DNA of 64,000 nt from a virus. This document shows, in pieces, positions 1 through 64,000 of the stretch. The translations under genes and the position numbers were made by a program. The stretch spans positions 29,293 to 93,292 of IMG/VR virus record IMGVR_UViG_3300031537_000001. One strand, written 5' to 3'. Positions within the stretch are counted from its first letter, which is position 1. Every line of letters begins with the position of its first letter. The notes beneath the pieces are model-generated. The model was not told the origin of the DNA. It searched no databases and saw only the letters and a list, made by a program, of their open reading frames with translations.

Positions 1-2
1 TT

Positions 3-539
3 GTCGATGAATTTGATAAATTATTCGTAGTAGGTAATGTTAATAGTGATATTGCGGATGAACATACTACAGCAGTTCAAAATGAATTTTTGAAAATTCT
101 TGAATCTCCGTATACTTCTATATTTGGGGACTATGGTAAGTATATTAATGTACCAGTATCAAATACATTGTTTATATTTTCAGGAGCCTTTAATGGAGAG
201 GAAGATTTAACTTTAGATAGGCTAAGAGAGTTGGGTATGAAAACTGAATTCTTAGGAAGAGTAGGTTTGATTTACAATACTAAGCCTTTAGCTTTAGAAG
301 ATTTATTTTCTATTTTGGAAAATTCAGAATTACTTACAAATTATTTGCAATTATTTGAAGATTCTGACCGTGAACAGGTGATTTATAGCATTAAAGCTTA
401 TCTACAGAAAACTTACGAATTCAATACTCTTGGAGCCAGATTGATTAATACATTAATCCATCAATATTTTATCAAAGGTGGTAAATTAACTAAAGAAGAG
501 GTTAAATCAATATCTTTTCAGAAAAAATTAAAGTTGTAA
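3..539 (+). CDS. ClpX/HslU-like AAA+ ATPase, C-terminal part (5' end outside window)
   Basis: The frame of ORF 90..539 is open back to nt 3: VDEFDK (Walker B), VQNEFLKILE, LFIFSGAF, GMKTEFLGRV (Arg-finger region) and LGARLI (sensor II) match ClpX DEIDK / VQQALLKLIE / FICGGAF / EFIGRL / GARGL. Confidence 0.8.
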   Translation, partial: VDEFDKLFVVGNVNSDIADEHTTAVQNEFLKILESPYTSIFGDYGKYINVPVSNTLFIFSGAFNGEEDLTLDRLRELGMKTEFLGRVGLIYNTKPLALEDLFSILENSELLTNYLQLFEDSDREQVIYSIKAYLQKTYEFNTLGARLINTLIHQYFIKGGKLTKEEVKSISFQKKLKL

Positions 540-541
540 TC

Positions 542-811
542 ATGGGAAAATTCAAAGAAAAATCAATTGATGAAATGAATAAACCCTTAAAAAAAGGTGA
601 ATTTATTGTTAAAGTTCAACAATCTTTAGCTACAAATGGTGAATCATCCCAGATGTTGATATACAATGAAGATAAATCTATACTGTTTGAAGATGATTTA
701 GACGAATCTGTAAAGATTATTTTAAAAGGTTGTCATAAAGCTTACTTTAAAGCTCGATTAAACGAAGGTATGATTAAAATAGGGGAAGAAATTCCTAATC
801 AATCCTGGTAA
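542..811 (+). CDS. hypothetical protein (89 aa)
   Basis: Clean ORF starting 2 nt after the previous stop; genome-typical codon usage. Confidence 0.7.
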   Translation: MGKFKEKSIDEMNKPLKKGEFIVKVQQSLATNGESSQMLIYNEDKSILFEDDLDESVKIILKGCHKAYFKARLNEGMIKIGEEIPNQSW

Positions 812-816
812 TTTTT

Positions 817-924
817 AAAGCATCAAGACATTTTTATTAGTAATTATTATTGTTTATACGTCAAAACATGGTATGTTGCTAGAATACGGTTTTGTTTATA
901 TTAGATTCTATGTCTTGGTGCTTT
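817..924 (+). other. intergenic long-range stem-loop (structured RNA or processing site)
   Basis: AAAGCATCAAGACAT (817-831) pairs with ATGTCTTGGTGCTTT (910-924): 15 bp with one G-U. Inner CAAAAC/GTTTTG helix; T-rich tail. Confidence 0.55.
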
Positions 925-948
925 TATTTTATTTTTAATATTATAGTT

Positions 949-1125
949 ATGGAAAATGGATATAGAGAATATGAAGTAGGAATGTCATGGGATAGTTATG
1001 AAGGTAGTTTATTCCGAGAGACAAGAACCACATGGCCTTATGCTGCTTCAAGAGAAGAAGCCGAACAACGAGCTATTTCACAGTTTGGTAACAATAAAGG
1101 GTTTAGAATTGAATATATAAATTAA
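949..1125 (+). CDS. hypothetical protein (58 aa, MENGYREY...)
   Basis: ATG at 949 follows an AT-rich leader. The TTG start at 892 would lie inside the stem-loop. Confidence 0.6.
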   Translation: MENGYREYEVGMSWDSYEGSLFRETRTTWPYAASREEAEQRAISQFGNNKGFRIEYIN

Positions 1126-1130
1126 CTATT

Positions 1131-1334
1131 ATGGGAAATCCTTGGGAAGAATTTGAAACTTCTACAGAAGCTGATGTTGATGCTGTAGAATACATGTATC
1201 AAGATTTTTTATTAAGTTCACCAGATGAACTTTTAAATGAACAGGAATTGAGTGATAAAAAATCTTTACAGGAATCAATTAACAAAATAAAAATTGAAGA
1301 CATTATACCGGGAGAAGATTTACTTCCGTTTTAA
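1131..1334 (+). CDS. small acidic hypothetical protein ending in DLLPF
   Basis: ORF track; very acidic; C-terminus resembles an SSB-type acidic tip. Confidence 0.6.
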   Translation: MGNPWEEFETSTEADVDAVEYMYQDFLLSSPDELLNEQELSDKKSLQESINKIKIEDIIPGEDLLPF

Positions 1335-1361
1335 AGACTTTGTATTTTAGTTGGTTAATTC

Positions 1362-1447
1362 CCTGACTCTTAGTAGCTTACTTATTGTGTTGTAAGGGGG
1401 TGATTGAAAAAGTTGGTAAGCCAGCCTAAGAGTCAGGTTTTTATTTT
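1362..1447 (+). other. intergenic stem-loop followed by U-tract (sRNA or terminator)
   Basis: CCTGACTCTTAG (1362-1373) and CTAAGAGTCAGG (1426-1437) form a perfect 12-bp stem. Inner GCTTAC (1376-1381)/GTAAGC (1416-1421) helix, then a T-run. Confidence 0.6.
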
Positions 1448-1467
1448 AATTTTGTATTTTATATTTT

Positions 1468-1516
1468 AGCAGAGAAACAGTATTATTCGTATATTGTTTT
1501 TCTGCTCTTTTTTTTT
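1468..1516 (+). terminator. intrinsic terminator-like hairpin
   Basis: AGCAGAGAAACAGTAT-tattcgt-ATATTGTTTTTCTGCT (16 bp, 2 G-U) followed by C and T9. Confidence 0.65.
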
Positions 1517-1536
1517 ATTAATTAATTGAAAATTTT

Positions 1537-2160
1537 ATGAACTTAGAAGCATTAAAAAATGTAAAACTAGCTGAAGTAGAAGAAGTTAAAGGTAGTTCTA
1601 AAATTAGTATTAAAACACCTGAAAAAGGTGATATACTAATTACGAATACTGGTAAAATCTTTTACTCGGAGAAGTTAGAAAAATTAGTAGGAACAGGTGG
1701 AATTGATTTTACCGATTCAAGAAACTGGCTAATGTATAAAAAATTAGGAAATGATCTTCCTGAAGTCATTTTCTTCAGTACAGTAAAAGATCCATCTAAT
1801 CCAAAATTAGGAGCTAAAACAGATGTTAAGAAACAATCTACAAATGCTCCTATAGTATTTGTTAAAAGAGATTTAATTCCTTTACTTATCGAAATGTATA
1901 AAGTAGATAAAGATTTTCATTATGTAGAATTACAAATTGAATGGGATTATCCTTTAACAAATGCTTCCGGTATTTATAGTTTACCTAAAACTGTTAGTAG
2001 TGGTGATCAAAAAGGTGAAGTTAAATATGTCCGCAGAGAATCTACAACCTTTTATCCAATTAGTATTATACACAATGATACTACTACTGATGTTGAAGAA
2101 ACTATAAATATTGAGAATACTGAAGATGAAAACATTGAACAGATTTTAGATAATGAGTAA
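1537..2160 (+). CDS. hypothetical protein with acidic C-terminal tail (possible replication accessory or ssDNA-binding protein)
   Basis: 207-aa ORF overlapping the polA start; D/E-rich tail. Confidence 0.6.
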   Translation: MNLEALKNVKLAEVEEVKGSSKISIKTPEKGDILITNTGKIFYSEKLEKLVGTGGIDFTDSRNWLMYKKLGNDLPEVIFFSTVKDPSNPKLGAKTDVKKQSTNAPIVFVKRDLIPLLIEMYKVDKDFHYVELQIEWDYPLTNASGIYSLPKTVSSGDQKGEVKYVRRESTTFYPISIIHNDTTTDVEETINIENTEDENIEQILDNE

Positions 2161-4453
2161 ACTCAATTATATAGGATCTACGAGCTATACTACAAAGTAT
2201 AGCTTTTGTTCTTCTTTTGAAGAGTTTCTTATATGGTTTTCTGAGCAACAAATATTAGGTTTGGATGTTGAAACTACTACTCATAAATCTATATTAGAAA
2301 GAGAATTAAGATCTGTACAGTTTACTGACCAGTTTGAAAATATTACCTGGGTTATCCAATGGTCATCTTTATCTTCAGACCAAAAATCTAAATTATTAAA
2401 TCTTCTACAAACTACCAGTGCATTATTAATAACCGTTACTACTTTTGAATATGTTTTATTTCGCAAGTATGGTGTAAGACTTAGAAATATTTGGGATGCA
2501 TTTGCAGTAGAAAAGTTACTATATGCAGGTAAAACTTCTGAAAAAGGATTTTTTAGTCTTGCCGGTATTTATAAAAGAAGGTTTGATATTGATATGAGTA
2601 AGGCTCTTCAATTATCTTTTGATGATGATATATTTACTGATGAGAAGATTGCTTATGCAGCATTGGATACTTTAAAATTAGCTGAGATAAGAAGACTTCA
2701 GATTGAAGAAGCTAAAGCTCATGATAAAAGTGTTGGATTTAAGTCTCGAAAAGGACTAATAAAAACAATCTGGTGGGAAAATGAATTTTCTAAAGTATTA
2801 GGAGATATTGAATTTGATGGAATACAGTTTGATCAAAATATATGGAGAAAGAATTATGATTTGGCATTACCAGTTCTTCAACAGAAAGAGAGGGAACTTA
2901 ATAATATTGTCCTAAATAATTTTTCCTTACAAAGTTTAATTGAGAATAACTTTTATGTTCCTGAAGATAGATTTGATAGAATTTGGACTAGTTCAGCAAA
3001 AAAGAAATTGGTATTATCCTGGATATTTCCAGATATAAAAGAAACTTCTAAAGAAGGATTAAAAAAGTATTTACAAGCACATGATCCAGATTTTCCTGAA
3101 GGGTTAAAGATTACAGGAAAAACCTGGGAATCTAGTGAGTATTATAACAATTTGGATATTTTATCCGATTTTTCTATACTTAAACTTATTATAAAGAATG
3201 GAACTAAAGAAGACTTTTCTCCTTTACTTGATACATTAATTGAGAATAATTTTAGGGATAAATTAATCGAAAATAATTTATTAATTCCTAAAGATACTGT
3301 TACAATAAATTGGAATAGTTCTGATCAGAAATTAACTATATTTAAATGGATAAATGCAAGTATAGAATCTACCAATAAAGAAACTGTTACAGCTAATCTA
3401 CTTATGCATGAATTATTTCCTAAGTATCAGGAATATTCTGATATAATTAATCTTGTAACTACATTTGGAATTAAATTTCTCGAACATGTTGATAGTGATG
3501 GTAGAATAAGAACCAGTTTTAATTCAGTATTGGCTACTGGTAGATTATCTACTCGTGCGCCAAGTTTATTGAACATTCCAAAGATGCAAATTTATAGGGA
3601 TGCTTTTATAGCTACTCCGGGATATAATTTTGTTGGAGCTGACTATAGTGCCGAAGAATTAGTCATTATTGCATTAATGTCTGGTGAAACTACCTGGTTA
3701 GATGCTTTAAAACAAGGTTACGATATCCATAGTTCAAATAGTGTTTTAATATTTAAAGATAAATGGACTAAAGCTGCTGAAGAAGATTGTGATTTTGTTA
3801 AATCAAAACAGAAATGCAAATGCAAACTTCATAAAGAGTATAGAGATAAAGAAAAGACTATTGCATTTGGATTATCTTATGGATTAACTGCTTTTGGAGC
3901 AGCTCCTAAACTAAATTGTTCTAAGACTGAGGCTCAGGTTTTGATAGATGAATTTTTTAAAGCTTTTCCACATATTAAAATTAGGTTAGAGGAGTTTGCA
4001 GACTATGGTGTTAAACATGGACTTATTTTGGAACCGGTTTTAGGTAGACCACGATTTTATGATGATTGGAAGATGGCAATTATAGGTAAACTTAGCTATA
4101 AACAAATGAATGAATATGTTAAGATGTCTTATAGTGAGCAAAAAGAAGCTGAACAACAGAAAAGTTCTATAATGAAAGAAAGTATGAATCATCCTATTCA
4201 AGGAGCCGGGGCAAGTTTATTAAAGATTTCCGGTGTTTTACTTAGAAGGTTCATTCTTAATAACTCTTATCAGGAAAAGATTCGATTATTGCTTCCTATT
4301 CACGATGAATGGGCCACTGAATCCATTAAAGAATTATCTGTAATGTGGGCAAAAAAGCTTAAATATTATATGGAACTTACAGGAAAACTCGGATTAAAAT
4401 CTGATTTACTGAAAGCTCAACCATATATTGATAGTAAATGGACTAAAGATTAA
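2153..4453 (+). CDS. polA: family A DNA polymerase (3'-5' exonuclease + polymerase domains)
   Basis: ExoI LGLDVET, ExoIII YAALD, TGRLS, motif A VGADYS, motif B KTIAFGLSYG (Phe at the E. coli 762 position), NHPIQG, motif C IHDE. Confidence 0.95.
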   Translation: MSKLNYIGSTSYTTKYSFCSSFEEFLIWFSEQQILGLDVETTTHKSILERELRSVQFTDQFENITWVIQWSSLSSDQKSKLLNLLQTTSALLITVTTFEYVLFRKYGVRLRNIWDAFAVEKLLYAGKTSEKGFFSLAGIYKRRFDIDMSKALQLSFDDDIFTDEKIAYAALDTLKLAEIRRLQIEEAKAHDKSVGFKSRKGLIKTIWWENEFSKVLGDIEFDGIQFDQNIWRKNYDLALPVLQQKERELNNIVLNNFSLQSLIENNFYVPEDRFDRIWTSSAKKKLVLSWIFPDIKETSKEGLKKYLQAHDPDFPEGLKITGKTWESSEYYNNLDILSDFSILKLIIKNGTKEDFSPLLDTLIENNFRDKLIENNLLIPKDTVTINWNSSDQKLTIFKWINASIESTNKETVTANLLMHELFPKYQEYSDIINLVTTFGIKFLEHVDSDGRIRTSFNSVLATGRLSTRAPSLLNIPKMQIYRDAFIATPGYNFVGADYSAEELVIIALMSGETTWLDALKQGYDIHSSNSVLIFKDKWTKAAEEDCDFVKSKQKCKCKLHKEYRDKEKTIAFGLSYGLTAFGAAPKLNCSKTEAQVLIDEFFKAFPHIKIRLEEFADYGVKHGLILEPVLGRPRFYDDWKMAIIGKLSYKQMNEYVKMSYSEQKEAEQQKSSIMKESMNHPIQGAGASLLKISGVLLRRFILNNSYQEKIRLLLPIHDEWATESIKELSVMWAKKLKYYMELTGKLGLKSDLLKAQPYIDSKWTKD

Positions 4454-4475
4454 GAATACTTTAAATTTACATATT

Positions 4476-5105
4476 ATGGATAATGAAGGAGAAAGATATA
4501 CACATCCTTCCTACGGACAGATAAGATTTTCTAGGATACAAGGACATGCTAGGTTCTATGGTAGCGAATTAGAGCAAGATCACTATATTATGATGGAGTT
4601 ACATCAATCAGATACTGATAGAGATTTAACACAGGACAGGTATCATTCACTAAATAAAGTAATTTCAGTTCGTATGACAGCAGGACAATTTTCAGAGCTT
4701 ATTACTTCTATGAATCAGGAAGGTATACCTTGTACTATTGAATATCTTCAAGGTAATGTTCAAAAACTTCCACCTATAGAAAATAGAAAGGAATTTGTCC
4801 GTAGAAAATTTGAAGAACGTATGAAGGAGTTTGCTAGTAAAATAAAAGCAAACCAACAAAAAGCTGTAGAAATAATTAAAAAGAAAACCTTATCCAAACA
4901 AGATATACATGATTTATCTTGGCACATAGAGTGGTTAACACAAGAAATTTCTAGTAATATTCCATTCTTTGCTAAATGTTTTCAGGAAAATATGGATGAG
5001 GTTGTATTTGAAGCAAAACTTGAAATTGAAAATGCTATACAACATAAAATTAATGTATTAGGTATTCAAGAATTACGTAAACAAAATAAAATTTTAAAGG
5101 AATAA
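4476..5105 (+). CDS. hypothetical phage protein (HPSYGQIRFSR N-terminal motif)
   Basis: Likely start is ATG 4476, after the polA stop; helical C-terminal half. Confidence 0.7.
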   Translation: MDNEGERYTHPSYGQIRFSRIQGHARFYGSELEQDHYIMMELHQSDTDRDLTQDRYHSLNKVISVRMTAGQFSELITSMNQEGIPCTIEYLQGNVQKLPPIENRKEFVRRKFEERMKEFASKIKANQQKAVEIIKKKTLSKQDIHDLSWHIEWLTQEISSNIPFFAKCFQENMDEVVFEAKLEIENAIQHKINVLGIQELRKQNKILKE

Positions 5106-5109
5106 TGAT

Positions 5110-5253
5110 ATGAATGAAGAAAAACGATTACTATGTATAGAATTATTAAATTGGTTACTTGATAATGAGATAGTATGGGCTAACTGGTCTAAAGGTAAAA
5201 TAAGCTCTGAAGATGTCTGCAATCTATTTTTAAAATCTGAATATAATGGTTAG
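5110..5253 (+). CDS. small hypothetical protein (47 aa), not in ORF track
   Basis: MNEEKRLLCIELLNWLLDNEIVWANWSKGKISSEDVCNLFLKSEYNG*; fills the gap between its neighbours. Confidence 0.55.
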   Translation: MNEEKRLLCIELLNWLLDNEIVWANWSKGKISSEDVCNLFLKSEYNG

Positions 5254-5257
5254 TAGT

Positions 5258-5668
5258 ATGAAAAACTTAAAAGAATTTAAAGAGTTGATTAAAAACTATC
5301 GCTCTATAACTATGGAAGAATTGATACAAGAAAAGTTAAACCTTCCTAATCGATATAGTGCAGAAGATTTAGAGGATGAAGAAGACTATCCAGCTTTAAT
5401 AATTTCCAATCTTACAGGATATGGTAGTACAGGAACTTGTTCTTTATGTTTTGTAAAAGATCATTATAATTTTGATTTTCCTTGTAAAGACTGTGTTTGG
5501 TTTGATTCAGAATTCACAATGAACCCGTGTATAAATCATAATACCTTTCTTAATATAGATGAAGCAAAGAGTCTTGAGGATTTATTTAAAGCCGTAAAAG
5601 CCAGAGCTGATTATATGGAAGAATGGTTATTAAAGAAAGGGATTAAGTTGAATGACGAAGAAGGATAA
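5258..5668 (+). CDS. hypothetical Cys-rich protein (CxxC...CxxC...C), possibly metal-binding
   Basis: CSLC, CKDC and NPC motifs; start probably ATG 5258. Confidence 0.65.
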   Translation: MKNLKEFKELIKNYRSITMEELIQEKLNLPNRYSAEDLEDEEDYPALIISNLTGYGSTGTCSLCFVKDHYNFDFPCKDCVWFDSEFTMNPCINHNTFLNIDEAKSLEDLFKAVKARADYMEEWLLKKGIKLNDEEG

Positions 5669-6914
5669 AAAACAAAAAGAGCTTGGTGATATTATTTATA
5701 ATAAAGCTAAGAAAGATTCTTTTATACATAATTCAGCAGTTATTGGAACTGGAGTAGGTAAATCTAAAATCATAATTGATTTGATTGAACCTTTACAAGA
5801 AATATTAAAGTTTAAAAAGATTCTAATAACTGTTGACAATAATAGATTAAAGGATTTTAACTGGAAAGAAGAATTCGAATGCTGGGATAAACTGGATTTG
5901 TTTGAAAAATATATCGAAATAAATACATATCAAACGGTTTATAAATGGAGTAAAAACTTAGATGATTATTTAATCATAGCTGATGAAGCTGATTTTGCTC
6001 TAACTCCAGAGTATAGTAAATTCTTTAAGACGTATAGCAAGGTTAATATGATTGCTATGACAGGATTTGTTAATGAATCTAAACGACCAATACTTGAAGA
6101 ATTCTTTCCTTGTATTGTCGAATATACTCAGGAACAAGCTCAGAAGGATGGTTTAGTAAATCATACTCCTATTATCTTTATTAAGTTTGATCTTGGTAAA
6201 GATAAGAATATAAAGGTATTATATGCCAAAGGAACTAAGTCTTTTGTCCAAAGTGAAAATCATGCCTATAATTATTGGGATTCTCAGGTTAGGATTTTAT
6301 CTGGTAAAATAGCTCAGGAAGAATCAAAGGCAATGATTACAAGTAATTATAAAGAAGTAGCCAGGGTTAAAGCTATGTTACAGGTATCAGCTAATAAAAG
6401 AGCTGAAATCTTACTTAATTCCTCCACTTCTATTGATATTTGTAAACGTGCTTTAGACCAATTACATTCACAAGATCCTGATGGGAAGATTGTAATCTTT
6501 TCTAAGCGAACTACACAAGTTGATAAAATAACTCCACATACTTATCATGGAAATAATCCTGATTTGGTTAATAACAAGAATTTTAAGGAATTCAATAAAG
6601 GTATTATTAAGGAGTTAGGTCTTGTGGATAAAATTAATCGCGGAGTGAATATGGATAATCTTAAATATGCAATATTTGAATCTTATTTTAGTAGTGATAC
6701 CAAGATGAGACAAAGATTAGGTAGAATGATGAGATTGGATCCAGATGATTTAGCTTATATTTTTGTTTTACTTCCATACTTTATGCGTAGGACAAAAAAA
6801 GGATTTATTCAAGCTCCTACTGCTGCTGTTAAATGGGCTAATACTATGTTAGGTGGTTGGGATCTTACTACTTCTAAGACTTTAGATTGGAGACAAATAA
6901 AATCAGATTTATGA
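5652..6914 (+). CDS. superfamily 2 DNA helicase (DEAD-box, UvsW/XPB-like)
   Basis: GTGVGKS (motif I), DEAD (II), MTG (III), RGVN (V), QRLGRMMR (VI). Confidence 0.9.
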   Translation: MTKKDKKQKELGDIIYNKAKKDSFIHNSAVIGTGVGKSKIIIDLIEPLQEILKFKKILITVDNNRLKDFNWKEEFECWDKLDLFEKYIEINTYQTVYKWSKNLDDYLIIADEADFALTPEYSKFFKTYSKVNMIAMTGFVNESKRPILEEFFPCIVEYTQEQAQKDGLVNHTPIIFIKFDLGKDKNIKVLYAKGTKSFVQSENHAYNYWDSQVRILSGKIAQEESKAMITSNYKEVARVKAMLQVSANKRAEILLNSSTSIDICKRALDQLHSQDPDGKIVIFSKRTTQVDKITPHTYHGNNPDLVNNKNFKEFNKGIIKELGLVDKINRGVNMDNLKYAIFESYFSSDTKMRQRLGRMMRLDPDDLAYIFVLLPYFMRRTKKGFIQAPTAAVKWANTMLGGWDLTTSKTLDWRQIKSDL

Positions 6915-7291
6915 TGACAAATGATGAAAAAAAAACTAAAATTGAAGAATTATTATCACTTCAAGATGTATTTCGGGTAAAAGATGTATTAAATGTAAAT
7001 CATAAACCTCATCCTTATATAGTAGGACCTAAACATATAACTTATGCCAGTGATAATTATGGTGGTATATTAGATGAAAGAACTTTAAATAAAGTAAAGT
7101 GTGATTATAAAGGCTGTAACTTATCTTATGAGGAACATACAAGTGATTTAGTTTGTTTTTTACAGTTAAAAAAAAATGCTACTAATGATGAAGTTAAATT
7201 TATTTTAAAAGAATTAGTTGATAATGTTGGTGAAACATTTATTGATGGATTTGGTTTTGTAGATACAGATGAAAAATTTAGAATAGAATGA
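6911..7291 (+). CDS. hypothetical protein (His/Cys-containing)
   Basis: ATGA overlap with the helicase stop; HKPHPY and C-x4-C-x6-H motifs. Confidence 0.65.
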   Translation: MMTNDEKKTKIEELLSLQDVFRVKDVLNVNHKPHPYIVGPKHITYASDNYGGILDERTLNKVKCDYKGCNLSYEEHTSDLVCFLQLKKNATNDEVKFILKELVDNVGETFIDGFGFVDTDEKFRIE

Positions 7292-7725
7292 CAAAAGATG
7301 AGATTTTGAAAGAGTTAATAAAAAGAAGAGTCATTACAAGAGTTGGAGAAAATTATTCATTTATAAATCCTAAGAAATTAGTATGTAATTGTAAGAATTT
7401 ACCTGATAGATATTTAGGTATTTCTGGTACTCAGGCATTAAAGTTATTTTTTATTGATGCTGCAATACCTTCATTTTCAGGGGGTTCTATTAATTATGCA
7501 CTCAGGACTACTACAACAAAATCTATTGAAACTTTCATCAAAATTCTTGGTGATCCTTCAATAGATTTTTCTATCTTAGTAGACCGTACTAAAAAGTACT
7601 ACAAAGATAAAAGTACGGTAAAACCGGCTATGAGTAAGTATTTCATGGAAGGCTTATGGGAGACTGTTTACAATGATTATGAAAAAAGATCTGATGAAAG
7701 TCAGAGTAATACATTTTTCTTATGA
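7288..7725 (+). CDS. hypothetical protein upstream of DnaB (possible helicase loader or initiator)
   Basis: ATGA-coupled on both sides. The function is inferred from position only. Confidence 0.55.
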   Translation: MTKDEILKELIKRRVITRVGENYSFINPKKLVCNCKNLPDRYLGISGTQALKLFFIDAAIPSFSGGSINYALRTTTTKSIETFIKILGDPSIDFSILVDRTKKYYKDKSTVKPAMSKYFMEGLWETVYNDYEKRSDESQSNTFFL

Positions 7726-8912
7726 GTGTATATAATGAATTTTTAGACACATTAAAAAATAGAAGCATTCCAATTATTCCAAATCAATTAGCCAGAGTTG
7801 GAAACATATTTAATATAGTTCAAGGTAGATATACTCTTGTAGGATCAGTAAGCGGGGTAGGGAAAACATCTTTTGTAGATGATGATTTTTTACTAAAACC
7901 ATATGAATGGTTACAAGTTACTAAATCGGATATCTATTTCGAAGGTTTATATTTTTCTATGGAAAGACAGGTTAGGGCCAAATTAGCAAAAATAACTAGT
8001 TGGTTACTTTTTGTTAAACATGGTATCAGACTTAGTTCAGAGATAATACTAGGAAATAATCCATTTAGAAAAGTATTACCTGAAGAACAACTTTTTATTG
8101 ATAAATTACAGCCTTGGATGGATGCTTTTCTTGAGATGGTAGATATTAAAGATGGCAGAAAAACAGTAAATGAAATAAAGCAAGAAATTGAATTGTTAGG
8201 AAAAAGGCTAGGTTTTCTTATTACTACTGATATAAATACTGTATTCATTGACGGAGTAGAGAAATTGAAATTCAAGGGCGAAGTTATAGCTACAAGAAAA
8301 GGAAATGTCCCTATTGTAAGATTTAATTTTCAAGACAAAAGCTATGTAATGAAACAAAATTCCAGGCTATTTGTCCCTAAGAATGAAAAATATATAATCA
8401 CAATTATTGTAGACCATGTTGGAAAAATTAAAGAAGACGGTTACATTGGAAAGAAACAAGCTATCGATGCTTTGGACGCTGTTTTATCTGATGCTCGTGA
8501 TGTGTATAATTTTAATCCTATTGCTATTTCTCAATTCAATAGATCTTTATCGGACATTACTCGACTAAAGTATTCAAAAGGGAACTTAGAGCCTTTGTAT
8601 GAGGACTTTAAAGATACCGGTAATACTGTTGAATCTGCTGATCTTGTTCTCAGTTTGTTTAATCCGTATAAATATGGTTCATATGATAGTGAGGGATTTT
8701 ACAAAGGATATGATATAAAACGTGGACTGTTAACTCCAGATGGAAATCAAAGATTTAGGTCTTTGCATATTTTAAAAAATAGTTATGGAGTTTCAGATGT
8801 AAGTTTTGGATTAAAGTTCTTAGGTGAGTGTATGTATTTTTCTACATTACCCAGACCTGATGATTTACCTAATTTACAAGCAGTTTATGAAAAAGTACAA
8901 GTTGGACTTTAA
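7722..8912 (+). CDS. dnaB: DnaB-like (SF4) replicative helicase
   Basis: GSVSGVGKT, FSME, IVDH, SQFNR, FKDTG..ESADLV. Confidence 0.9.
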   Translation: MSVYNEFLDTLKNRSIPIIPNQLARVGNIFNIVQGRYTLVGSVSGVGKTSFVDDDFLLKPYEWLQVTKSDIYFEGLYFSMERQVRAKLAKITSWLLFVKHGIRLSSEIILGNNPFRKVLPEEQLFIDKLQPWMDAFLEMVDIKDGRKTVNEIKQEIELLGKRLGFLITTDINTVFIDGVEKLKFKGEVIATRKGNVPIVRFNFQDKSYVMKQNSRLFVPKNEKYIITIIVDHVGKIKEDGYIGKKQAIDALDAVLSDARDVYNFNPIAISQFNRSLSDITRLKYSKGNLEPLYEDFKDTGNTVESADLVLSLFNPYKYGSYDSEGFYKGYDIKRGLLTPDGNQRFRSLHILKNSYGVSDVSFGLKFLGECMYFSTLPRPDDLPNLQAVYEKVQVGL

Positions 8913-8928
8913 ATTAAAATTTTAATAT

Positions 8929-9618
8929 ATGAGATTATCCTTAGTTATTGGAAGAAGTGGATCTGGAAAAACTTCTTCTTTAAGATATGTTAATCCAGAG
9001 ACTACAGCTATAATAGTTCCTAATAATAAAGAATTATTTCCTGGCTTCAATAAAGTCTATGTAGAGAAAAAGAATAAGATTACTACAAATGAAATTAATC
9101 ATATTGATGGAGTACTTACAATATTTGCTAAAAATCCAGCTATAAAATTAATTATCATAGAAGATCTTAATCATTTCTTTAATGCCAGAATTAATAGTAT
9201 GGCTTTTAGAGCTCGAAATTCCGGAGGAGAAGTATTTGCCAGGTGGAATGATTTTGGAGGAGATGTAGCTGAACATTTAGTAACTGCTATATCAAGAAAT
9301 ACTTCTAATGTTGATGTATTTGTGTTCGCACATACAGATATTAAAGAAGATGGACATATTGGTATGAAAACTTCGGGTAAATTACTCGACAATACTATTG
9401 ATATTCCAAGCTATGTAGATTGTTTGTTTCATTCTGTAGTTATTGAAGAAGCTGGAGTTACGAAGTATAAGTTTTTAACTAATACTGATGGAATTCATTT
9501 AGCTAAAACTCCAGCAGGAATGTTTCCAGAGAAATATATTCCTAATGACCTAAAATTTATTTTAGAGCGTATGGAAAAATATCGTAAAGGTGAAATAAAA
9601 CCTGCTTGGATAGATTAA
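8929..9618 (+). CDS. AAA_24/Sak4-like P-loop ATPase (single-strand annealing)
   Basis: GRSGSGKTSS, IIIED, FAH, KTSGK, AKTPAGMF..IPNDL. Confidence 0.85.
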   Translation: MRLSLVIGRSGSGKTSSLRYVNPETTAIIVPNNKELFPGFNKVYVEKKNKITTNEINHIDGVLTIFAKNPAIKLIIIEDLNHFFNARINSMAFRARNSGGEVFARWNDFGGDVAEHLVTAISRNTSNVDVFVFAHTDIKEDGHIGMKTSGKLLDNTIDIPSYVDCLFHSVVIEEAGVTKYKFLTNTDGIHLAKTPAGMFPEKYIPNDLKFILERMEKYRKGEIKPAWID

Positions 9619-9643
9619 ATTGTAACTTTTTAATTTTTTAAAT

Positions 9644-10390
9644 ATGATAAGATTAGGGATTAATGAAAATGTAAAAATAGGTTCAGGTACAGAAGTAACT
9701 GATAAAGGATTAACATTTAACTTCGTTAGAGGTACGAGCTCAACTTTTGATGCTTTTGTAAATGATGGAGATATAGAAGATAGTATAAATATCTTCTTAC
9801 CAACTATATTCGTATTAGAGTTTGGTAAAACTACTCCAAGGGATCCAAAAGCAATCGCAAAAGATGTAAAGCGTAATGTATCCTATATGAAAAGTATTTT
9901 AGGTATCTATCTTAAATTAGAAGAAGTAGATAAATACCTTGGGGGAGGAGCTTTAGCAAAACTTTTTGCTAAATACGGAGCCACAGCAGAAAATTTAGAT
10001 TCTAAATGGACTGATGAAAAATTTGTTAATGGATTTATGATGGATTGTTCTAAAGCTTTTGTTAAAGCTATAGCAGACCATAAATTAACAACCAGACCTG
10101 AATTATTTAGGATTAAACTTCCCAGACAATCAAAAAACAATTTCGCTGCTTTACCATTGAGTATTTATACACCTTGGATTGAAAGTATGGATGTTGAAAA
10201 ATCAGCTATTGAATGGTCTGATTACGAGATTCAACATAAATTGGATAGAATGATTGATATTGCTACTGATCCTACTGCTCCGGCTGAAGTAAAAACTGCT
10301 GAAACATTGTTTGGAGATAATGGACAAAATACTACTCCAGCTAACGATGTTACTATAAATGAAATTTTTCCTGAACCGAAAAAGGAATAA
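9644..10390 (+). CDS. putative single-stranded DNA-binding protein
   Basis: Sits between Sak4 and primase, the usual SSB position; flexible acidic, Pro-rich tail. Confidence 0.5.
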   Translation: MIRLGINENVKIGSGTEVTDKGLTFNFVRGTSSTFDAFVNDGDIEDSINIFLPTIFVLEFGKTTPRDPKAIAKDVKRNVSYMKSILGIYLKLEEVDKYLGGGALAKLFAKYGATAENLDSKWTDEKFVNGFMMDCSKAFVKAIADHKLTTRPELFRIKLPRQSKNNFAALPLSIYTPWIESMDVEKSAIEWSDYEIQHKLDRMIDIATDPTAPAEVKTAETLFGDNGQNTTPANDVTINEIFPEPKKE

Positions 10391-10392
10391 TC

Positions 10393-11418
10393 ATGTGTTT
10401 ACTGGAAGACTATTTGATTGAAAATAGCTTATCAGTAGAATCTATACATAAATATGTAGATGATTATTCAATATTTTCATTTTACATAGGAAAGGAGTTA
10501 GAGATAAATAAAATCTACTCCTCTCCTTTAAGAGATTCAGATGAGCATCCTTCTTTTGCTTTATATGAAGCCAGAGATGGTAGTATCATGTTTAAAGATC
10601 ATGGCCGAAATTTAAAAGGTGGTGTACTAAAATTTGTTAGACATTTGTTATCTGAGGATTGGGATAATCTTATTCCATTTCAAGATGTATTGCATCAAAT
10701 CAATATTGATTTTGATATAGGTCTTGCAGGAACTCCGAAAACATTTAAACCACGAGCAAAAATAATAAAAAGTTACAGTAAAAAACCAAAAACCAAAATA
10801 GAAATCGTATCTAAAAGGTATAACTCATCATTTTTAGATTACTTTACTGGAAAATATGATATTACATCAGACATATTAAAAATGTATAATGTATATAATG
10901 TAGCTATGGCAAAGTTTAATCTATTTCTAGTGTATCAAAAAACTCTTTGTATCGCATATAAAATAGGTAAATATTATAAATTATGTATGCCATTTAATCC
11001 AAAAGGAGAAAGATTTAGAACTGATTTTCCTCCTAATTATGTAGAAGGATTCTTACAATTAAAGTATAAGTTACCATTTGTAATTATTACTAAAGCTATG
11101 AAGGAAGTAATGTTTTTTAGGAAACATTTCGATTGGGATTCTGTTGCAGGAAAGAGCGAAAATACTATGATACCAGATTTTATAATGAAAAAGTTATTTA
11201 TCCGCTATAAGTGCGTTTTTATTTGGTTGGATAGAGATCAGGGTGGAATCGAAGCTACAAAAGCTTATTTAGATAAATACCCTGGTCTTATCTCTATTAA
11301 CTATCCTACTTCAATAAAAGAAAAGGATGTTACTGATAGATATTTTTACATGAAAACTTTAAATAAAGAAAAAGAAAGCTTAAAAGAAATAGAAAATGTC
11401 GTTATTGGATATAAGTGA
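10393..11418 (+). CDS. dnaG: DnaG-type primase (crAss-like)
   Basis: SPLRDSDEHPSF and FKDHG N-terminal motifs; TOPRIM ITKAMKE and WLDRDQGG; KDVTD. Confidence 0.85.
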   Translation: MCLLEDYLIENSLSVESIHKYVDDYSIFSFYIGKELEINKIYSSPLRDSDEHPSFALYEARDGSIMFKDHGRNLKGGVLKFVRHLLSEDWDNLIPFQDVLHQINIDFDIGLAGTPKTFKPRAKIIKSYSKKPKTKIEIVSKRYNSSFLDYFTGKYDITSDILKMYNVYNVAMAKFNLFLVYQKTLCIAYKIGKYYKLCMPFNPKGERFRTDFPPNYVEGFLQLKYKLPFVIITKAMKEVMFFRKHFDWDSVAGKSENTMIPDFIMKKLFIRYKCVFIWLDRDQGGIEATKAYLDKYPGLISINYPTSIKEKDVTDRYFYMKTLNKEKESLKEIENVVIGYK

Positions 11419-13999
11419 AAGTAAGAATATTGGGCTTGTTAAAGAGCTTGATGAAGCTTCTATTGATTTAATATTTAGTAATCTTCAAGAATCTCAATAT
11501 AGCTTCCCTATAAAGTCGTTTATCAGGGAAATATTTTCTAATGCTTTAGATAGTATTAGGGAGAAGGAGATTGCTTTTGATATTATTATGAATGGAACTG
11601 ATGTGAATAAGTACTTTGTTACAAGATTTGAAGACGTTGTTATAGATTCAAATTTTGATGCAAGTTACTATGATTTCTCCTTTCTTGATATGGAATCAAA
11701 AAAGGTTGAAATAGTCTATACGCGAAGAGAAGAAGCCCCAAAAGATTTAATTACTATATTAGATAAAGGTGTGGGATTAAGCTCTGAAAGATTGCGTAAT
11801 TATTTAAAATTGGGATGGTCTAGCAAAAGAAATACTAAATATGCTATAGGAAAATTTGGAATTGGAGCCAAGAGTGGTTTAGCAACCGGTGCTGAATTTT
11901 TTGTAGTTAGAACCGTTTACAATGGGTATACTACTTCTTTTATGATATACAAAGAACATTTTCATTGTATAACCAAAGATGATTTTAGTGGATATACTGA
12001 AGTATGGAAAGGTCATTCTAAAGAAGGTACTGAACTAGAGATCCCGGTAGTTTGGAATTCAACTAAAGCTGCAAATGGAGTAACAATTGAGCTCGAGGTA
12101 CAATCCTATACAAAGGATAATTATATTCGAGCTATAAAAGAACAGTTATTATACTTTTATGATAGAGTAAGTTTTTTCTGTGAAGAAAATTCAATAAAGA
12201 TGGAGTTTGAATTTCTATTAGAGCCGGAATTTGATTCTAATAATTGCATCGTAACCAAGTCAAGTATTATGTCAGAACCTCACCTTGTATTAGATGGAGT
12301 TAATTACGGTATAATCTCCTGGTCTGAGTTAGGCATGGAAAAACGGTATGGAAATATAGGGATTAAAGTATCTCCTAGTGATATTGATGTAAATCAATCG
12401 AGAGAGAATGTAATCTGGTCTGAAAAGACTAAAACTACTGTTCTTGCTAAAATACAAGAAGTTACTAAAGATGCAGAATTATATCTTCAAGATAAAATAA
12501 GTTATATTGAAAACTATTTTGAATGGTGTGGTACTATGGGACAGACTAAAAGTAAAGTAGAAGGAGAATTAGTTCTTCATACTTTTAAAAGATTTGTTCC
12601 GAAAGCTAATCTTAATTTAGTTTGGGAATTTAAAGACTTTGATACTTTAGATGGTTTAGCAGAAGATTTTAGATTTTTAAATACTTCATTCTTCTCTGAC
12701 TATAATGTGGAAGAATATTTTACTTTAAAAAATGTTTATCTGAATTCTTATAGAGGAAAAACGGTTATTGCACAAGATAATGTTTATGCAAAAGATCTCA
12801 ATTCTAAAATAGTAGTATACGCTTCTGAAAAATCTATAAATATAGAATTTGTTGAGTATATTTTAAAAAAGTATTCAATAAGTAATTTTTATTATTTACG
12901 TCCTGCTGAAAGATCTTCTTCTAAAGCGACTTATTTTAATGCAATTACAGTTTTTAAATATTTACTTGAAAAATATGCTATTAATTTAGATACTTTCGAA
13001 TATCCTCAAGAATATTTTGATGAATTGGCAAGGAAGGAAGAAGCAATTAAAGCAGAAAAAGAAAGGATTGCTCAAGAAGAACGTGAAAGAAAAAGATTAG
13101 AAAGGGAAAGTAAGAAAAAAGCTACTAATATTACTACTGAAGTAAAAATAACTGTTAAAAATGTATATTGGAAAAGCTATAATAAATTTTATCGGGAAAG
13201 TACCCAAAAAATATGGAAATCTCATGATTCCAGTTCTTTTGTATATAATATGTCTTATGATAGTTTTACTCTTGATTCTTTACGAAAATCTGGTACTAAT
13301 ATTTTTGCTAAAACTTCGGATGCTGGTATACTAAAAGCCGTTGTTGCATATCTTGCTAGTAGTAAAGTTATAGAAGATTTTGAAGGTTACAATTTTATTA
13401 TTGTATCACAGGATAATTATGAATTTTTACGTAAACAAGAAGATTTTATACCTTTAGAAAAATTTATTATGAATGAAGTTGGGGATACTTTAACTTTACA
13501 TGAGTTATTTGTACAGTATAATACACGAAGAATTTTATCAGAATTATTTGCAAAACATCACTGGTTGAAACCTGTAAGTAAACTAAAGGGTATAGATGAT
13601 GATTTTGATAAATTAGTTGAAACCTTTGATTCTTATAAATCTATTGCCTTAAATGTAAGAGAAGGAACCAGAGATCTTATTTTAAGTGCATATACAGCAC
13701 TTACTGCTGAACAAACTGATATATTTAATGCTTTAGATCAGTATCTCAAAAACACAGAGATAATTCATAGACTTATCTCTGAAGGAAAAACAGATGAATT
13801 AAAAGACAAATCAAAAGAGTTATTTGGAAGTGATGTTCCATTAACTATTACTGCATTTGATGAAAAGTTCATCAACACAATAGAGTCATTCATAAAAAAA
13901 GTAGAACCAATTGTAGATATTTTACTATTTTTAGATTATGATTCTATGTCTATGGATGATATTACAAATGTAGTATCTATATTAAATAAACTTTTGTAA
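11396..13999 (+). CDS. rIIA: rIIA-like protein with GHKL (HATPase_c) N-terminal domain
   Basis: IREIFSNALD, DKGVG, GKFGIGAKS, DVNQSRE; followed by an rIIB-like gene. Confidence 0.8.
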   Translation: MSLLDISESKNIGLVKELDEASIDLIFSNLQESQYSFPIKSFIREIFSNALDSIREKEIAFDIIMNGTDVNKYFVTRFEDVVIDSNFDASYYDFSFLDMESKKVEIVYTRREEAPKDLITILDKGVGLSSERLRNYLKLGWSSKRNTKYAIGKFGIGAKSGLATGAEFFVVRTVYNGYTTSFMIYKEHFHCITKDDFSGYTEVWKGHSKEGTELEIPVVWNSTKAANGVTIELEVQSYTKDNYIRAIKEQLLYFYDRVSFFCEENSIKMEFEFLLEPEFDSNNCIVTKSSIMSEPHLVLDGVNYGIISWSELGMEKRYGNIGIKVSPSDIDVNQSRENVIWSEKTKTTVLAKIQEVTKDAELYLQDKISYIENYFEWCGTMGQTKSKVEGELVLHTFKRFVPKANLNLVWEFKDFDTLDGLAEDFRFLNTSFFSDYNVEEYFTLKNVYLNSYRGKTVIAQDNVYAKDLNSKIVVYASEKSINIEFVEYILKKYSISNFYYLRPAERSSSKATYFNAITVFKYLLEKYAINLDTFEYPQEYFDELARKEEAIKAEKERIAQEERERKRLERESKKKATNITTEVKITVKNVYWKSYNKFYRESTQKIWKSHDSSSFVYNMSYDSFTLDSLRKSGTNIFAKTSDAGILKAVVAYLASSKVIEDFEGYNFIIVSQDNYEFLRKQEDFIPLEKFIMNEVGDTLTLHELFVQYNTRRILSELFAKHHWLKPVSKLKGIDDDFDKLVETFDSYKSIALNVREGTRDLILSAYTALTAEQTDIFNALDQYLKNTEIIHRLISEGKTDELKDKSKELFGSDVPLTITAFDEKFINTIESFIKKVEPIVDILLFLDYDSMSMDDITNVVSILNKLL

Positions 14000-14014
14000 C
14001 TTAATATTTTAAAT

Positions 14015-15250
14015 ATGATAATAATTAATAGAACAGACAAAAACATTGTCGGAGCTATAAATGGTAAACCTTTTTCTATACCATTTAATGAGCAATTGTA
14101 TACTAAACTGGTAAAGATTAGTGAAGATTTTGTTTCTTCTACCGAGTTGCCTAAAGCTAATGCATTGTTAGAAGAAGCAAATAAATTAACAATACTAAAC
14201 TTTAAAGAGCTTATTGCTACTTCTAATCCTTATTTGCATTATAATCCAGTTAAGGATTTATACTACCTTGTAGTTAACAAAGGTAAGAAGGATGAATATG
14301 TTATTGATAAACCTTTACCAGTTGGATTATCGGAAAGGATAGTCGAATCTTTTGAAAAGGGATTTAGTTTTATGCCTATTATTAAAGCATGGATCAGATT
14401 CTTACAAAGGGATAAAGAATATTCTGAAACAGACGCAGCATTTTTCAGCAGATATTTAAATACTATGTATATTGACTATGAGGCTGTTGATAAGTTGGTG
14501 GAAACTGAAGGATTATCTGAAGATACTGCTGTTGAACGTTGTACTTTTAACGATCTGGCTATTACTCAAGAAGGTTTATTGGCTACTTATAAAGTAGTAA
14601 ATGAAATCAAAACTGAGTGGGTTCTTGTTACAGATGAAGAAGGTAATGTAGTACTTAATTCAGATGATTCACCTCAAAAGAAACAAGTTCTAAAAAAGGA
14701 ATATCAGAGTCAGTATGACATTGATCCTTTAACCGGAGAAACGAAAACTACTGTAGGTAAACCCGTATATGTCGAAGATAGATATTTTACTCCAGCTATT
14801 CATAAACATGGAGAGAATTTCTACTCAGGAGATAAATATGGTTATATTTATAAAGTAGGTGAAGCTCAGTATTTACCTAAGATAAATCCTAATACTAATG
14901 AATCTGCAAATGTAAATAAAGAAAATTCTTTTGGAGGTGGTGGTCTATACACAGGAGGGCTTAACTATATTAAAAACTACAGATCTCAAGGAGATGTTGT
15001 TTTAGTATGTTTCTTAGATCCTGCAAACATTATTTCTTTTCAAGATGATGGATCAGCTATGCGTACTTGGGAATTATTTCCTCACAATATCTTAGAGGAT
15101 GATGTAACTTTAAAAGGTTTATATCACTCTTCTCAGTATGCAAAAGAATCTTCAGCTAAAACTATTTTAAGATTACAAGAAATTGCTGATAAAGAAAGAG
15201 AAGCTTTAGACAAAAAATCAGAAGAGATTAGTAACTTAAATAAGATTTAG
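14015..15250 (+). CDS. rIIB: rIIB-like protein
   Basis: LAITQEGLLATYK, GGGLYTGGLNYIKNY and DPANII resemble rIIB motifs; adjacent to rIIA. Confidence 0.75.
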   Translation: MIIINRTDKNIVGAINGKPFSIPFNEQLYTKLVKISEDFVSSTELPKANALLEEANKLTILNFKELIATSNPYLHYNPVKDLYYLVVNKGKKDEYVIDKPLPVGLSERIVESFEKGFSFMPIIKAWIRFLQRDKEYSETDAAFFSRYLNTMYIDYEAVDKLVETEGLSEDTAVERCTFNDLAITQEGLLATYKVVNEIKTEWVLVTDEEGNVVLNSDDSPQKKQVLKKEYQSQYDIDPLTGETKTTVGKPVYVEDRYFTPAIHKHGENFYSGDKYGYIYKVGEAQYLPKINPNTNESANVNKENSFGGGGLYTGGLNYIKNYRSQGDVVLVCFLDPANIISFQDDGSAMRTWELFPHNILEDDVTLKGLYHSSQYAKESSAKTILRLQEIADKEREALDKKSEEISNLNKI

Positions 15251-15251
15251 T

Positions 15252-15743
15252 ATGGGTACCGGTACACGAAATAAAAATGCCGGTAGTAATTGGGAAAGAG
15301 AAATTGTTACATTATTAAATTCTGAGAAAATTTTTCATAAAGTCGGAACTTCCCGACTTTTAAGTAAAAGTTTTGATGATAATAAAATTGATGTTATAAC
15401 TGAAGTTATTTCAAAAATGGAAGAGTTTGGCTTGGCTATCCAAGCCAAAACTTCTACTACTACTCTCAGATATCCACAATTACTAAATGAGGTTAAAGAA
15501 GGTATGTCTAAATTGGGAATATCTTGTACTCCAGTTATTTTCCACAAACAAACTCAGCGAGTCAAAGAAAGATTTATGCCCAGAGGAACATTTGCTTCTT
15601 TATATTTAGGAGATTTTATAAAGATATTTAAGAAGTTAGAAGTTTATAAACAAGCTTATGAACTATTAAATTCTTACTTTGACAGCATTCCTGATGATGA
15701 AAAAGATTCAGTAAATGCTAAACTATTAAAATTAGAGTTATGA
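15252..15743 (+). CDS. PD-(D/E)xK Holliday-junction resolvase-like nuclease
   Basis: NKNAGSNWERE...IDV...IQAK...VIFHK. Confidence 0.75.
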   Translation: MGTGTRNKNAGSNWEREIVTLLNSEKIFHKVGTSRLLSKSFDDNKIDVITEVISKMEEFGLAIQAKTSTTTLRYPQLLNEVKEGMSKLGISCTPVIFHKQTQRVKERFMPRGTFASLYLGDFIKIFKKLEVYKQAYELLNSYFDSIPDDEKDSVNAKLLKLEL

Positions 15744-16489
15744 TTTCAGCTATAGTAGATTTAGATTCTCTAGGATTTATTGTTGCTTACCAACAATTTG
15801 TAAAGTTAGAGAATAAGACTGATGCGGAGAAAGTAAAGAATCATGTTAAAGACTTCGTTTCTTCCATTTTAAATAGTGTGGGAGCCGAAGAATATATGTT
15901 ATTTTATCAATCTCAGAAACATAAAAATTATAGGCTTGAAATTTATCCGGAATATAAGGCTAATCGTCCTGAAACACCGGAGTTCTTTACTCATTGGAGG
16001 TCTGTTTTATATAAAATCTATGAAGAATTAGGAGCTGTAGCACTAAATACTATCGAAACTGATGATGCTTTAAGTATTGTATTTAAGATATTTCCAGAAA
16101 AAGAAATAGTTTTATGTCATAATGATAAAGATATGTTTCAGATTCCTTGTAAACATTATTTATATAAAAAACTAAAATTTATTGATATTTCTATAGCAGA
16201 TTCTATCCGTAACCTAAATATTCAGCTATTACAAGGTGATTCTATAGACAATATAAAAGGTTGTCGAAGAATAGGAGAAGTAAAAGCTGCAAAAGCAATT
16301 GATTCAGGCCAATCAGTTATAGATGTTTATAAATCTGTTTATGGGACCGATTGGAGACAACATTATGTACTTAATGCTAAAATGATTATATTAGGAAGAG
16401 TAAAAGAAGATTTTCCTATAAAGTGGATAAAAAACACTAATTTGTTTAAAGTTGATGCTTTATTTGAATGTAAAAGTTTATTTGATTAA
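15740..16489 (+). CDS. 5'-3' exonuclease / flap endonuclease (T7 gp6/T5 D15-like)
   Basis: VDLDS, YKANR, ETDD, DKDM, GDSIDNIKG (H3TH). Confidence 0.9.
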   Translation: MISAIVDLDSLGFIVAYQQFVKLENKTDAEKVKNHVKDFVSSILNSVGAEEYMLFYQSQKHKNYRLEIYPEYKANRPETPEFFTHWRSVLYKIYEELGAVALNTIETDDALSIVFKIFPEKEIVLCHNDKDMFQIPCKHYLYKKLKFIDISIADSIRNLNIQLLQGDSIDNIKGCRRIGEVKAAKAIDSGQSVIDVYKSVYGTDWRQHYVLNAKMIILGRVKEDFPIKWIKNTNLFKVDALFECKSLFD

Positions 16490-16527
16490 ATAATATCACC
16501 AATAACTTACTAAAATTATATACTGTT

Positions 16528-17082
16528 ATGGGTAATAGATTTCTTAAAGATCCAAGCGATAATATTTTTAATTATTACATTTTACCGCTTATAGGATTAA
16601 ACAAAGTAAGTTTTGGAGATTGCTTTATAAAAACATTGTTAAACAAAAGTTATGATGCTATTTTTGTTCAGGTAGCTTCGGTAGAAAATAAGAATAAATT
16701 TCTTGATTTTCCTTACTTTGAATCTATTGTAGAACATAAAACTGGTTTATTCTTTAAATTTTCTATACCCGCTATATTTTCTGAAGATATTAAGTTAATT
16801 GGGTCAGGAAAGTATAGTTTAATTTCAATCCAAGCTAAAACATTTATCAAATCTTACTCTGGTTTAGCTTATAATGTTAAATCTTCTGATGGTAAAACAA
16901 TTGTTTCTAAGGCTTTATTAGCCTTGGATAAACATGTTGCATTAATAGAGTATTATGCTGATTATTTGGGTTTAACTGAAAAAGAAATTGAAGATTGTAT
17001 TACTATTCCTGATATAGAATTGATGGATGAGCCTTATGAAAATGATTTTATAGAGAATTTTAAAATGGAAAAGAGTGTTTAA
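16528..17082 (+). CDS. hypothetical protein
   Basis: 184-aa ORF with GKYSLIS motif. Confidence 0.7.
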   Translation: MGNRFLKDPSDNIFNYYILPLIGLNKVSFGDCFIKTLLNKSYDAIFVQVASVENKNKFLDFPYFESIVEHKTGLFFKFSIPAIFSEDIKLIGSGKYSLISIQAKTFIKSYSGLAYNVKSSDGKTIVSKALLALDKHVALIEYYADYLGLTEKEIEDCITIPDIELMDEPYENDFIENFKMEKSV

Positions 17083-17100
17083 TACTCTTTTCCTATTGTT
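17067..17100 (+). terminator. terminator-like hairpin closing the replication operon
   Basis: GGAAAAGAGTGT-tta-ATACTCTTTTCC overlapping the stop codon, followed by TATTGTT. Confidence 0.5.
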
Positions 17101-17117
17101 TAACTAAAAATTTAATA

Positions 17118-17696
17118 ATGAAAAAAGTTATAGTTATTATCATATTTCTTATAAGTTTTTATTATACAGCTACTAATGCTACTAATAAATATTTATCTGA
17201 ATCAATACATCAGTATTCTTATAATCTGATGTTGAAAGAAACTGTAATTAATAAATTTGAAGAAGTTATAAATTTAATAAAACTCCATGAAGGGTTTAGG
17301 TCTACACCATATGATGATTGTGGCTATTTAGCTATAGGATATGGACAAAGACTCGCCTTTTTTACTACTTTTAAGATAGGTAATTATGTTACCGAAGAAA
17401 CAGCCGATAATATTCTCAGGATTAGTTTCGATAACCACTTAAAGTTAGTTGATTATTATTTCCCAGGATTAAATCAATTTCAAAGATTTTCTGTTGCTCA
17501 TATGAGTTATAGTATTGGTCTTGGAAATGTAATAAAGTATAAATATCTATATAAAGAAGAAGGATGTTGGAAAATAAATCAACATAAACTTTATACTACT
17601 CGAAAAGTTGATAGAATTAATTCTAAATACAGGGAAAATCGGATATTTGAGTATAATTTATTTAATTTTAAAATAAACATGCACAAAAATGGATAA
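17118..17696 (+). CDS. GH24 phage lysozyme with N-terminal hydrophobic signal or anchor
   Basis: HEGFRSTPYDD..YLAIGYG (E-x8-D), SYSIGLG, NRIFEYNLF; N-terminus MKKVIVIIIFLISFYY. Confidence 0.75.
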   Translation: MKKVIVIIIFLISFYYTATNATNKYLSESIHQYSYNLMLKETVINKFEEVINLIKLHEGFRSTPYDDCGYLAIGYGQRLAFFTTFKIGNYVTEETADNILRISFDNHLKLVDYYFPGLNQFQRFSVAHMSYSIGLGNVIKYKYLYKEEGCWKINQHKLYTTRKVDRINSKYRENRIFEYNLFNFKINMHKNG

Positions 17697-19191
17697 CAGT
17701 GAAAAATGGTGGAAGTATGTTAAAGTTGGACATACTTTACAATGTTTGAATGCTTCAACAGGTATGCGAGCAGGTCAAGGTTATGTTCCAAATAAGGTAT
17801 TTAAAGTATTTAACATAATCTCTCAGTTAAATACTAATAGGGCCTTTACTGATTCTAAAGGATTATCTGTATGGGATGATTGGTGTAAACCTTATTATCA
17901 AGTAGGAGATTGGGTATCTTTTTACTCCGAAATAGAAAATAAAATTATAACAAGTAGAATTAATAAACTTGGAAGTAGTTATCATTACTTAGAGTCTGGG
18001 AATCAACCTTTTACACATCTTATTAGATATGCCTCAGATGAAGAAATTAAACAAGCTAAAAAAGCTAATCTGGAAAAAGAATTTGTATTACCTGAAAAAT
18101 GGTGTATAAAATCTAATAAGGATATTGTTTCTATAGTAGCTTCTTATTGGGATAAAGGCTGTAATACTGTTTGTTATAGCCAGCTTATTAAAGAAGATAG
18201 TTATATAAATTATTATTGGGCTTCACATAACTTAGCAAACGATTGTCCACTATTTGGACATAACCCAGGAAGTAATCATTGTACTCCATCTAAACCTGAA
18301 GGATTTACAGAAATTACATTTGAACAGTTCCAAAAATATGTTTTAAAAAATACTATTGAAATGGATAGGGAGAAATTAATAGAAGAAGCTAAAAAGAGAT
18401 ATCCTGCTGGGACTAAATATATATCAGCTATGAGCGGCATAGATATTTATATAGCTAAAGGAGATCCTTATTTTGGAAATATAGTTAATTCAAATTCTAT
18501 ATTTGATAATCGTGCTTGTATTTATTATAATAACAAATGGGCTGAAATTATTTCTACTCCAGAAGTAAAGGTATTGGATAAATTTCCAGAAACAGGATGT
18601 ATAAATTTATTAGCAGCACCTGAATTTATAAGCTATTTCCAGCGTTTAGGTAAAATTTTATTAGGAACTGCATCCTCTAAAGAATGGACACAATTGTGTT
18701 GGAATGAAACAAACTATTGGTATGCTGTTAAATCATCGAAATTGGTCTTTAATCCTTCTGATTTACGTCAATTTATGTTTACAGAAACTAAACCTTTAAC
18801 AGTAGATGATTTAGTTAAAGGAGAGATTTATTGCTTTGATTTTGATAATTATGAAGGTTTTATTTCTAAATGGGAATCTTATTATATATATCCAGGCAAT
18901 CATTATTTTACTAGGACTAATAGATATGATTTTTCTAATCCTAACAATATTAGATTAGCCACTCAAGATGAAAAAGATTGGTTAAATGCTTGTATTAAAG
19001 CAGATAAATTTATTTCAAAAGAAGAAGCTTTAAAACTTAAACCGGATATAGAAGAAGTAGAATGTCATATTTGTTATAAAATAAATGAAAGAAAATCTGG
19101 TTGGAATTTTGAAGAAGAATATTATAAATTTAATGTACCTCTTAAACAACAAAAACTTTCTACATTTACTAAAATTGAATTTTTTAATTAA
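17689..19191 (+). CDS. modular hypothetical protein (500 aa) built from short repeated domains
   Basis: Internal similarities IRYASDEE/IRLATQDE and LPEKWCI/FPETGCI. Confidence 0.7.
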   Translation: MDNSEKWWKYVKVGHTLQCLNASTGMRAGQGYVPNKVFKVFNIISQLNTNRAFTDSKGLSVWDDWCKPYYQVGDWVSFYSEIENKIITSRINKLGSSYHYLESGNQPFTHLIRYASDEEIKQAKKANLEKEFVLPEKWCIKSNKDIVSIVASYWDKGCNTVCYSQLIKEDSYINYYWASHNLANDCPLFGHNPGSNHCTPSKPEGFTEITFEQFQKYVLKNTIEMDREKLIEEAKKRYPAGTKYISAMSGIDIYIAKGDPYFGNIVNSNSIFDNRACIYYNNKWAEIISTPEVKVLDKFPETGCINLLAAPEFISYFQRLGKILLGTASSKEWTQLCWNETNYWYAVKSSKLVFNPSDLRQFMFTETKPLTVDDLVKGEIYCFDFDNYEGFISKWESYYIYPGNHYFTRTNRYDFSNPNNIRLATQDEKDWLNACIKADKFISKEEALKLKPDIEEVECHICYKINERKSGWNFEEEYYKFNVPLKQQKLSTFTKIEFFN

Positions 19192-19207
19192 CATTAAATA
19201 GATAAAA

Positions 19208-19633
19208 ATGAAAAACGAAAAAGTATCAAAATTTGTACTACAAGGTGTAAAAGATCTTGAGAAGACTGAGAAAGAAATATTTATCGAAAAAACTGAAAAA
19301 TTTCTAACTTTTGCTAGAATTGAAGCTAACAAGAATATTAATAATATTCAGTCAGCTATTTCAGCTAAATTAGCTTTAATTTCTTATAAAGAACAGGAAA
19401 TTGAGTTACAAGAAGCTGAAATTGAAAAAGTTAGATTTACAAAAGCTTCTAATTATGTCAAATATTGTAGAAACTTAGAAGAATCTAAACAACTTAAAGA
19501 TAAGTTGATAAACTTTACTAGCGATGAAGATGATAAGAAAGGTTTAGCTCAATTAAAATTTGAGATTGAATATCTTAAAACTCAACTTGAGTTACATAAA
19601 GAAAATTTAGTTACTTTTAATAGTGAGGAGTAG
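19208..19633 (+). CDS. coiled-coil hypothetical protein
   Basis: E/K-rich heptad pattern. Confidence 0.65.
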   Translation: MKNEKVSKFVLQGVKDLEKTEKEIFIEKTEKFLTFARIEANKNINNIQSAISAKLALISYKEQEIELQEAEIEKVRFTKASNYVKYCRNLEESKQLKDKLINFTSDEDDKKGLAQLKFEIEYLKTQLELHKENLVTFNSEE

Positions 19634-19647
19634 AAATACTCCTTTTT
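19625..19647 (+). terminator. intrinsic terminator
   Basis: AGGAGTA-GAAA-TACTCCT (GNRA loop) followed by TTTT. Confidence 0.7.
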
Positions 19648-19658
19648 ATACTTAAATT

Positions 19659-19829
19659 ATGGAAAGCGAATATAAAGAAAGAGCTGAAGAAATTTTATTC
19701 TTTTTAAGTGCTAAACAAAGGGCGCAACCTTTTATTGGACTAAGTAAGGAAGAAAAAGAACTTATTATTACGGCTATGTGTCAATTGGCTGAAGAAGTAA
19801 AGAAATCTTGTGTTGAAGAAGCTGAATAA
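19659..19829 (+). CDS. small hypothetical protein (56 aa), not in ORF track
   Basis: MESEYKERAEEILFFLSAKQRAQPFIGLSKEEKELIITAMCQLAEEVKKSCVEEAE*. Confidence 0.55.
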   Translation: MESEYKERAEEILFFLSAKQRAQPFIGLSKEEKELIITAMCQLAEEVKKSCVEEAE

Positions 19830-19887
19830 AAAAAAAATAAAATTGATTAATATGAAACAATTTAAGCTTATTTAAGAAGTTTGGAAG

Positions 19888-20088
19888 ATGCTTAAAGTAG
19901 GAGATAAAGTCCACTACATTCCTTTTTCAGATTGTGATGAATCAATTATAGAAAATGGAATTGTTAAATCACTACAAAACGAAGAATATTGTTTTGTTGT
20001 GTTTCATTGGTCAGATACCCCAGAAAAGTATCAAGACTTTACAGGTCAAAGAACAGATATAAAATCATTAAAGAAAGGATGGATATGA
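19888..20088 (+). CDS. small SH3/KOW-like hypothetical protein
   Basis: MLKVGDKVHY..GIVKS; ATGA-coupled to the next gene. Confidence 0.6.
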   Translation: MLKVGDKVHYIPFSDCDESIIENGIVKSLQNEEYCFVVFHWSDTPEKYQDFTGQRTDIKSLKKGWI

Positions 20089-20891
20089 TAATAGGAATTA
20101 GTGGTAAATCACAATCAGGAAAAGATCTTGTAGGTAAGATTATTCAATATTTAACTCATTGTAAAAATGATGATACTACTTGGGAAGATTGGAATAATTT
20201 CATTCATTATGATTTAGGAGATTGGAGAATAAAGAAATTTGCAGCAAAGGTAAAACAAATATTATCCATTCTTACTGGAATATCTATTGAAGACTTTGAA
20301 AAAGAAGAAGTCAAGAATAGTTATTTAGGAGAAGAATGGAATTACGTTATAATTGGTGATATGCTATGTACAGTCCAAGATTATTATAATTATATTGCTG
20401 GTACTACATATCTTTCTAAAAAAGAAGATATTCAAAGAATGACAGTACGTCAAGCTCTTCAATGGATAGGAACAGATTTATTTAGAAATAAATTTCATCC
20501 TCAAACGTGGTGTAATGCTTTGTTTAGTGAATATAAATTAAATACTATAATTAGAAATGGTCAAAAGTACAGAGGATTAGAATTTCCATCATGGATCATT
20601 ACAGATTGTAGATTTCCTAATGAGGCTAAAGCTATTAAAGATAGAGGAGGTATATTGATTAGAGTTAATAGATCTGTATGTCCTAAATGTGGAGAAGAAG
20701 AAAATTTCCATTGGGATATTGTTACACATAGATTAGAATATTGTAATGAGTGTGGTTATAGATGGAATACACACGAAAGCGAAACTGCCCTAGATAATTA
20801 TAATTTTGATTATGAAATAGATAATTCAGAAACTATTGAAAAATTAATAGAAAAAGTAAAAGAAATATTAATTAAAGAAAAGTTGATATGA
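20085..20891 (+). CDS. deoxynucleoside monophosphate kinase with Zn-ribbon insertion
   Basis: MIIGISGKSQSGKD, KFAAKVK, RQALQWIGTD, ITDCRFPNE, HESE; start ATG 20085. Confidence 0.9.
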   Translation: MIIGISGKSQSGKDLVGKIIQYLTHCKNDDTTWEDWNNFIHYDLGDWRIKKFAAKVKQILSILTGISIEDFEKEEVKNSYLGEEWNYVIIGDMLCTVQDYYNYIAGTTYLSKKEDIQRMTVRQALQWIGTDLFRNKFHPQTWCNALFSEYKLNTIIRNGQKYRGLEFPSWIITDCRFPNEAKAIKDRGGILIRVNRSVCPKCGEEENFHWDIVTHRLEYCNECGYRWNTHESETALDNYNFDYEIDNSETIEKLIEKVKEILIKEKLI

Positions 20892-21232
20892 ATGAAGTTC
20901 AAAAAAGAATAGACAAATTACTAGATAGATTTTCTAATGAAGTAATTACGGATGTTGATTTACAAGCTGCTATAGTTGAATTAAGAACTCTAAAAGCTTT
21001 AGTAAAACATTTGTTTGAAACTAATCTTACTGAGGAAGATAATTTAGGTTTTAATGACTTACGAGCTGCTCAGATAAAACATTGTAAAGATTTACGTGTA
21101 ACCAGATGGGCTCCTTATGATGGAATTTGTCCTAAATGCAGAAAACAAATATACGATGTATTAACTTTAGAGGAGTGTTCTTCTGAAGTTATTGTTAATT
21201 GTCCTTATTGTAACGCTGATTTTACTACTTAA
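20888..21232 (+). CDS. Zn-ribbon hypothetical protein
   Basis: CPKC...CPYC. Confidence 0.65.
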   Translation: MNEVQKRIDKLLDRFSNEVITDVDLQAAIVELRTLKALVKHLFETNLTEEDNLGFNDLRAAQIKHCKDLRVTRWAPYDGICPKCRKQIYDVLTLEECSSEVIVNCPYCNADFTT

Positions 21233-21243
21233 TTATATGTATC

Positions 21244-21714
21244 ATGATAACTCTTTATATTTTATCCTTATGTATATTTATAGGATATATTACTATTACA
21301 ATAATAAGATATGGTATACTTGATTCGGTTTCTAATTCATATTATTGGTTTCCATATAATCAAAAACTGCTTTTTACACTGTTCTGTTGGGGAATTTCAA
21401 TACCGGTTATGATTTTAGCTGAATCTCCTATTATGTTTTTTGCTGGTTCCGGAATAACTTTTGCCGGTGCTGCTGCCGCATATCAAGAAAGAATTACACA
21501 TACTGTTCATATGATAGGTGCTTTTTCTGGTGTTATATTAAGCCAGATTTCAATTGTAATTGATTTTCATTTATATATTCTGAATTTTATTTTTATCAGT
21601 ATATCTTTAATACTTATTTTATTGACTAAATTAAGGATTAAAGTACATTATTTTTGGTGGATTGAAATCTTAGCTTATATCTGTATTATGATTTCATTGC
21701 TTTCAAAACTATAA
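21244..21714 (+). CDS. multi-pass membrane protein
   Basis: About five hydrophobic segments in 156 aa. Confidence 0.75.
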   Translation: MITLYILSLCIFIGYITITIIRYGILDSVSNSYYWFPYNQKLLFTLFCWGISIPVMILAESPIMFFAGSGITFAGAAAAYQERITHTVHMIGAFSGVILSQISIVIDFHLYILNFIFISISLILILLTKLRIKVHYFWWIEILAYICIMISLLSKL

Positions 21715-21734
21715 CATAATTTAATTATTTAACT

Positions 21735-22196
21735 ATGGTAGGAAAGAAAAATTTAGATTCTTTTGAAACTGAATCTGTTGAAAACCCTTCATTCGTATTA
21801 GATATAATCTATTCTTCTGAGTTAAATAATTATAACTCGTTTCTTGTTAAGACAATACAAAGCGTTATTAATTATAGATTTAAGATTGAGTTATATCATC
21901 CTTCTTTGAAAAATATTATTATCATACTTACGATTCCAAGTAAGGGATTTGGATCTACTCAAGAAGATTCAATTAACTTTAGTAAGAATCAAAAGATTCT
22001 TTTGATAAATTCTAAATTTAAAGGGTATAAAAAATTTCACTCTACTTCAAATGTAAAGGAGGCTATGAAGTTAGTATTTGACCATATAATAAATACTATT
22101 GATATGTTAGATATATTTCAAGAACTTAAGAAAGATGATTTAAAAGAGTATATTTCTTTGTGTAAAGATGATGTTATAGGTAAATTTGAAATATGA
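21735..22196 (+). CDS. hypothetical protein
   Basis: ORF track. Confidence 0.65.
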   Translation: MVGKKNLDSFETESVENPSFVLDIIYSSELNNYNSFLVKTIQSVINYRFKIELYHPSLKNIIIILTIPSKGFGSTQEDSINFSKNQKILLINSKFKGYKKFHSTSNVKEAMKLVFDHIINTIDMLDIFQELKKDDLKEYISLCKDDVIGKFEI

Positions 22197-22321
22197 TGAA
22201 ACAATTAATTAAAATTTTACTATATGTGTCGAGTATAGGTATAGTAGCAATACTTTTTATATTTAAAGGATTATGTAAACTACTTAAAATAGATTATAAT
22301 GATACTATCAAAACTAAGTGA
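22193..22321 (+). CDS. small single-TM peptide (42 aa)
   Basis: MMKQLIKILLYVSSIGIVAILFIFKGLCKLLK...; ATGA overlap with the previous gene. Confidence 0.45.
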   Translation: MMKQLIKILLYVSSIGIVAILFIFKGLCKLLKIDYNDTIKTK

Positions 22322-22409
22322 ACTAATAAAGAATATTATATTCTTTGTATTAATGGTGTTACTTTTTGTAGCATCGTTCTTTGTAGGATTGTTTACGAAT
22401 TTTCAATAA
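22299..22409 (+). CDS. small single-TM peptide (36 aa)
   Basis: MILSKLSELIKNIIFFVLMVLLFVASFFVGLFTNFQ*. Confidence 0.4.
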   Translation: MILSKLSELIKNIIFFVLMVLLFVASFFVGLFTNFQ

Positions 22410-22503
22410 ATTGTAAACTTTCGAAGATATGAAAGAAACAAATCCCAGTTAATATATTTTTTGTTAGTAAAAGATTATTTATTGATATATTTTTCTGAAT
22501 TTT

Positions 22504-22548
22504 ATAAGGGTTGTTGGATTTGCGGCCCTTATGTTTACATTGTAGGTA
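22504..22548 (+). repeat. GCGGC-hairpin copy 1 plus left inverted repeat of cassette gene
   Basis: ATAAGGGTTGT-tggattt-GCGGCCCTTAT. CATTGTAGGTA (22538-22548) is complementary (10/11) to TACCAACAATG (22784-22794). Confidence 0.55.
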
Positions 22549-22579
22549 TGTAAGTCTACGGCATTTAAAGATAAATCTA

Positions 22580-22777
22580 ATGAGTAGATTAAGAGAAAAT
22601 ATTAAAAAAGCCCTTATAGACAGGGGATTTACGGGTGAAATTAAATTATTCTTTTGGCCCAAAGATGGGTGGTACGGACATTGTGACCAATTTCAACATG
22701 AATGGTTAGGTCAACACTCGAAACATTCCGTCGAACAAATCAAAGAAGGGCTTTTTGATACGTATTTAGATCAATAA
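22580..22777 (+). CDS. hypothetical protein (65 aa, MSRLRENIKK...)
   Basis: ATG 22580 is preferred because the TTG at 22511 lies inside the hairpin. Confidence 0.6.
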   Translation: MSRLRENIKKALIDRGFTGEIKLFFWPKDGWYGHCDQFQHEWLGQHSKHSVEQIKEGLFDTYLDQ

Positions 22778-22783
22778 GTTTAT

Positions 22784-22897
22784 TACCAACAATGACTGTC
22801 CGCGTAGCGGCAGATGTTCATCACCCGCATAGCGGGAAGCCGATGGAACGCAAGTAGCGGAGCAGAGTTGCATATAGCTGCGGTTATCGTCTCGGTT
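22784..22897 (+). repeat. GC-rich structured intergenic element with arms complementary to both flanking gene ends
   Basis: Hairpins CCGC-GTA-GCGG and CCCGC-ATA-GCGGG; TAGCGG at 22805, 22830 and 22855; TAGCGGGAAGCCG (22830-22842) is the exact reverse complement of 23361-23373. Confidence 0.65.
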
Positions 22898-22928
22898 TTT
22901 ATTATTAATCTTAAAATCAATATATTTT

Positions 22929-23348
22929 ATGAAAAAACAATGTGAATTAAAAAATTATGAATGTTCCTTAAATGGTCAGGATTGGTGGAGCTGTAATGAA
23001 ACATCATACGGAAAAGCCAAATCTGCTTTTTATCGAATGTTAGATATGGAGATTAAATACATTTGGATTAAATGTAGGTGTATTGGCAAACCTTACACAA
23101 GTGAAGATTTTAAAAGAACTGCAAAATATAGAGGTATTGATTTTGCTTATTGCGGAATGGTTGTAGATGTTGATGGAGTTAAAGGTTTGATTGTAGGACA
23201 TAATTCATCAGCAAATTTGGATATTTTATTTACAGATGGGAAATGTAAAGGTCAAACTCTTAATTGCCATCCAAATTGGAAAATGACTTATTATAATTCA
23301 AAAGGTGAAGTTATTAAGTCATTTAGTGATAACCGTGCAGCTTCTTAA
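22929..23348 (+). CDS. hypothetical protein (139 aa) enclosed by inverted repeats
   Basis: ORF track; GLIVGHNSSANLDI..NCHPNW motif. Confidence 0.75.
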   Translation: MKKQCELKNYECSLNGQDWWSCNETSYGKAKSAFYRMLDMEIKYIWIKCRCIGKPYTSEDFKRTAKYRGIDFAYCGMVVDVDGVKGLIVGHNSSANLDILFTDGKCKGQTLNCHPNWKMTYYNSKGEVIKSFSDNRAAS

Positions 23349-23373
23349 ATTGAGCGATGACGGCTTCCCGCTA
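23328..23373 (+). repeat. right-hand inverted-repeat arm
   Basis: GATAACCGTGCAGCT (23328-23342) pairs with 22876-22888 (2-nt bulge). AAATTGAGCGATGAC pairs with 22883-22898. CGGCTTCCCGCTA pairs with 22830-22842. Confidence 0.65.
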
Positions 23374-23423
23374 AACTTCGTTTTATTAAAAATATTAAGT
23401 ATATTGACACAGGAATGAAAAGG

Positions 23424-23683
23424 ATGGAAATATAAAACTTTCGATAAATTTTATAGATTGGAATAATCTTACAATAGAACAGTACATCGAATATTTAGAA
23501 AATAAATTTAAATATAATTCAAGTGGTACAGCAAAAGCTGTTTTTGAATTGATAGCGGCTTATAAATCGTTAAATCAGAGTATTAAGGTATGCGAATATT
23601 TTGAATCTAATAATACAGAAAATAGTGCAACTAAGTGTAGTAAATGCGGACATGAAAAATAGAAGCATTTAAATACAAAGTAA
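23424..23683 (+). pseudogene. disrupted small Zn-finger-like gene (...KVCEYF...TKCSKCGHEK*KHLNTK)
   Basis: ATG 23424 is out of frame by one A in an A-run. The in-frame TAG at 23660-23662 corresponds to TGG in the paralogous copy at 24207-24209. Confidence 0.55.
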
Positions 23684-23722
23684 TTGGCTAAAATGAAAGG
23701 AGTTGATTTAAAATAACTAATA

Positions 23723-24088
23723 ATGAGAGATAGTTGGTTAGACCCTAACGGAAAAATAATAGAAGTTGGTGACTTTAGGCACAACGAATACGCTCATGAA
23801 TTACTTGAAAATGAAATGGGCATGGAACAGCTACACGAATACATGGATGAACATAATTGTCATAGTGCTACTGAGGTTCTACATAAGTATGGGTGGGTTA
23901 GAATTAAATATAACACGGCTTATCTACCAAGGATAGAAATATTAGGTAACTGTATTAGCTTAGTTAAACCTGAGCATAACACAATTGACCCACGAATGAA
24001 TAGTAAACAATTAGAAGTTGCTAAACGATTGTGTGAGGAAAATAATACCACATTACACGTAGCTGTTAATGATAAACGCTTCTGGTAA
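23723..24088 (+). CDS. hypothetical protein (WLDPNG...H..YA...GWVRI motif)
   Basis: ORF track. Confidence 0.75.
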   Translation: MRDSWLDPNGKIIEVGDFRHNEYAHELLENEMGMEQLHEYMDEHNCHSATEVLHKYGWVRIKYNTAYLPRIEILGNCISLVKPEHNTIDPRMNSKQLEVAKRLCEENNTTLHVAVNDKRFW

Positions 24089-24093
24089 ATTGT

Positions 24094-24143
24094 GGCTAAT
24101 GATTAAATAGTCGCTTTTTGATTGCGGCTATTGAGTGTTATTT
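24094..24143 (+). repeat. GCGGC-hairpin copy 3 (attC-like geometry)
   Basis: GGCTAAT ... AATAGTCGC-tttttgatt-GCGGCTATT ... GTTATTT, directly after the stop codon. Confidence 0.5.
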
Positions 24144-24161
24144 AATTAAAAATATTGAGAT

Positions 24162-24241
24162 ATGAAAAAAAAATCATTAACCGAAGTCTGGCAATCAAAA
24201 ATTAAATGGGAGCACTTAAATACAAAATAATTAGTCAAAAT
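24162..24241 (+). pseudogene. 22-codon remnant ending KWEHLNTK*, a direct repeat of 23657-23694
   Basis: 24204-24241 matches 23657-23694 at 31/38 positions; all seven differences are transitions. Confidence 0.5.
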
Positions 24242-24281
24242 AAATTAATTAAAAAAAGGATGGTAAAAGTATTATAAATTT

Positions 24282-24310
24282 TACCAGGCTTTTGCCTGGT
24301 ATTTTTTTTT
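24282..24310 (+). terminator. strong intrinsic terminator ending the replication/accessory block
   Basis: TACCAGGC-TTTT-GCCTGGTA followed by T9. Confidence 0.85.
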
Positions 24311-24333
24311 AATTAGCGTATCATTTAAATTCG

Positions 24334-24341
24334 TATATTTG
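24334..24341 (+). promoter_or_regulatory. Bacteroidota primary-sigma -7 element (TAnnTTTG) for the structural operon
   Basis: TATATTTG lies 19 nt upstream of ATG 24361, just after the terminator. No clean TTTG -33 element at the usual spacing. Confidence 0.6.
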
Positions 24342-24360
24342 TATAAAAATATAATCTATA

Positions 24361-25023
24361 ATGAAAAGAAGTGAATTAATTGCCGATATAAGAGAGGTTT
24401 TAAGATCTTATTCTATAGATGATGAAATTGCTGATAGACATATTTTATTCCTTATACGAACAAAACGTAACAAATACATACGTCAAAAGGAAATTAATAG
24501 TAGGGGAGAATATAGAAACCAACTACAACAATCTGTATTTTTGGCTTTAGAAATTACAGATACTTCAAGATATCCTGGAATTACAACAGGTGGAAAAATA
24601 CTTCGAACAATTAAATCCTTACCAAATTTAGTAGGTAGAGATGCTTTCAAACAGATGGAAATACGAACTGTTGATTATTTAGGTACAGAAGTAGAGATAC
24701 TTGATAAAGCAAGAGTAGCCTATGCCTCAAGTGCTCCTAAAGGGTTTATTTATTGTTTTCGGGAAGATGATGGAAAACTATATTTTTTCAGTAAAGACCC
24801 TTCACATTTTGCTATTGAACAGGTTGTAGTTCAATGTATACTTGAAGATCCAGAAGAAATAGTAAGTTTGAATAGTTTAACTACACCTCTTGAAATATAT
24901 CCTATCACAGGAGATCTATGGGGTATTATACGGCCTGAAATATTATCAGAACTAGCAATGAGTAAAGGTATTCCTATTGACACATTAAATGATAAAGCTG
25001 ATGCTCCGACACCATCTAAATAA
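24361..25023 (+). CDS. tail ring/adaptor protein (crAss-like)
   Basis: First gene of the ring-IHF-tubular-muzzle cluster; helical N-terminus; LEDPEE..YPI motif. Confidence 0.65.
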   Translation: MKRSELIADIREVLRSYSIDDEIADRHILFLIRTKRNKYIRQKEINSRGEYRNQLQQSVFLALEITDTSRYPGITTGGKILRTIKSLPNLVGRDAFKQMEIRTVDYLGTEVEILDKARVAYASSAPKGFIYCFREDDGKLYFFSKDPSHFAIEQVVVQCILEDPEEIVSLNSLTTPLEIYPITGDLWGIIRPEILSELAMSKGIPIDTLNDKADAPTPSK

Positions 25024-25501
25024 ATTAGATTTTGTCTCTCAAGACTTCTTTAAGATGTTTAAGAGACGTAATAAAACTTCAGATATAACTATGCCTACTT
25101 ATACATTAATTATAAGAACTTTCTTTGAATTAGCTGTAACCAAAATCATAAACGATGCTTTTCGATTAAAATTACCTCAATTTGGGTTATTTTATTTGGT
25201 TAAAACTAAACAGAAAATAGGAAAAGATAAAGCGGGTAAAGTTAGAGTATATGGATCTATAAATTGGAAAGCTACAAAGGAATTAATAAAAGAAACAGGA
25301 GATAAAAGTAGAAAGGTATACTATTTAAACGATCATACTAATAGACATGTCTATACTATTTTATGGGATAAATACATGGTTGATTTTACTAATAAAACCT
25401 TCTATACTTTTGCAATTAATAAAAAACACAGACAAGCATTGAATTATGCTATACTAAATTCCGATAAACCTTTAAATGCATATGAGATATGGTATCGTTA
25501 G
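24989..25501 (+). CDS. IHF/HU-like DNA-binding protein (crAss structural module)
   Basis: FRLKLPQFGLFYLVK (HU-like G-x-F motif), INWKAT, YYLNDHT; basic protein. Confidence 0.7.
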   Translation: MIKLMLRHHLNKLDFVSQDFFKMFKRRNKTSDITMPTYTLIIRTFFELAVTKIINDAFRLKLPQFGLFYLVKTKQKIGKDKAGKVRVYGSINWKATKELIKETGDKSRKVYYLNDHTNRHVYTILWDKYMVDFTNKTFYTFAINKKHRQALNYAILNSDKPLNAYEIWYR

Positions 25502-26208
25502 GAGAAATAATGTATAACCTTTTAAAGAACCCTTCTTTAAGAGCTGTAAATAAGAGTGATGTAGTAAATCATTTAAAAGATTTCATTAACCTTGTGGGAG
25601 CCCCCGGATTACATGAAGATAAAAATATAACCTTAGATATTTATGATTTCAGAGCCCAGGTTCCTACCGATTTTATCAATACAACTGTTGTAAGAAAGAT
25701 TATTATCAATAGTGAAGAACCACGTCCTATAACTATGGGACATAATACAGACCAATTCTTTAATACTTATAAAGCACAAAGTGATAATGGCTCTACTATA
25801 GATTTACTTTATACTTTTAAAGTAGTAGGAGATTTTATTTATGTTGACTTTAAAGAAGGACAAATTGAGTTAGCCTATAAAGCATTTAGAGTAGATGAAG
25901 AAGGACTTCCTCTTATTAATGCAGGTACAGCCTTTAGAATAGCTGCTGAATGGTATATTAAAAAACAATACTATATGGTTCTCTGGGAACAAGGTTTACT
26001 TCCGGATAAAGTTTTACAATATACCGATCAACAATATGCATGGCATGTGGGTCAGGCTCATAGTGAACTAAATATACCTGATCCTATTGAAGCTGAAGCT
26101 ATTGGTAATGCAATTGTAAGGTTAATACCTTTGATAGATAATCGCGAGTCAAATTATAAATATGATTCACAAAAAGAAAGATTAATAAATCATGCTCCAT
26201 TTAGATAA
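25489..26208 (+). CDS. tail tubular/ring protein (P22 gp4-like)
   Basis: IELAYKAFRVDEEGLPLI, YAWHVGQA; lies directly before the stabilization protein gene. Confidence 0.75.
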   Translation: MVSLGEIMYNLLKNPSLRAVNKSDVVNHLKDFINLVGAPGLHEDKNITLDIYDFRAQVPTDFINTTVVRKIIINSEEPRPITMGHNTDQFFNTYKAQSDNGSTIDLLYTFKVVGDFIYVDFKEGQIELAYKAFRVDEEGLPLINAGTAFRIAAEWYIKKQYYMVLWEQGLLPDKVLQYTDQQYAWHVGQAHSELNIPDPIEAEAIGNAIVRLIPLIDNRESNYKYDSQKERLINHAPFR

Positions 26209-26214
26209 TAAGCT

Positions 26215-29200
26215 ATGTTTAAGAAAGAAAGATATATAGGAACAGGTATTGATCAGGATACTTCCCCAGATAAGAGAGGTAAAGATACTTTTTATGATTC
26301 CGAAAATATAAGAATTTTATATAATGGTAGAAATTTATCCATAAAACCTATTAAAGAATCAGGAGAGTATACTGATGATTTTGAAAATGGAGGAGTCGGT
26401 ATTTATAATATAGGTAGTATAGAAATTAAAAATAAGCTTTACATATTTGCTACTACTAATACATCTACTCCAGGAACCGGAGATCATTTTCTTATAAGAG
26501 TTAATGAGGATGGAAGTACTGATACAATGTATTCTGGATCTGCAACAGCAGATTGGGATTTTTCTACACAATACCCACTTGAATTAGTAGCTAATTATGA
26601 AAATGAAGATATAATTAAACTATATTGGACTGATGGATACAATCTTTTTAGGTTTATAAATGTAGCCCTTACTCCTTCAGGAACTCCAAAAATAAATATA
26701 GTAGAAGAGATTACTTTGAGTCAATTAGAACCTACTTTAGTAGCTGGCGGTAGTCTTAAAGCTGGAAATATTCAATATGCATATACTCTTTATAATTTAA
26801 ATGGTAGTGAATCTGTTTTATCTCCTTTTTCCAGAATGATGTCTGTTTCTCTTAATATGAAAGGTTATAATAGTAATCAATCTACCGGATTGTCTATGCA
26901 TTTATCAGCTACTATTGATACAGATTTTGAATATATTAGAGTTTACTCAATACATTTTTTAGAACTTAACCAAACTCCTGTAATAACATTAGTTCTGGAT
27001 GAACAAATTACTTCTAGTACATTTGTTTTTATTGATGATGGTAACTCAGTTGTTGCAGAATTAAGTGAGGCTGAACTATTTTCATTAGGTGGAAGACCTT
27101 TCATAGTAGGTACACTTGCTGCTAAACGTAATAGATTATTTATAGCTAATTACAGTATAAATAATTTTGATCCGGATATAGATATGAGGGCTTTCGGGTT
27201 TCCAATTTCAAGTGATATTTACTATGTAAAAAATTCTGGAGGATCTCCTACAGCCTACGATACTTCAACGGTATTTAATATGCCTCCGGAAACTGATGAT
27301 TGTATTAATCCTGATCCAGATACTTACATATATGCCAGAGGCACTTCTCCAGGGGTCGCTGGCCCTAATATCTCTATTTTTATAGCAGGTATAGATTTAT
27401 CCACATCTACTGATGGATTTAATACCCCTTCTTTAAAACGGGGGGAAATTTACAGGTTTGGAATAGTTTTCTTTAATAAGTACGGACAAAAGAGTCCTGT
27501 TAAATGGATAAGTGATATAAAAATATATCATCATCCGTTTGGAAGACATAGAATGATGATTCCTTATGTTGTATTAACTACAGCAGGTTCTGCTGCTGCT
27601 ATTGCAGCAGGATGTACTAATTACCAGTTAGTGATGGTTGAACGTAAAGTTTGGGATAGAACTATCATTGCTCAAGGGTTTTTAGTTCCTGCTACACAAT
27701 ATAAGGTTATAAGTTCTGGAACACCTTTAAGTCCATATTATCATCCTCATCATGCTGTTAAAGATATATGTACAGAATCCGGATTTAGTATGTTAAATCA
27801 TTTTCAATCTGATGTAGATTGGGATTCTACCAGTTTAAATGCTCCGGAAATTACAACTGCAACCTTATTTTTTTATTCTTCAGATACAATATTTGAAAGT
27901 CAACTTGATTCTGCTACTTCAGTAGTATGTATAGGAACAAATTATCCTGCTGCCAGTACTGATAATTCTACTGAATTTTTATATCTACAAGATGGAGTAA
28001 AATCGGCAACATATTCTGCTACTTATAATACTTTACAACTTACCGGATATCCTCCACCTGCCTCATTTGGAGCTACTTTTCTTTTTGATAAAGATACAGC
28101 TACTCATACTGCAATAACTAATTTTTTTACTACATTTATCAGGAATTATAATACTGCATCAGATGGTGTTACTCCGGGATCTACTCCTTTAGTATTATAT
28201 GAAGTAGATTTAGAAGAACCAAGTATGTTTTTAGCTAAAGGAGAAACAAAATTCTTTACGTCTACTCTAACGGTATCTAACGTTGTACAAATAAATAATC
28301 TTGTAGGTCCCGATGAAGGATCTTTTTATAGTAAATATTGTGGTTGTGCTGTTTTAAAATTTGCTACAACTGCCCCTAGATGGCATTCTTTAACTGTACT
28401 TAACAGTTGGGAAAAATTTAGTCCGCATGGAACTGATGCAAATCGTAGAATACCTATAGTAGATTTAAAACGAACACTTACTAATCAATATGGTGGTAAT
28501 ACTTACGAAGTTAAAAGACGAAATGAATACTCAATTTCAGGTGCAATTAGAACAATTGATACTACTCCTCATTTTGAAGTAATAGGAGATATTTACTTAG
28601 GTCCATTATCTGTTAATAGAGCAGATGGTGAAAATACAACTTCCATACATAAAAACTGGAATATTTATGAACATATTAAAGTAGATTATATAGAAAATAA
28701 TCATAATGTTTTCTGTAGAAGAGATAATATGTATTCCTGGTCTTCTGGTATCAGTGCAACAACTAATTACCGATATTTTAGAATTGATGATAATCATGCA
28801 TTGTTAGGGGCCTATAATCAAAAAGCCAATTTTATAAAAAATTTTGGAAAACCAGTTAACTTTAATTCAACCGATATTTTTAGAAATGTAGTTCAAGCAT
28901 CAAAAGAAAAATTTCCTAATGAAATGATTGATTCCTGGACTAAATTTCCAGTAAATGAAAATAGATATTTAGAAGGAATTTATGGTAGTATTACTAAACT
29001 ATACAATTTTAAAGGAGAAATATATGCTTTTCAAGAAAAAGGAGTATGTGTACTTTCAATTAATCCTAGAATTCAAACTCAAGCTACAGACGGAGTAAAT
29101 ATTGAACTTGGTATCGGAGCCGTGTTATATGATCATAGATATCTAAATACTAACAATGGGGCTACTAATAAATTTGCTATTATCGATGATAATAAAAACT

Positions 29201-29850
29201 TATTTTTCTATGATCCTGTTTTTAAATGTATAACTGCATTAGAAGATACCAATCTTACAAATTCTCTTGGTGTTAGAAATATAGTGGCAAATCTTGATCA
29301 TGGTGTTCTCAAAACTCTGTTTGATAAATTTAAAAATGAAGTTTATTTTGTTTTTAATACCTATTCTTTAATTTATAATACCGATTTACAAAAATTCACA
29401 TCAAGATTTATACATGATACGGGTTTTGATGGGATGTATATGACATTTGGTAATAAAGTCTTATATAAAAAGTTAGGAGATGAAATACAACAACGAGAAA
29501 TTGCTGCAACTTATAAAGCTTCATTAATTACTTATCTATTTAATCCGGAGCCAGGCTTTGATAAAATATTTCATAATTTAGAATTTAGACATTACGGTAA
29601 AGATTTTGATCAGATACGTGTTTATGGACAGATTACTGCTAATGTAGCAGAAGTATTGTTATCCGGTAAAATCTATAACAAGTTTAATATAAAAAGAATT
29701 CATATTCCAAGGATATTAGAAGGTCATACAACATTAGCGACAAGAGAAAGATACAGAGAGATGTATTTAATGGTACAATTATCTACTTTTGCCGGGAGTA
29801 CTGACTATAATTTAGATGATATGGTTATAATGTATAATATAAAAGGTTAA
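26215..29850 (+). CDS. tail stabilization / muzzle protein (P22 gp10-like, beta-rich)
   Basis: GIDQDTSP, KLYWTDGYN, LKAGNIQYAY, SLKRGEIYRFGIVF, DSWTKF, DKIFHNLE; 1211 aa. Confidence 0.8.
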   Translation: MFKKERYIGTGIDQDTSPDKRGKDTFYDSENIRILYNGRNLSIKPIKESGEYTDDFENGGVGIYNIGSIEIKNKLYIFATTNTSTPGTGDHFLIRVNEDGSTDTMYSGSATADWDFSTQYPLELVANYENEDIIKLYWTDGYNLFRFINVALTPSGTPKINIVEEITLSQLEPTLVAGGSLKAGNIQYAYTLYNLNGSESVLSPFSRMMSVSLNMKGYNSNQSTGLSMHLSATIDTDFEYIRVYSIHFLELNQTPVITLVLDEQITSSTFVFIDDGNSVVAELSEAELFSLGGRPFIVGTLAAKRNRLFIANYSINNFDPDIDMRAFGFPISSDIYYVKNSGGSPTAYDTSTVFNMPPETDDCINPDPDTYIYARGTSPGVAGPNISIFIAGIDLSTSTDGFNTPSLKRGEIYRFGIVFFNKYGQKSPVKWISDIKIYHHPFGRHRMMIPYVVLTTAGSAAAIAAGCTNYQLVMVERKVWDRTIIAQGFLVPATQYKVISSGTPLSPYYHPHHAVKDICTESGFSMLNHFQSDVDWDSTSLNAPEITTATLFFYSSDTIFESQLDSATSVVCIGTNYPAASTDNSTEFLYLQDGVKSATYSATYNTLQLTGYPPPASFGATFLFDKDTATHTAITNFFTTFIRNYNTASDGVTPGSTPLVLYEVDLEEPSMFLAKGETKFFTSTLTVSNVVQINNLVGPDEGSFYSKYCGCAVLKFATTAPRWHSLTVLNSWEKFSPHGTDANRRIPIVDLKRTLTNQYGGNTYEVKRRNEYSISGAIRTIDTTPHFEVIGDIYLGPLSVNRADGENTTSIHKNWNIYEHIKVDYIENNHNVFCRRDNMYSWSSGISATTNYRYFRIDDNHALLGAYNQKANFIKNFGKPVNFNSTDIFRNVVQASKEKFPNEMIDSWTKFPVNENRYLEGIYGSITKLYNFKGEIYAFQEKGVCVLSINPRIQTQATDGVNIELGIGAVLYDHRYLNTNNGATNKFAIIDDNKNLFFYDPVFKCITALEDTNLTNSLGVRNIVANLDHGVLKTLFDKFKNEVYFVFNTYSLIYNTDLQKFTSRFIHDTGFDGMYMTFGNKVLYKKLGDEIQQREIAATYKASLITYLFNPEPGFDKIFHNLEFRHYGKDFDQIRVYGQITANVAEVLLSGKIYNKFNIKRIHIPRILEGHTTLATRERYREMYLMVQLSTFAGSTDYNLDDMVIMYNIKG

Positions 29851-29856
29851 AACAAA

Positions 29857-31008
29857 ATGGCTAAGAAGAAAAATTGGATACAAGAGGCAGTAAACCCAGC
29901 TCATAAAGGATACTGTACTCCAATAACAAAATCAACATGTACGGGACATAGAAAAGCATTTGCTTTAACAATGAAAAAGAAACATGGATTCCATGCTTTT
30001 GGAGGTTTGATAGGTCTTCCTGAAGGAGAACCAGGTTTAAATGCACCACCTATATATACACCTTCTGATAAAACACAATGGTTTCCAGAAAGTGCAGCAT
30101 TAAGTAAATATAAAACTTTAATAAGTCAAGGTAAAGCAAAAGATGCTGATAATCTTATATTTGGTTACTATTCTAATGAACCTTATGGACCCTATAAAGA
30201 AGGAACTCATTCTGAATATGAAAAAAAAGGTAGAATAAAACCAATAAGAGCTAATGATCTACGTAATTTAGATACAAAACAATATAAACCTCCTAGCGAT
30301 TATGGTGCTTTAATGGAAACTTTAGGTAAAACAAAATTTGATCAAAATCCTGGAGCTAATTATCAAAATTTAACTGTTAAAATGGTTAAAGGAGGTCTTG
30401 TAAATCCACTTGTTAATATGTATGATTTAGGTGGTGAAGTAAGACCAGGACAAGAAAGTTTTATAAATAATAATATAAATGGTATATCCTCTGTTGCCGG
30501 AACGGTAGGTCAAGGATTACAGAATTCAGGATCTGCTGCTGGTACAATTGCTGGAGGAGCTTTAAAAGGAGCTGCAATGGGTACTGCTGCATTACCTGCA
30601 TTACCTGGAGTAGGAGCAGTTATAGGAGGTGTTGTAGGATTAGTAGGTGGAATATTTACTAATAAAAAACGTAAAGAAGAAGAAGAAAGACTTAAAAGAG
30701 AAGCTCATCAAAAACAAGTATTAACAAATATGGCTTCAATGCCTACACCATCCGGAGGTATTGTTCCAGGTGTAGCTAATCCTTATATGTTAAAATGTGG
30801 AGGTTTAGCAAAGGCTGCTGGAGGTTTGTTAAGTCCTAATTTACTCGAAACTTATGATTCAGGAGGTTTACATGAAACAAATCCTTATGGAGGTATACCA
30901 ATTGGAGTAGGTAAAAATTCTAAAATGAATACAGTAGAGCAAGGTGAAGCAGCTTTTAATTTCAAAGATGGAAAATATATATTCAGTAATCGTTTAAAAA
31001 TAAACTAA
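29857..31008 (+). CDS. virion cargo/ejection protein with glycine-zipper transmembrane segment
   Basis: Basic N-terminal peptide, repeated xxGG motifs, GAVIGGVVGLVGGIF TM segment, C-terminal GGLHE..GG..VEQGE..YIFSNRL. Confidence 0.7.
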   Translation: MAKKKNWIQEAVNPAHKGYCTPITKSTCTGHRKAFALTMKKKHGFHAFGGLIGLPEGEPGLNAPPIYTPSDKTQWFPESAALSKYKTLISQGKAKDADNLIFGYYSNEPYGPYKEGTHSEYEKKGRIKPIRANDLRNLDTKQYKPPSDYGALMETLGKTKFDQNPGANYQNLTVKMVKGGLVNPLVNMYDLGGEVRPGQESFINNNINGISSVAGTVGQGLQNSGSAAGTIAGGALKGAAMGTAALPALPGVGAVIGGVVGLVGGIFTNKKRKEEEERLKREAHQKQVLTNMASMPTPSGGIVPGVANPYMLKCGGLAKAAGGLLSPNLLETYDSGGLHETNPYGGIPIGVGKNSKMNTVEQGEAAFNFKDGKYIFSNRLKIN

Positions 31009-32006
31009 TGGACTACAAAACAGAATTCGGATTACCAAAAGCTATAAAAGGTAAAACATTTGCTGAAGCAGCTAAATATATAGAAAAATTATTTGAGGGC
31101 AGAAATTCTAAAATTGATAATGATACTAAAGGTATTCTTATGCAACGATTAAGAAATTTACAAGAATCAAAAAAAGAAAAGAAGCAACAACAAGTACCTG
31201 CTAACCAATTTCAATTAGGTGGAGAACCTACCTATCCAGGTCAGGGAGTAATCCAAGCTAATCCTAATATCAATCAACAAGTTCCTGTAAATGCTTCTCT
31301 AGGGTTACCAAATACTAATATTTCTGATATAAATGCTAATGCATTTACCTGGCCTATAGATCAAACACCCAAAGTCTCAAATACATCAAATGGATCAACT
31401 TCCTGGTGGGATAGAAATAAATCTTTGGTAGGTGATGTAGCATCCTATGGATTAATGGCTTCTCCTATTATAGGGAATATGATGGCTATGAAAAATTTAT
31501 CTAAACCGGAAACAGTTAGTGCTGGAAATATTAAAACCTCATTAACTCCTCAACTTGTAAACAGACAACAAATAGAAAGAAATCTTGTTCGACAATTGGC
31601 AGGTAATAGACAAGCATTACAATCTGTATCCTCTGGAGATTTTGGACAGTATGCTGCTAATCTTCAATCATTACATTCAAGTTCAGCTTCGGCGTTAGGT
31701 ACAGTTAATTTACAAGCTGATATGGCTGATGCACAAGAACGAGCACGAGTAGAAGAAGGAAACATAGGTATTCAACAATTTAATATAAATCAGCAACAAA
31801 GATCTTCTGAAATAAATGCTCAGAATCAAGCTGCATACGATGCTCAAAAATTAGCATTACAACAAGGTATGTATCAAAATATATCTAATGTAGGACAAAG
31901 TTTATTTAATTATAAACAAGCTCAAAAATATGCTGATGCACAAAGTAGAGCTATGATGTTCTTAGCTTTAAATAAAACAAATCCACAACAAGAAATACAG
32001 AAATAA
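31008..32006 (+). CDS. virion cargo/ejection protein (Q/N/A-rich coiled coil)
   Basis: TAATG-coupled to the previous gene; KTFAEAAK N-terminus; no Cys. Confidence 0.7.
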   Translation: MDYKTEFGLPKAIKGKTFAEAAKYIEKLFEGRNSKIDNDTKGILMQRLRNLQESKKEKKQQQVPANQFQLGGEPTYPGQGVIQANPNINQQVPVNASLGLPNTNISDINANAFTWPIDQTPKVSNTSNGSTSWWDRNKSLVGDVASYGLMASPIIGNMMAMKNLSKPETVSAGNIKTSLTPQLVNRQQIERNLVRQLAGNRQALQSVSSGDFGQYAANLQSLHSSSASALGTVNLQADMADAQERARVEEGNIGIQQFNINQQQRSSEINAQNQAAYDAQKLALQQGMYQNISNVGQSLFNYKQAQKYADAQSRAMMFLALNKTNPQQEIQK

Positions 32007-32007
32007 A

Positions 32008-34059
32008 ATGAATAGATATTCTCCTATAGTTCAACCAACGATAGTTAATCCTATCTCATTTGAAGAGTTTGCAAGAGTTCCTTTAGCTGAAGCTAATGCC
32101 AAAGCAGCAGGATTATATTCAACTCAAATGATAGATACTGAATATGATGTAGATGAGAAAGATTTACTTACTGCTGATAATCTTATAAAAACTGTTACAA
32201 AAGAAAAAGATTCTTTGGTTAATAATATTTTAGATGAAGGGGTAACAAATCAAACTATTAATAAATTTCTTAAAGTAAAAAAGACCCGTGATAAAGTATA
32301 TAAAGATTTTCTTACTGTAGCTCAAGAGAATAAAAAGAAGATAGCTTTATGGAGATCTACTTTAGATGCCATGTCTATAAATGGTAAAAGAACTCCCCAA
32401 TTTACTAATCTGGTAAAAGAGACTGAATATAACAAATGGGATGGTACAATAAATGAAGATGGTTCTACAAAAGAATTTAATCCTTACTATGGTCCTGAAG
32501 AGATAAATACTGACCAGGATATTATTAATACCTTACAAAATATTAAAACTACTTATAAAGGTAAACAGGTATTAAAGAATCTATCTTTTAAAGGGTATGA
32601 TAAGTATGGTAAAGTGGTTATGACTGATGAACAAGGAGAATATGTATATGATAATACAGGAGAGATTACTGCTGCTATTGATATGTTATTCAAAGACTAT
32701 AAAGACCCTGAAACTGTTAGAGGAGCTTTTGCAGATTATACCAAATTGGATGAGAAAGATCTTTTTGAAAAACTGAATTATTATAAAGATATTTTTACTG
32801 AAAAAGATGTTAAACCTTATGGTGGAGGTACTCATTTATTTGATGCGCCAATGGCTAATGATGGAGGAGGAAAAAATCCTAATCCATTTAATTCTATAAC
32901 TCCTACCGGACTTACTACTGGAGCTGATGTAAAAATCCCTACAGGATTTGATCTAAGTAAATCTGGAGCTTGGTTAGAAACTGTAAATAAAGAGATGGAA
33001 AAATCACAATCTAAATCAATGGATAAGACTTTTGATGATTTATTGGATGCTGTCTTTGGAACTGAAACAGATGATCCCAATGCTCCTCATCCATTTAAAG
33101 AAGGTCCGTCAATAGGAAATAAAGAAAAACCTGGATGGTTTCAAAGAAATTTTAAAATCTTTGCAGCCGCAGGAGATGTAATTCTTATGGGTACTATATC
33201 AAATCTGGCTAAAAATTTAGAACCTTTAATATCAGCTAAAAATGTTTCTGATAAAAATAAACTAAAAGTTATTTCCTACTTTTCCGGAGCCTATAATAAA
33301 CTTGAAGAAGATAATGTAATCTCTAAGGAAGATAAATTAAATATGTTGAAAGGAGATAAAGTTACTATAAATAGAGTTTATGGAGATATAGTAGATCATG
33401 TAAGTGATTTAGCTGATACAAAAGGAGGTTTGTATGATATTTATCAAGGAGATAATTTAAGGCAAATGCTTGGAAAGGATACAAAAACTCCAGTAGAAGA
33501 TATTACAAAGGATGTAAAAGATAATATATTTTCATTGACTGTTACTGACTTAGAAACCAGAGGTAAAGATTTTACAAAAGATAAAAAAGAACTCTGGAAA
33601 ATGATGAAAGATGGGGAGTTAACAGTAAGAGGTGTACTACCTGCCGGATCTCCTTTAACTACTGATAAGAATGGTAAGTATAGAAAAGAACTTTCTCAAG
33701 CCTATGTATTAACAGATAAAGATGGAAAGGAATATTTGGCAAGTAGATTGTGGGAGCCACGCGAAGGAGGTGAAATAGGGAATGAATTTAGAATAAATCA
33801 AGATCTTGAAAAATACCTTGTATCATTAAAATTTGATATTCAATATCCTATAGCAGTTGTTGGACAAGACAATCAACAAATACGAACTTTTGTTTACAGA
33901 GATTCTGGAGATGGCCATATAAAATTAGGAGTAGGAGATACTAATGGAAAACCTATTGATTTATATAATCAGCCATCTGCCTGGGGATATATTATACCTC
34001 CAAAGAATGTAGATAAAGCTATACAAGCTGGTGAATTTGGACTTCAAACAAAGAAATAA
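32008..34059 (+). CDS. virion cargo/ejection protein
   Basis: 683 aa with no Cys; lies in the cargo cluster. Confidence 0.65.
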   Translation: MNRYSPIVQPTIVNPISFEEFARVPLAEANAKAAGLYSTQMIDTEYDVDEKDLLTADNLIKTVTKEKDSLVNNILDEGVTNQTINKFLKVKKTRDKVYKDFLTVAQENKKKIALWRSTLDAMSINGKRTPQFTNLVKETEYNKWDGTINEDGSTKEFNPYYGPEEINTDQDIINTLQNIKTTYKGKQVLKNLSFKGYDKYGKVVMTDEQGEYVYDNTGEITAAIDMLFKDYKDPETVRGAFADYTKLDEKDLFEKLNYYKDIFTEKDVKPYGGGTHLFDAPMANDGGGKNPNPFNSITPTGLTTGADVKIPTGFDLSKSGAWLETVNKEMEKSQSKSMDKTFDDLLDAVFGTETDDPNAPHPFKEGPSIGNKEKPGWFQRNFKIFAAAGDVILMGTISNLAKNLEPLISAKNVSDKNKLKVISYFSGAYNKLEEDNVISKEDKLNMLKGDKVTINRVYGDIVDHVSDLADTKGGLYDIYQGDNLRQMLGKDTKTPVEDITKDVKDNIFSLTVTDLETRGKDFTKDKKELWKMMKDGELTVRGVLPAGSPLTTDKNGKYRKELSQAYVLTDKDGKEYLASRLWEPREGGEIGNEFRINQDLEKYLVSLKFDIQYPIAVVGQDNQQIRTFVYRDSGDGHIKLGVGDTNGKPIDLYNQPSAWGYIIPPKNVDKAIQAGEFGLQTKK

Positions 34060-34060
34060 G

Positions 34061-37000
34061 ATGGCTGTAACCGAACTTAAAGATACTGGAAATGGTGAGA
34101 GTAAAAAATATCTTACTGATAACTACAAAACTGAACAATTTACTGATGATAAAGGTATTGAATATTCTCCTGTAAAATTTCAAGGAGATGAAGAATCAGG
34201 ATTTACTTATAAACCTAGAGGGAATGTTGCTACTTTACCCGGAAGAAATCCTGTATTTATGGGTTCTACTTCTCCAAGATTTGCTATACCTTCTAAAGAT
34301 TGGAGTTTATGGGATGCTGGGTTTACCGGAGATAATATACAGGATTTAGAACGATTCAGGGCTGAACAACAACCCTGGATAGTTAAAGCCGGATATACAA
34401 TCGGAGGAGGTGCATTGTCAGGTTTAGGTACTATAATAGAGGATGCCGGATATTTAATGGATTATATGACTTATGTTAATATGTTTACTGATATTGATAT
34501 GCATAGTCAAAAATCCATGAATTTATTTAGAGCTTTACCTTCCGCTTATCAACAAATGGGACGCGGCTTAAAAAAGTCTACAGAGAAAAATGTAATGCCT
34601 GTATATCAAAATTTGGATCCAAATAGTTTTTCAGATCAAGTGTTTCAGTGGAATACACTTAAAACTATTATTGATAATGCAGTCGGATTTGCTGTAACCG
34701 GTTGGGGTATTGGTCAAGTAGTTAATGTTGCTGGTAAAGGTATTGTAAAGGGGCTTACTAAAATAGGTAAAAATTTAGCTAAAGTTGCAGAAACTCCTGC
34801 GGTATTAAGCGAATTATCTATAGCTGACAGAGTTGCTATAAAATTATCCAGAACTGAAGCTTATGCAAAATTATTATCACAGCGGAATCCAGAACTATTT
34901 TCTACTATGGATGCTACTTTTACAGGTATCTTTACTAAATCGGTAGAAGGTAGAATGGAAGGAATGGAAGCTTATGAAAACTATTTAGAACAGTATAAAC
35001 CATTAGTCCAAAATGGAGTAATTACACAAGAAGAATTGGAACAAATGGCTAGTAAAGAGGCTGGAGATGTATTTGATGTAACTCAAAGACTATTTGCATT
35101 AGATGCCATGATATTAAAAGGTTTAGCTAAAGGTAAAGTAATAACTTCTAAAAAGTTAGCTAATCCTAATTTCTTTAGACGAAATGCTCATATTTTATCA
35201 GGTATTCCTAAAGAAAGTACTGAAGAAGCTATACAACAAATAGCTCAAATGGAAGGAGAGTATGGTCTACTTCAACAGACTAAAAATCTTCAACCAGGGA
35301 ACTATAATAAAATGAAAGAACTAGGATTTGATCCTGATGAATTACTTGAAAGATATTCAGAAAGATTAGCTGAATATCTATTATCTAATGAAGTCCTTGT
35401 TGCCGCCAGTATTGGAGGTATAAGTGGACCGATTCAATCTGCTGCATTTAGTATGTTTGATAGGAAATCCCGGATTAAAAATATTCAAGATGCTTATAAA
35501 GATCAACAGGAACAATATAAAACTAATGATAAACTGTTTAAGGCTACTGTTGAATTTAAAGAAAAAGCAAAACAATTAAAATTAACTGATGATATGGAAG
35601 AAGTATCTCAACTTCTTGGAGATAAAGAATTACAGAGTATTAAAGAAGATGCTACTCTAGCAGGTATTGCTTTAGATAATTTTAGAAAAGGTACTTCGGA
35701 CAACTTGAAACAAACTTTAAAGGAATCAAAAGACCCAGAGGTCAGTAAGTTATTACCCAAATTAGAAAATCTTGAAAAAGATTATATATCTTCTAAAAAA
35801 TATATAAATGCAGATAGAGTATTTCAATTACAAAATGGTGTACGTCTATTACAAGAACTATTAGATAACAACAGATTAAAAAGTAATGATGTAAAACTTG
35901 ATGAAAAAACCAGAACAAGTTATATAAAATCAGCTAATGAACTTGAAAATATTATTGCTAAAGCTAATGAAACTATTGATAAAGAAACTACAAAAGATTA
36001 CCAGATAAAATTAGCTGAATCAGTAATACAAATGGAAAAAATTAATAAACTTGTTAATAGTATAGCAAAGGTTGAAGATATTTCTGCATTAAATACTCTA
36101 AAGACCTTAAATCCTAATTTATCTGATGTAATAGATGATAGAATAGATCAAATTAGATCTACAGCTAATTTATCTAAAACAACAAATACAGAAGATACTA
36201 AACAAAATATACAGACAAAGACAAGAAAATCTACTCCTGATAATTCTACTATAGAAGGTAAGTTGGATATAATAACTTCTAAAATTGCAAACAGTGTAGA
36301 ACTTACTGAAGAAGAAATAAAGTTACAAAAAGAGAATATTGAAACTATAAAAGATAAACTTTCGAATCTACATATGCAGGAAGAAACTTCTGAGAATGAT
36401 GTTGTGGATAATGAAGGTACAGCATATACAGAAAGTTCAGGTATTGAAGTTAAGAATAAACGTGATTTTGATAATGTTGTTAAACCGGTTATTACTGAAT
36501 TATATAAAAATCTATCGGAAAATAAAGATTTTAATCTGAATTACAATGATGTAGAAGATGAATTATATAATTACTATCTTAATATAGTGGATACTGTAGA
36601 AGATGTTAATCAATTAAATGATGAATTAACAGCTAAAGCTGAACAATTATACAAAGAACACGATAAAACTTCGCGATTAAAAGATGAAATCGAAATTGAA
36701 GCTGAAGAAGAAATAGATGCAAATAAAAGTAATGAATTCTTATTCTCAAAATCAGCTAATAAATTAGTAGAATTGTTAAACCTTGATAAAGATCTATCTT
36801 CAGAACTAACTGAAGATATTATCAGTCCTGAACAACAAGCTGAAAATGATGCTAAAGCTAAAGTAGGAAAACAGATTTTAGATACTTTCAAATCTATGTG
36901 GAAAGAAATGATTCAAGCTGGAATTGAAGTAGAAGATTTCTCTACTTTTATACAAGCTTTTCAAGCTGCTGTAAAAGATCCAATTGTAGTCAGGGAATGG

Positions 37001-38884
37001 TTTACGAATATGGCTGGTTTTCATCAAGGTATGACAGGTGAAGTTAATACAATTACTTATGATGATATTTTCAAAACTGCTGAACCTGATGTTGTAGTAG
37101 ATGAAATGACTAATGAGAAAAGACAGTTTATCTTTGAAACTATTTCTCCTTCTGTAATAGATTTTTTACCAATGAATAAAATATATGAAATCTATATGGA
37201 TGAAACTATTGAAGTAGTAGGATCTAAAAATAGATATCCTGCTTCTTCTATTGCATACCTATCTAAAGCTTATGAGTTTAAGTATATTGATAATAAAACT
37301 GTAACAAAGGAATCAGTAAGTGATGATTATATTCATGGCAATCCAATTTTAAATCCGATTGATTATAATGCAGGGACACCATTAAAAATAGAAAGTGCTG
37401 ATGGTATTTATAAAGGTAGAATACGTTTAGAGAATGGACAACTGATAGATTGGGAAGAAATTAAAAAAGCTTCATTAAATTCTGAAACCTGGGATAAATT
37501 TCAACAAAGTTATAAACTCGGTAAATACTCAGGTAAAAAACATTTTAATGAGTTTGATATTTTTGATTACTGGCCTTTAACCATTAAACATGGAGAAACT
37601 GGTCAATTAATAGGTTTTGTACATAATACTCAATGGATAAATCATATTACTTCAGCCGATTCAGTTATTGATTCTAATAGACTTGCTTTAGGAAAGTTTA
37701 GAAAAGATCTTATATCTTATTTACTTGAAAATCCAGAAACTCCTTTCGAGACTAAAATAGTAAAAAAAGTGATTGAACGTAAGGATGATCATTATGTAGG
37801 ATTCAGATTACTGTCTAAGAATAAGGCTGAATTAGCTAATAAATATTTGGATCCATCTATTTCATTTGGTATAATGAATATTTCTTCTGTTGAGGTTCCT
37901 GGTAGAGCTTCAATAGAAAATAATATCCTTAACACGGATGAGGTTGAACAATTTTATAGTGGTACATCTTTTGCATTTATCCCATTAGGAGAAGTAAATG
38001 GAAAAATGAAATATCATGCTTCACCACTTGTTACAGATAAACTACCTCAATCTATAATAAAAAGTTTACGTCAATCTATAGAAATTTTTGCAAAACAAGA
38101 TTCAAGCATTAATCAACTTTTATATGATTCTTATAAAAAAGATGGTATTGATTTATTATCTAAAAAAGGTTTATCGGATGTGTTTACTAAAGTAATTACA
38201 TTATATAATCCAAAAGAAAAAGGTACTCTTGCAAAGACCTTAAAATCCAGATTAGGTAAATCTTCTTTAGGATTTATAGAATTCTCTGGAGAAACTTTAT
38301 CCTTTGGAAAATCTCATGTTTATTCTATCTTTAAAGGTCAGAAAGATCTTGATACTAATTTAGATATACTTGAAACTCAAATATTACCTCATGTATTTTT
38401 TAATGTGAATAAAAATTTACTTAATAAAACAAATAAATTTACATTCGCATCTATAAATGATTCAAATGAAATTGATACCTTTGAAGGAAATTACAATGAA
38501 TTTATAAAAAATTATGTTAGTACCTTTATGAGAAGTGTAAAGTTAGAAGATGGAACAACGGCTTATACTGCACAGAATATAACAGTATTTGATATGGATA
38601 CTTCAAAGTTAAATAAACTAGAAATAGAGGAAACAAATGTAGAAACTATACAAGAAACTATTCCTGAAGGTTTAGAAATATCTTCTGTGGGGATTGATGT
38701 TAAAATAGAAGATTTACTTAAAAATCCTATCCTTAAATCTATATCAGAAAAATCAGGAAAAGATATAAATAAACTAGCTTTAAACATAGCTGAAGGTAAA
38801 ATAACATTAGAGAGATTAGTTAGAGCATTAAATATTTCTCAAACTGCACTAGAAAATAACGAAAATAAAAACTGTGATTCATAA
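34061..38884 (+). CDS. giant virion cargo protein A (about 1607 aa) with N-terminal membrane-active segments
   Basis: ATG 34061 follows the previous stop (the ORF track starts at GTG 34031). Gly/Ala-rich hydrophobic segments, long coiled coils, and a single Cys at residue -3. Confidence 0.75.
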   Translation: MAVTELKDTGNGESKKYLTDNYKTEQFTDDKGIEYSPVKFQGDEESGFTYKPRGNVATLPGRNPVFMGSTSPRFAIPSKDWSLWDAGFTGDNIQDLERFRAEQQPWIVKAGYTIGGGALSGLGTIIEDAGYLMDYMTYVNMFTDIDMHSQKSMNLFRALPSAYQQMGRGLKKSTEKNVMPVYQNLDPNSFSDQVFQWNTLKTIIDNAVGFAVTGWGIGQVVNVAGKGIVKGLTKIGKNLAKVAETPAVLSELSIADRVAIKLSRTEAYAKLLSQRNPELFSTMDATFTGIFTKSVEGRMEGMEAYENYLEQYKPLVQNGVITQEELEQMASKEAGDVFDVTQRLFALDAMILKGLAKGKVITSKKLANPNFFRRNAHILSGIPKESTEEAIQQIAQMEGEYGLLQQTKNLQPGNYNKMKELGFDPDELLERYSERLAEYLLSNEVLVAASIGGISGPIQSAAFSMFDRKSRIKNIQDAYKDQQEQYKTNDKLFKATVEFKEKAKQLKLTDDMEEVSQLLGDKELQSIKEDATLAGIALDNFRKGTSDNLKQTLKESKDPEVSKLLPKLENLEKDYISSKKYINADRVFQLQNGVRLLQELLDNNRLKSNDVKLDEKTRTSYIKSANELENIIAKANETIDKETTKDYQIKLAESVIQMEKINKLVNSIAKVEDISALNTLKTLNPNLSDVIDDRIDQIRSTANLSKTTNTEDTKQNIQTKTRKSTPDNSTIEGKLDIITSKIANSVELTEEEIKLQKENIETIKDKLSNLHMQEETSENDVVDNEGTAYTESSGIEVKNKRDFDNVVKPVITELYKNLSENKDFNLNYNDVEDELYNYYLNIVDTVEDVNQLNDELTAKAEQLYKEHDKTSRLKDEIEIEAEEEIDANKSNEFLFSKSANKLVELLNLDKDLSSELTEDIISPEQQAENDAKAKVGKQILDTFKSMWKEMIQAGIEVEDFSTFIQAFQAAVKDPIVVREWFTNMAGFHQGMTGEVNTITYDDIFKTAEPDVVVDEMTNEKRQFIFETISPSVIDFLPMNKIYEIYMDETIEVVGSKNRYPASSIAYLSKAYEFKYIDNKTVTKESVSDDYIHGNPILNPIDYNAGTPLKIESADGIYKGRIRLENGQLIDWEEIKKASLNSETWDKFQQSYKLGKYSGKKHFNEFDIFDYWPLTIKHGETGQLIGFVHNTQWINHITSADSVIDSNRLALGKFRKDLISYLLENPETPFETKIVKKVIERKDDHYVGFRLLSKNKAELANKYLDPSISFGIMNISSVEVPGRASIENNILNTDEVEQFYSGTSFAFIPLGEVNGKMKYHASPLVTDKLPQSIIKSLRQSIEIFAKQDSSINQLLYDSYKKDGIDLLSKKGLSDVFTKVITLYNPKEKGTLAKTLKSRLGKSSLGFIEFSGETLSFGKSHVYSIFKGQKDLDTNLDILETQILPHVFFNVNKNLLNKTNKFTFASINDSNEIDTFEGNYNEFIKNYVSTFMRSVKLEDGTTAYTAQNITVFDMDTSKLNKLEIEETNVETIQETIPEGLEISSVGIDVKIEDLLKNPILKSISEKSGKDINKLALNIAEGKITLERLVRALNISQTALENNENKNCDS

Positions 38885-41800
38885 TGGGTTGTCAAGAAAC
38901 TAGATTAGGTTTATTAAAACCAGAAAGAGTAAAAGAGATTTTAGCTTCTCAGGATGTTTTTATCCAAGGTCTTTCATTTGCAAAGCAAAAAGAAGTAGTT
39001 AATGTTCTAACAGGTAGGCTATATCAAGCTGCCTTCGAAAATACAAATCCTGAAAAAGTATTGCTAAATACTATTGTAGAGAATTTTGTTAAAGATGTAG
39101 AAAGTAACATAAATTCGTTACAAGAATCTATTGAAGATCTGGAATTACTCAATGATGATAATTCTATGCAGGAAGAAATTGATTCTGTTAAACTAAATAT
39201 TGCAGATAATAAATCTGTAATTGATAATATAGATAAATTTAGATCTTTAGCAAAAGCTGAGTTAGAACATATTAATTTTATCCGGATTAAAAAACTGCAA
39301 GAAAGTTCAGAATTAGTTTCCAAAGAACAGGAAGAGTTATCCGAAACTCCGGATATGGAATCTTCCTTTGAACGAACTTCTTTTTCTGATAACTTTTCTA
39401 TAGAGTTAAGTTCCAGGGATACCATATCCACACGGATGAAAAAATTTTTATCTTATATTACTGAATACGAATATCAAGATGGTATACCGGTACAAAAGAA
39501 ATCTTTTATAGGTACAGAAATAGCTTTAGATTTTAATTATGTCTATAAAGAATTGCATAGCATTCTACATGATTTACCAGCTAAATACGATGTCTTGGTT
39601 TCTAAACTGGATGAATTTACTTCCTCAGCTATAACTGAACAAAATCCAAACTATGCTTGGTTACAAGATATATCTAATAAATTAAGTTCTAAAGATTCCA
39701 AGGGTGAATATACTTTAGATGAACAAATAAGAAAAGAATTTGTTACTGATATGACTAAACATAGGATAAAAATGAAATTTATTTCCTATGAGCTTAAATT
39801 GGAAGAAGATGGTTTTTATCATCCAAAATTAAAAGTATATGATGATGATTCTTCTTCTATAAGTAGACGTATTCAACAACAATGGAAAAAAAGTCATCTA
39901 AAATCCAGTGTAGTAGTACATGGTCTTTATGATGAGAATAAACTTCAATCAGTAAAAGAAAAAATTTCAACTTTAAGAAATACAGATCAAAAAGATGGAT
40001 TAGCTTTAGCTAAAATAGCTACAGATATCCTTCATAGTTTAGGTATTAATGCTGAACCTATCTATGTAAATTCATTATTCTTAACCAGTAAAAAGATATA
40101 TTACGGAAGTAAATCATCTACTGGAAGACAGTTCTTTCATCCTAATGGACCGATAGATATTTTACTAAAACAGATGTCTCCAGGTTCTTTAGTGGAGAAT
40201 TCTGATGTAATGAATGACAATATAGTTTTCGGATTAGTTAATGGCTCTTCTTCCTATGTTAAAGATCAATTCGCTCACTCCTTTAGAATAGGAGATAAAA
40301 TTATCTATACATATACTAATAATCATTATACAGTTAATCGGGTAAATAAATTAACAGAAGAAAGCTCTCAACTTAGATCTGAATTATCTAAATCTCTATT
40401 CGCAAAAGAATCTCTTTATCTGGCAATGTTAAATAATGAAGATACGAACTTTAGAAAAGATTTTGAAGTTTCATATGTATCATTACATCCACTAAAAACT
40501 AAAAGACGCAGATCGAAAGAAGCTAATAAAATTAGTCCTACCGATATGGAAATTGTTAAAGTAGGATTCTTCAATAATGGAAATAAATATAATTCAATAA
40601 ATATAAATGGTAAACCTTTATCTTATCGTAAGGCTCAATATTTTTTACCTACTAATTCTGACAAAGAGAGAATTTTATTAGGTTCCGGTTTAGCATTTGA
40701 TTCTGTAGTATCTGATACTGTAGAAGATAATTCCGGTAAATTAATACCTACACAATATTTTAAACCTGAAGCTTTGGATTTAATGTATGAGAGTGTAGTT
40801 AAAGCTGAAATAAATAGAATCTTCTCTACATCCCAACCTTCTTTTGATGAAAATATAGATTTAGCTGACTATAATGGAAAACTATTTTACTTATTTCCTT
40901 CTTTAAATGATTTGACGATTAAACAAAAAAATAATGAAGGAGATGAGGTAGAAGTTAAGTTACTCGATTTAGTTCAGTCTTCTCCCCAAATTGATTCAAA
41001 TGTTAAGAATCAAATCAAAGCTGAACTTGTAAGAACATTAATTGATTCTACTTTTCAAACTTTAGAATCTTATAAATCTAAAGGACTTATAGTAGAAAGA
41101 GATGGTAAATATTTCCCTACAAACAGATTAGTATTAAAATCTACTAAAGCTGGTAAAACAGATGTTATCGCTTCTATTATGAATATGAAATTTAACTATT
41201 TCCTATTTAATGCAAATATGTTTCAGTTAATAGTAGGAGATCCTTCAAATTATGCTAAAGGTAATATTAAAGGAACTTATGCTAATATAGGCAAACGTTT
41301 AGCAGCAGAAATTGCTCCGGGAAATGAATTCGAAAGTGAAGATTATATTCAATTATATGCTAAAGATAAAATCTCTACTTCAGTAGTATTTAAACATATC
41401 TTGAAAATACTTGATAATAAGACATTACAACAATTTAATAGTATGTCTGAAGATCAACGTAGGAAATTAAAATCTTTTCCTTATACTGCAATAAAAGGTA
41501 CAGATGCACAGGAAATAACTACCTGGAAAGAACATTTAGATGTTCTTAAAGGTTTAGGAAGGATCAGTAAAAAAGAATATGAAGAAGCTTCTGATGCATT
41601 TTCCAATAAACGTCTTCCAACTAAAAGAATATTTGATAAAGTTTTACAACCTTTAAAACCTGTATATGTAAACAATAAAATAATACAGGTAGGAGATTTT
41701 AAAATTGATAAGAAAATATACATTAAAACATCTTCTTTTCCCTTGATACCTGCATTAACTAAAAATCAGGAAATAGATAAACTTAGGCTCAAATTAGAGG

Positions 41801-44800
41801 ATATTGCTTCTAAGAATGGGAATAAAGGAGTAAGATTAGTTTATAAATCCGGGGTTAAGGTTGGATTTCCAAAGAAAACTGCTTTAACTATCTTCGATGA
41901 GGCTGGAAATATAACAGATTTTCAAATAGATAAACCTGAAATATTATCCAGAGAAGGTTTTAAAATTCAACAGGATAAACCTTATGATCCAAAAAAACTA
42001 AAAATTAATAGCGGGGCTCAGGCTAAAAAACTATTATTCGCAAATTTTCTTAATACTGAATTTGATTATAAAGACAATAAGGTTACCGGGGAAGAATTGA
42101 GATCTAAGTATGTTGATTATTATAAACAATTATATGACCTTGGTATCGCTTCTCTAAAAGATAGAATTGGAACCAAAAGATATAGAGATAAAAAAGGAAA
42201 CTCTCAAACATTATTGGATATTGAATTATTATCTTCTTTACTCAAAGGAGAATTACGCAAACGCGGGGAAGATACTAAAGTATTAATAGATGGTTTAGAG
42301 ATAAAAACATTTCCACATAATATAAATGGTAAATCGATAGTAAGGAAAGATTTCGCTATTCCTCTATGGGCTAGTCCTAATGCAGATATTTATGCATCCT
42401 TACTTATATCACTGGTTAAAAATTCTGTAGTTAAACAAAAATTAACTGGTAGGAGTGAAGTTTTAGCTTCTCAGGAAGGTTTTAAACCTACTTCGGAAAC
42501 CGTAATTAAAGCGGTTGAAACTGGTGAAGATTTAAGTAAACTTATAAATGAGTATGATAGTATTCTATTTACTGATAGCTATAATCATGAACAAGGTTTA
42601 CTTCCTCAATACACAGATAGTAAAGGGATTGTACATCCGGCTCAAATATTAGTACCATTTAAATTTCAGGATAATGATGGAAATACATTAGATCTATCTC
42701 AATTTACTGTAAAAAATAAAGAAGGTAAAATTACAATTGATAAAACTAAATTACCTCCTGAACTATTAAAAACTTTTGGATTTAGAATTCCTACTCAGTT
42801 ACATTCTTCAATGTCTTATATGGAGATTGTAGGATTTTTACCAACGATAAGTGGGGATATGATTGTGGCTCCAAGGGAATTTACTATTCAAATGGGTTCA
42901 GATTTTGATGTTGATATGTTATATTCTTATCTCATGTCAACTAAATATAATTCTGTACATAAATCTCTGGCTAAAATAGAAGAAATATCCGATTATAAAG
43001 GCAAAAGACGGAAATTGGCTATTGATTATAAACTAGCTAAACAAAAACTACAAGAAAATTCTCCAAATGACTATAAAGATATTTTTAATCGTATTGTAGA
43101 ATCTATTGATATCTTTCGGGAAACCGGAGATACTATTAATGAAAATGAATTAGGTAATTTTGTAGGTAATTTATACCCGGATGCTGAACTTAATCTGATT
43201 AAGAATGTAATAAATTTAAGTCTTGAATTGGATAATTTTGACAACTTATATAAAAAAAGTATTCATAATTCATTGCTTGATATTCATCTTACTGTTGTCA
43301 GCAGTCCACAGACTCAAAGTAGTATTATTACCCCTCTTGGATTAGGACAGTATTTAGGTACAACTATTAAATATGATGGTAAGGAATACATAGATGGTTA
43401 TGCAGATTTAATAGATACTTTATCTTCTTCTGTAAGACAAGAACCCATAATATCTGATATTTATCAGACTAATAAATTTTATGATGGTACTGAAGGTAAA
43501 GATGGTATTAGTATGTTCTCGGCAGATTCAATCTTTAATGCTTTGGCCCAAGATAAAGAACTTCAAATTCAAACAACAAATTATTTAGGAGAAAAGGTTC
43601 CTATCCAGATTGAATTTGGAAATAAATATGACATGTCTAATGGAATACTTGGTAGATTACTTTCATTAAAAAAGGATTCACCAAGAAAAATTACTGAAAT
43701 TATAGCTGCTGCTCAAAACCTATCAGTAGATAATGCTAATGAGCAAGGTATGTATAAAGTAAATATGAATAAATACACATTTAATGTATATTCAATATTA
43801 AACTTTCTCGGTTTTGAGGAAGACGTATCAACTACATTTATATCTCAACCTATAATTAAAGATTTTGTCAAATTAGTAAGAGAGTCGGAATCTATTACTG
43901 GTAAATATAATCCGGATAGAATAGATGATATTATTGATATCTTAAAAAAGACATATGATTCTCAATCAACTTATACTCCAAAAGATCAAAGCTTAGCTGA
44001 TTTCAAAGGTAAAGATGCTTCTAAAGAAATGCTTGATATGATTAAAGATCAAGAAAAGTATATTGATTTTGGAAAACATCAGGTAGCAATTTTACTTAAA
44101 TTTTTACAATTACAAGAGTATGAAAGATATCCTGCATCCTTAAAGAAATACTTGAATATCGATTCTAAAGGATTTAATAAAAATATGTTTATCAATAAAC
44201 TTAGATACGATAAATCTTTTACATTAAATTTCCATAATATAAAGAATGCAGAATCTTTATTAGGGACAATAGAAAATGATGAATTTGGCTTAACTGATGT
44301 TAATCCTACTACACTAGCTGGCTTAGATACTTGGATAGGAACTGAAAGTTTATTATCATTCTTTGGTAATGAATTTGTAGAAACAAATCCTTCCTTTATG
44401 TTCAAGAGTATATATTCAAATCTAGCTGTAAATATAGGAAGGGATGGAAATCTCTCAGCTAGTCAATTAAAATCTATAACAAATGGATATAAAGACTTTC
44501 TTCTTACTAATTTTAAAACCGGAAATATAGATAATGTTAGAAAAGTTCTTTTTACCAATACTAAAGAAGGTTCTCTATATGATAATCTTAATAAATTAAA
44601 AGATTCAATATATTGGAAAAAGAATACCTTTCTTAACGGAATAGCATTCCAGGAAACAGATGGTGTAGTTACTATAGATTTCAATAATACTTCAGAAGAT
44701 ATCTTAGATGATAATAAATTCTATTTATCTTTTCTGGATATGTTCCGTAATGATAGTGAAATAAATGGTGTAATTCCATCTATTGTAGCCGAACAATTAG

Positions 44801-47355
44801 CAGTATATGGAATTCTTCGTGGAACTTTCAAAGCAAGACAGTTTACAAACTTAATTCCTGTAGATATACTTAATGAAGTTATCGGTATTCCCAGTTCTAT
44901 AGATCAGGTAGATACATTTATTGACCAATGGATTCGTCATAATCCGGAGGAAACACAGAATATACAAAAATATACATTGACAGGGAGTCAATTACTACCT
45001 ACTGAAGGAATTGAATATTCTCAATATATACATATTGTAACTGAAGACAATGTTGTAAAAGTATTTAAGAAATCACCCTCAATAAGTGATGTATATCACG
45101 AAATATCTCAATTAGGTAATGATTATATAACAGAATATAATATTCAAGGTAAAGCTAAATCTATATTTAAATCCAACAGGACTGTAGAAGAACCATTGAA
45201 AAAAGATATCCATCAAATTAGAACCAGAGAAGGAACTTACATATCCGGAGATACTGTTAATGGATATAATATTGACCAGATTCAGGAAGAAGTAAAGTTA
45301 GATTATTCCAGTTCAGATAACTTAATTCAATCAATCATAGATCAAACTGAATATCCTGAATTATCAAATCTGGCTTTAGTAATTCAGGGAGTTATTCCTG
45401 ATGATATTACTCTTATAGTTACTGATACTATAAGAGGATTAAAGTATAATCCGGATTCAAATACAATTACGATAGGTAAAGAGTATATATCTACTTCATC
45501 TTCTCACGATATTATAACCGGGATTATGCATGAATACATGCACTCAGTTACATTACAAGAAATTGATAGATTTTCAAAAGGTAGTTTTAATCAGCCAGCT
45601 ATACAATCTTCTCTAAGTAGGATAAATGATTTCAAGAACAGAATCATCTCTAACTTAACCGAAGAGCAATCCAGTGATTTTAAAGCAGTTATGTTAGGAT
45701 ACTTAAATTCTGTATCCGATAATAAATTAAATGCTTTACTAAATAATTCGACAATTCATGGAGATGTACTTGAATTAATTAATAAAATTCTTACTTATAG
45801 AAAAAATCCTGAATTTTTTATTGATGGAAAATTTAAATCTGATATAGAAATAGCAAATAAACAATATACTGAAATAGCGGCTGAATCCAGATCAAAATTT
45901 GAAAGCTATTATTCTTTACTTAATTTATCTGAATTTGTTGCAGTAAGTTCAACCAGAAATATCTTTAAGGAATTAAATGTTAATACTTCAGAGTATAAAG
46001 GTCTTATTCAGGAATTGTTTCAAGCAATATTAGAATTACTTGGTTTTTCAACTGATGGAGCTCAAATGTTAGCTAGTGATATATTAACTGTAGCTAAAGT
46101 ATCTAAGGAAGATGTTGAGAAGATTCAAAAGACTAAAGTAGAAAAAGCTATTAATAATGATTTAATATACTCACATACTGATGGTAATAGTTATATAATA
46201 GAGAAAGGTAGCATTTACAATATAAATAATTTAAGTACACCTGTTATAATGGACCAAGTAAAAAGGTCAAAATTTACGGTTGATTTTATAAATGCTAAAT
46301 CTAAGAATGTTGAATATTCAATGTCAGATTTTTCAGATTCAGCCCAACGTAAATTTCGACAAAATGGTAAAGATTATAATTCTATCCAGGAATATAAACA
46401 AAATAATGAACAAAACTTAGATTCAGCTATAACAGAATCATATAGATCTAATCCGATATACATTGCTAAAATGTTTAAATATGTTGCTGATACCGGGGAT
46501 AAATCTAAGTTTGGAAATTTGTATAACGAGTTACTTGATTTATATGATTATATGGATTCTATTATAATCAATACTCCTAAACAACTGGATATAAATTATA
46601 GTAAAGAGAATCTTCCTCCAAAAAATGTCAATACTGTAGTAGTTACTAATGAAACATATTCTGCTCCTGTTAGTTATGCTACTGATGCAATTATAGAATC
46701 AATAAAGAATAGTGACCTTGAAAGTATAAAGGATCAGTTTTCAAACTTTGAAGATCAGGTTTTAAAGTCTCTTGAAAAAGAAGGGGAAGAAGTAAAGAGA
46801 AAATGTAAAAGTAAGACAAAAGCTTCTAAAGGAATGAAGAGTAACTTTAAAAAAGGGTTTGAATGGAGTTTGGTTAAAGACCTTAAAGGATTTCCTTCAC
46901 ATACTCAAGGAGGAGTTGATTTAAAAATCTCCAATGGTAAAGTTACCTTTTCTGGAAAAAATGGTACAATTGAAGCAAAGCATGGATTATTACTTCATGA
47001 GACTTCATATGCCAGATTTAATAGGATGAATAGAAAAGGTGGGGATTGGGAGATATCTAAGACTAATAATTCTAAAGTCTATGCAGAAAAGGGACTACAA
47101 GTAAAGTGGAATAAGAAAAATACTTCTTTTGAAAAAGGACATGAATGGAATCTAATTAAAGATTTAAAAGGTTTTCCTTCACATAATAGTGGAGGAATTA
47201 ATATATTTGTGGAAGAAAATGGTAATATAGGATTTACAAAAGGAGAGACTAAAATAAAAGCAGCATGTGGTTGTGTTATACCTAATAAATCATTCATTAA
47301 ACTTAACTCTGCTAAAGAATCAAAAAATGTCAAACGTTATATAAAAAGAAAATAA
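38884..47355 (+). CDS. virion RNA polymerase (single-chain two-barrel, phi14:2 gp66-like) fused to a zincin metallopeptidase and C-terminal repeats
   Basis: FRIPTQ and catalytic GSDFDVD (D1340-D1344, nt 42901-42915); HEYMH (H2216-H2220) with downstream EFVA. Confidence 0.9.
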   Translation: MGCQETRLGLLKPERVKEILASQDVFIQGLSFAKQKEVVNVLTGRLYQAAFENTNPEKVLLNTIVENFVKDVESNINSLQESIEDLELLNDDNSMQEEIDSVKLNIADNKSVIDNIDKFRSLAKAELEHINFIRIKKLQESSELVSKEQEELSETPDMESSFERTSFSDNFSIELSSRDTISTRMKKFLSYITEYEYQDGIPVQKKSFIGTEIALDFNYVYKELHSILHDLPAKYDVLVSKLDEFTSSAITEQNPNYAWLQDISNKLSSKDSKGEYTLDEQIRKEFVTDMTKHRIKMKFISYELKLEEDGFYHPKLKVYDDDSSSISRRIQQQWKKSHLKSSVVVHGLYDENKLQSVKEKISTLRNTDQKDGLALAKIATDILHSLGINAEPIYVNSLFLTSKKIYYGSKSSTGRQFFHPNGPIDILLKQMSPGSLVENSDVMNDNIVFGLVNGSSSYVKDQFAHSFRIGDKIIYTYTNNHYTVNRVNKLTEESSQLRSELSKSLFAKESLYLAMLNNEDTNFRKDFEVSYVSLHPLKTKRRRSKEANKISPTDMEIVKVGFFNNGNKYNSININGKPLSYRKAQYFLPTNSDKERILLGSGLAFDSVVSDTVEDNSGKLIPTQYFKPEALDLMYESVVKAEINRIFSTSQPSFDENIDLADYNGKLFYLFPSLNDLTIKQKNNEGDEVEVKLLDLVQSSPQIDSNVKNQIKAELVRTLIDSTFQTLESYKSKGLIVERDGKYFPTNRLVLKSTKAGKTDVIASIMNMKFNYFLFNANMFQLIVGDPSNYAKGNIKGTYANIGKRLAAEIAPGNEFESEDYIQLYAKDKISTSVVFKHILKILDNKTLQQFNSMSEDQRRKLKSFPYTAIKGTDAQEITTWKEHLDVLKGLGRISKKEYEEASDAFSNKRLPTKRIFDKVLQPLKPVYVNNKIIQVGDFKIDKKIYIKTSSFPLIPALTKNQEIDKLRLKLEDIASKNGNKGVRLVYKSGVKVGFPKKTALTIFDEAGNITDFQIDKPEILSREGFKIQQDKPYDPKKLKINSGAQAKKLLFANFLNTEFDYKDNKVTGEELRSKYVDYYKQLYDLGIASLKDRIGTKRYRDKKGNSQTLLDIELLSSLLKGELRKRGEDTKVLIDGLEIKTFPHNINGKSIVRKDFAIPLWASPNADIYASLLISLVKNSVVKQKLTGRSEVLASQEGFKPTSETVIKAVETGEDLSKLINEYDSILFTDSYNHEQGLLPQYTDSKGIVHPAQILVPFKFQDNDGNTLDLSQFTVKNKEGKITIDKTKLPPELLKTFGFRIPTQLHSSMSYMEIVGFLPTISGDMIVAPREFTIQMGSDFDVDMLYSYLMSTKYNSVHKSLAKIEEISDYKGKRRKLAIDYKLAKQKLQENSPNDYKDIFNRIVESIDIFRETGDTINENELGNFVGNLYPDAELNLIKNVINLSLELDNFDNLYKKSIHNSLLDIHLTVVSSPQTQSSIITPLGLGQYLGTTIKYDGKEYIDGYADLIDTLSSSVRQEPIISDIYQTNKFYDGTEGKDGISMFSADSIFNALAQDKELQIQTTNYLGEKVPIQIEFGNKYDMSNGILGRLLSLKKDSPRKITEIIAAAQNLSVDNANEQGMYKVNMNKYTFNVYSILNFLGFEEDVSTTFISQPIIKDFVKLVRESESITGKYNPDRIDDIIDILKKTYDSQSTYTPKDQSLADFKGKDASKEMLDMIKDQEKYIDFGKHQVAILLKFLQLQEYERYPASLKKYLNIDSKGFNKNMFINKLRYDKSFTLNFHNIKNAESLLGTIENDEFGLTDVNPTTLAGLDTWIGTESLLSFFGNEFVETNPSFMFKSIYSNLAVNIGRDGNLSASQLKSITNGYKDFLLTNFKTGNIDNVRKVLFTNTKEGSLYDNLNKLKDSIYWKKNTFLNGIAFQETDGVVTIDFNNTSEDILDDNKFYLSFLDMFRNDSEINGVIPSIVAEQLAVYGILRGTFKARQFTNLIPVDILNEVIGIPSSIDQVDTFIDQWIRHNPEETQNIQKYTLTGSQLLPTEGIEYSQYIHIVTEDNVVKVFKKSPSISDVYHEISQLGNDYITEYNIQGKAKSIFKSNRTVEEPLKKDIHQIRTREGTYISGDTVNGYNIDQIQEEVKLDYSSSDNLIQSIIDQTEYPELSNLALVIQGVIPDDITLIVTDTIRGLKYNPDSNTITIGKEYISTSSSHDIITGIMHEYMHSVTLQEIDRFSKGSFNQPAIQSSLSRINDFKNRIISNLTEEQSSDFKAVMLGYLNSVSDNKLNALLNNSTIHGDVLELINKILTYRKNPEFFIDGKFKSDIEIANKQYTEIAAESRSKFESYYSLLNLSEFVAVSSTRNIFKELNVNTSEYKGLIQELFQAILELLGFSTDGAQMLASDILTVAKVSKEDVEKIQKTKVEKAINNDLIYSHTDGNSYIIEKGSIYNINNLSTPVIMDQVKRSKFTVDFINAKSKNVEYSMSDFSDSAQRKFRQNGKDYNSIQEYKQNNEQNLDSAITESYRSNPIYIAKMFKYVADTGDKSKFGNLYNELLDLYDYMDSIIINTPKQLDINYSKENLPPKNVNTVVVTNETYSAPVSYATDAIIESIKNSDLESIKDQFSNFEDQVLKSLEKEGEEVKRKCKSKTKASKGMKSNFKKGFEWSLVKDLKGFPSHTQGGVDLKISNGKVTFSGKNGTIEAKHGLLLHETSYARFNRMNRKGGDWEISKTNNSKVYAEKGLQVKWNKKNTSFEKGHEWNLIKDLKGFPSHNSGGINIFVEENGNIGFTKGETKIKAACGCVIPNKSFIKLNSAKESKNVKRYIKRK
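46846..47283 (+). repeat. two copies of a ~50-aa module at the vRNAP C-terminus
   Basis: FKKGFEWSLVKDLKGFPSHTQGG... (46846) and FEKGHEWNLIKDLKGFPSHNSGG... (47128); similarity is also visible at DNA level. Confidence 0.85.
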
Positions 47356-47358
47356 ATT

Positions 47359-47856
47359 ATGAAAAATCTAATTAGTGATGTTTTAATAGAAGCCTTGCAA
47401 TATAGAATAAACCAAGAAAGAATAAGCAGTTATATTTATGAAGATATGGCTAACTATTTAGACTACATAGGATTTACAGGAGCAGCTAAACGTTGGAGAA
47501 AATATGCTTCGGAGGAACTAACTCATTCAGGATGGGGTGAAAGTTTATTATCTGATTTAGACCTATTACCTAGAATGGATATAATTCCTAAACAACCAGG
47601 AACCTATTCAGGATTAGTAGATATCATAGATAAAAGTCTTGAACATGAAATTACGATTACACAACAATGTAATGAATTATTTGTCTTAGCTATGAAAGAA
47701 GGTTGTGGTATGGTTACTCAACTTGCTTTAAAATATCAGGCTGAGCAAGTAGAAGAACTTGGTAAAATGACTTATTGGAAAAATCGTCTTGAAGCTTTTG
47801 GTGATGATTCTACAGCTTTAAGATTTCTTGACAATGAAATGGGAGATCTGGATTAA
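47359..47856 (+). CDS. ferritin (FtnA-like)
   Basis: INQE..SSYIY, EELTH, LEHE, EQVEE ferroxidase-centre pattern; 165 aa. Confidence 0.85.
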   Translation: MKNLISDVLIEALQYRINQERISSYIYEDMANYLDYIGFTGAAKRWRKYASEELTHSGWGESLLSDLDLLPRMDIIPKQPGTYSGLVDIIDKSLEHEITITQQCNELFVLAMKEGCGMVTQLALKYQAEQVEELGKMTYWKNRLEAFGDDSTALRFLDNEMGDLD

Positions 47857-47874
47857 TATAAAAATAATCAAACT

Positions 47875-49083
47875 ATGGGAAAAAATATAGAAGCCGAAGG
47901 TGGGGAACTAACTCTTCGAAATCAGAATAGGGATATAATTATTGTCCCTAAACATGATAGGGAAAAAATTCTTAAAATGTTAAAGAATAAAGACCATGAA
48001 GGTATAGATGAATATGCATCTTCTTTACCTTATATGGAAGATTATGCTGATGATGGTAGTTTGTTATTAAATGATAATATTGGCCCTGAACCGGGACCAG
48101 GTGAAAAGGGTACTACTAAAAATAAAACTATTACTTCTAAGAAATCTGAAGGTTTATATACTAATAAAGAATATGAAGCTTTAAAAAATGATTACTATAC
48201 TAATTCAAAGTATACAAAATATAGTGCAAAAACTCCAGGAGCAGGTTGTGTAGGTTCAAGTTGTAAAAATTTTGATGTTCTTTACCCCGATAAGAAAGGT
48301 TTTTATGAAGATTATTCTAGTGTAGGATTATTCCAAAAAGAATATCCAAAAGTAGTTACGAGTAATAAAGGTGTGAGAAAACCCCAAGGAAGTTCGGTAG
48401 GTATAGATGCTTGGGAAGCAGAAGATTTTATAACCCATAATAAATTGGGAGAACCTATAGTTAGTGCGAATGATAAAGATTACTTAAAGAAACTTTATGG
48501 ACTTGATCCTAGAGATATTCCTATTGGTTCAATGTTAACTTTTGGAGATGCTGTGAAAGCTGGTTATGTAGAAAAAGGAGCTCCAAATTGGAGAGGTGTA
48601 AAAGATCAGCATATGACTCAACATGGAGGTGTTGCAATGGGTTATGTTGAAGATGAAGATGAAGAGGGAAATCAAGTGTATAATTTAATGGTAGATGAAC
48701 TTGGTTTAAAAACAATAGGACAAGGTAAAACAGCTACTATGAGTTGGCCTTCTTATGTAAGTAGTAGGGATATGAGAGGAATTGTTAAAAGATACAGTTC
48801 ACCAACTAACTATTGGGATTTATCCGGAAAAGAAAAAAAGAAAATTTTTACTAGACCTAAAACTGTAGATGTATTAAAAGATATAGAAAGATATAAAAAA
48901 GAAATGTTAGAATCTATAAAATGGAATGAGGAAAATGAAATGCCTGGTTATCCCAAAGGTAGTTATGCAAAAGCACAAAAGGAAGGTATAAAAATACCAA
49001 AAGAATTACTATATAAATTTGGACAATCTACTGGTTTAGCTCCTGGAAATCCAAAAATTGTCGAAGTAGAAAAAAAGAAATAA
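47875..49083 (+). CDS. putative virion NlpC/P60 (CHAP-like) peptidoglycan hydrolase with N-terminal cargo module
   Basis: N-terminal IEAEGGE...YADDG; GCVG (C125), DAW, IPIGSMLTF, HGGV (H250). Confidence 0.55.
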   Translation: MGKNIEAEGGELTLRNQNRDIIIVPKHDREKILKMLKNKDHEGIDEYASSLPYMEDYADDGSLLLNDNIGPEPGPGEKGTTKNKTITSKKSEGLYTNKEYEALKNDYYTNSKYTKYSAKTPGAGCVGSSCKNFDVLYPDKKGFYEDYSSVGLFQKEYPKVVTSNKGVRKPQGSSVGIDAWEAEDFITHNKLGEPIVSANDKDYLKKLYGLDPRDIPIGSMLTFGDAVKAGYVEKGAPNWRGVKDQHMTQHGGVAMGYVEDEDEEGNQVYNLMVDELGLKTIGQGKTATMSWPSYVSSRDMRGIVKRYSSPTNYWDLSGKEKKKIFTRPKTVDVLKDIERYKKEMLESIKWNEENEMPGYPKGSYAKAQKEGIKIPKELLYKFGQSTGLAPGNPKIVEVEKKK

Positions 49084-49113
49084 ATTACTGTATTAATTAA
49101 TAATAATAATAAT

Positions 49114-49725
49114 ATGAAAAATTCAATTTTAATTTTAGTCTTCATTGTAATAACAGCATTTTCTTGTATTTCTGTAATGGATGAACAAGCATTATCTGAA
49201 TTAAATGAAGAGATCTCATTGAGAGATGCACTGCCATCTAATATAAGACTGCAATATCCTGTGGATATGTCTAAATATTATGATGCTAATCCATATGGAA
49301 ACATAACTAAATATGGAATTCATCTAGGTTCTGATTTAAATAAATATGGACCAGTAAACTGTGATTTAGGAGATACTATTTATTGTATCGGATCTGGTAT
49401 GGTTATCGAATGTTCTGATCCTTTAATAGTTATACTACATAGAATAGAAACTGATTCTATGAACTATATTATATCTAGTTACTATCATTGTGATACTATA
49501 TTTGTAACTCCAAATGATTATGTATCTAAGGGACAACCAATAGCTTTAATAGGAAAAAAATGGGCTTATACAGCACATCTTCATTTTGAAATCCTTACAG
49601 ATACAACTCAAAGACGAGAATTCTATTTTGATAAAGATAGTAGAGTTGATGATTATAGAAAATTATCTTGTATAGATCCTATGAAATTTATCAAAGAATA
49701 TAAACCTAATAAAAGAAAAAACTAA
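49114..49725 (+). CDS. M23 family peptidase, predicted lipoprotein
   Basis: Signal peptide ending in AFSC (Cys18); HLGSD (HxxxD), YYH, HLHFE. Confidence 0.85.
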   Translation: MKNSILILVFIVITAFSCISVMDEQALSELNEEISLRDALPSNIRLQYPVDMSKYYDANPYGNITKYGIHLGSDLNKYGPVNCDLGDTIYCIGSGMVIECSDPLIVILHRIETDSMNYIISSYYHCDTIFVTPNDYVSKGQPIALIGKKWAYTAHLHFEILTDTTQRREFYFDKDSRVDDYRKLSCIDPMKFIKEYKPNKRKN

Positions 49726-52389
49726 ATGATTTGTTTAGATCTAAATAACTCAAAAGTAACTGAATCTCTGAGTAAACTTACCAGAGTTTTTAAGAATGAG
49801 AATATTGCATATGTTTTACTGGCTAAAAATAATTCATTTAGTCTTGAGAATAATTTACAAGGTAATCCTTCTGAATTATTTAATGGTTTAAAGCATCTCT
49901 ACGGAAATGCTACAAAAGCTTTGAAAACAAAAGCTATTATTTATACAAATGAATTTTTAGCAACTAATGAATGGTTTGAAAAAGGAGAACCATCAGTTAC
50001 AGAGGTATTAGAGTTTCTTGATAAACAACGGAATAATTATAATACAGAACCGGTCTTTAATGACCGGTCTGTTATTTTCATTGGGAATAATAAAAGTACT
50101 GGTACAAAGACTTTAACAAAACAAAATATTTTTAGTGTAATACCTGTTCAAGCAGTTGATAAAAAAGCTATTACTAAAGCAAGTATAGCTAATAAATTTA
50201 TTGGTTTTGGTGAAGGGATTGAAAATTCTTCTACAGAACTGTATAGAAAACAAATTGGAAAATATGCTAATACAGGAAACTACAATAACAACGATACTGT
50301 ATTTGTTTCGATTGGAGGTAAAAGAGGTTCTGAGACTTTAAGAAATGAGCAACAAAATAAAACTATTCAAGAAGCTTTAAAAGCTATTGAATCTGGGGCT
50401 ACTCTTATTACTGATAATAAAAGTTATATTGAATCTTCTACATATAATGAAGGAGAAAAAAAGCTTTACTCAATTTTAAAAAGCAAAGGTTATAGTTATT
50501 CTGAACAAACAGTAGATAATCAAGTCTTAGGAGTTTGGAATAAAACTAAATTCAATTTAACTTCTATGTATTCAAATATTGATAATGCCTTATCAAAAGG
50601 TGTTAGAGCTTTTGTAATGTCTCCTATAGAAAAAGCTACTGAACAGGAATTAAATATTTCTGAGTATCTTTTATCAAAGGGTTTTGAGTATGTAGAAAAA
50701 AACGATACCGGATTTTATGTAAAAGAAATTTCAAAAGTAGATGCTATAATTGCAGATGAGGTATCTGATAATCTAATAACTCTAAACAATGTAACAATTG
50801 ATTTACGAAAACTTGGATTTGATTTCTCGTTAACAATACAACAAAAGGAATTCTTAAATAAGTTTGCTTCCTGGTTAGATGGTTCTGATTCAACCATGGA
50901 TAAAAAACATTTCTTATTAAATGGATATGCCGGAACTGGTAAAAGTACAGTAATAAAAGTCGCGATAGAATATGCAAAAACAATAGGTAAAAAACTTGTT
51001 TTAACAGCTACTACTGCTACTGCTGCCGATGTTCAAAAAAGTATTTATGGTGATGAAATAACTACCAGTACTTTACATTCCGCTTTAGGTTTAAGACTCG
51101 ATGGATTTGAAAACCAATTTGGAGATAAGGAACAGTATGATAACTTTGGAGGCATTATTAAATCAGGTGATATACTTGTGATAGATGAAGCTTCTATGCT
51201 TAACAATACATTGTATTCAAAGGTTTTACAAGAAGGGGTTAAAGTTCTGTTTATAGCTGATTCAGGTCAATTTAAACCAGTAGGAATGACAGCTCTTTCT
51301 AAAGTCTTTAATACTTCAGATAAGGTTGTTCAAAACCTAACTAAAGTTGTTAGACAAAACGAAAACAATCTTCTTAATTCTACTCTTACTTTACTTAGGA
51401 CTGATCAGGAAACTACAGTTGATCCTTTAAAAGATAAACGAGTAACTAAAATCAATCAAGAAACTCAGGAAGGTATAGAATATAATATAGGAGAAAAGCA
51501 TTTTTTAGAATCTATTACTAAGTTTTTTAAATCCAATAACTATAAAAAGGTCCCGGGATTTGCTAAGATTCTTACATACTTTAAAAACAGTGTAACTTCT
51601 TATAATAAAACAGTTAGAAATATTTTAGGTTATAAATCTGAGATTGAAGTAGGTGAAGTATTAACCGGTTATAAAAATGTACATTTTAGTAAAACTTCAA
51701 TGTTTAAAAATGGTTCTGATTATGTTGTTACAGGTTCTAATACAAAAAATGTAACAGTAGAAAACCCATTTGATGAATCTATGTCTGTAGAATTTCCTGC
51801 AAATATCGTTGATATTAAAAATACATTGACTAGAGAAACTTTTACTGTTACTATAATGAGTAGATCAGTATCTCAAAAGACAAAAACTGATTTAGCTTTA
51901 ATGTATGAGTATATAAGAGAAAAGATTTATAGTTTTCCAGCAGGAAAATCTCGACAGAATGCAAAAGAACTATTTTATCGTTTTGATAATTCTTTTATGA
52001 CTTTAGATGATTTAGAATCTACTACTTTAAAAGATAAATATGGTAAACCATTAGTAGTTAAAGACAAGACTATAGATTATGGTTATGCTATAACTTTTCA
52101 TAAGTCTCAAGGAAGTACTTATCAATATGCATTAGTTGATGAAACAGGAATTGATTGGTTAATTTCAAAACATAAAGATATTCTTGCTGCAAATCAATCA
52201 AGGTATGTAGCTTTTTCACGAGCAGCGAAAGGTATAGTAGTACGTTCAAGTAAACAGATTTCTACTGATTCAGAATTCGAAATACAAGATGTTGATAAAT
52301 CTGTTGACAATATATCTATTAATGCCGAAAACATAATATCTTTAGATGCTTTAGTCAAAGATGGAATAGCAAATAAAACTTGTAAATAA
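49726..52389 (+). CDS. cargo protein with RecD/Dda-like SF1B helicase and N-terminal SLOG-like domain
   Basis: GYAGTGKS, DEASM, DSGQF, VVRQ, YAITFHKSQGSTY, YVAFSRA; Cys only at residues 3 and 886. Confidence 0.85.
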   Translation: MICLDLNNSKVTESLSKLTRVFKNENIAYVLLAKNNSFSLENNLQGNPSELFNGLKHLYGNATKALKTKAIIYTNEFLATNEWFEKGEPSVTEVLEFLDKQRNNYNTEPVFNDRSVIFIGNNKSTGTKTLTKQNIFSVIPVQAVDKKAITKASIANKFIGFGEGIENSSTELYRKQIGKYANTGNYNNNDTVFVSIGGKRGSETLRNEQQNKTIQEALKAIESGATLITDNKSYIESSTYNEGEKKLYSILKSKGYSYSEQTVDNQVLGVWNKTKFNLTSMYSNIDNALSKGVRAFVMSPIEKATEQELNISEYLLSKGFEYVEKNDTGFYVKEISKVDAIIADEVSDNLITLNNVTIDLRKLGFDFSLTIQQKEFLNKFASWLDGSDSTMDKKHFLLNGYAGTGKSTVIKVAIEYAKTIGKKLVLTATTATAADVQKSIYGDEITTSTLHSALGLRLDGFENQFGDKEQYDNFGGIIKSGDILVIDEASMLNNTLYSKVLQEGVKVLFIADSGQFKPVGMTALSKVFNTSDKVVQNLTKVVRQNENNLLNSTLTLLRTDQETTVDPLKDKRVTKINQETQEGIEYNIGEKHFLESITKFFKSNNYKKVPGFAKILTYFKNSVTSYNKTVRNILGYKSEIEVGEVLTGYKNVHFSKTSMFKNGSDYVVTGSNTKNVTVENPFDESMSVEFPANIVDIKNTLTRETFTVTIMSRSVSQKTKTDLALMYEYIREKIYSFPAGKSRQNAKELFYRFDNSFMTLDDLESTTLKDKYGKPLVVKDKTIDYGYAITFHKSQGSTYQYALVDETGIDWLISKHKDILAANQSRYVAFSRAAKGIVVRSSKQISTDSEFEIQDVDKSVDNISINAENIISLDALVKDGIANKTCK

Positions 52390-52390
52390 T

Positions 52391-55300
52391 ATGGATTGTA
52401 CTTATGATATATCTGGAGATAGCCTGCAAGGTCAGGCTATTAACTTCTTACAAAAAGAAGGAATTAAAAATGTTGCTAAAGTATTTGATGAAAGTTCTTA
52501 CACACTGAGTAATAAGGCTAAGTTTAAAAACTCAGCCTCTTTACTTAATATGCTTCAAAATACCTCGGAACTATTTAAGAAACATGGATTATTTATTCAT
52601 AAAGGTAATCCTAAAATTATGCAACGTAATATTGAGTTTTTTGAAAACTTATATACTACTGAAAGATTAGTATCCGGGATTAATACTAAAGCACAAGAAG
52701 CCGGATTAAAACATAATGTGATAAGTAGTAAGAAATTTCAAGGTAACTACTATTTACTTATGCACGGAGATTCTTTTATAAATGATAAATCAGTTGAATG
52801 GCATAATAAACAAAAACAAAAAACTCTACAGGAAAATATCGATTACATTAAGAGAGTAAATAAATATATGTCTGATAGAATTGGACAAGACGTTATATCC
52901 GTTACTAAAACTACAAATGGCTACAGAGTTAATATTAATGAAGATTCTTTATTAAAATATAATGAATTGAGTTATAGAAATTATTTAAACTCTATGACTA
53001 CTCTTTTTGATAACAATGATTCCTATACTGAAGAACATGATTTATTAATCAATCCTATTATACAGGATTTATACAAAGATAGATCATCATTTTCCAGAGA
53101 AAAATATTTACTTGAAGCCAAGGGTGGCAAGAAATCTGATATAAACATATTAGATAATAAAATCAATAAAATAGAAACTACTATAGAAACTTTAAAAAAG
53201 AGTGAAGCTCTTGATGATATATTCCGAGAAGCATTTGATAATTTTTCAGACATCGATATTATTTTAAGTAAAGATAAAATTAGTAACAGAGAATTCATCT
53301 ATTCTAAAAAGAAACTTGAGATGTGGCAAAATTCGGGAGACTTTTCTAAAGGAACTCATGCATTCCTGGATACAGATGAACTTGGGATAGAGGAGTATAC
53401 TGAGAAGTTTGGAGAAATAAGAAATGAGGCTGAGAAAAGATTATCTAAATTATTAAAACTTGGTGAGTCCTTACTAGAATCAACTGTTAACAATAAACTG
53501 AATTGGAATTCAAGACTTGGATTCAATCAAATTACTAAGTTGGTTAACAAGATTAATGTAGTAGGTAAAAAAGTTTTATCTCTCAATAGAGTAGGAAACG
53601 CTCTTGCTCAGTTTATTCATAAAATAGTCAATGAAGCAAATAATAAGGCTTTTATTGAATCAAAAATCAAATCAAGAAGTTTAGCCAATTTATATAGTAA
53701 TGTAAAAAATTCTGGATTTGATCTTAATCTGTTTTATCAAAAGGATGAAGATGGAACCAGAACAGGAGATCTAACTACCAGATTTTCAAGTAAATATTCT
53801 CGTTATAAAAATAATATTAAGAAAAATACTAAAAGGATAAAAGATAATATGATTTTATTAAATCCTGCTATACTATTCGGAGAAGAAGAGGCTGAGAAAG
53901 ATGCATTAGTAAATTTATTAACTGAACATCTTGGAGAACAGGAAACTAACCGATACATAGAAAAAGCTAGAATCAAATTTGATGAGTATAAAGAAATAAG
54001 AAACGAGTATGTTAAAGTAGAATTTGAAACTATAGATCTATCTCTGGAACAAGAATTACAATTACAAGAATGGGAACAAGAAAACTCTCCTATCGCGTAC
54101 ATAAATTCATTAAATACTACAAAACAAAAAGATACTTCTCAGCTTTCTGGTAAAAGTACTTTTTTGATTATGGTCCCAAAAAGATTTAATGAGAAGGGAG
54201 AGGAGACAGGATTTTACGATAAAACTTTTGATTCAATTCTAGCTAGTAAACCAGCTTATGAATTTTATATCGAAGCCAAAGAAATATTAGAAAATGCAGC
54301 TATAGCATTTGGTAGTGTAGCATTTGATACTGAGTCCTTGGGATTTGTACAGAAATCTTTATTAGAAAAGTATAATGAAACTGGTATTATAGATTTTATT
54401 ACAGAAGATGTTTATAAATCATTAGTGAAAGATCTTATTTCAGAAGATAGCCATCCAGCTAAAACTAATTTATTAACCGGTAAAGTAGAACATAATATTA
54501 ATGTAAATGTGCAGTCTATTAAAACCAGGATACACTCAGAATATTCAAGAGCTATAAAAGCGTTAGGAGTAAAAGAAGAAGATTTAACTTCTGATCAAAA
54601 GTCTAAAGTATATAAAGAAGCTTCAGATAAAGTATTTCAAGAAAACTCTGAAAACTTATTTATGTCTTTAAATATGTTAAACCTGGCTGTTCTCAGTGCA
54701 AAACATAAACATAATGTAGAAGATGCTGTTAATCTTGCTATGACATATCTTCCTAATTCTACTGTTGAAATTGGGGATGATTATGTGGACTCAGCCGGAA
54801 ATCCTATTGCTGAAAAATATATAAATAATATGATGGAAATGGCTGAATACTTCTTGTCAATGAGTTATTATGATGAGGGTAAAGTAGATACTTCTGCTAC
54901 TCTATATAAGATCCAAACCAAGGAAGAGAAATTAAAAGTAAAAGAAATTGATAAATTATTATCTCAAACAGATTTAACTCCTGAAAATAGAGCCAAACTT
55001 GAAGAGGAAAAAAAGACTTTAGGTAAAAGAGTTACTATGAATGGAATGGCTAGAAGACTATTAGATATACTACGTCTAAAAGCTTTAGGATGGAATGTAC
55101 CAGCAGCTATTACCAATTATATGTACGGTAAATTGACAAACCTATATAAAGCTGCTGATGGAAGATTATTTAATATACAAGATTTAGCTAAAGCAGAAAA
55201 GATTATAATTAGTGAGAATAAGAAATTTAACCATGTTATAGAAAACTATGGAATTCTAGGAGATATTCTATTTGAATTTAAAGATACAAATAAATTTGAA

Positions 55301-56236
55301 GAAAAAGATAATTGGTTTATGAAATCAATAAAACAATTTAAACCTTATTCTTTACAAACTGGAACCGAAAAACATAACCAAGGATCTGTTATGGTTGCTA
55401 TGATGTTACATCAAAAAGTTAAGGATTCAGAAACCGGTGAAGAAAAAGATATATGGGATGCAATTCTTCCGGAAGGAATTCTTGAAGATAGATGGACTCT
55501 GGGAGAGTTTAAAGGAGAAGATGCTATTGTTGAAATGGTATCCAGGATTAAATCACAAGTAGAAGAAATACATGGTGATTATTCTAACCCTTTACTTATA
55601 AAATCCTCTGTATCGGGTCAAGCTCTAAGTATGTTCAAACTATGGTTCTTTGAAGCCTTTTACAATAGATTCGGTAGAGAACGCCCTGACTATATCAGAG
55701 GCATTTCAATCAAAGGACGTTATCGTACACTAACTTCATTACTAGCACAGTATAAAGGCAATATTTTTAAGGTTACATCTGATTATAAAAATGGTAAACT
55801 GTCTGAGGTAGATGCTGCTAATATGCGTGTAAATTTAGTAGAATTAACTACAATGATACTTGCAGTTACTTTAGCAGCATTATTAAAGGGTGCAATCTGT
55901 GATGATGATGATGATTGTAAAGGAGCTGGGCAGGCAGAATTATTTACGCTTAATATGATGAAACGCTTAACAGGTGAAATATCATTCTTTACTTCACCCG
56001 AAAATTGGTATAAGTTCATATCTAATCCTGTTGCAGCAGCAAATGTTTTAAATGATATGGTTAAAGCAACTGATATAGCTTACATACAATTATTTGGAGA
56101 AGATGAACAAATGGAATTTCAAGCTGGGTATAGAAAAGGTACACGGAAAGATTGGGCCTTAGTTAGAGATTGGATTCCTATGTATAATCAATTTAAAAGG
56201 CTACAACATTATAGTGGAGAGGTATTAAATTTATAG
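52391..56236 (+). CDS. giant virion cargo protein D (1281 aa) with C-terminal membrane-associated domain (LPD38-like)
   Basis: Helical protein; IHGDYS..GQALSMFKLW, TM-like LVELTTMILAVTLAALL followed by DDDDD. Confidence 0.7.
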   Translation: MDCTYDISGDSLQGQAINFLQKEGIKNVAKVFDESSYTLSNKAKFKNSASLLNMLQNTSELFKKHGLFIHKGNPKIMQRNIEFFENLYTTERLVSGINTKAQEAGLKHNVISSKKFQGNYYLLMHGDSFINDKSVEWHNKQKQKTLQENIDYIKRVNKYMSDRIGQDVISVTKTTNGYRVNINEDSLLKYNELSYRNYLNSMTTLFDNNDSYTEEHDLLINPIIQDLYKDRSSFSREKYLLEAKGGKKSDINILDNKINKIETTIETLKKSEALDDIFREAFDNFSDIDIILSKDKISNREFIYSKKKLEMWQNSGDFSKGTHAFLDTDELGIEEYTEKFGEIRNEAEKRLSKLLKLGESLLESTVNNKLNWNSRLGFNQITKLVNKINVVGKKVLSLNRVGNALAQFIHKIVNEANNKAFIESKIKSRSLANLYSNVKNSGFDLNLFYQKDEDGTRTGDLTTRFSSKYSRYKNNIKKNTKRIKDNMILLNPAILFGEEEAEKDALVNLLTEHLGEQETNRYIEKARIKFDEYKEIRNEYVKVEFETIDLSLEQELQLQEWEQENSPIAYINSLNTTKQKDTSQLSGKSTFLIMVPKRFNEKGEETGFYDKTFDSILASKPAYEFYIEAKEILENAAIAFGSVAFDTESLGFVQKSLLEKYNETGIIDFITEDVYKSLVKDLISEDSHPAKTNLLTGKVEHNINVNVQSIKTRIHSEYSRAIKALGVKEEDLTSDQKSKVYKEASDKVFQENSENLFMSLNMLNLAVLSAKHKHNVEDAVNLAMTYLPNSTVEIGDDYVDSAGNPIAEKYINNMMEMAEYFLSMSYYDEGKVDTSATLYKIQTKEEKLKVKEIDKLLSQTDLTPENRAKLEEEKKTLGKRVTMNGMARRLLDILRLKALGWNVPAAITNYMYGKLTNLYKAADGRLFNIQDLAKAEKIIISENKKFNHVIENYGILGDILFEFKDTNKFEEKDNWFMKSIKQFKPYSLQTGTEKHNQGSVMVAMMLHQKVKDSETGEEKDIWDAILPEGILEDRWTLGEFKGEDAIVEMVSRIKSQVEEIHGDYSNPLLIKSSVSGQALSMFKLWFFEAFYNRFGRERPDYIRGISIKGRYRTLTSLLAQYKGNIFKVTSDYKNGKLSEVDAANMRVNLVELTTMILAVTLAALLKGAICDDDDDCKGAGQAELFTLNMMKRLTGEISFFTSPENWYKFISNPVAAANVLNDMVKATDIAYIQLFGEDEQMEFQAGYRKGTRKDWALVRDWIPMYNQFKRLQHYSGEVLNL

Positions 56237-56437
56237 CAGGTCAAAGTAAGTAGATAAAGATTTATCTACTACTTGTACTTCTGTATTTTTACACTGTCCT
56301 AATAAATCATTATCTATAGCATACATAAGTTCTTTCCAGTTTCGAGGACTAACACTTCTATAAATCTTACCGAATAAATTAGTAGTTTTCCATTCTAATT
56401 TCTCTGGGTCTAATACTATAATAGGGCTATCAATCAT
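56231..56437 (-). CDS. hypothetical protein (68 aa)
   Basis: ATGA-coupled to the upstream - strand gene; converges on the cargo block with a 6-nt overlap. Confidence 0.55.
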   Translation of the reverse strand: MIDSPIIVLDPEKLEWKTTNLFGKIYRSVSPRNWKELMYAIDNDLLGQCKNTEVQVVDKSLSTYFDLL

Positions 56438-56844
56438 AGTTTAGGCATATAGACAATTACACATTCTGTACCCGGGTAGTATCTAATTCTATGCAGATTT
56501 GATTTAAATATTGCTAAACTTTGACCTTCTTTAAATAGTACATTTGATTCTATATTATAGATTTGTCCCTTTTTAACATAGATAAATTGGCTTTGATTTT
56601 GATGTAAATGCTCATCAAGTTCAATAAAATCAGTTACTATAACTTTTAAGATAGTTATGCCAATATCATATTGCTCTTGACTTGTTATATCCTTAATCTT
56701 TAATCCTTTTTCTAACTCAGTATAGTCTAAAGTAGATATATCTACTTTTCCTTTAGGGTTTAGTAAATAATTACGCATATCTTCAGTAAATCCCTTCACA
56801 TCTTGAATATTCCTCTCTATCTCTTCAACAACTACAGTATTCAT
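56434..56844 (-). CDS. cupin-fold protein
   Basis: EHLHQNQSQFIYVKKG (cupin motif 1) and GQSLAI...HRI (motif 2). Confidence 0.7.
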   Translation of the reverse strand: MNTVVVEEIERNIQDVKGFTEDMRNYLLNPKGKVDISTLDYTELEKGLKIKDITSQEQYDIGITILKVIVTDFIELDEHLHQNQSQFIYVKKGQIYNIESNVLFKEGQSLAIFKSNLHRIRYYPGTECVIVYMPKL

Positions 56845-56848
56845 AATT

Positions 56849-57247
56849 TTAAACTTTTTTGGTATTTAATAGTAACTCAATTTTTGTAGAAATTTGTATT
56901 AACAAATTAGTATGGCTTTCAACTTCATCAATGTTGTTTTTCAATAATTCATTTTGTTCTTTTTTCAACTCTATAAATCTAACCAGAATATTCTTTAATT
57001 CTACTAGCATTTCCTTATCAGCTTCTCTTACTTTAAGTAATATCTCATTAAGTTCTTTTACTTCGGTAGCTTTTTGAGTTTGTAATGTATTTATAATAGT
57101 CTCTTTTTTATTAAGTGTTCGGTACATAAAATATATACCTGCTAATAAAACTAATAATAATAACGCAAGTATAGGATCTAATAAACTTATTTGTTTAATA
57201 ACATCAACTCCAACATTAGTTCCCTTTTCAACCATAATAGTATCCAT
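56849..57247 (-). CDS. single-TM coiled-coil protein (holin-like)
   Basis: ILALLLLVLLAGIYFMY followed by a coiled coil. Confidence 0.55.
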   Translation of the reverse strand: MDTIMVEKGTNVGVDVIKQISLLDPILALLLLVLLAGIYFMYRTLNKKETIINTLQTQKATEVKELNEILLKVREADKEMLVELKNILVRFIELKKEQNELLKNNIDEVESHTNLLIQISTKIELLLNTKKV

Positions 57248-57268
57248 AAGTATTCAAGAATAAAAATA

Positions 57269-57976
57269 TTAATTAAATGATAATTTGACAAGCCCTTGAG
57301 CACCGTATCCACCAACAAAAGATTCTGATATAGAAGCATCAGCAGTAAATGCACCACTACCACCTGCACCATAATTAGCTCCACCCTGACCAGCCCAATA
57401 ATCAGATGAATACCCATCTCCACCTTTACCACTATAGCCACCTAATGAAGCTCCACCAGTTGTTGCAGAAGCTGAATTACCATTTTGAGTTTCTATTGGA
57501 GAACCACCACCACCTCCAGAATATATAGATGGGTCACCGTTTGCTCCATCTCCTCCTTTATAAACAACATCACCTATGCCATTTATATATGATCCAGTTC
57601 CTTTTGCAGCACCATCAGCAGATTGACCACCAGAAGCAATACATATATCAATACTATTAATCGAAACTATACTAGAATTTCCATGGGCTGCACTTCCTGC
57701 AGTTCCATATCTAATTGCAGCAACTTGGATATCAATAGTATGTCCTACAGTTGGGCTACTTATAGTTTTTGCAACGTATTGTCCTGCTGCTCCACCACCT
57801 TCATTTCCTTGTGTATTCGCTGGAATTCCTGCACCTGCACCGCCTCCACCCCAACATTCAATAATTAGTTGAGTACAACCAGAAGGAATAGTAGTATTAA
57901 ATATACCAGGTGTAGAATACACCGTAGAATAAGGTGTAAAATTAGGTTGTTGTAATATTCCAAATATTAAACTCAT
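57269..57976 (-). CDS. glycine-rich tail-associated protein
   Basis: IECWGGGGAG...GGYGAQGLV; likely start MSLIFG at 57976. Confidence 0.75.
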   Translation of the reverse strand: MSLIFGILQQPNFTPYSTVYSTPGIFNTTIPSGCTQLIIECWGGGGAGAGIPANTQGNEGGGAAGQYVAKTISSPTVGHTIDIQVAAIRYGTAGSAAHGNSSIVSINSIDICIASGGQSADGAAKGTGSYINGIGDVVYKGGDGANGDPSIYSGGGGGSPIETQNGNSASATTGGASLGGYSGKGGDGYSSDYWAGQGGANYGAGGSGAFTADASISESFVGGYGAQGLVKLSFN

Positions 57977-57981
57977 AGTTT

Positions 57982-60051
57982 TTAAGCCTCCAAAAATCCA
58001 ACAATAACACACTCAGTAGCACTACGAAAGTAAATAGAAACTCCCTTCCATTGTGTTGCTAATTTTCTATTTGCATTCTCATAATATAATGTTACTCCAC
58101 TTCCTGCTACTAGAGTTATATCACCTGTATTTATATTAATAAGATCACATTGAAATCCATCTGACATTTGATCTATAGTAAAGTTAAAATCTGATGTACT
58201 ATTCATTTCAACTACACCTGTATTATCAGTAGAAACAAGAGATGCTGTGGTTGTTACTGCACGTCTTGGTTTAAGAAGTAATGTATAATAGTTATCAAAA
58301 TATGTCTTATCAAATAAATAAACAACATTCCATGAACTTGCATCTGTTCCTGTAATTAATATACATTCTATTTTTATAGTTTGTCCAGCAGGAATAGTTG
58401 TAATTAAATTAGAACCAGAGCTGTTAACAGTTATAATTCCAGTTGATTTATTTGTAATCTCAAATGATCTACCTAATACTAAAGTTGTAACATCAGGCAT
58501 AACAACCGTTTGAGTAGTTGATCCTGTAAATATTTGTTTATAATTACTACTTACAGTTAATGTAGTTATACCTGTTGCTGTTGCCTGAGTAGAAAAACCA
58601 TTGATATTTGGGGCTAATGTAATTCCTGTAACTTTGAAATCTCCGTCGCTGTAAGAACTTACAAAATGAACTGTTCCCGCTCCGGAATAAGTTGTTTTAG
58701 CCGTTAGTTTGTCGAAAGTGCTATTCCAAATATCACCCGTTGCTATATTACATCCTACAGAAGCACCTACAGAAGTTAATATCATTACATTATGCCTTGA
58801 TTCTATAACTGCTCCACCAGCAGTTGAATCAATCCAAAAGCCATATGCAGAAGCATCACAATCGATTACGATTCGGTTCTGAATAAATATAGCACTTGTA
58901 CCTGTTCCATATAACCACAATCCAGTGGCACTTACAGCATAGCCATCGGCATCTAAATTAATTAGGTTATTTGAAAGTATACAACTACCGGTTACATTTG
59001 CTGTTGTTTCAAATCCTACAATATCGTTGTTAGGATTTATTGTAGATACATTAATTTCATTATTGTTCATGATCACGTCAGTCAAAGTACCTGATTGAAG
59101 TATAGCTGATTGAATCAAATAAGTACCGGCAATTGCTGTATTGTTGAAATAATTTATATAACAGTCTGACATTCTGAAAGAACCTGCTGCTATTTCAATA
59201 GCATGCATTAAATAGTCACCTGCTGTTTTTGTTACAGTTATATCGCAATCTTTCAGTACCGAATCTAATCCTGATGAAACAATAGCGGATGAATTAACAG
59301 TTAATGTACCATAATCAACTACTATCCCTAATTCCGAAACCGTACATTTTGTAGAAGAAAATATTAAAACTGTACCTGATATTGCGGCTATAATTGTGTT
59401 TGTGCGTCCTGAACCTACAATATCAATATAATCTTTACATACTACGTTTTCATTATATACCCCTGAATATATATATATACAGTATCTTTTTATTGTTGTC
59501 GCATCAGTTATAGAATCAATTGCATCTTGTATAATTGTATAATCACAACCTGATTTCCCGACTGTAACTATCTGAGATGGATGGCCAGTTTTTGAATTTA
59601 ACTGTGTCTGAATAGTTGCTGTAACACCTTTTACATAAGATAATTCTATTAATGAAGGATAAGTTGCTACAGGTAGTGATTGTAGTTTCTTATTAACATC
59701 AGTTGATACTAATTCTGAAGCGGTCAATGAATTCTGTATAGGTTGTCCCCCTGATATTGTTTGAGGACTACTTTGATCAAGATTAAGTTTAGTATCTAAT
59801 TCAGCCTGTAAATCTATCTCACTTGGAATTTTAACCCAATTTAAATTATTTTCTAAATCAGAATCCACTGTCCCTAACTTCAACTGATACTCATTATGGT
59901 CCTCTTCTACACTTACCAACATCATATCATACCTATTTATCAAAGGTATAGCATCACGTTCAACTAAAGTTAAAGCTGATACTTTTGCATCTAATGGTTT
60001 TTGAACTCTTAATTCAAAATTAAATGACTTGGGTATATCTCCTTCTGGCAT
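57982..60051 (-). CDS. tail fibre/spike with pectin-lyase-like beta-helix
   Basis: PLDAK..RYDMMLV N-terminal anchor; VGKSGCDYTIIQDAID..GVYNENV beta-helix cap. Confidence 0.75.
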   Translation of the reverse strand: MPEGDIPKSFNFELRVQKPLDAKVSALTLVERDAIPLINRYDMMLVSVEEDHNEYQLKLGTVDSDLENNLNWVKIPSEIDLQAELDTKLNLDQSSPQTISGGQPIQNSLTASELVSTDVNKKLQSLPVATYPSLIELSYVKGVTATIQTQLNSKTGHPSQIVTVGKSGCDYTIIQDAIDSITDATTIKRYCIYIYSGVYNENVVCKDYIDIVGSGRTNTIIAAISGTVLIFSSTKCTVSELGIVVDYGTLTVNSSAIVSSGLDSVLKDCDITVTKTAGDYLMHAIEIAAGSFRMSDCYINYFNNTAIAGTYLIQSAILQSGTLTDVIMNNNEINVSTINPNNDIVGFETTANVTGSCILSNNLINLDADGYAVSATGLWLYGTGTSAIFIQNRIVIDCDASAYGFWIDSTAGGAVIESRHNVMILTSVGASVGCNIATGDIWNSTFDKLTAKTTYSGAGTVHFVSSYSDGDFKVTGITLAPNINGFSTQATATGITTLTVSSNYKQIFTGSTTQTVVMPDVTTLVLGRSFEITNKSTGIITVNSSGSNLITTIPAGQTIKIECILITGTDASSWNVVYLFDKTYFDNYYTLLLKPRRAVTTTASLVSTDNTGVVEMNSTSDFNFTIDQMSDGFQCDLININTGDITLVAGSGVTLYYENANRKLATQWKGVSIYFRSATECVIVGFLEA

Positions 60052-60638
60052 TATATAATAAATTTAAGTGAAAAATTACCTTGAGTTGTAATAGATTCAG
60101 ATTCATATACATAATAAAGTATACTACCTAAATCAGGAATATCAAATGATTCTGATCTTTGTGTAAACCCATTTAAAACCTCATCATCGTCAGGATCAAG
60201 TATGGAAGACAATTCGCCTAAAGATTGAGGATAACAGAAATAAAATACTTCTAAAGTAGGATTAAATATTAAAGATATATCAATACCATTTCCAAATAAT
60301 TCTATAGACTGAGTTAGATTTGCCTGTAATTGAGACACAGTTAAATTCTGTGCACCTACTCCATAATATAAAATAGGATTAGTTACATTAATAACATCTG
60401 GAATTTTGTACATAATTCCAAATAACCTTAACAAATGTATAAGCTTTTTATAAAGTTGTAATTGAATATTAGTAGTTAATATTCCTGTATTAAGTAAAGA
60501 AAATAATATAGTAATATGTAAAATAGAAGAAAAATCTGCCTTACCATCTATCTTTAATTTATTATGCAATCTTTGATAGATACTTGATTTTATTGTATCT
60601 TCTTTACTTAAAATATAGTTTATTTTATAATCTAACAT
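60051..60638 (-). CDS. putative tail-fibre-associated structural protein
   Basis: TAATG-coupled to the fibre gene; YFCYPQSLGELSSILD motif. Confidence 0.6.
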   Translation of the reverse strand: MLDYKINYILSKEDTIKSSIYQRLHNKLKIDGKADFSSILHITILFSLLNTGILTTNIQLQLYKKLIHLLRLFGIMYKIPDVINVTNPILYYGVGAQNLTVSQLQANLTQSIELFGNGIDISLIFNPTLEVFYFCYPQSLGELSSILDPDDDEVLNGFTQRSESFDIPDLGSILYYVYESESITTQGNFSLKFII

Positions 60639-60689
60639 AGCTAATCATTTGATAAATAAAATCGTTATTAAGTTGTATTTTTGATGCTA

Positions 60690-62579
60690 TCATGATTTCA
60701 AAATTAATAGTCCATAATGTGCAGGTACAGTTAATTCCTGGGAGCTTACATCAACTCCATTCACATCTTCATATCCAGAAGGTGCAATTATAGTAATATC
60801 TGAATCGGTTTCATTAGTGTAAAGTTTTACATCTTCAAGAGCTTGCGCCTCACTAACATAACTCAACCAATTTAATTTTTCTATACTATCAGTATCGTAA
60901 CCATAAGCCGCTTGTAATGCAGCAAGATTTCCTAAATTAGAAATTACATTGCTTCTGTATGGTCTTAAATAAATATTTTCCTCTGCATTTCCATCAGGGC
61001 TAAAACAATCAAAATCATAACTAATTAATACATTTGTTCCGTTGGAACGGTTGCATATTATATTTCGATTAAATACAAAATCCTTACCAGCCGGAACAAT
61101 TCCATCGGTTATGTTGTGGATATATACCATTGTTTTATCTGCATCAAGAAAAATATTATCTTCAAGTATAGTATCTGTAGTGCCATCGTTTACTTTTACG
61201 CAATAATTAGAACTGCCATAAACTACGTTGTGATGAATATTATTTTTCCCACTTCTGTTATCTTGGAATATACCGCAATTTGCAACATTTCGAGTAATAT
61301 TGTATATAATATTGTGGTCTATCTCTATATCTTCTGCTAATTGAGGATATGCATTCCTGTAGAAAAATGTGTAAATTCCAGCTCCATCGTCAAATCTTGT
61401 TAATATATCATGAATCACATTATTATAGATTCTACCATTATAAGCGGCATTTGTAGATAATCCATTATAAGCTGTATTATATATTGTATTGTCATGAATA
61501 GAAAAAATGTTGGCGAAATATGTTAAATCTGATATATTTGTAGCCACAACGATTCCAGACCCGATTATGGAATTCCTATTATTTACGGAATAATCTTCTT
61601 TTATCCATCCATAGTTTGACTGAGTGCCGCAATTAGAAACCGTGTTTCTGTAAATATTAAAATACTGTATATTTCCAATTATTACTCCACAAGCTCCAAT
61701 TTCGCTAATAATATTATCATATATGTTTATGTTTGAAGACCTTGAGATTATTCTAATTCCGTCCTCCCTGCAATCATAGATATTACAATTATTGATATTT
61801 AGTTGACTAATTACATAAATATTATTGTAAATTGCAGCCTCAAAGAAGTGTTTAAAATCTATATTTCTTATAGTTACATTATTACCTGTAACATTAAACC
61901 CTGAATCTTCAACAACTGAATTAATTTCGTAATTGCTGGGGGCAGATGGTAATTTTACATAAAGTTTGCCGCCTTCAAAACACCAATCATAATTGTCGGT
62001 AAGAAGTGTTTGAAGATTTAAGAATTTTACTTTTTGAGCTTTACCCCCATTTGTTAATAATCCAAATTCATGAGTCCTGTCAACTGTAACTGTGCCTGAA
62101 CTATATCCAGTAACCGTATATTCTCGTGAAAGATTAAACATTGACTTAAAGTCGACTACCAAAGCCCCTGTAGGGTCTATACTCAAATCTCCTGAATCTA
62201 TTCCAAATTGATCTGTATCTGGGATTGATACAATATCAATCCAGTCTGTCTCACACATTTTTGCTTCATACCCTGTAATATACAGCCATTTTGTTGCACT
62301 TTTGGGAGTTATTGAGTAAATTCCATCGCCTTCATCCGTCCAAACTTCCTGACCTAAATCTACAGAACCTCTACAAATTGGAGCAAGTCCAGTTCCGTAT
62401 GGTTCAACAATAATATTATCAACGTTAAGATTTTTTGCCAAATAAAATTCCTGTCCCCTTGCTAATCTATAAGTCTTATTTGCCTCGAAAGCAAGTGCAT
62501 CAAGCTCTGATTGGTTGGCAATATTCACATTATTTGTTGAAATATTATTTTTAGCCGTTAAAACATGAGGCGCTATCAT
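60690..62579 (-). CDS. right-handed parallel beta-helix protein (tailspike/depolymerase-like)
   Basis: Many N/I-rich rungs (NINIYDNIISE, IYNNVIHD, DDGAGIY, IHHNVVY). Confidence 0.8.
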   Translation of the reverse strand: MIAPHVLTAKNNISTNNVNIANQSELDALAFEANKTYRLARGQEFYLAKNLNVDNIIVEPYGTGLAPICRGSVDLGQEVWTDEGDGIYSITPKSATKWLYITGYEAKMCETDWIDIVSIPDTDQFGIDSGDLSIDPTGALVVDFKSMFNLSREYTVTGYSSGTVTVDRTHEFGLLTNGGKAQKVKFLNLQTLLTDNYDWCFEGGKLYVKLPSAPSNYEINSVVEDSGFNVTGNNVTIRNIDFKHFFEAAIYNNIYVISQLNINNCNIYDCREDGIRIISRSSNINIYDNIISEIGACGVIIGNIQYFNIYRNTVSNCGTQSNYGWIKEDYSVNNRNSIIGSGIVVATNISDLTYFANIFSIHDNTIYNTAYNGLSTNAAYNGRIYNNVIHDILTRFDDGAGIYTFFYRNAYPQLAEDIEIDHNIIYNITRNVANCGIFQDNRSGKNNIHHNVVYGSSNYCVKVNDGTTDTILEDNIFLDADKTMVYIHNITDGIVPAGKDFVFNRNIICNRSNGTNVLISYDFDCFSPDGNAEENIYLRPYRSNVISNLGNLAALQAAYGYDTDSIEKLNWLSYVSEAQALEDVKLYTNETDSDITIIAPSGYEDVNGVDVSSQELTVPAHYGLLILKS

Positions 62580-63964
62580 TATTCAGGTGTTTCAGTTAAA
62601 TAATCATTATTCGTAATATAAAAATCGGATATACTCATATGTCCGGTATATCCACCGGAACTTGAAATTCTCATTAAAAAGAACCTTGCTTCTAATGTAG
62701 CAATATTTGATTCTAATAAAATACTCCACTCACTTCCAGTCCAGTAGCTTACAATTACTTCTCCTGTCGAATAGGTATGTTTGATTTTTACTCTTGTATT
62801 TCTTGCAACAGACGATTCATAACTATCTATAACTGAGCCATCTTCTTTAGTCACTGCTCTTATATTGTTGTATCCTGAAGATGATTTCGTTATCAGGATA
62901 CTATCATCAGTGTCTGCATCAGAAGTTACAACAAAATTAAACGATATTGTAGAAAGATTGTTCCAATCGACAATGAAATTAAATACTAAAATATTATCTG
63001 TAAATGAGTTAGAGTATACTCCAGTAAAATAAGAATGTGCTGCCGTTGTGGTTACTGATAAAGTTAAAAATCCAACTGTTTGAGCTAACTCAATTCCGGC
63101 AGGTGGACTATTGACATTCCAAATATCTGTATCAATACTGGTATCTGGGAAATCATCTTGCATTAATATAGTTAAGCTCGCTTCTGTTGTTGCATTTTCA
63201 GTATTAGAGTATTCAGAATCTACCGTAGTAATTCCATTTCCCACATCCTTAACTTTGAAAAAATATTCTGTATCATTGTCAAGTCCTGTTACTGACTTGG
63301 TTGTTGCATCTGCACTTGCTGTCGTTGTTTGCGGGTCTGAATCGAATGTATCAACTGTGTCATAAGTGATTTCCACACTTTCCTCTTGTGGGTCTGAATT
63401 TGGGTCAGTGAATACCAAATCTATTTGGCCCATTCCATTAGCGGTTGCCGAAGTCAATACAGGTGCTGTTAATTGAGTAGGCTCGACATATAGAGTAGAA
63501 TCTAAGACGATAAGATTGTATTTTTCATTACTTACATCTGAACATTCTAAAACAAATCTATATCTTTCACCATTTACAGGTGTAAAAATACGTCCTACGA
63601 ACGTACCGTTAATTGTATTATTAATTATTGATTCTGCCCCACTTGGAAATATGATTGTATTTCCATCCGAAACAACTATTCTTGAAGTAACTTTGCCGAA
63701 AATTGCACCCGTCCAGTCAATTGTAAGTACAATAGCTCCGCTTTGTGTGTGTGCATTTTCATTGAATGAACCATAATTATTGTCGAAAGTTATTTCTGTA
63801 TTCCAGGCCTGTGCTTGGTCTAATGTTCCTCCACCTCCGTCTTTAAGAGAATAAATTTTTATCTCATCTATAGTAACTTCATATATAAATCCATCCTTAT
63901 CTAATACAGAAAAATACTCTTCCCCGGTTGGACCTTCCGGTAATATTCTACCTTTTCTTCCCAT
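62579..63964 (-). CDS. virion adhesion protein with fibronectin type III and lectin-like domains
   Basis: APVLTSA..IDLVF..VTGLDNDTEYFFKV..SEYS; DDFPDTSIDTDIW beta-sandwich. Confidence 0.75.
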   Translation of the reverse strand: MGRKGRILPEGPTGEEYFSVLDKDGFIYEVTIDEIKIYSLKDGGGGTLDQAQAWNTEITFDNNYGSFNENAHTQSGAIVLTIDWTGAIFGKVTSRIVVSDGNTIIFPSGAESIINNTINGTFVGRIFTPVNGERYRFVLECSDVSNEKYNLIVLDSTLYVEPTQLTAPVLTSATANGMGQIDLVFTDPNSDPQEESVEITYDTVDTFDSDPQTTTASADATTKSVTGLDNDTEYFFKVKDVGNGITTVDSEYSNTENATTEASLTILMQDDFPDTSIDTDIWNVNSPPAGIELAQTVGFLTLSVTTTAAHSYFTGVYSNSFTDNILVFNFIVDWNNLSTISFNFVVTSDADTDDSILITKSSSGYNNIRAVTKEDGSVIDSYESSVARNTRVKIKHTYSTGEVIVSYWTGSEWSILLESNIATLEARFFLMRISSSGGYTGHMSISDFYITNNDYLTETPE

Positions 63965-63967
63965 AAT

Positions 63968-64000
63968 TTACCGTATTACATATTTACCATTAATAATCCA
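63968..64000 (-). CDS. C-terminal end of a gene continuing outside the window
   Basis: ...WIINGKYVIR* ending 3 nt before the next ATG. Confidence 0.35.
   Translation of the reverse strand, partial: WIINGKYVIR

Follow-up and report, generated by a model that had tools for sequence, protein, structure and literature searches.

This study reports a block of four giant proteins of a crAss-like phage, namely protein A, a virion RNA polymerase (vRNAP), a helicase and protein D, that are nearly free of cysteine except at the ends that face a neighbouring protein. The block lies in the window, a stretch of 64,000 nt (positions 29,293–93,292 of IMGVR_UViG_3300031537_000001) from a 93,292-bp genome with 85 ORFs; the ORFs of the window contain 0.75% Cys overall. 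Judging from the sequences and from analogy with another phage, we consider it probable, at roughly 0.6, that the four proteins are packaged cargo that has been purged of cysteine save at the tips and that is joined by disulfides into one thread.

Cysteine layout of the block

Protein A (1607 aa, window positions 34061–38884), which would be the first member of the chain, ends in NKNCDS*, with its sole cysteine, Cys1605 (38873–38875), as the third residue from the end. The vRNAP (2823 aa, 38884–47355) contains Cys3 (38890–38892), Cys2641 (46804–46806), Cys2795 and Cys2797, whereas the helicase (887 aa, 49726–52389) contains exactly two cysteines, Cys3 (49732–49734) and Cys886 (52381–52383). 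Protein D (1281 aa, 52391–56236), the putative last member, contains Cys3 (52397–52399) and a conserved C-x5-C pair, Cys1170 (55898–55900) and Cys1176 (55916–55918), but has no C-terminal Cys. All four genes are on the plus strand, and our recount reproduced every cysteine count and coordinate of the original prediction. A cysteine at position 3 is found genome-wide in three of 85 ORFs only, those of the vRNAP, the helicase and D. The topology of a single linear chain, as originally proposed, is borne out: A has only a C-tip, the middle proteins have both and D has only an N-tip, giving three N-tips and three C-tips, and the same arrangement is repeated in phi14:2 and crAss001. At two junctions of the window a TGT codon lies 2–3 codons ahead of the stop and a second TGT lies two codons past the next ATG, with a spacing of 13–14 nt. 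Two proteins of 332 and 683 aa encoded 5' of protein A (31008–34059, plus strand) are devoid of cysteine on recount, in agreement with the earlier count; the former shows a weak match to Pfam crAss_CARG1, below the cutoff, and both are probably other cargo outside the chain.

For protein A, a search of Pfam and PHROG found no family, BLASTP against the N-terminal half of FpV4 gp32 gave no match, and the agreement with phi14:2 g067 and crAss001 gp47 is limited to position, size and the tip cysteine. The vRNAP contains the catalytic motif DFDVD (residues 1340–1344) and the motif HETLH (2216–2220), both invariant across three orthologues. A profile of these three orthologues matched the two-barrel virion RNAP gp66 of phi14:2 in the PDB (6VR4_A, E = 2.2e-29, covering profile positions 68–1891), whereas the single sequence gave no match in the PDB; the protein also matches the virion structural protein family phrog_16227 (E = 4.7e-70).

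The C-terminal side of the vRNAP follows the terminal-cysteine rule only in part. Cys2641 lies inside the connector-like motif LEKEGEEVKRKCK, and the likeness noted earlier between LEKEGEEVKRKC and LVKDGIANKTC is real and is kept in orthologues, but the residue is internal, 182 residues short of the true C-terminus. The tail beyond it (residues 2642–2823, 46807–47352, plus strand) comprises two copies of the module W-x-L-[IV]-K-D-L-K-G-F-P-S-H-x-x-G-G and a conserved C-G-C pair formed by Cys2795 and Cys2797; in L035 a fused vRNAP–helicase giant is closed by one copy of this module, between Cys3293 and Cys3358. A helicase bonded at Cys2641 would leave a long side branch, and because of the internal position and the nearby Cys2795/Cys2797 pair the residue may instead form an intramolecular bond or have another partner, so that the vRNAP–helicase link through Cys2641 is the least secure. 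Three genes with ordinary Cys content, which the original prediction overlooked, also separate the vRNAP from the helicase (47359–49725, all on the plus strand): they encode a ferritin-like protein of 165 aa (47359–47856), conserved in L001 and L002, a 402-aa protein with a CxxxxC motif (47875–49083) and an M23 peptidase that carries a signal for lipoproteins (..AFSC; 49114–49725), the last a predicted exported lipoprotein. In L001 and L002 the lipoprotein gene is on the opposite strand, and the block is therefore not one fixed cargo operon.

The helicase consists of an all-alpha N-domain (residues 1–118), a conserved domain X (approximately 120–290) and an SF1 Dda/RecD-like core (approximately 340–850) with an invariant Walker A GTGK at 403–406. 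Matches above the cutoff to Pfam AAA_30 (5.9e-23) and AAA_19 (3.1e-14), a match to the Dda-like helicase family phrog_325 (6.5e-69) and PDB matches to Dda (3upu) and RecD (3e1s) identify the 887-aa protein as an SF1 Dda/RecD-like helicase, and the genome encodes no other SF1 helicase; the match to UvrD_C_2 is weak and below the cutoff (1.2e-3, 19.1 bits versus 27.4). That the helicase is cargo, as had been proposed, is plausible since other phages encode it as a fusion with the vRNAP. Its orthologues P0008–P0011 (37–41% identity) likewise have exactly two cysteines, one at each tip.

Protein D contains a strongly hydrophobic helix at residues 1147–1170, whereas protein A has no such segment; the proposal of two membrane-inserting proteins is not supported. 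Similarity of D to phi14:2 g065 ('RNA polymerase associated protein') is confined to its C-terminal third and is weak and partial (tblastn with residues 886–1270, 22% identity, E = 6e-11). Homologues of D at 39–48% identity keep Cys3 or Cys4 and otherwise have only the C-x5-C pair, and one distant homologue (27% identity over 22% of the query) also keeps Cys3 or Cys4. The docking of cognate termini, suggested earlier as a check, was addressed by complex prediction with helicase residues 700–887 and D residues 1–300, which scored 0.51 versus 0.00 for the best of three controls; at least 50% of contacts are shared between runs, with a partner pLDDT of at least 69. Of 80 solved complexes, 58 pass the mark used, as do two of 110 mismatched pairs, and scores of 0.60 or lower that pass it include seven of the 80 solved complexes and both passing mismatches. 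The prediction lends weak support to docking of the helicase C-terminus on the N-terminus of D; in the AF2 model of the helicase the C-terminus has low confidence and is uninformative on the proximity of the ends.

Tip cysteines and gene fusions in relatives

The tip cysteines are kept in orthologues at 32–50% identity. The orthologues of protein A in G001 and G002 (32–33% identity) terminate in ...KYCIQ and ...KKCG, and the vRNAPs of these two begin with MANC and MINC. Among 92 giant homologues (700 aa or longer; Cys content 0.116%), 41 have a cysteine at positions 2–7 and 71 have one within the final six residues, compared with 0.75 expected in each case. Chance placement is excluded by this conservation and enrichment, which support the tip cysteines as a conserved, selected feature. 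At eight further loci a giant protein terminates in Cys and the product of the next gene begins with M-x(1–4)-C, and at several of them the tip cysteine is the sole one in approximately 1100–3200 aa. The cultured relatives phi14:2, crAss001 and FpV4 follow the rule as well. In phi14:2 the sole cysteine of g067 is its last residue, g066 has exactly two (Cys3 and Cys2179 of 2180) and the sole cysteine of g065 is Cys3. In crAss001 the sole cysteine of gp47 is residue 2339 of 2341, gp50 has Cys5 and Cys2404 of 2412, and the sole cysteine of gp49 is Cys5; the pair is retained with gp47 encoded on the strand opposite to gp50. In FpV4 the sole cysteine of gp32 is residue 4286 of 4287, and gp33 begins with MAC.

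The comparison of split and fused genes, which had been put forward as a test, gave the same result for all three junctions: split junctions have the cysteine pair, whereas fused joins have neither member of it. For A and the vRNAP, FpV4 gp32 has the vRNAP behind approximately 1700 N-terminal residues in the position of A with no internal Cys, and L003 has detectable A-like sequence ahead of the vRNAP with a cysteine-free join. The vRNAP and the helicase are fused in L003, L007, L035 and L049, again with no Cys at the joins. In L001 and L002 the helicase is absent and a homologue of its N-domain (38–39% identity) is fused to D through a join without Cys, exactly where the window has KTCK*/MDC. 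The C-terminus of FpV4 gp32, ENNFRLPEIKNCN, follows the vRNAP and that of L007, RNNFRLPEIKKC, follows the helicase, and the N-termini of the partner proteins are likewise similar; judged by these likenesses, C-terminal connector peptides are portable between proteins. Of the earlier interpretation as a whole, the conserved tips, the chain topology and the covariation with splits and fusions stand, its disulfides are a probable reading, and membrane insertion of A is not supported.

A proposed disulfide-linked thread and its alternatives

In the mechanism that we propose, the C-terminal connector ([KR]-x-C, 0–5 residues from the end) of one protein would dock on the N-terminus (M-x-C) of the next, and outside the reducing cytoplasm the paired thiols would oxidize to a disulfide. 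Pairing in gene order would give a covalent, unbranched N-to-C thread, A-S-S-vRNAP-S-S-helicase-S-S-D, formed after translation and equivalent to the single fused polyprotein of other crassviruses. The thread would keep the proteins joined during packaging and while they cross the tail in order and partly unfolded, after which the host cytoplasm would reduce the links and free the enzymes. A structural precedent comes from cyanopodophage A4, in which cryo-EM revealed a disulfide between gp27 Cys1715 and gp26 Cys5 and showed that gp27 docks into gp26 by way of its C-terminal helix (PNAS 2025, PMC12002296).

The tips may be functional but bonded to a non-neighbour (a portal, capsid, tail or muzzle protein, or another copy of the same protein), thereby anchoring the cargo, which we regard as unlikely. 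In the crAss001 particle, subunits of the tail and portal vertex are linked by many disulfides (PMC10172136) and cargo density was not resolved, and FpV4 gp30 begins with MKKKC, a tip without an obvious partner; giants with a single tip would also fit such anchoring. However, N-tips and C-tips are equal in number in each block (3/3 in the window, 2/2 in phi14:2 and 2/2 in crAss001), the first protein has no N-tip and the last no C-tip, both tips are gained or lost jointly at splits and fusions, and the A4 bond connects neighbours. A metal clasp, with Zn, Cu(I) or Fe bridging the two thiolates, or non-covalent docking in place of a disulfide seems quite improbable: the surroundings in which gut crassvirus particles form and survive are anaerobic and reducing, and the ferritin-like gene within the block is conserved in L001 and L002, but one Cys per partner supplies only two ligands, the A4 model interprets the density as a disulfide and the gut phage crAss001 has disulfides in its particle.

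Circularization of each protein by its own tips (helicase Cys3–Cys886, or vRNAP Cys3 with the C-terminal Cys) would be consistent with the exactly two cysteines of the helicase, its orthologues and phi14:2 g066, but it is very improbable given that A, D, g067, g065, gp47 and gp49 are single-tipped with no internal partner, that many giants have a tip at one end only, be it the N- or the C-terminus, and that a circular protein would be unable to thread a narrow tail. Finally, the paired TGT codons at two window junctions could suggest take-off and landing sites for ribosomal hopping, or else a site of protein splicing, with a true fusion as the product, but bypass of the T4 gene 60 type and split-intein splicing are effectively refuted by variable gaps of −4 to 41 nt, or of 386 and 705 nt with genes between, one TGC/TGT pair, the retention of the pair by crAss001 gp47/gp50 on opposite strands, N-tips without a nearby upstream Cys (the window helicase, L001 and L002), a residue that is Cys without exception even in very distant lineages, cysteines 0–5 residues from the ends that leave no room for intein halves, no intein domain and the two separate chains seen in A4.

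Podophage-like viruses move megadalton protein loads through a narrow tail in the correct order and stoichiometry, and in the crAss001 atlas the extrusion order is considered to be set probably by packing and mutual interactions. If the disulfide-linked thread is real, a covalent, redox-reversible, head-to-tail tether would be a concrete mechanism for ordered ejection, the interchangeability of split and fused gene versions would be explained, and giant 'polyproteins' would be recast as threads rather than precursors for cleavage. Near-zero Cys content with a tip Cys would then flag injected cargo among unknown giant phage proteins, and by this measure the genome's only SF1 helicase would be delivered together with the genome. 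More broadly, and at slightly less than even odds in our judgement, tip cysteines and short portable connectors may constitute a general coupling system with which tailed phages rebuild split polyproteins and insert enzyme 'wagons', with reversible links opened by the host's reducing cytoplasm. Its range would take in Crassvirales, one cyanopodophage and uncultured phages by the hundreds that encode giant Cys-free proteins. The helicase with its domain X would, if the coupling is real, be such a wagon, leaving the injected train unbroken.

Comparison with known systems

The view that no description of such linkage exists is wrong in part: the A4 gp27–gp26 disulfide has been published, and its two proteins show the same sequence signature. 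In the record of Anabaena phage A-4L, Cys1715 and Cys5 are the sole cysteines of adjacent ejection proteins of 1717 and 1114 aa, and the other ejection proteins are Cys-free or have a local CxxC. The window junctions A|vRNAP and helicase|D are comparable, with sole or near-sole cysteines within approximately five residues of the facing termini. However, A4 is a T7-like phage with one link rather than three and without a virion RNAP or helicase, and since BLASTP of A4 gp27 and gp26 detected no similarity to the window proteins (best E = 0.09), the precedent is an analogy, and the window block does not belong to the A4 system by descent. In the available portion of their report, the A4 authors describe the disulfide as stabilizing a static pentameric ring; they neither generalize it into a rule nor present it as a device for threading (PMC12002296).

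The Schitoviridae (N4 gp50–gp52 and DEV gp71–gp73) resemble the window in having giant, strongly Cys-depleted ejected proteins that include a virion RNAP (PMC11445570), although this RNAP belongs to a different family from the window vRNAP. The published rationale for their depletion is transit of the disulfide-forming periplasm (PMC11445570). That the N4 vRNAP is Cys-free was confirmed by our sequence count and by the same source; N4 gp50, gp51 and gp52 have zero cysteines and no tips, whereas the window proteins retain tip cysteines. Schitoviridae thus eject comparable Cys-free proteins, and the tether would not be a general requirement for ejection.

The fused crassvirus polyproteins (FpV4 gp32, 4287 aa; L003, L007, L035 and L049) contain the same domains in the same order in one polypeptide, without Cys at the internal joins, unlike the split window genes. 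The phi14:2 preprint supposes that such polyproteins are cleaved, whereas a tether follows the reverse logic. Cargo cysteines are not mentioned in the available text of that preprint (terms 'cysteine' and 'Cys') or in the crAss001 paper (term 'cysteine'; PMC10172136). The cargo proteins of both phages are MS/MS-verified in virions and are expected to leave partly unfolded. The phi14:2 g067–g066–g065 and crAss001 gp47–gp50–gp49 sets are like the window in having a homologous vRNAP with the DFDxD catalytic motif, which was defined in the phi14:2 preprint, and an identical topology of tip cysteines, whereas the window differs in having the helicase as a fourth member, in the three unrelated genes that interrupt the block and in the repeat tail of 182 aa past the connector Cys of the vRNAP.

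Gene content of the cargo block

The 93,292-bp virus record, 64 kb of which form the window, has a G+C content of about 29%, and a block of large genes on the + strand occupies 26 kb to 56 kb of the window. The block begins with a virion structural protein of 1211 aa (phrog_28748), followed by proteins of 383, 332 and 683 aa, protein A (1607 aa; 34061–38884), a 2823-aa protein (38884–47355), three small genes for a ferritin-like protein, a protein of 402 aa and an M23 peptidase bearing a lipoprotein signal, a helicase (887 aa; 49726–52389) and, last, protein D (1281 aa; 52391–56236), all on the + strand. The 2823-aa protein is identified by its sequence as the crassvirus virion RNA polymerase (vRNAP). 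A profile of this protein and two orthologues matched phi14:2 gp66 (PDB entry 6VR4) with an E value of 2.2e-29, the single sequence giving no PDB match with phmmer, and residues 1340–1344 (DFDVD) fit the DFDxD motif of the phi14:2 study. Among cultured phages, the vRNAP is most closely related to those of Flavobacterium phages of the FpV4 group and next to those of Bacteroides and Cellulophaga crassviruses. Neither A nor D matched a Pfam or PHROG family, and the C-terminal third of D resembles phi14:2 g065. The helicase belongs to the SF1 Dda/RecD-like enzymes; a scan of viral contigs with its single sequence returned no relatives, and alignment queries were needed to find any. In Carjivirus communis (crAssphage) and similar crassviruses a Dda/RecD-like helicase is found in the replication module, whereas the only such helicase of the present genome is the cysteine-tipped enzyme of the cargo block.

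The C-terminal part of the vRNAP contains an HExxH motif, HETLH (residues 2216–2220; 45529–45543), which three orthologues share without change and which is a possible zincin-like peptidase site; in the phi14:2 preprint a zincin-like domain is assigned to gp65 orthologues instead. The ferritin-like protein (47359–47856; Pfam Ferritin, 2.8e-13) is encoded directly 3' of the vRNAP, and its gene is kept at the same place in two related viral loci, L001 (164 aa) and L002 (172 aa). The M23 peptidase (49114–49725), with its cleavage-site Cys18 in ..AFSC, is encoded on the opposite strand in the same two loci (L001 8967–9542, L002 8410–8955, both −), which marks it as an exported enzyme that has entered the cargo block and is not itself threaded. 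Residues ~120–290 of the helicase (50083–50595) form a domain of ~150 aa, domain X, that is 50–70% identical to segments of many giant cysteine-poor phage proteins (1,000–6,000 aa) and to small stand-alone proteins. Sequence searches of Pfam and PDB gave no match for domain X, also when a ten-member profile was used. Its AF2 model is a confident alpha/beta fold (pLDDT 80) with generic Rossmann-like or methyltransferase-like neighbours (best Foldseek E 1.2e-2, to methyltransferases); the best Z of 5.2 (VIA; rmsd 4.2, 114 aligned) is within the common range, and Atlas matches were below 0.9.

Terminal cysteines in the window and among relatives

The original prediction, in which disulfides between terminal cysteines chain A, vRNAP, helicase and D, gave all of its cysteine positions correctly. 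The four giants contain 10 cysteines in 6,598 residues, compared with 0.75% cysteine for the ORFs of the window, and cysteine at position 3 occurs in three of the 85 ORFs of the whole genome, all three in the cargo chain. Two features had been omitted: three genes lie between vRNAP and helicase, and in the vRNAP the true C-terminus lies 182 residues beyond Cys2641.

The terminal cysteines are conserved in orthologues. D homologues (39–48% identity, and a distant one with 27% identity over 22% of the query) begin with MGC, MKC, MKC, MITC and MSYC, and at 39–48% identity the only remaining cysteines are a C-x5-C pair. Helicase orthologues (37–41% identity) have exactly two cysteines, one at each tip (MRC...KIC, MANC...KQCN and MKC...KTCK). 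Two related IMG/VR genomes encode A orthologues (32–33% identity) that end in KYCIQ and KKCG, and vRNAPs that begin with MANC and MINC; the motif around Cys2641 is conserved in the window and these two genomes (LEKEGEEVKRKCK, LEEEGRQLQEKCK and LNRIGEEIEERCK) and resembles the C-terminal end of the helicase, LVKDGIANKTCK. The same arrangement is seen in cultured relatives. In phi14:2 the sole cysteine of g067 is its last residue, the vRNAP g066 has Cys3 and Cys2179 (of 2180 residues), and Cys3 is the sole cysteine of g065. In crAss001 gp47 (...LRCNS) has a sole cysteine at 2339 of 2341 residues, the vRNAP gp50 (MSKRC... and ...DKICGANTLYEL) has Cys5, Cys1334 and Cys2404 (of 2412), and gp49 (MAKKC...) has only Cys5. 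In FpV4, in which the upstream protein is one with the vRNAP (gp32), the sole cysteine of gp32 is at 4286 of 4287 residues and gp33 begins with MAC. Just upstream of the FpV4 cargo genes, gp30 (2394–4190; 598 aa) has a single cysteine at residue 5 (MKKKC), an orphan N-terminal tip in that the preceding gene has no visible C-terminal partner.

An exhaustive search with the helicase retrieved many giant proteins of 1,000–6,000 aa. In the 92 of these search proteins with at least 700 aa, cysteine makes up 0.116% of residues, and it is found at positions 2–7 in 41 and in the last six residues in 71, against an expectation of 0.75 for each type of tip when the cysteines of each protein are placed at random; a chance origin is thereby rejected. 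Small replicative Dda-like helicases from the same search have an ordinary cysteine content (0.65%) and no N-terminal tip. At eight IMG/VR loci a giant ending in cysteine is followed by a protein beginning M-x(1-4)-C, often with no other cysteine in ~1,100–3,200 residues. In the locus L028 (11781–21147) a second wagon, that is, a cargo protein with both tips, was observed (854 aa, MNKRC...KEC, only two cysteines), flanked by a giant ending in KECYL and a 1910-aa protein beginning with MAC; small cysteine-containing genes are interspersed among these cargo genes, and no Pfam family was found for the proteins of this region.

Split and fused junctions

The original prediction had also proposed comparing split and fused junctions, and the outcome was as predicted at all three. 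For A and vRNAP, the polymerase of FpV4 gp32 is preceded by ~1,700 residues that occupy the position of A (with no BLASTP similarity to A), and gp32 has no internal cysteine; the related locus L003 has A-like sequence ahead of the vRNAP with no cysteine at that join. The vRNAP and helicase form one protein in L003, L007, L035 and L049, with a join devoid of cysteine; in the L007 giant the single cysteine in at least 3,816 residues is the last one. The helicase is absent from L001 and L002, the D proteins of which begin with a domain of 100–115 aa, 38–39% identical to helicase residues 1–118, after which the D sequence resumes at about residue 7 (L001) or 46 (L002) with no cysteine at the join, where the window has ...KTCK, a stop and MDC.... 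The helicase thus behaves as a cassette that brings one N-terminal and one C-terminal tip, and the numbers of N-tips and C-type tips are equal in the window (three and three) and in L001 and L002 (two and two).

The connectors comprise more than a cysteine. FpV4 gp32 ends directly after the polymerase in ENNFRLPEIKNCN, and the L007 giant, ~26% identical to gp32, has an intervening helicase domain yet ends in RNNFRLPEIKKC; the N-termini of their partners are likewise similar (MACTVEIQDIQ and MSCIVTQKDIQ). The end peptide is thus retained whichever domain precedes it, a behaviour expected of a docking element. For the facing ends of helicase (700–887) and D (1–300), a complex prediction scored 0.51 (best of three controls 0.00) and was graded 'weak support'. 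For comparison, 58 of 80 solved complexes and two of 110 mismatched pairs earned this mark; at scores of 0.60 or below only seven of the 80 did so, as did both passing mismatches. At least 50% of contacts agree between runs, with a partner pLDDT of 69 or more. The helicase N-domain is predicted as a confident all-alpha unit (pLDDT 70–90 over residues 1–100); a common family with the D N-terminus was not demonstrable, no profile similarity being found (hhalign probability 0.4%). The AF2 model of the whole helicase was poor (mean pLDDT 51.7) and uninformative on whether its two ends meet.

The link from vRNAP to helicase is the least certain, as the cysteine is internal and followed by the 182-aa tail (46807–47352), leaving three candidate cysteines for helicase Cys3. 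The tail consists of two repeat modules, both with G-F-P-S-H-x-x-G-G-[VI]-[DN], and ends in a conserved C-G-C; no significant family was found for the tail or its modules. In L035 one such module, at the end of the vRNAP–helicase fusion, is bracketed by Cys3293 and Cys3358. The vRNAP tail may therefore close into a loop of its own or act as a small wagon. The start of the 402-aa protein (47875–47920), MGKNIEAEGGEL, may be set beside the tail modules, and a related stretch, G-L-H-E-T-N-P-Y-G-G-I-P-I-G ... V-E-Q-G-E, is found at the end of the 383-aa protein (30870–31008).

Proposed disulfide linkage and comparison with known systems

The tips most likely form inter-protein disulfides by which A, vRNAP, helicase and D are chained end to end. 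The disulfide of the cyanopodophage A4, with its matching signature, is the decisive outside evidence for this reading, and the several structural disulfides of crAss001 particles (PMC10172136) make oxidation inside crassvirus virions possible. Each link would run from a C-terminal end to the next N-terminal end with stubs of only 0–5 residues, so that the thread would not branch and would keep one polarity throughout, a post-translational counterpart of fused polyproteins. The links may serve co-packaging in a fixed ratio, extrusion in a set order through a tail in which proteins must partly unfold, as described in the crAss001 atlas (PMC10172136), and release by reduction in the cytoplasm. 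Depletion of other cysteines would avoid mispairing and capture by periplasmic oxidases; escape from these oxidases is the published rationale for the cysteine-free ejection proteins of Schitoviridae (PMC11445570), and the cysteine-free status of the N4 ejection proteins was confirmed here. The chain had been predicted to include two membrane-inserting proteins, a picture that holds for D only and not for A. D residues 1147–1176 (55829–55918) hold the only strongly hydrophobic segment among the four giants (Kyte–Doolittle 2.0 over 19 residues), 1147–1170, which leads straight into the C-x5-C pair in an invariant I-C-G-D-D-x-x-C-K; this stretch could enable D, at the end of the chain, to insert into a membrane or to bind metal.

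The tip cysteines could instead be bonded to structural proteins, coordinate metal as a clasp or pair within one protein as N–C bonds; each of these fits less well with the parity of the tips, the chain topology and the covariation with splitting and fusion, and is less probable than inter-protein disulfides. Two further readings, a ribosomal hop between the TGT codons of a pair and protein splicing, are excluded: the intergenic distances vary, in places with entire genes in between, one cysteine codon pair is TGC/TGT, N-tips occur without a nearby upstream cysteine, the partners in crAss001 are encoded on opposite strands, the ends leave no space for intein halves and the A4 chains are separate.

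No description of a terminal-cysteine rule for crassvirus cargo was found in the literature searched, which covers part of the journals, and the crassvirus papers searched make no mention of cargo cysteines. A single disulfide of this kind is already known from A4, for which the cryo-EM report (PMC12002296) describes a bond between gp27 Cys1715 and gp26 Cys5, with the C-terminal helix of gp27 docked into gp26. The A-4L record places the genes of gp27 (1717 aa) and gp26 (1114 aa) next to each other, with Cys1715 and Cys5 as the sole cysteines of the two proteins and none in gp29; the signature is that of the cargo proteins of the window. Gp27 and gp26 have no detectable similarity to those proteins. 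The window contributes a chain of four members that includes a helicase wagon, evidence that this wagon occurs elsewhere as a fusion with the vRNAP, connector peptides that are portable, and the same tip-cysteine rule in hundreds of giants found via the helicase and its domain X.
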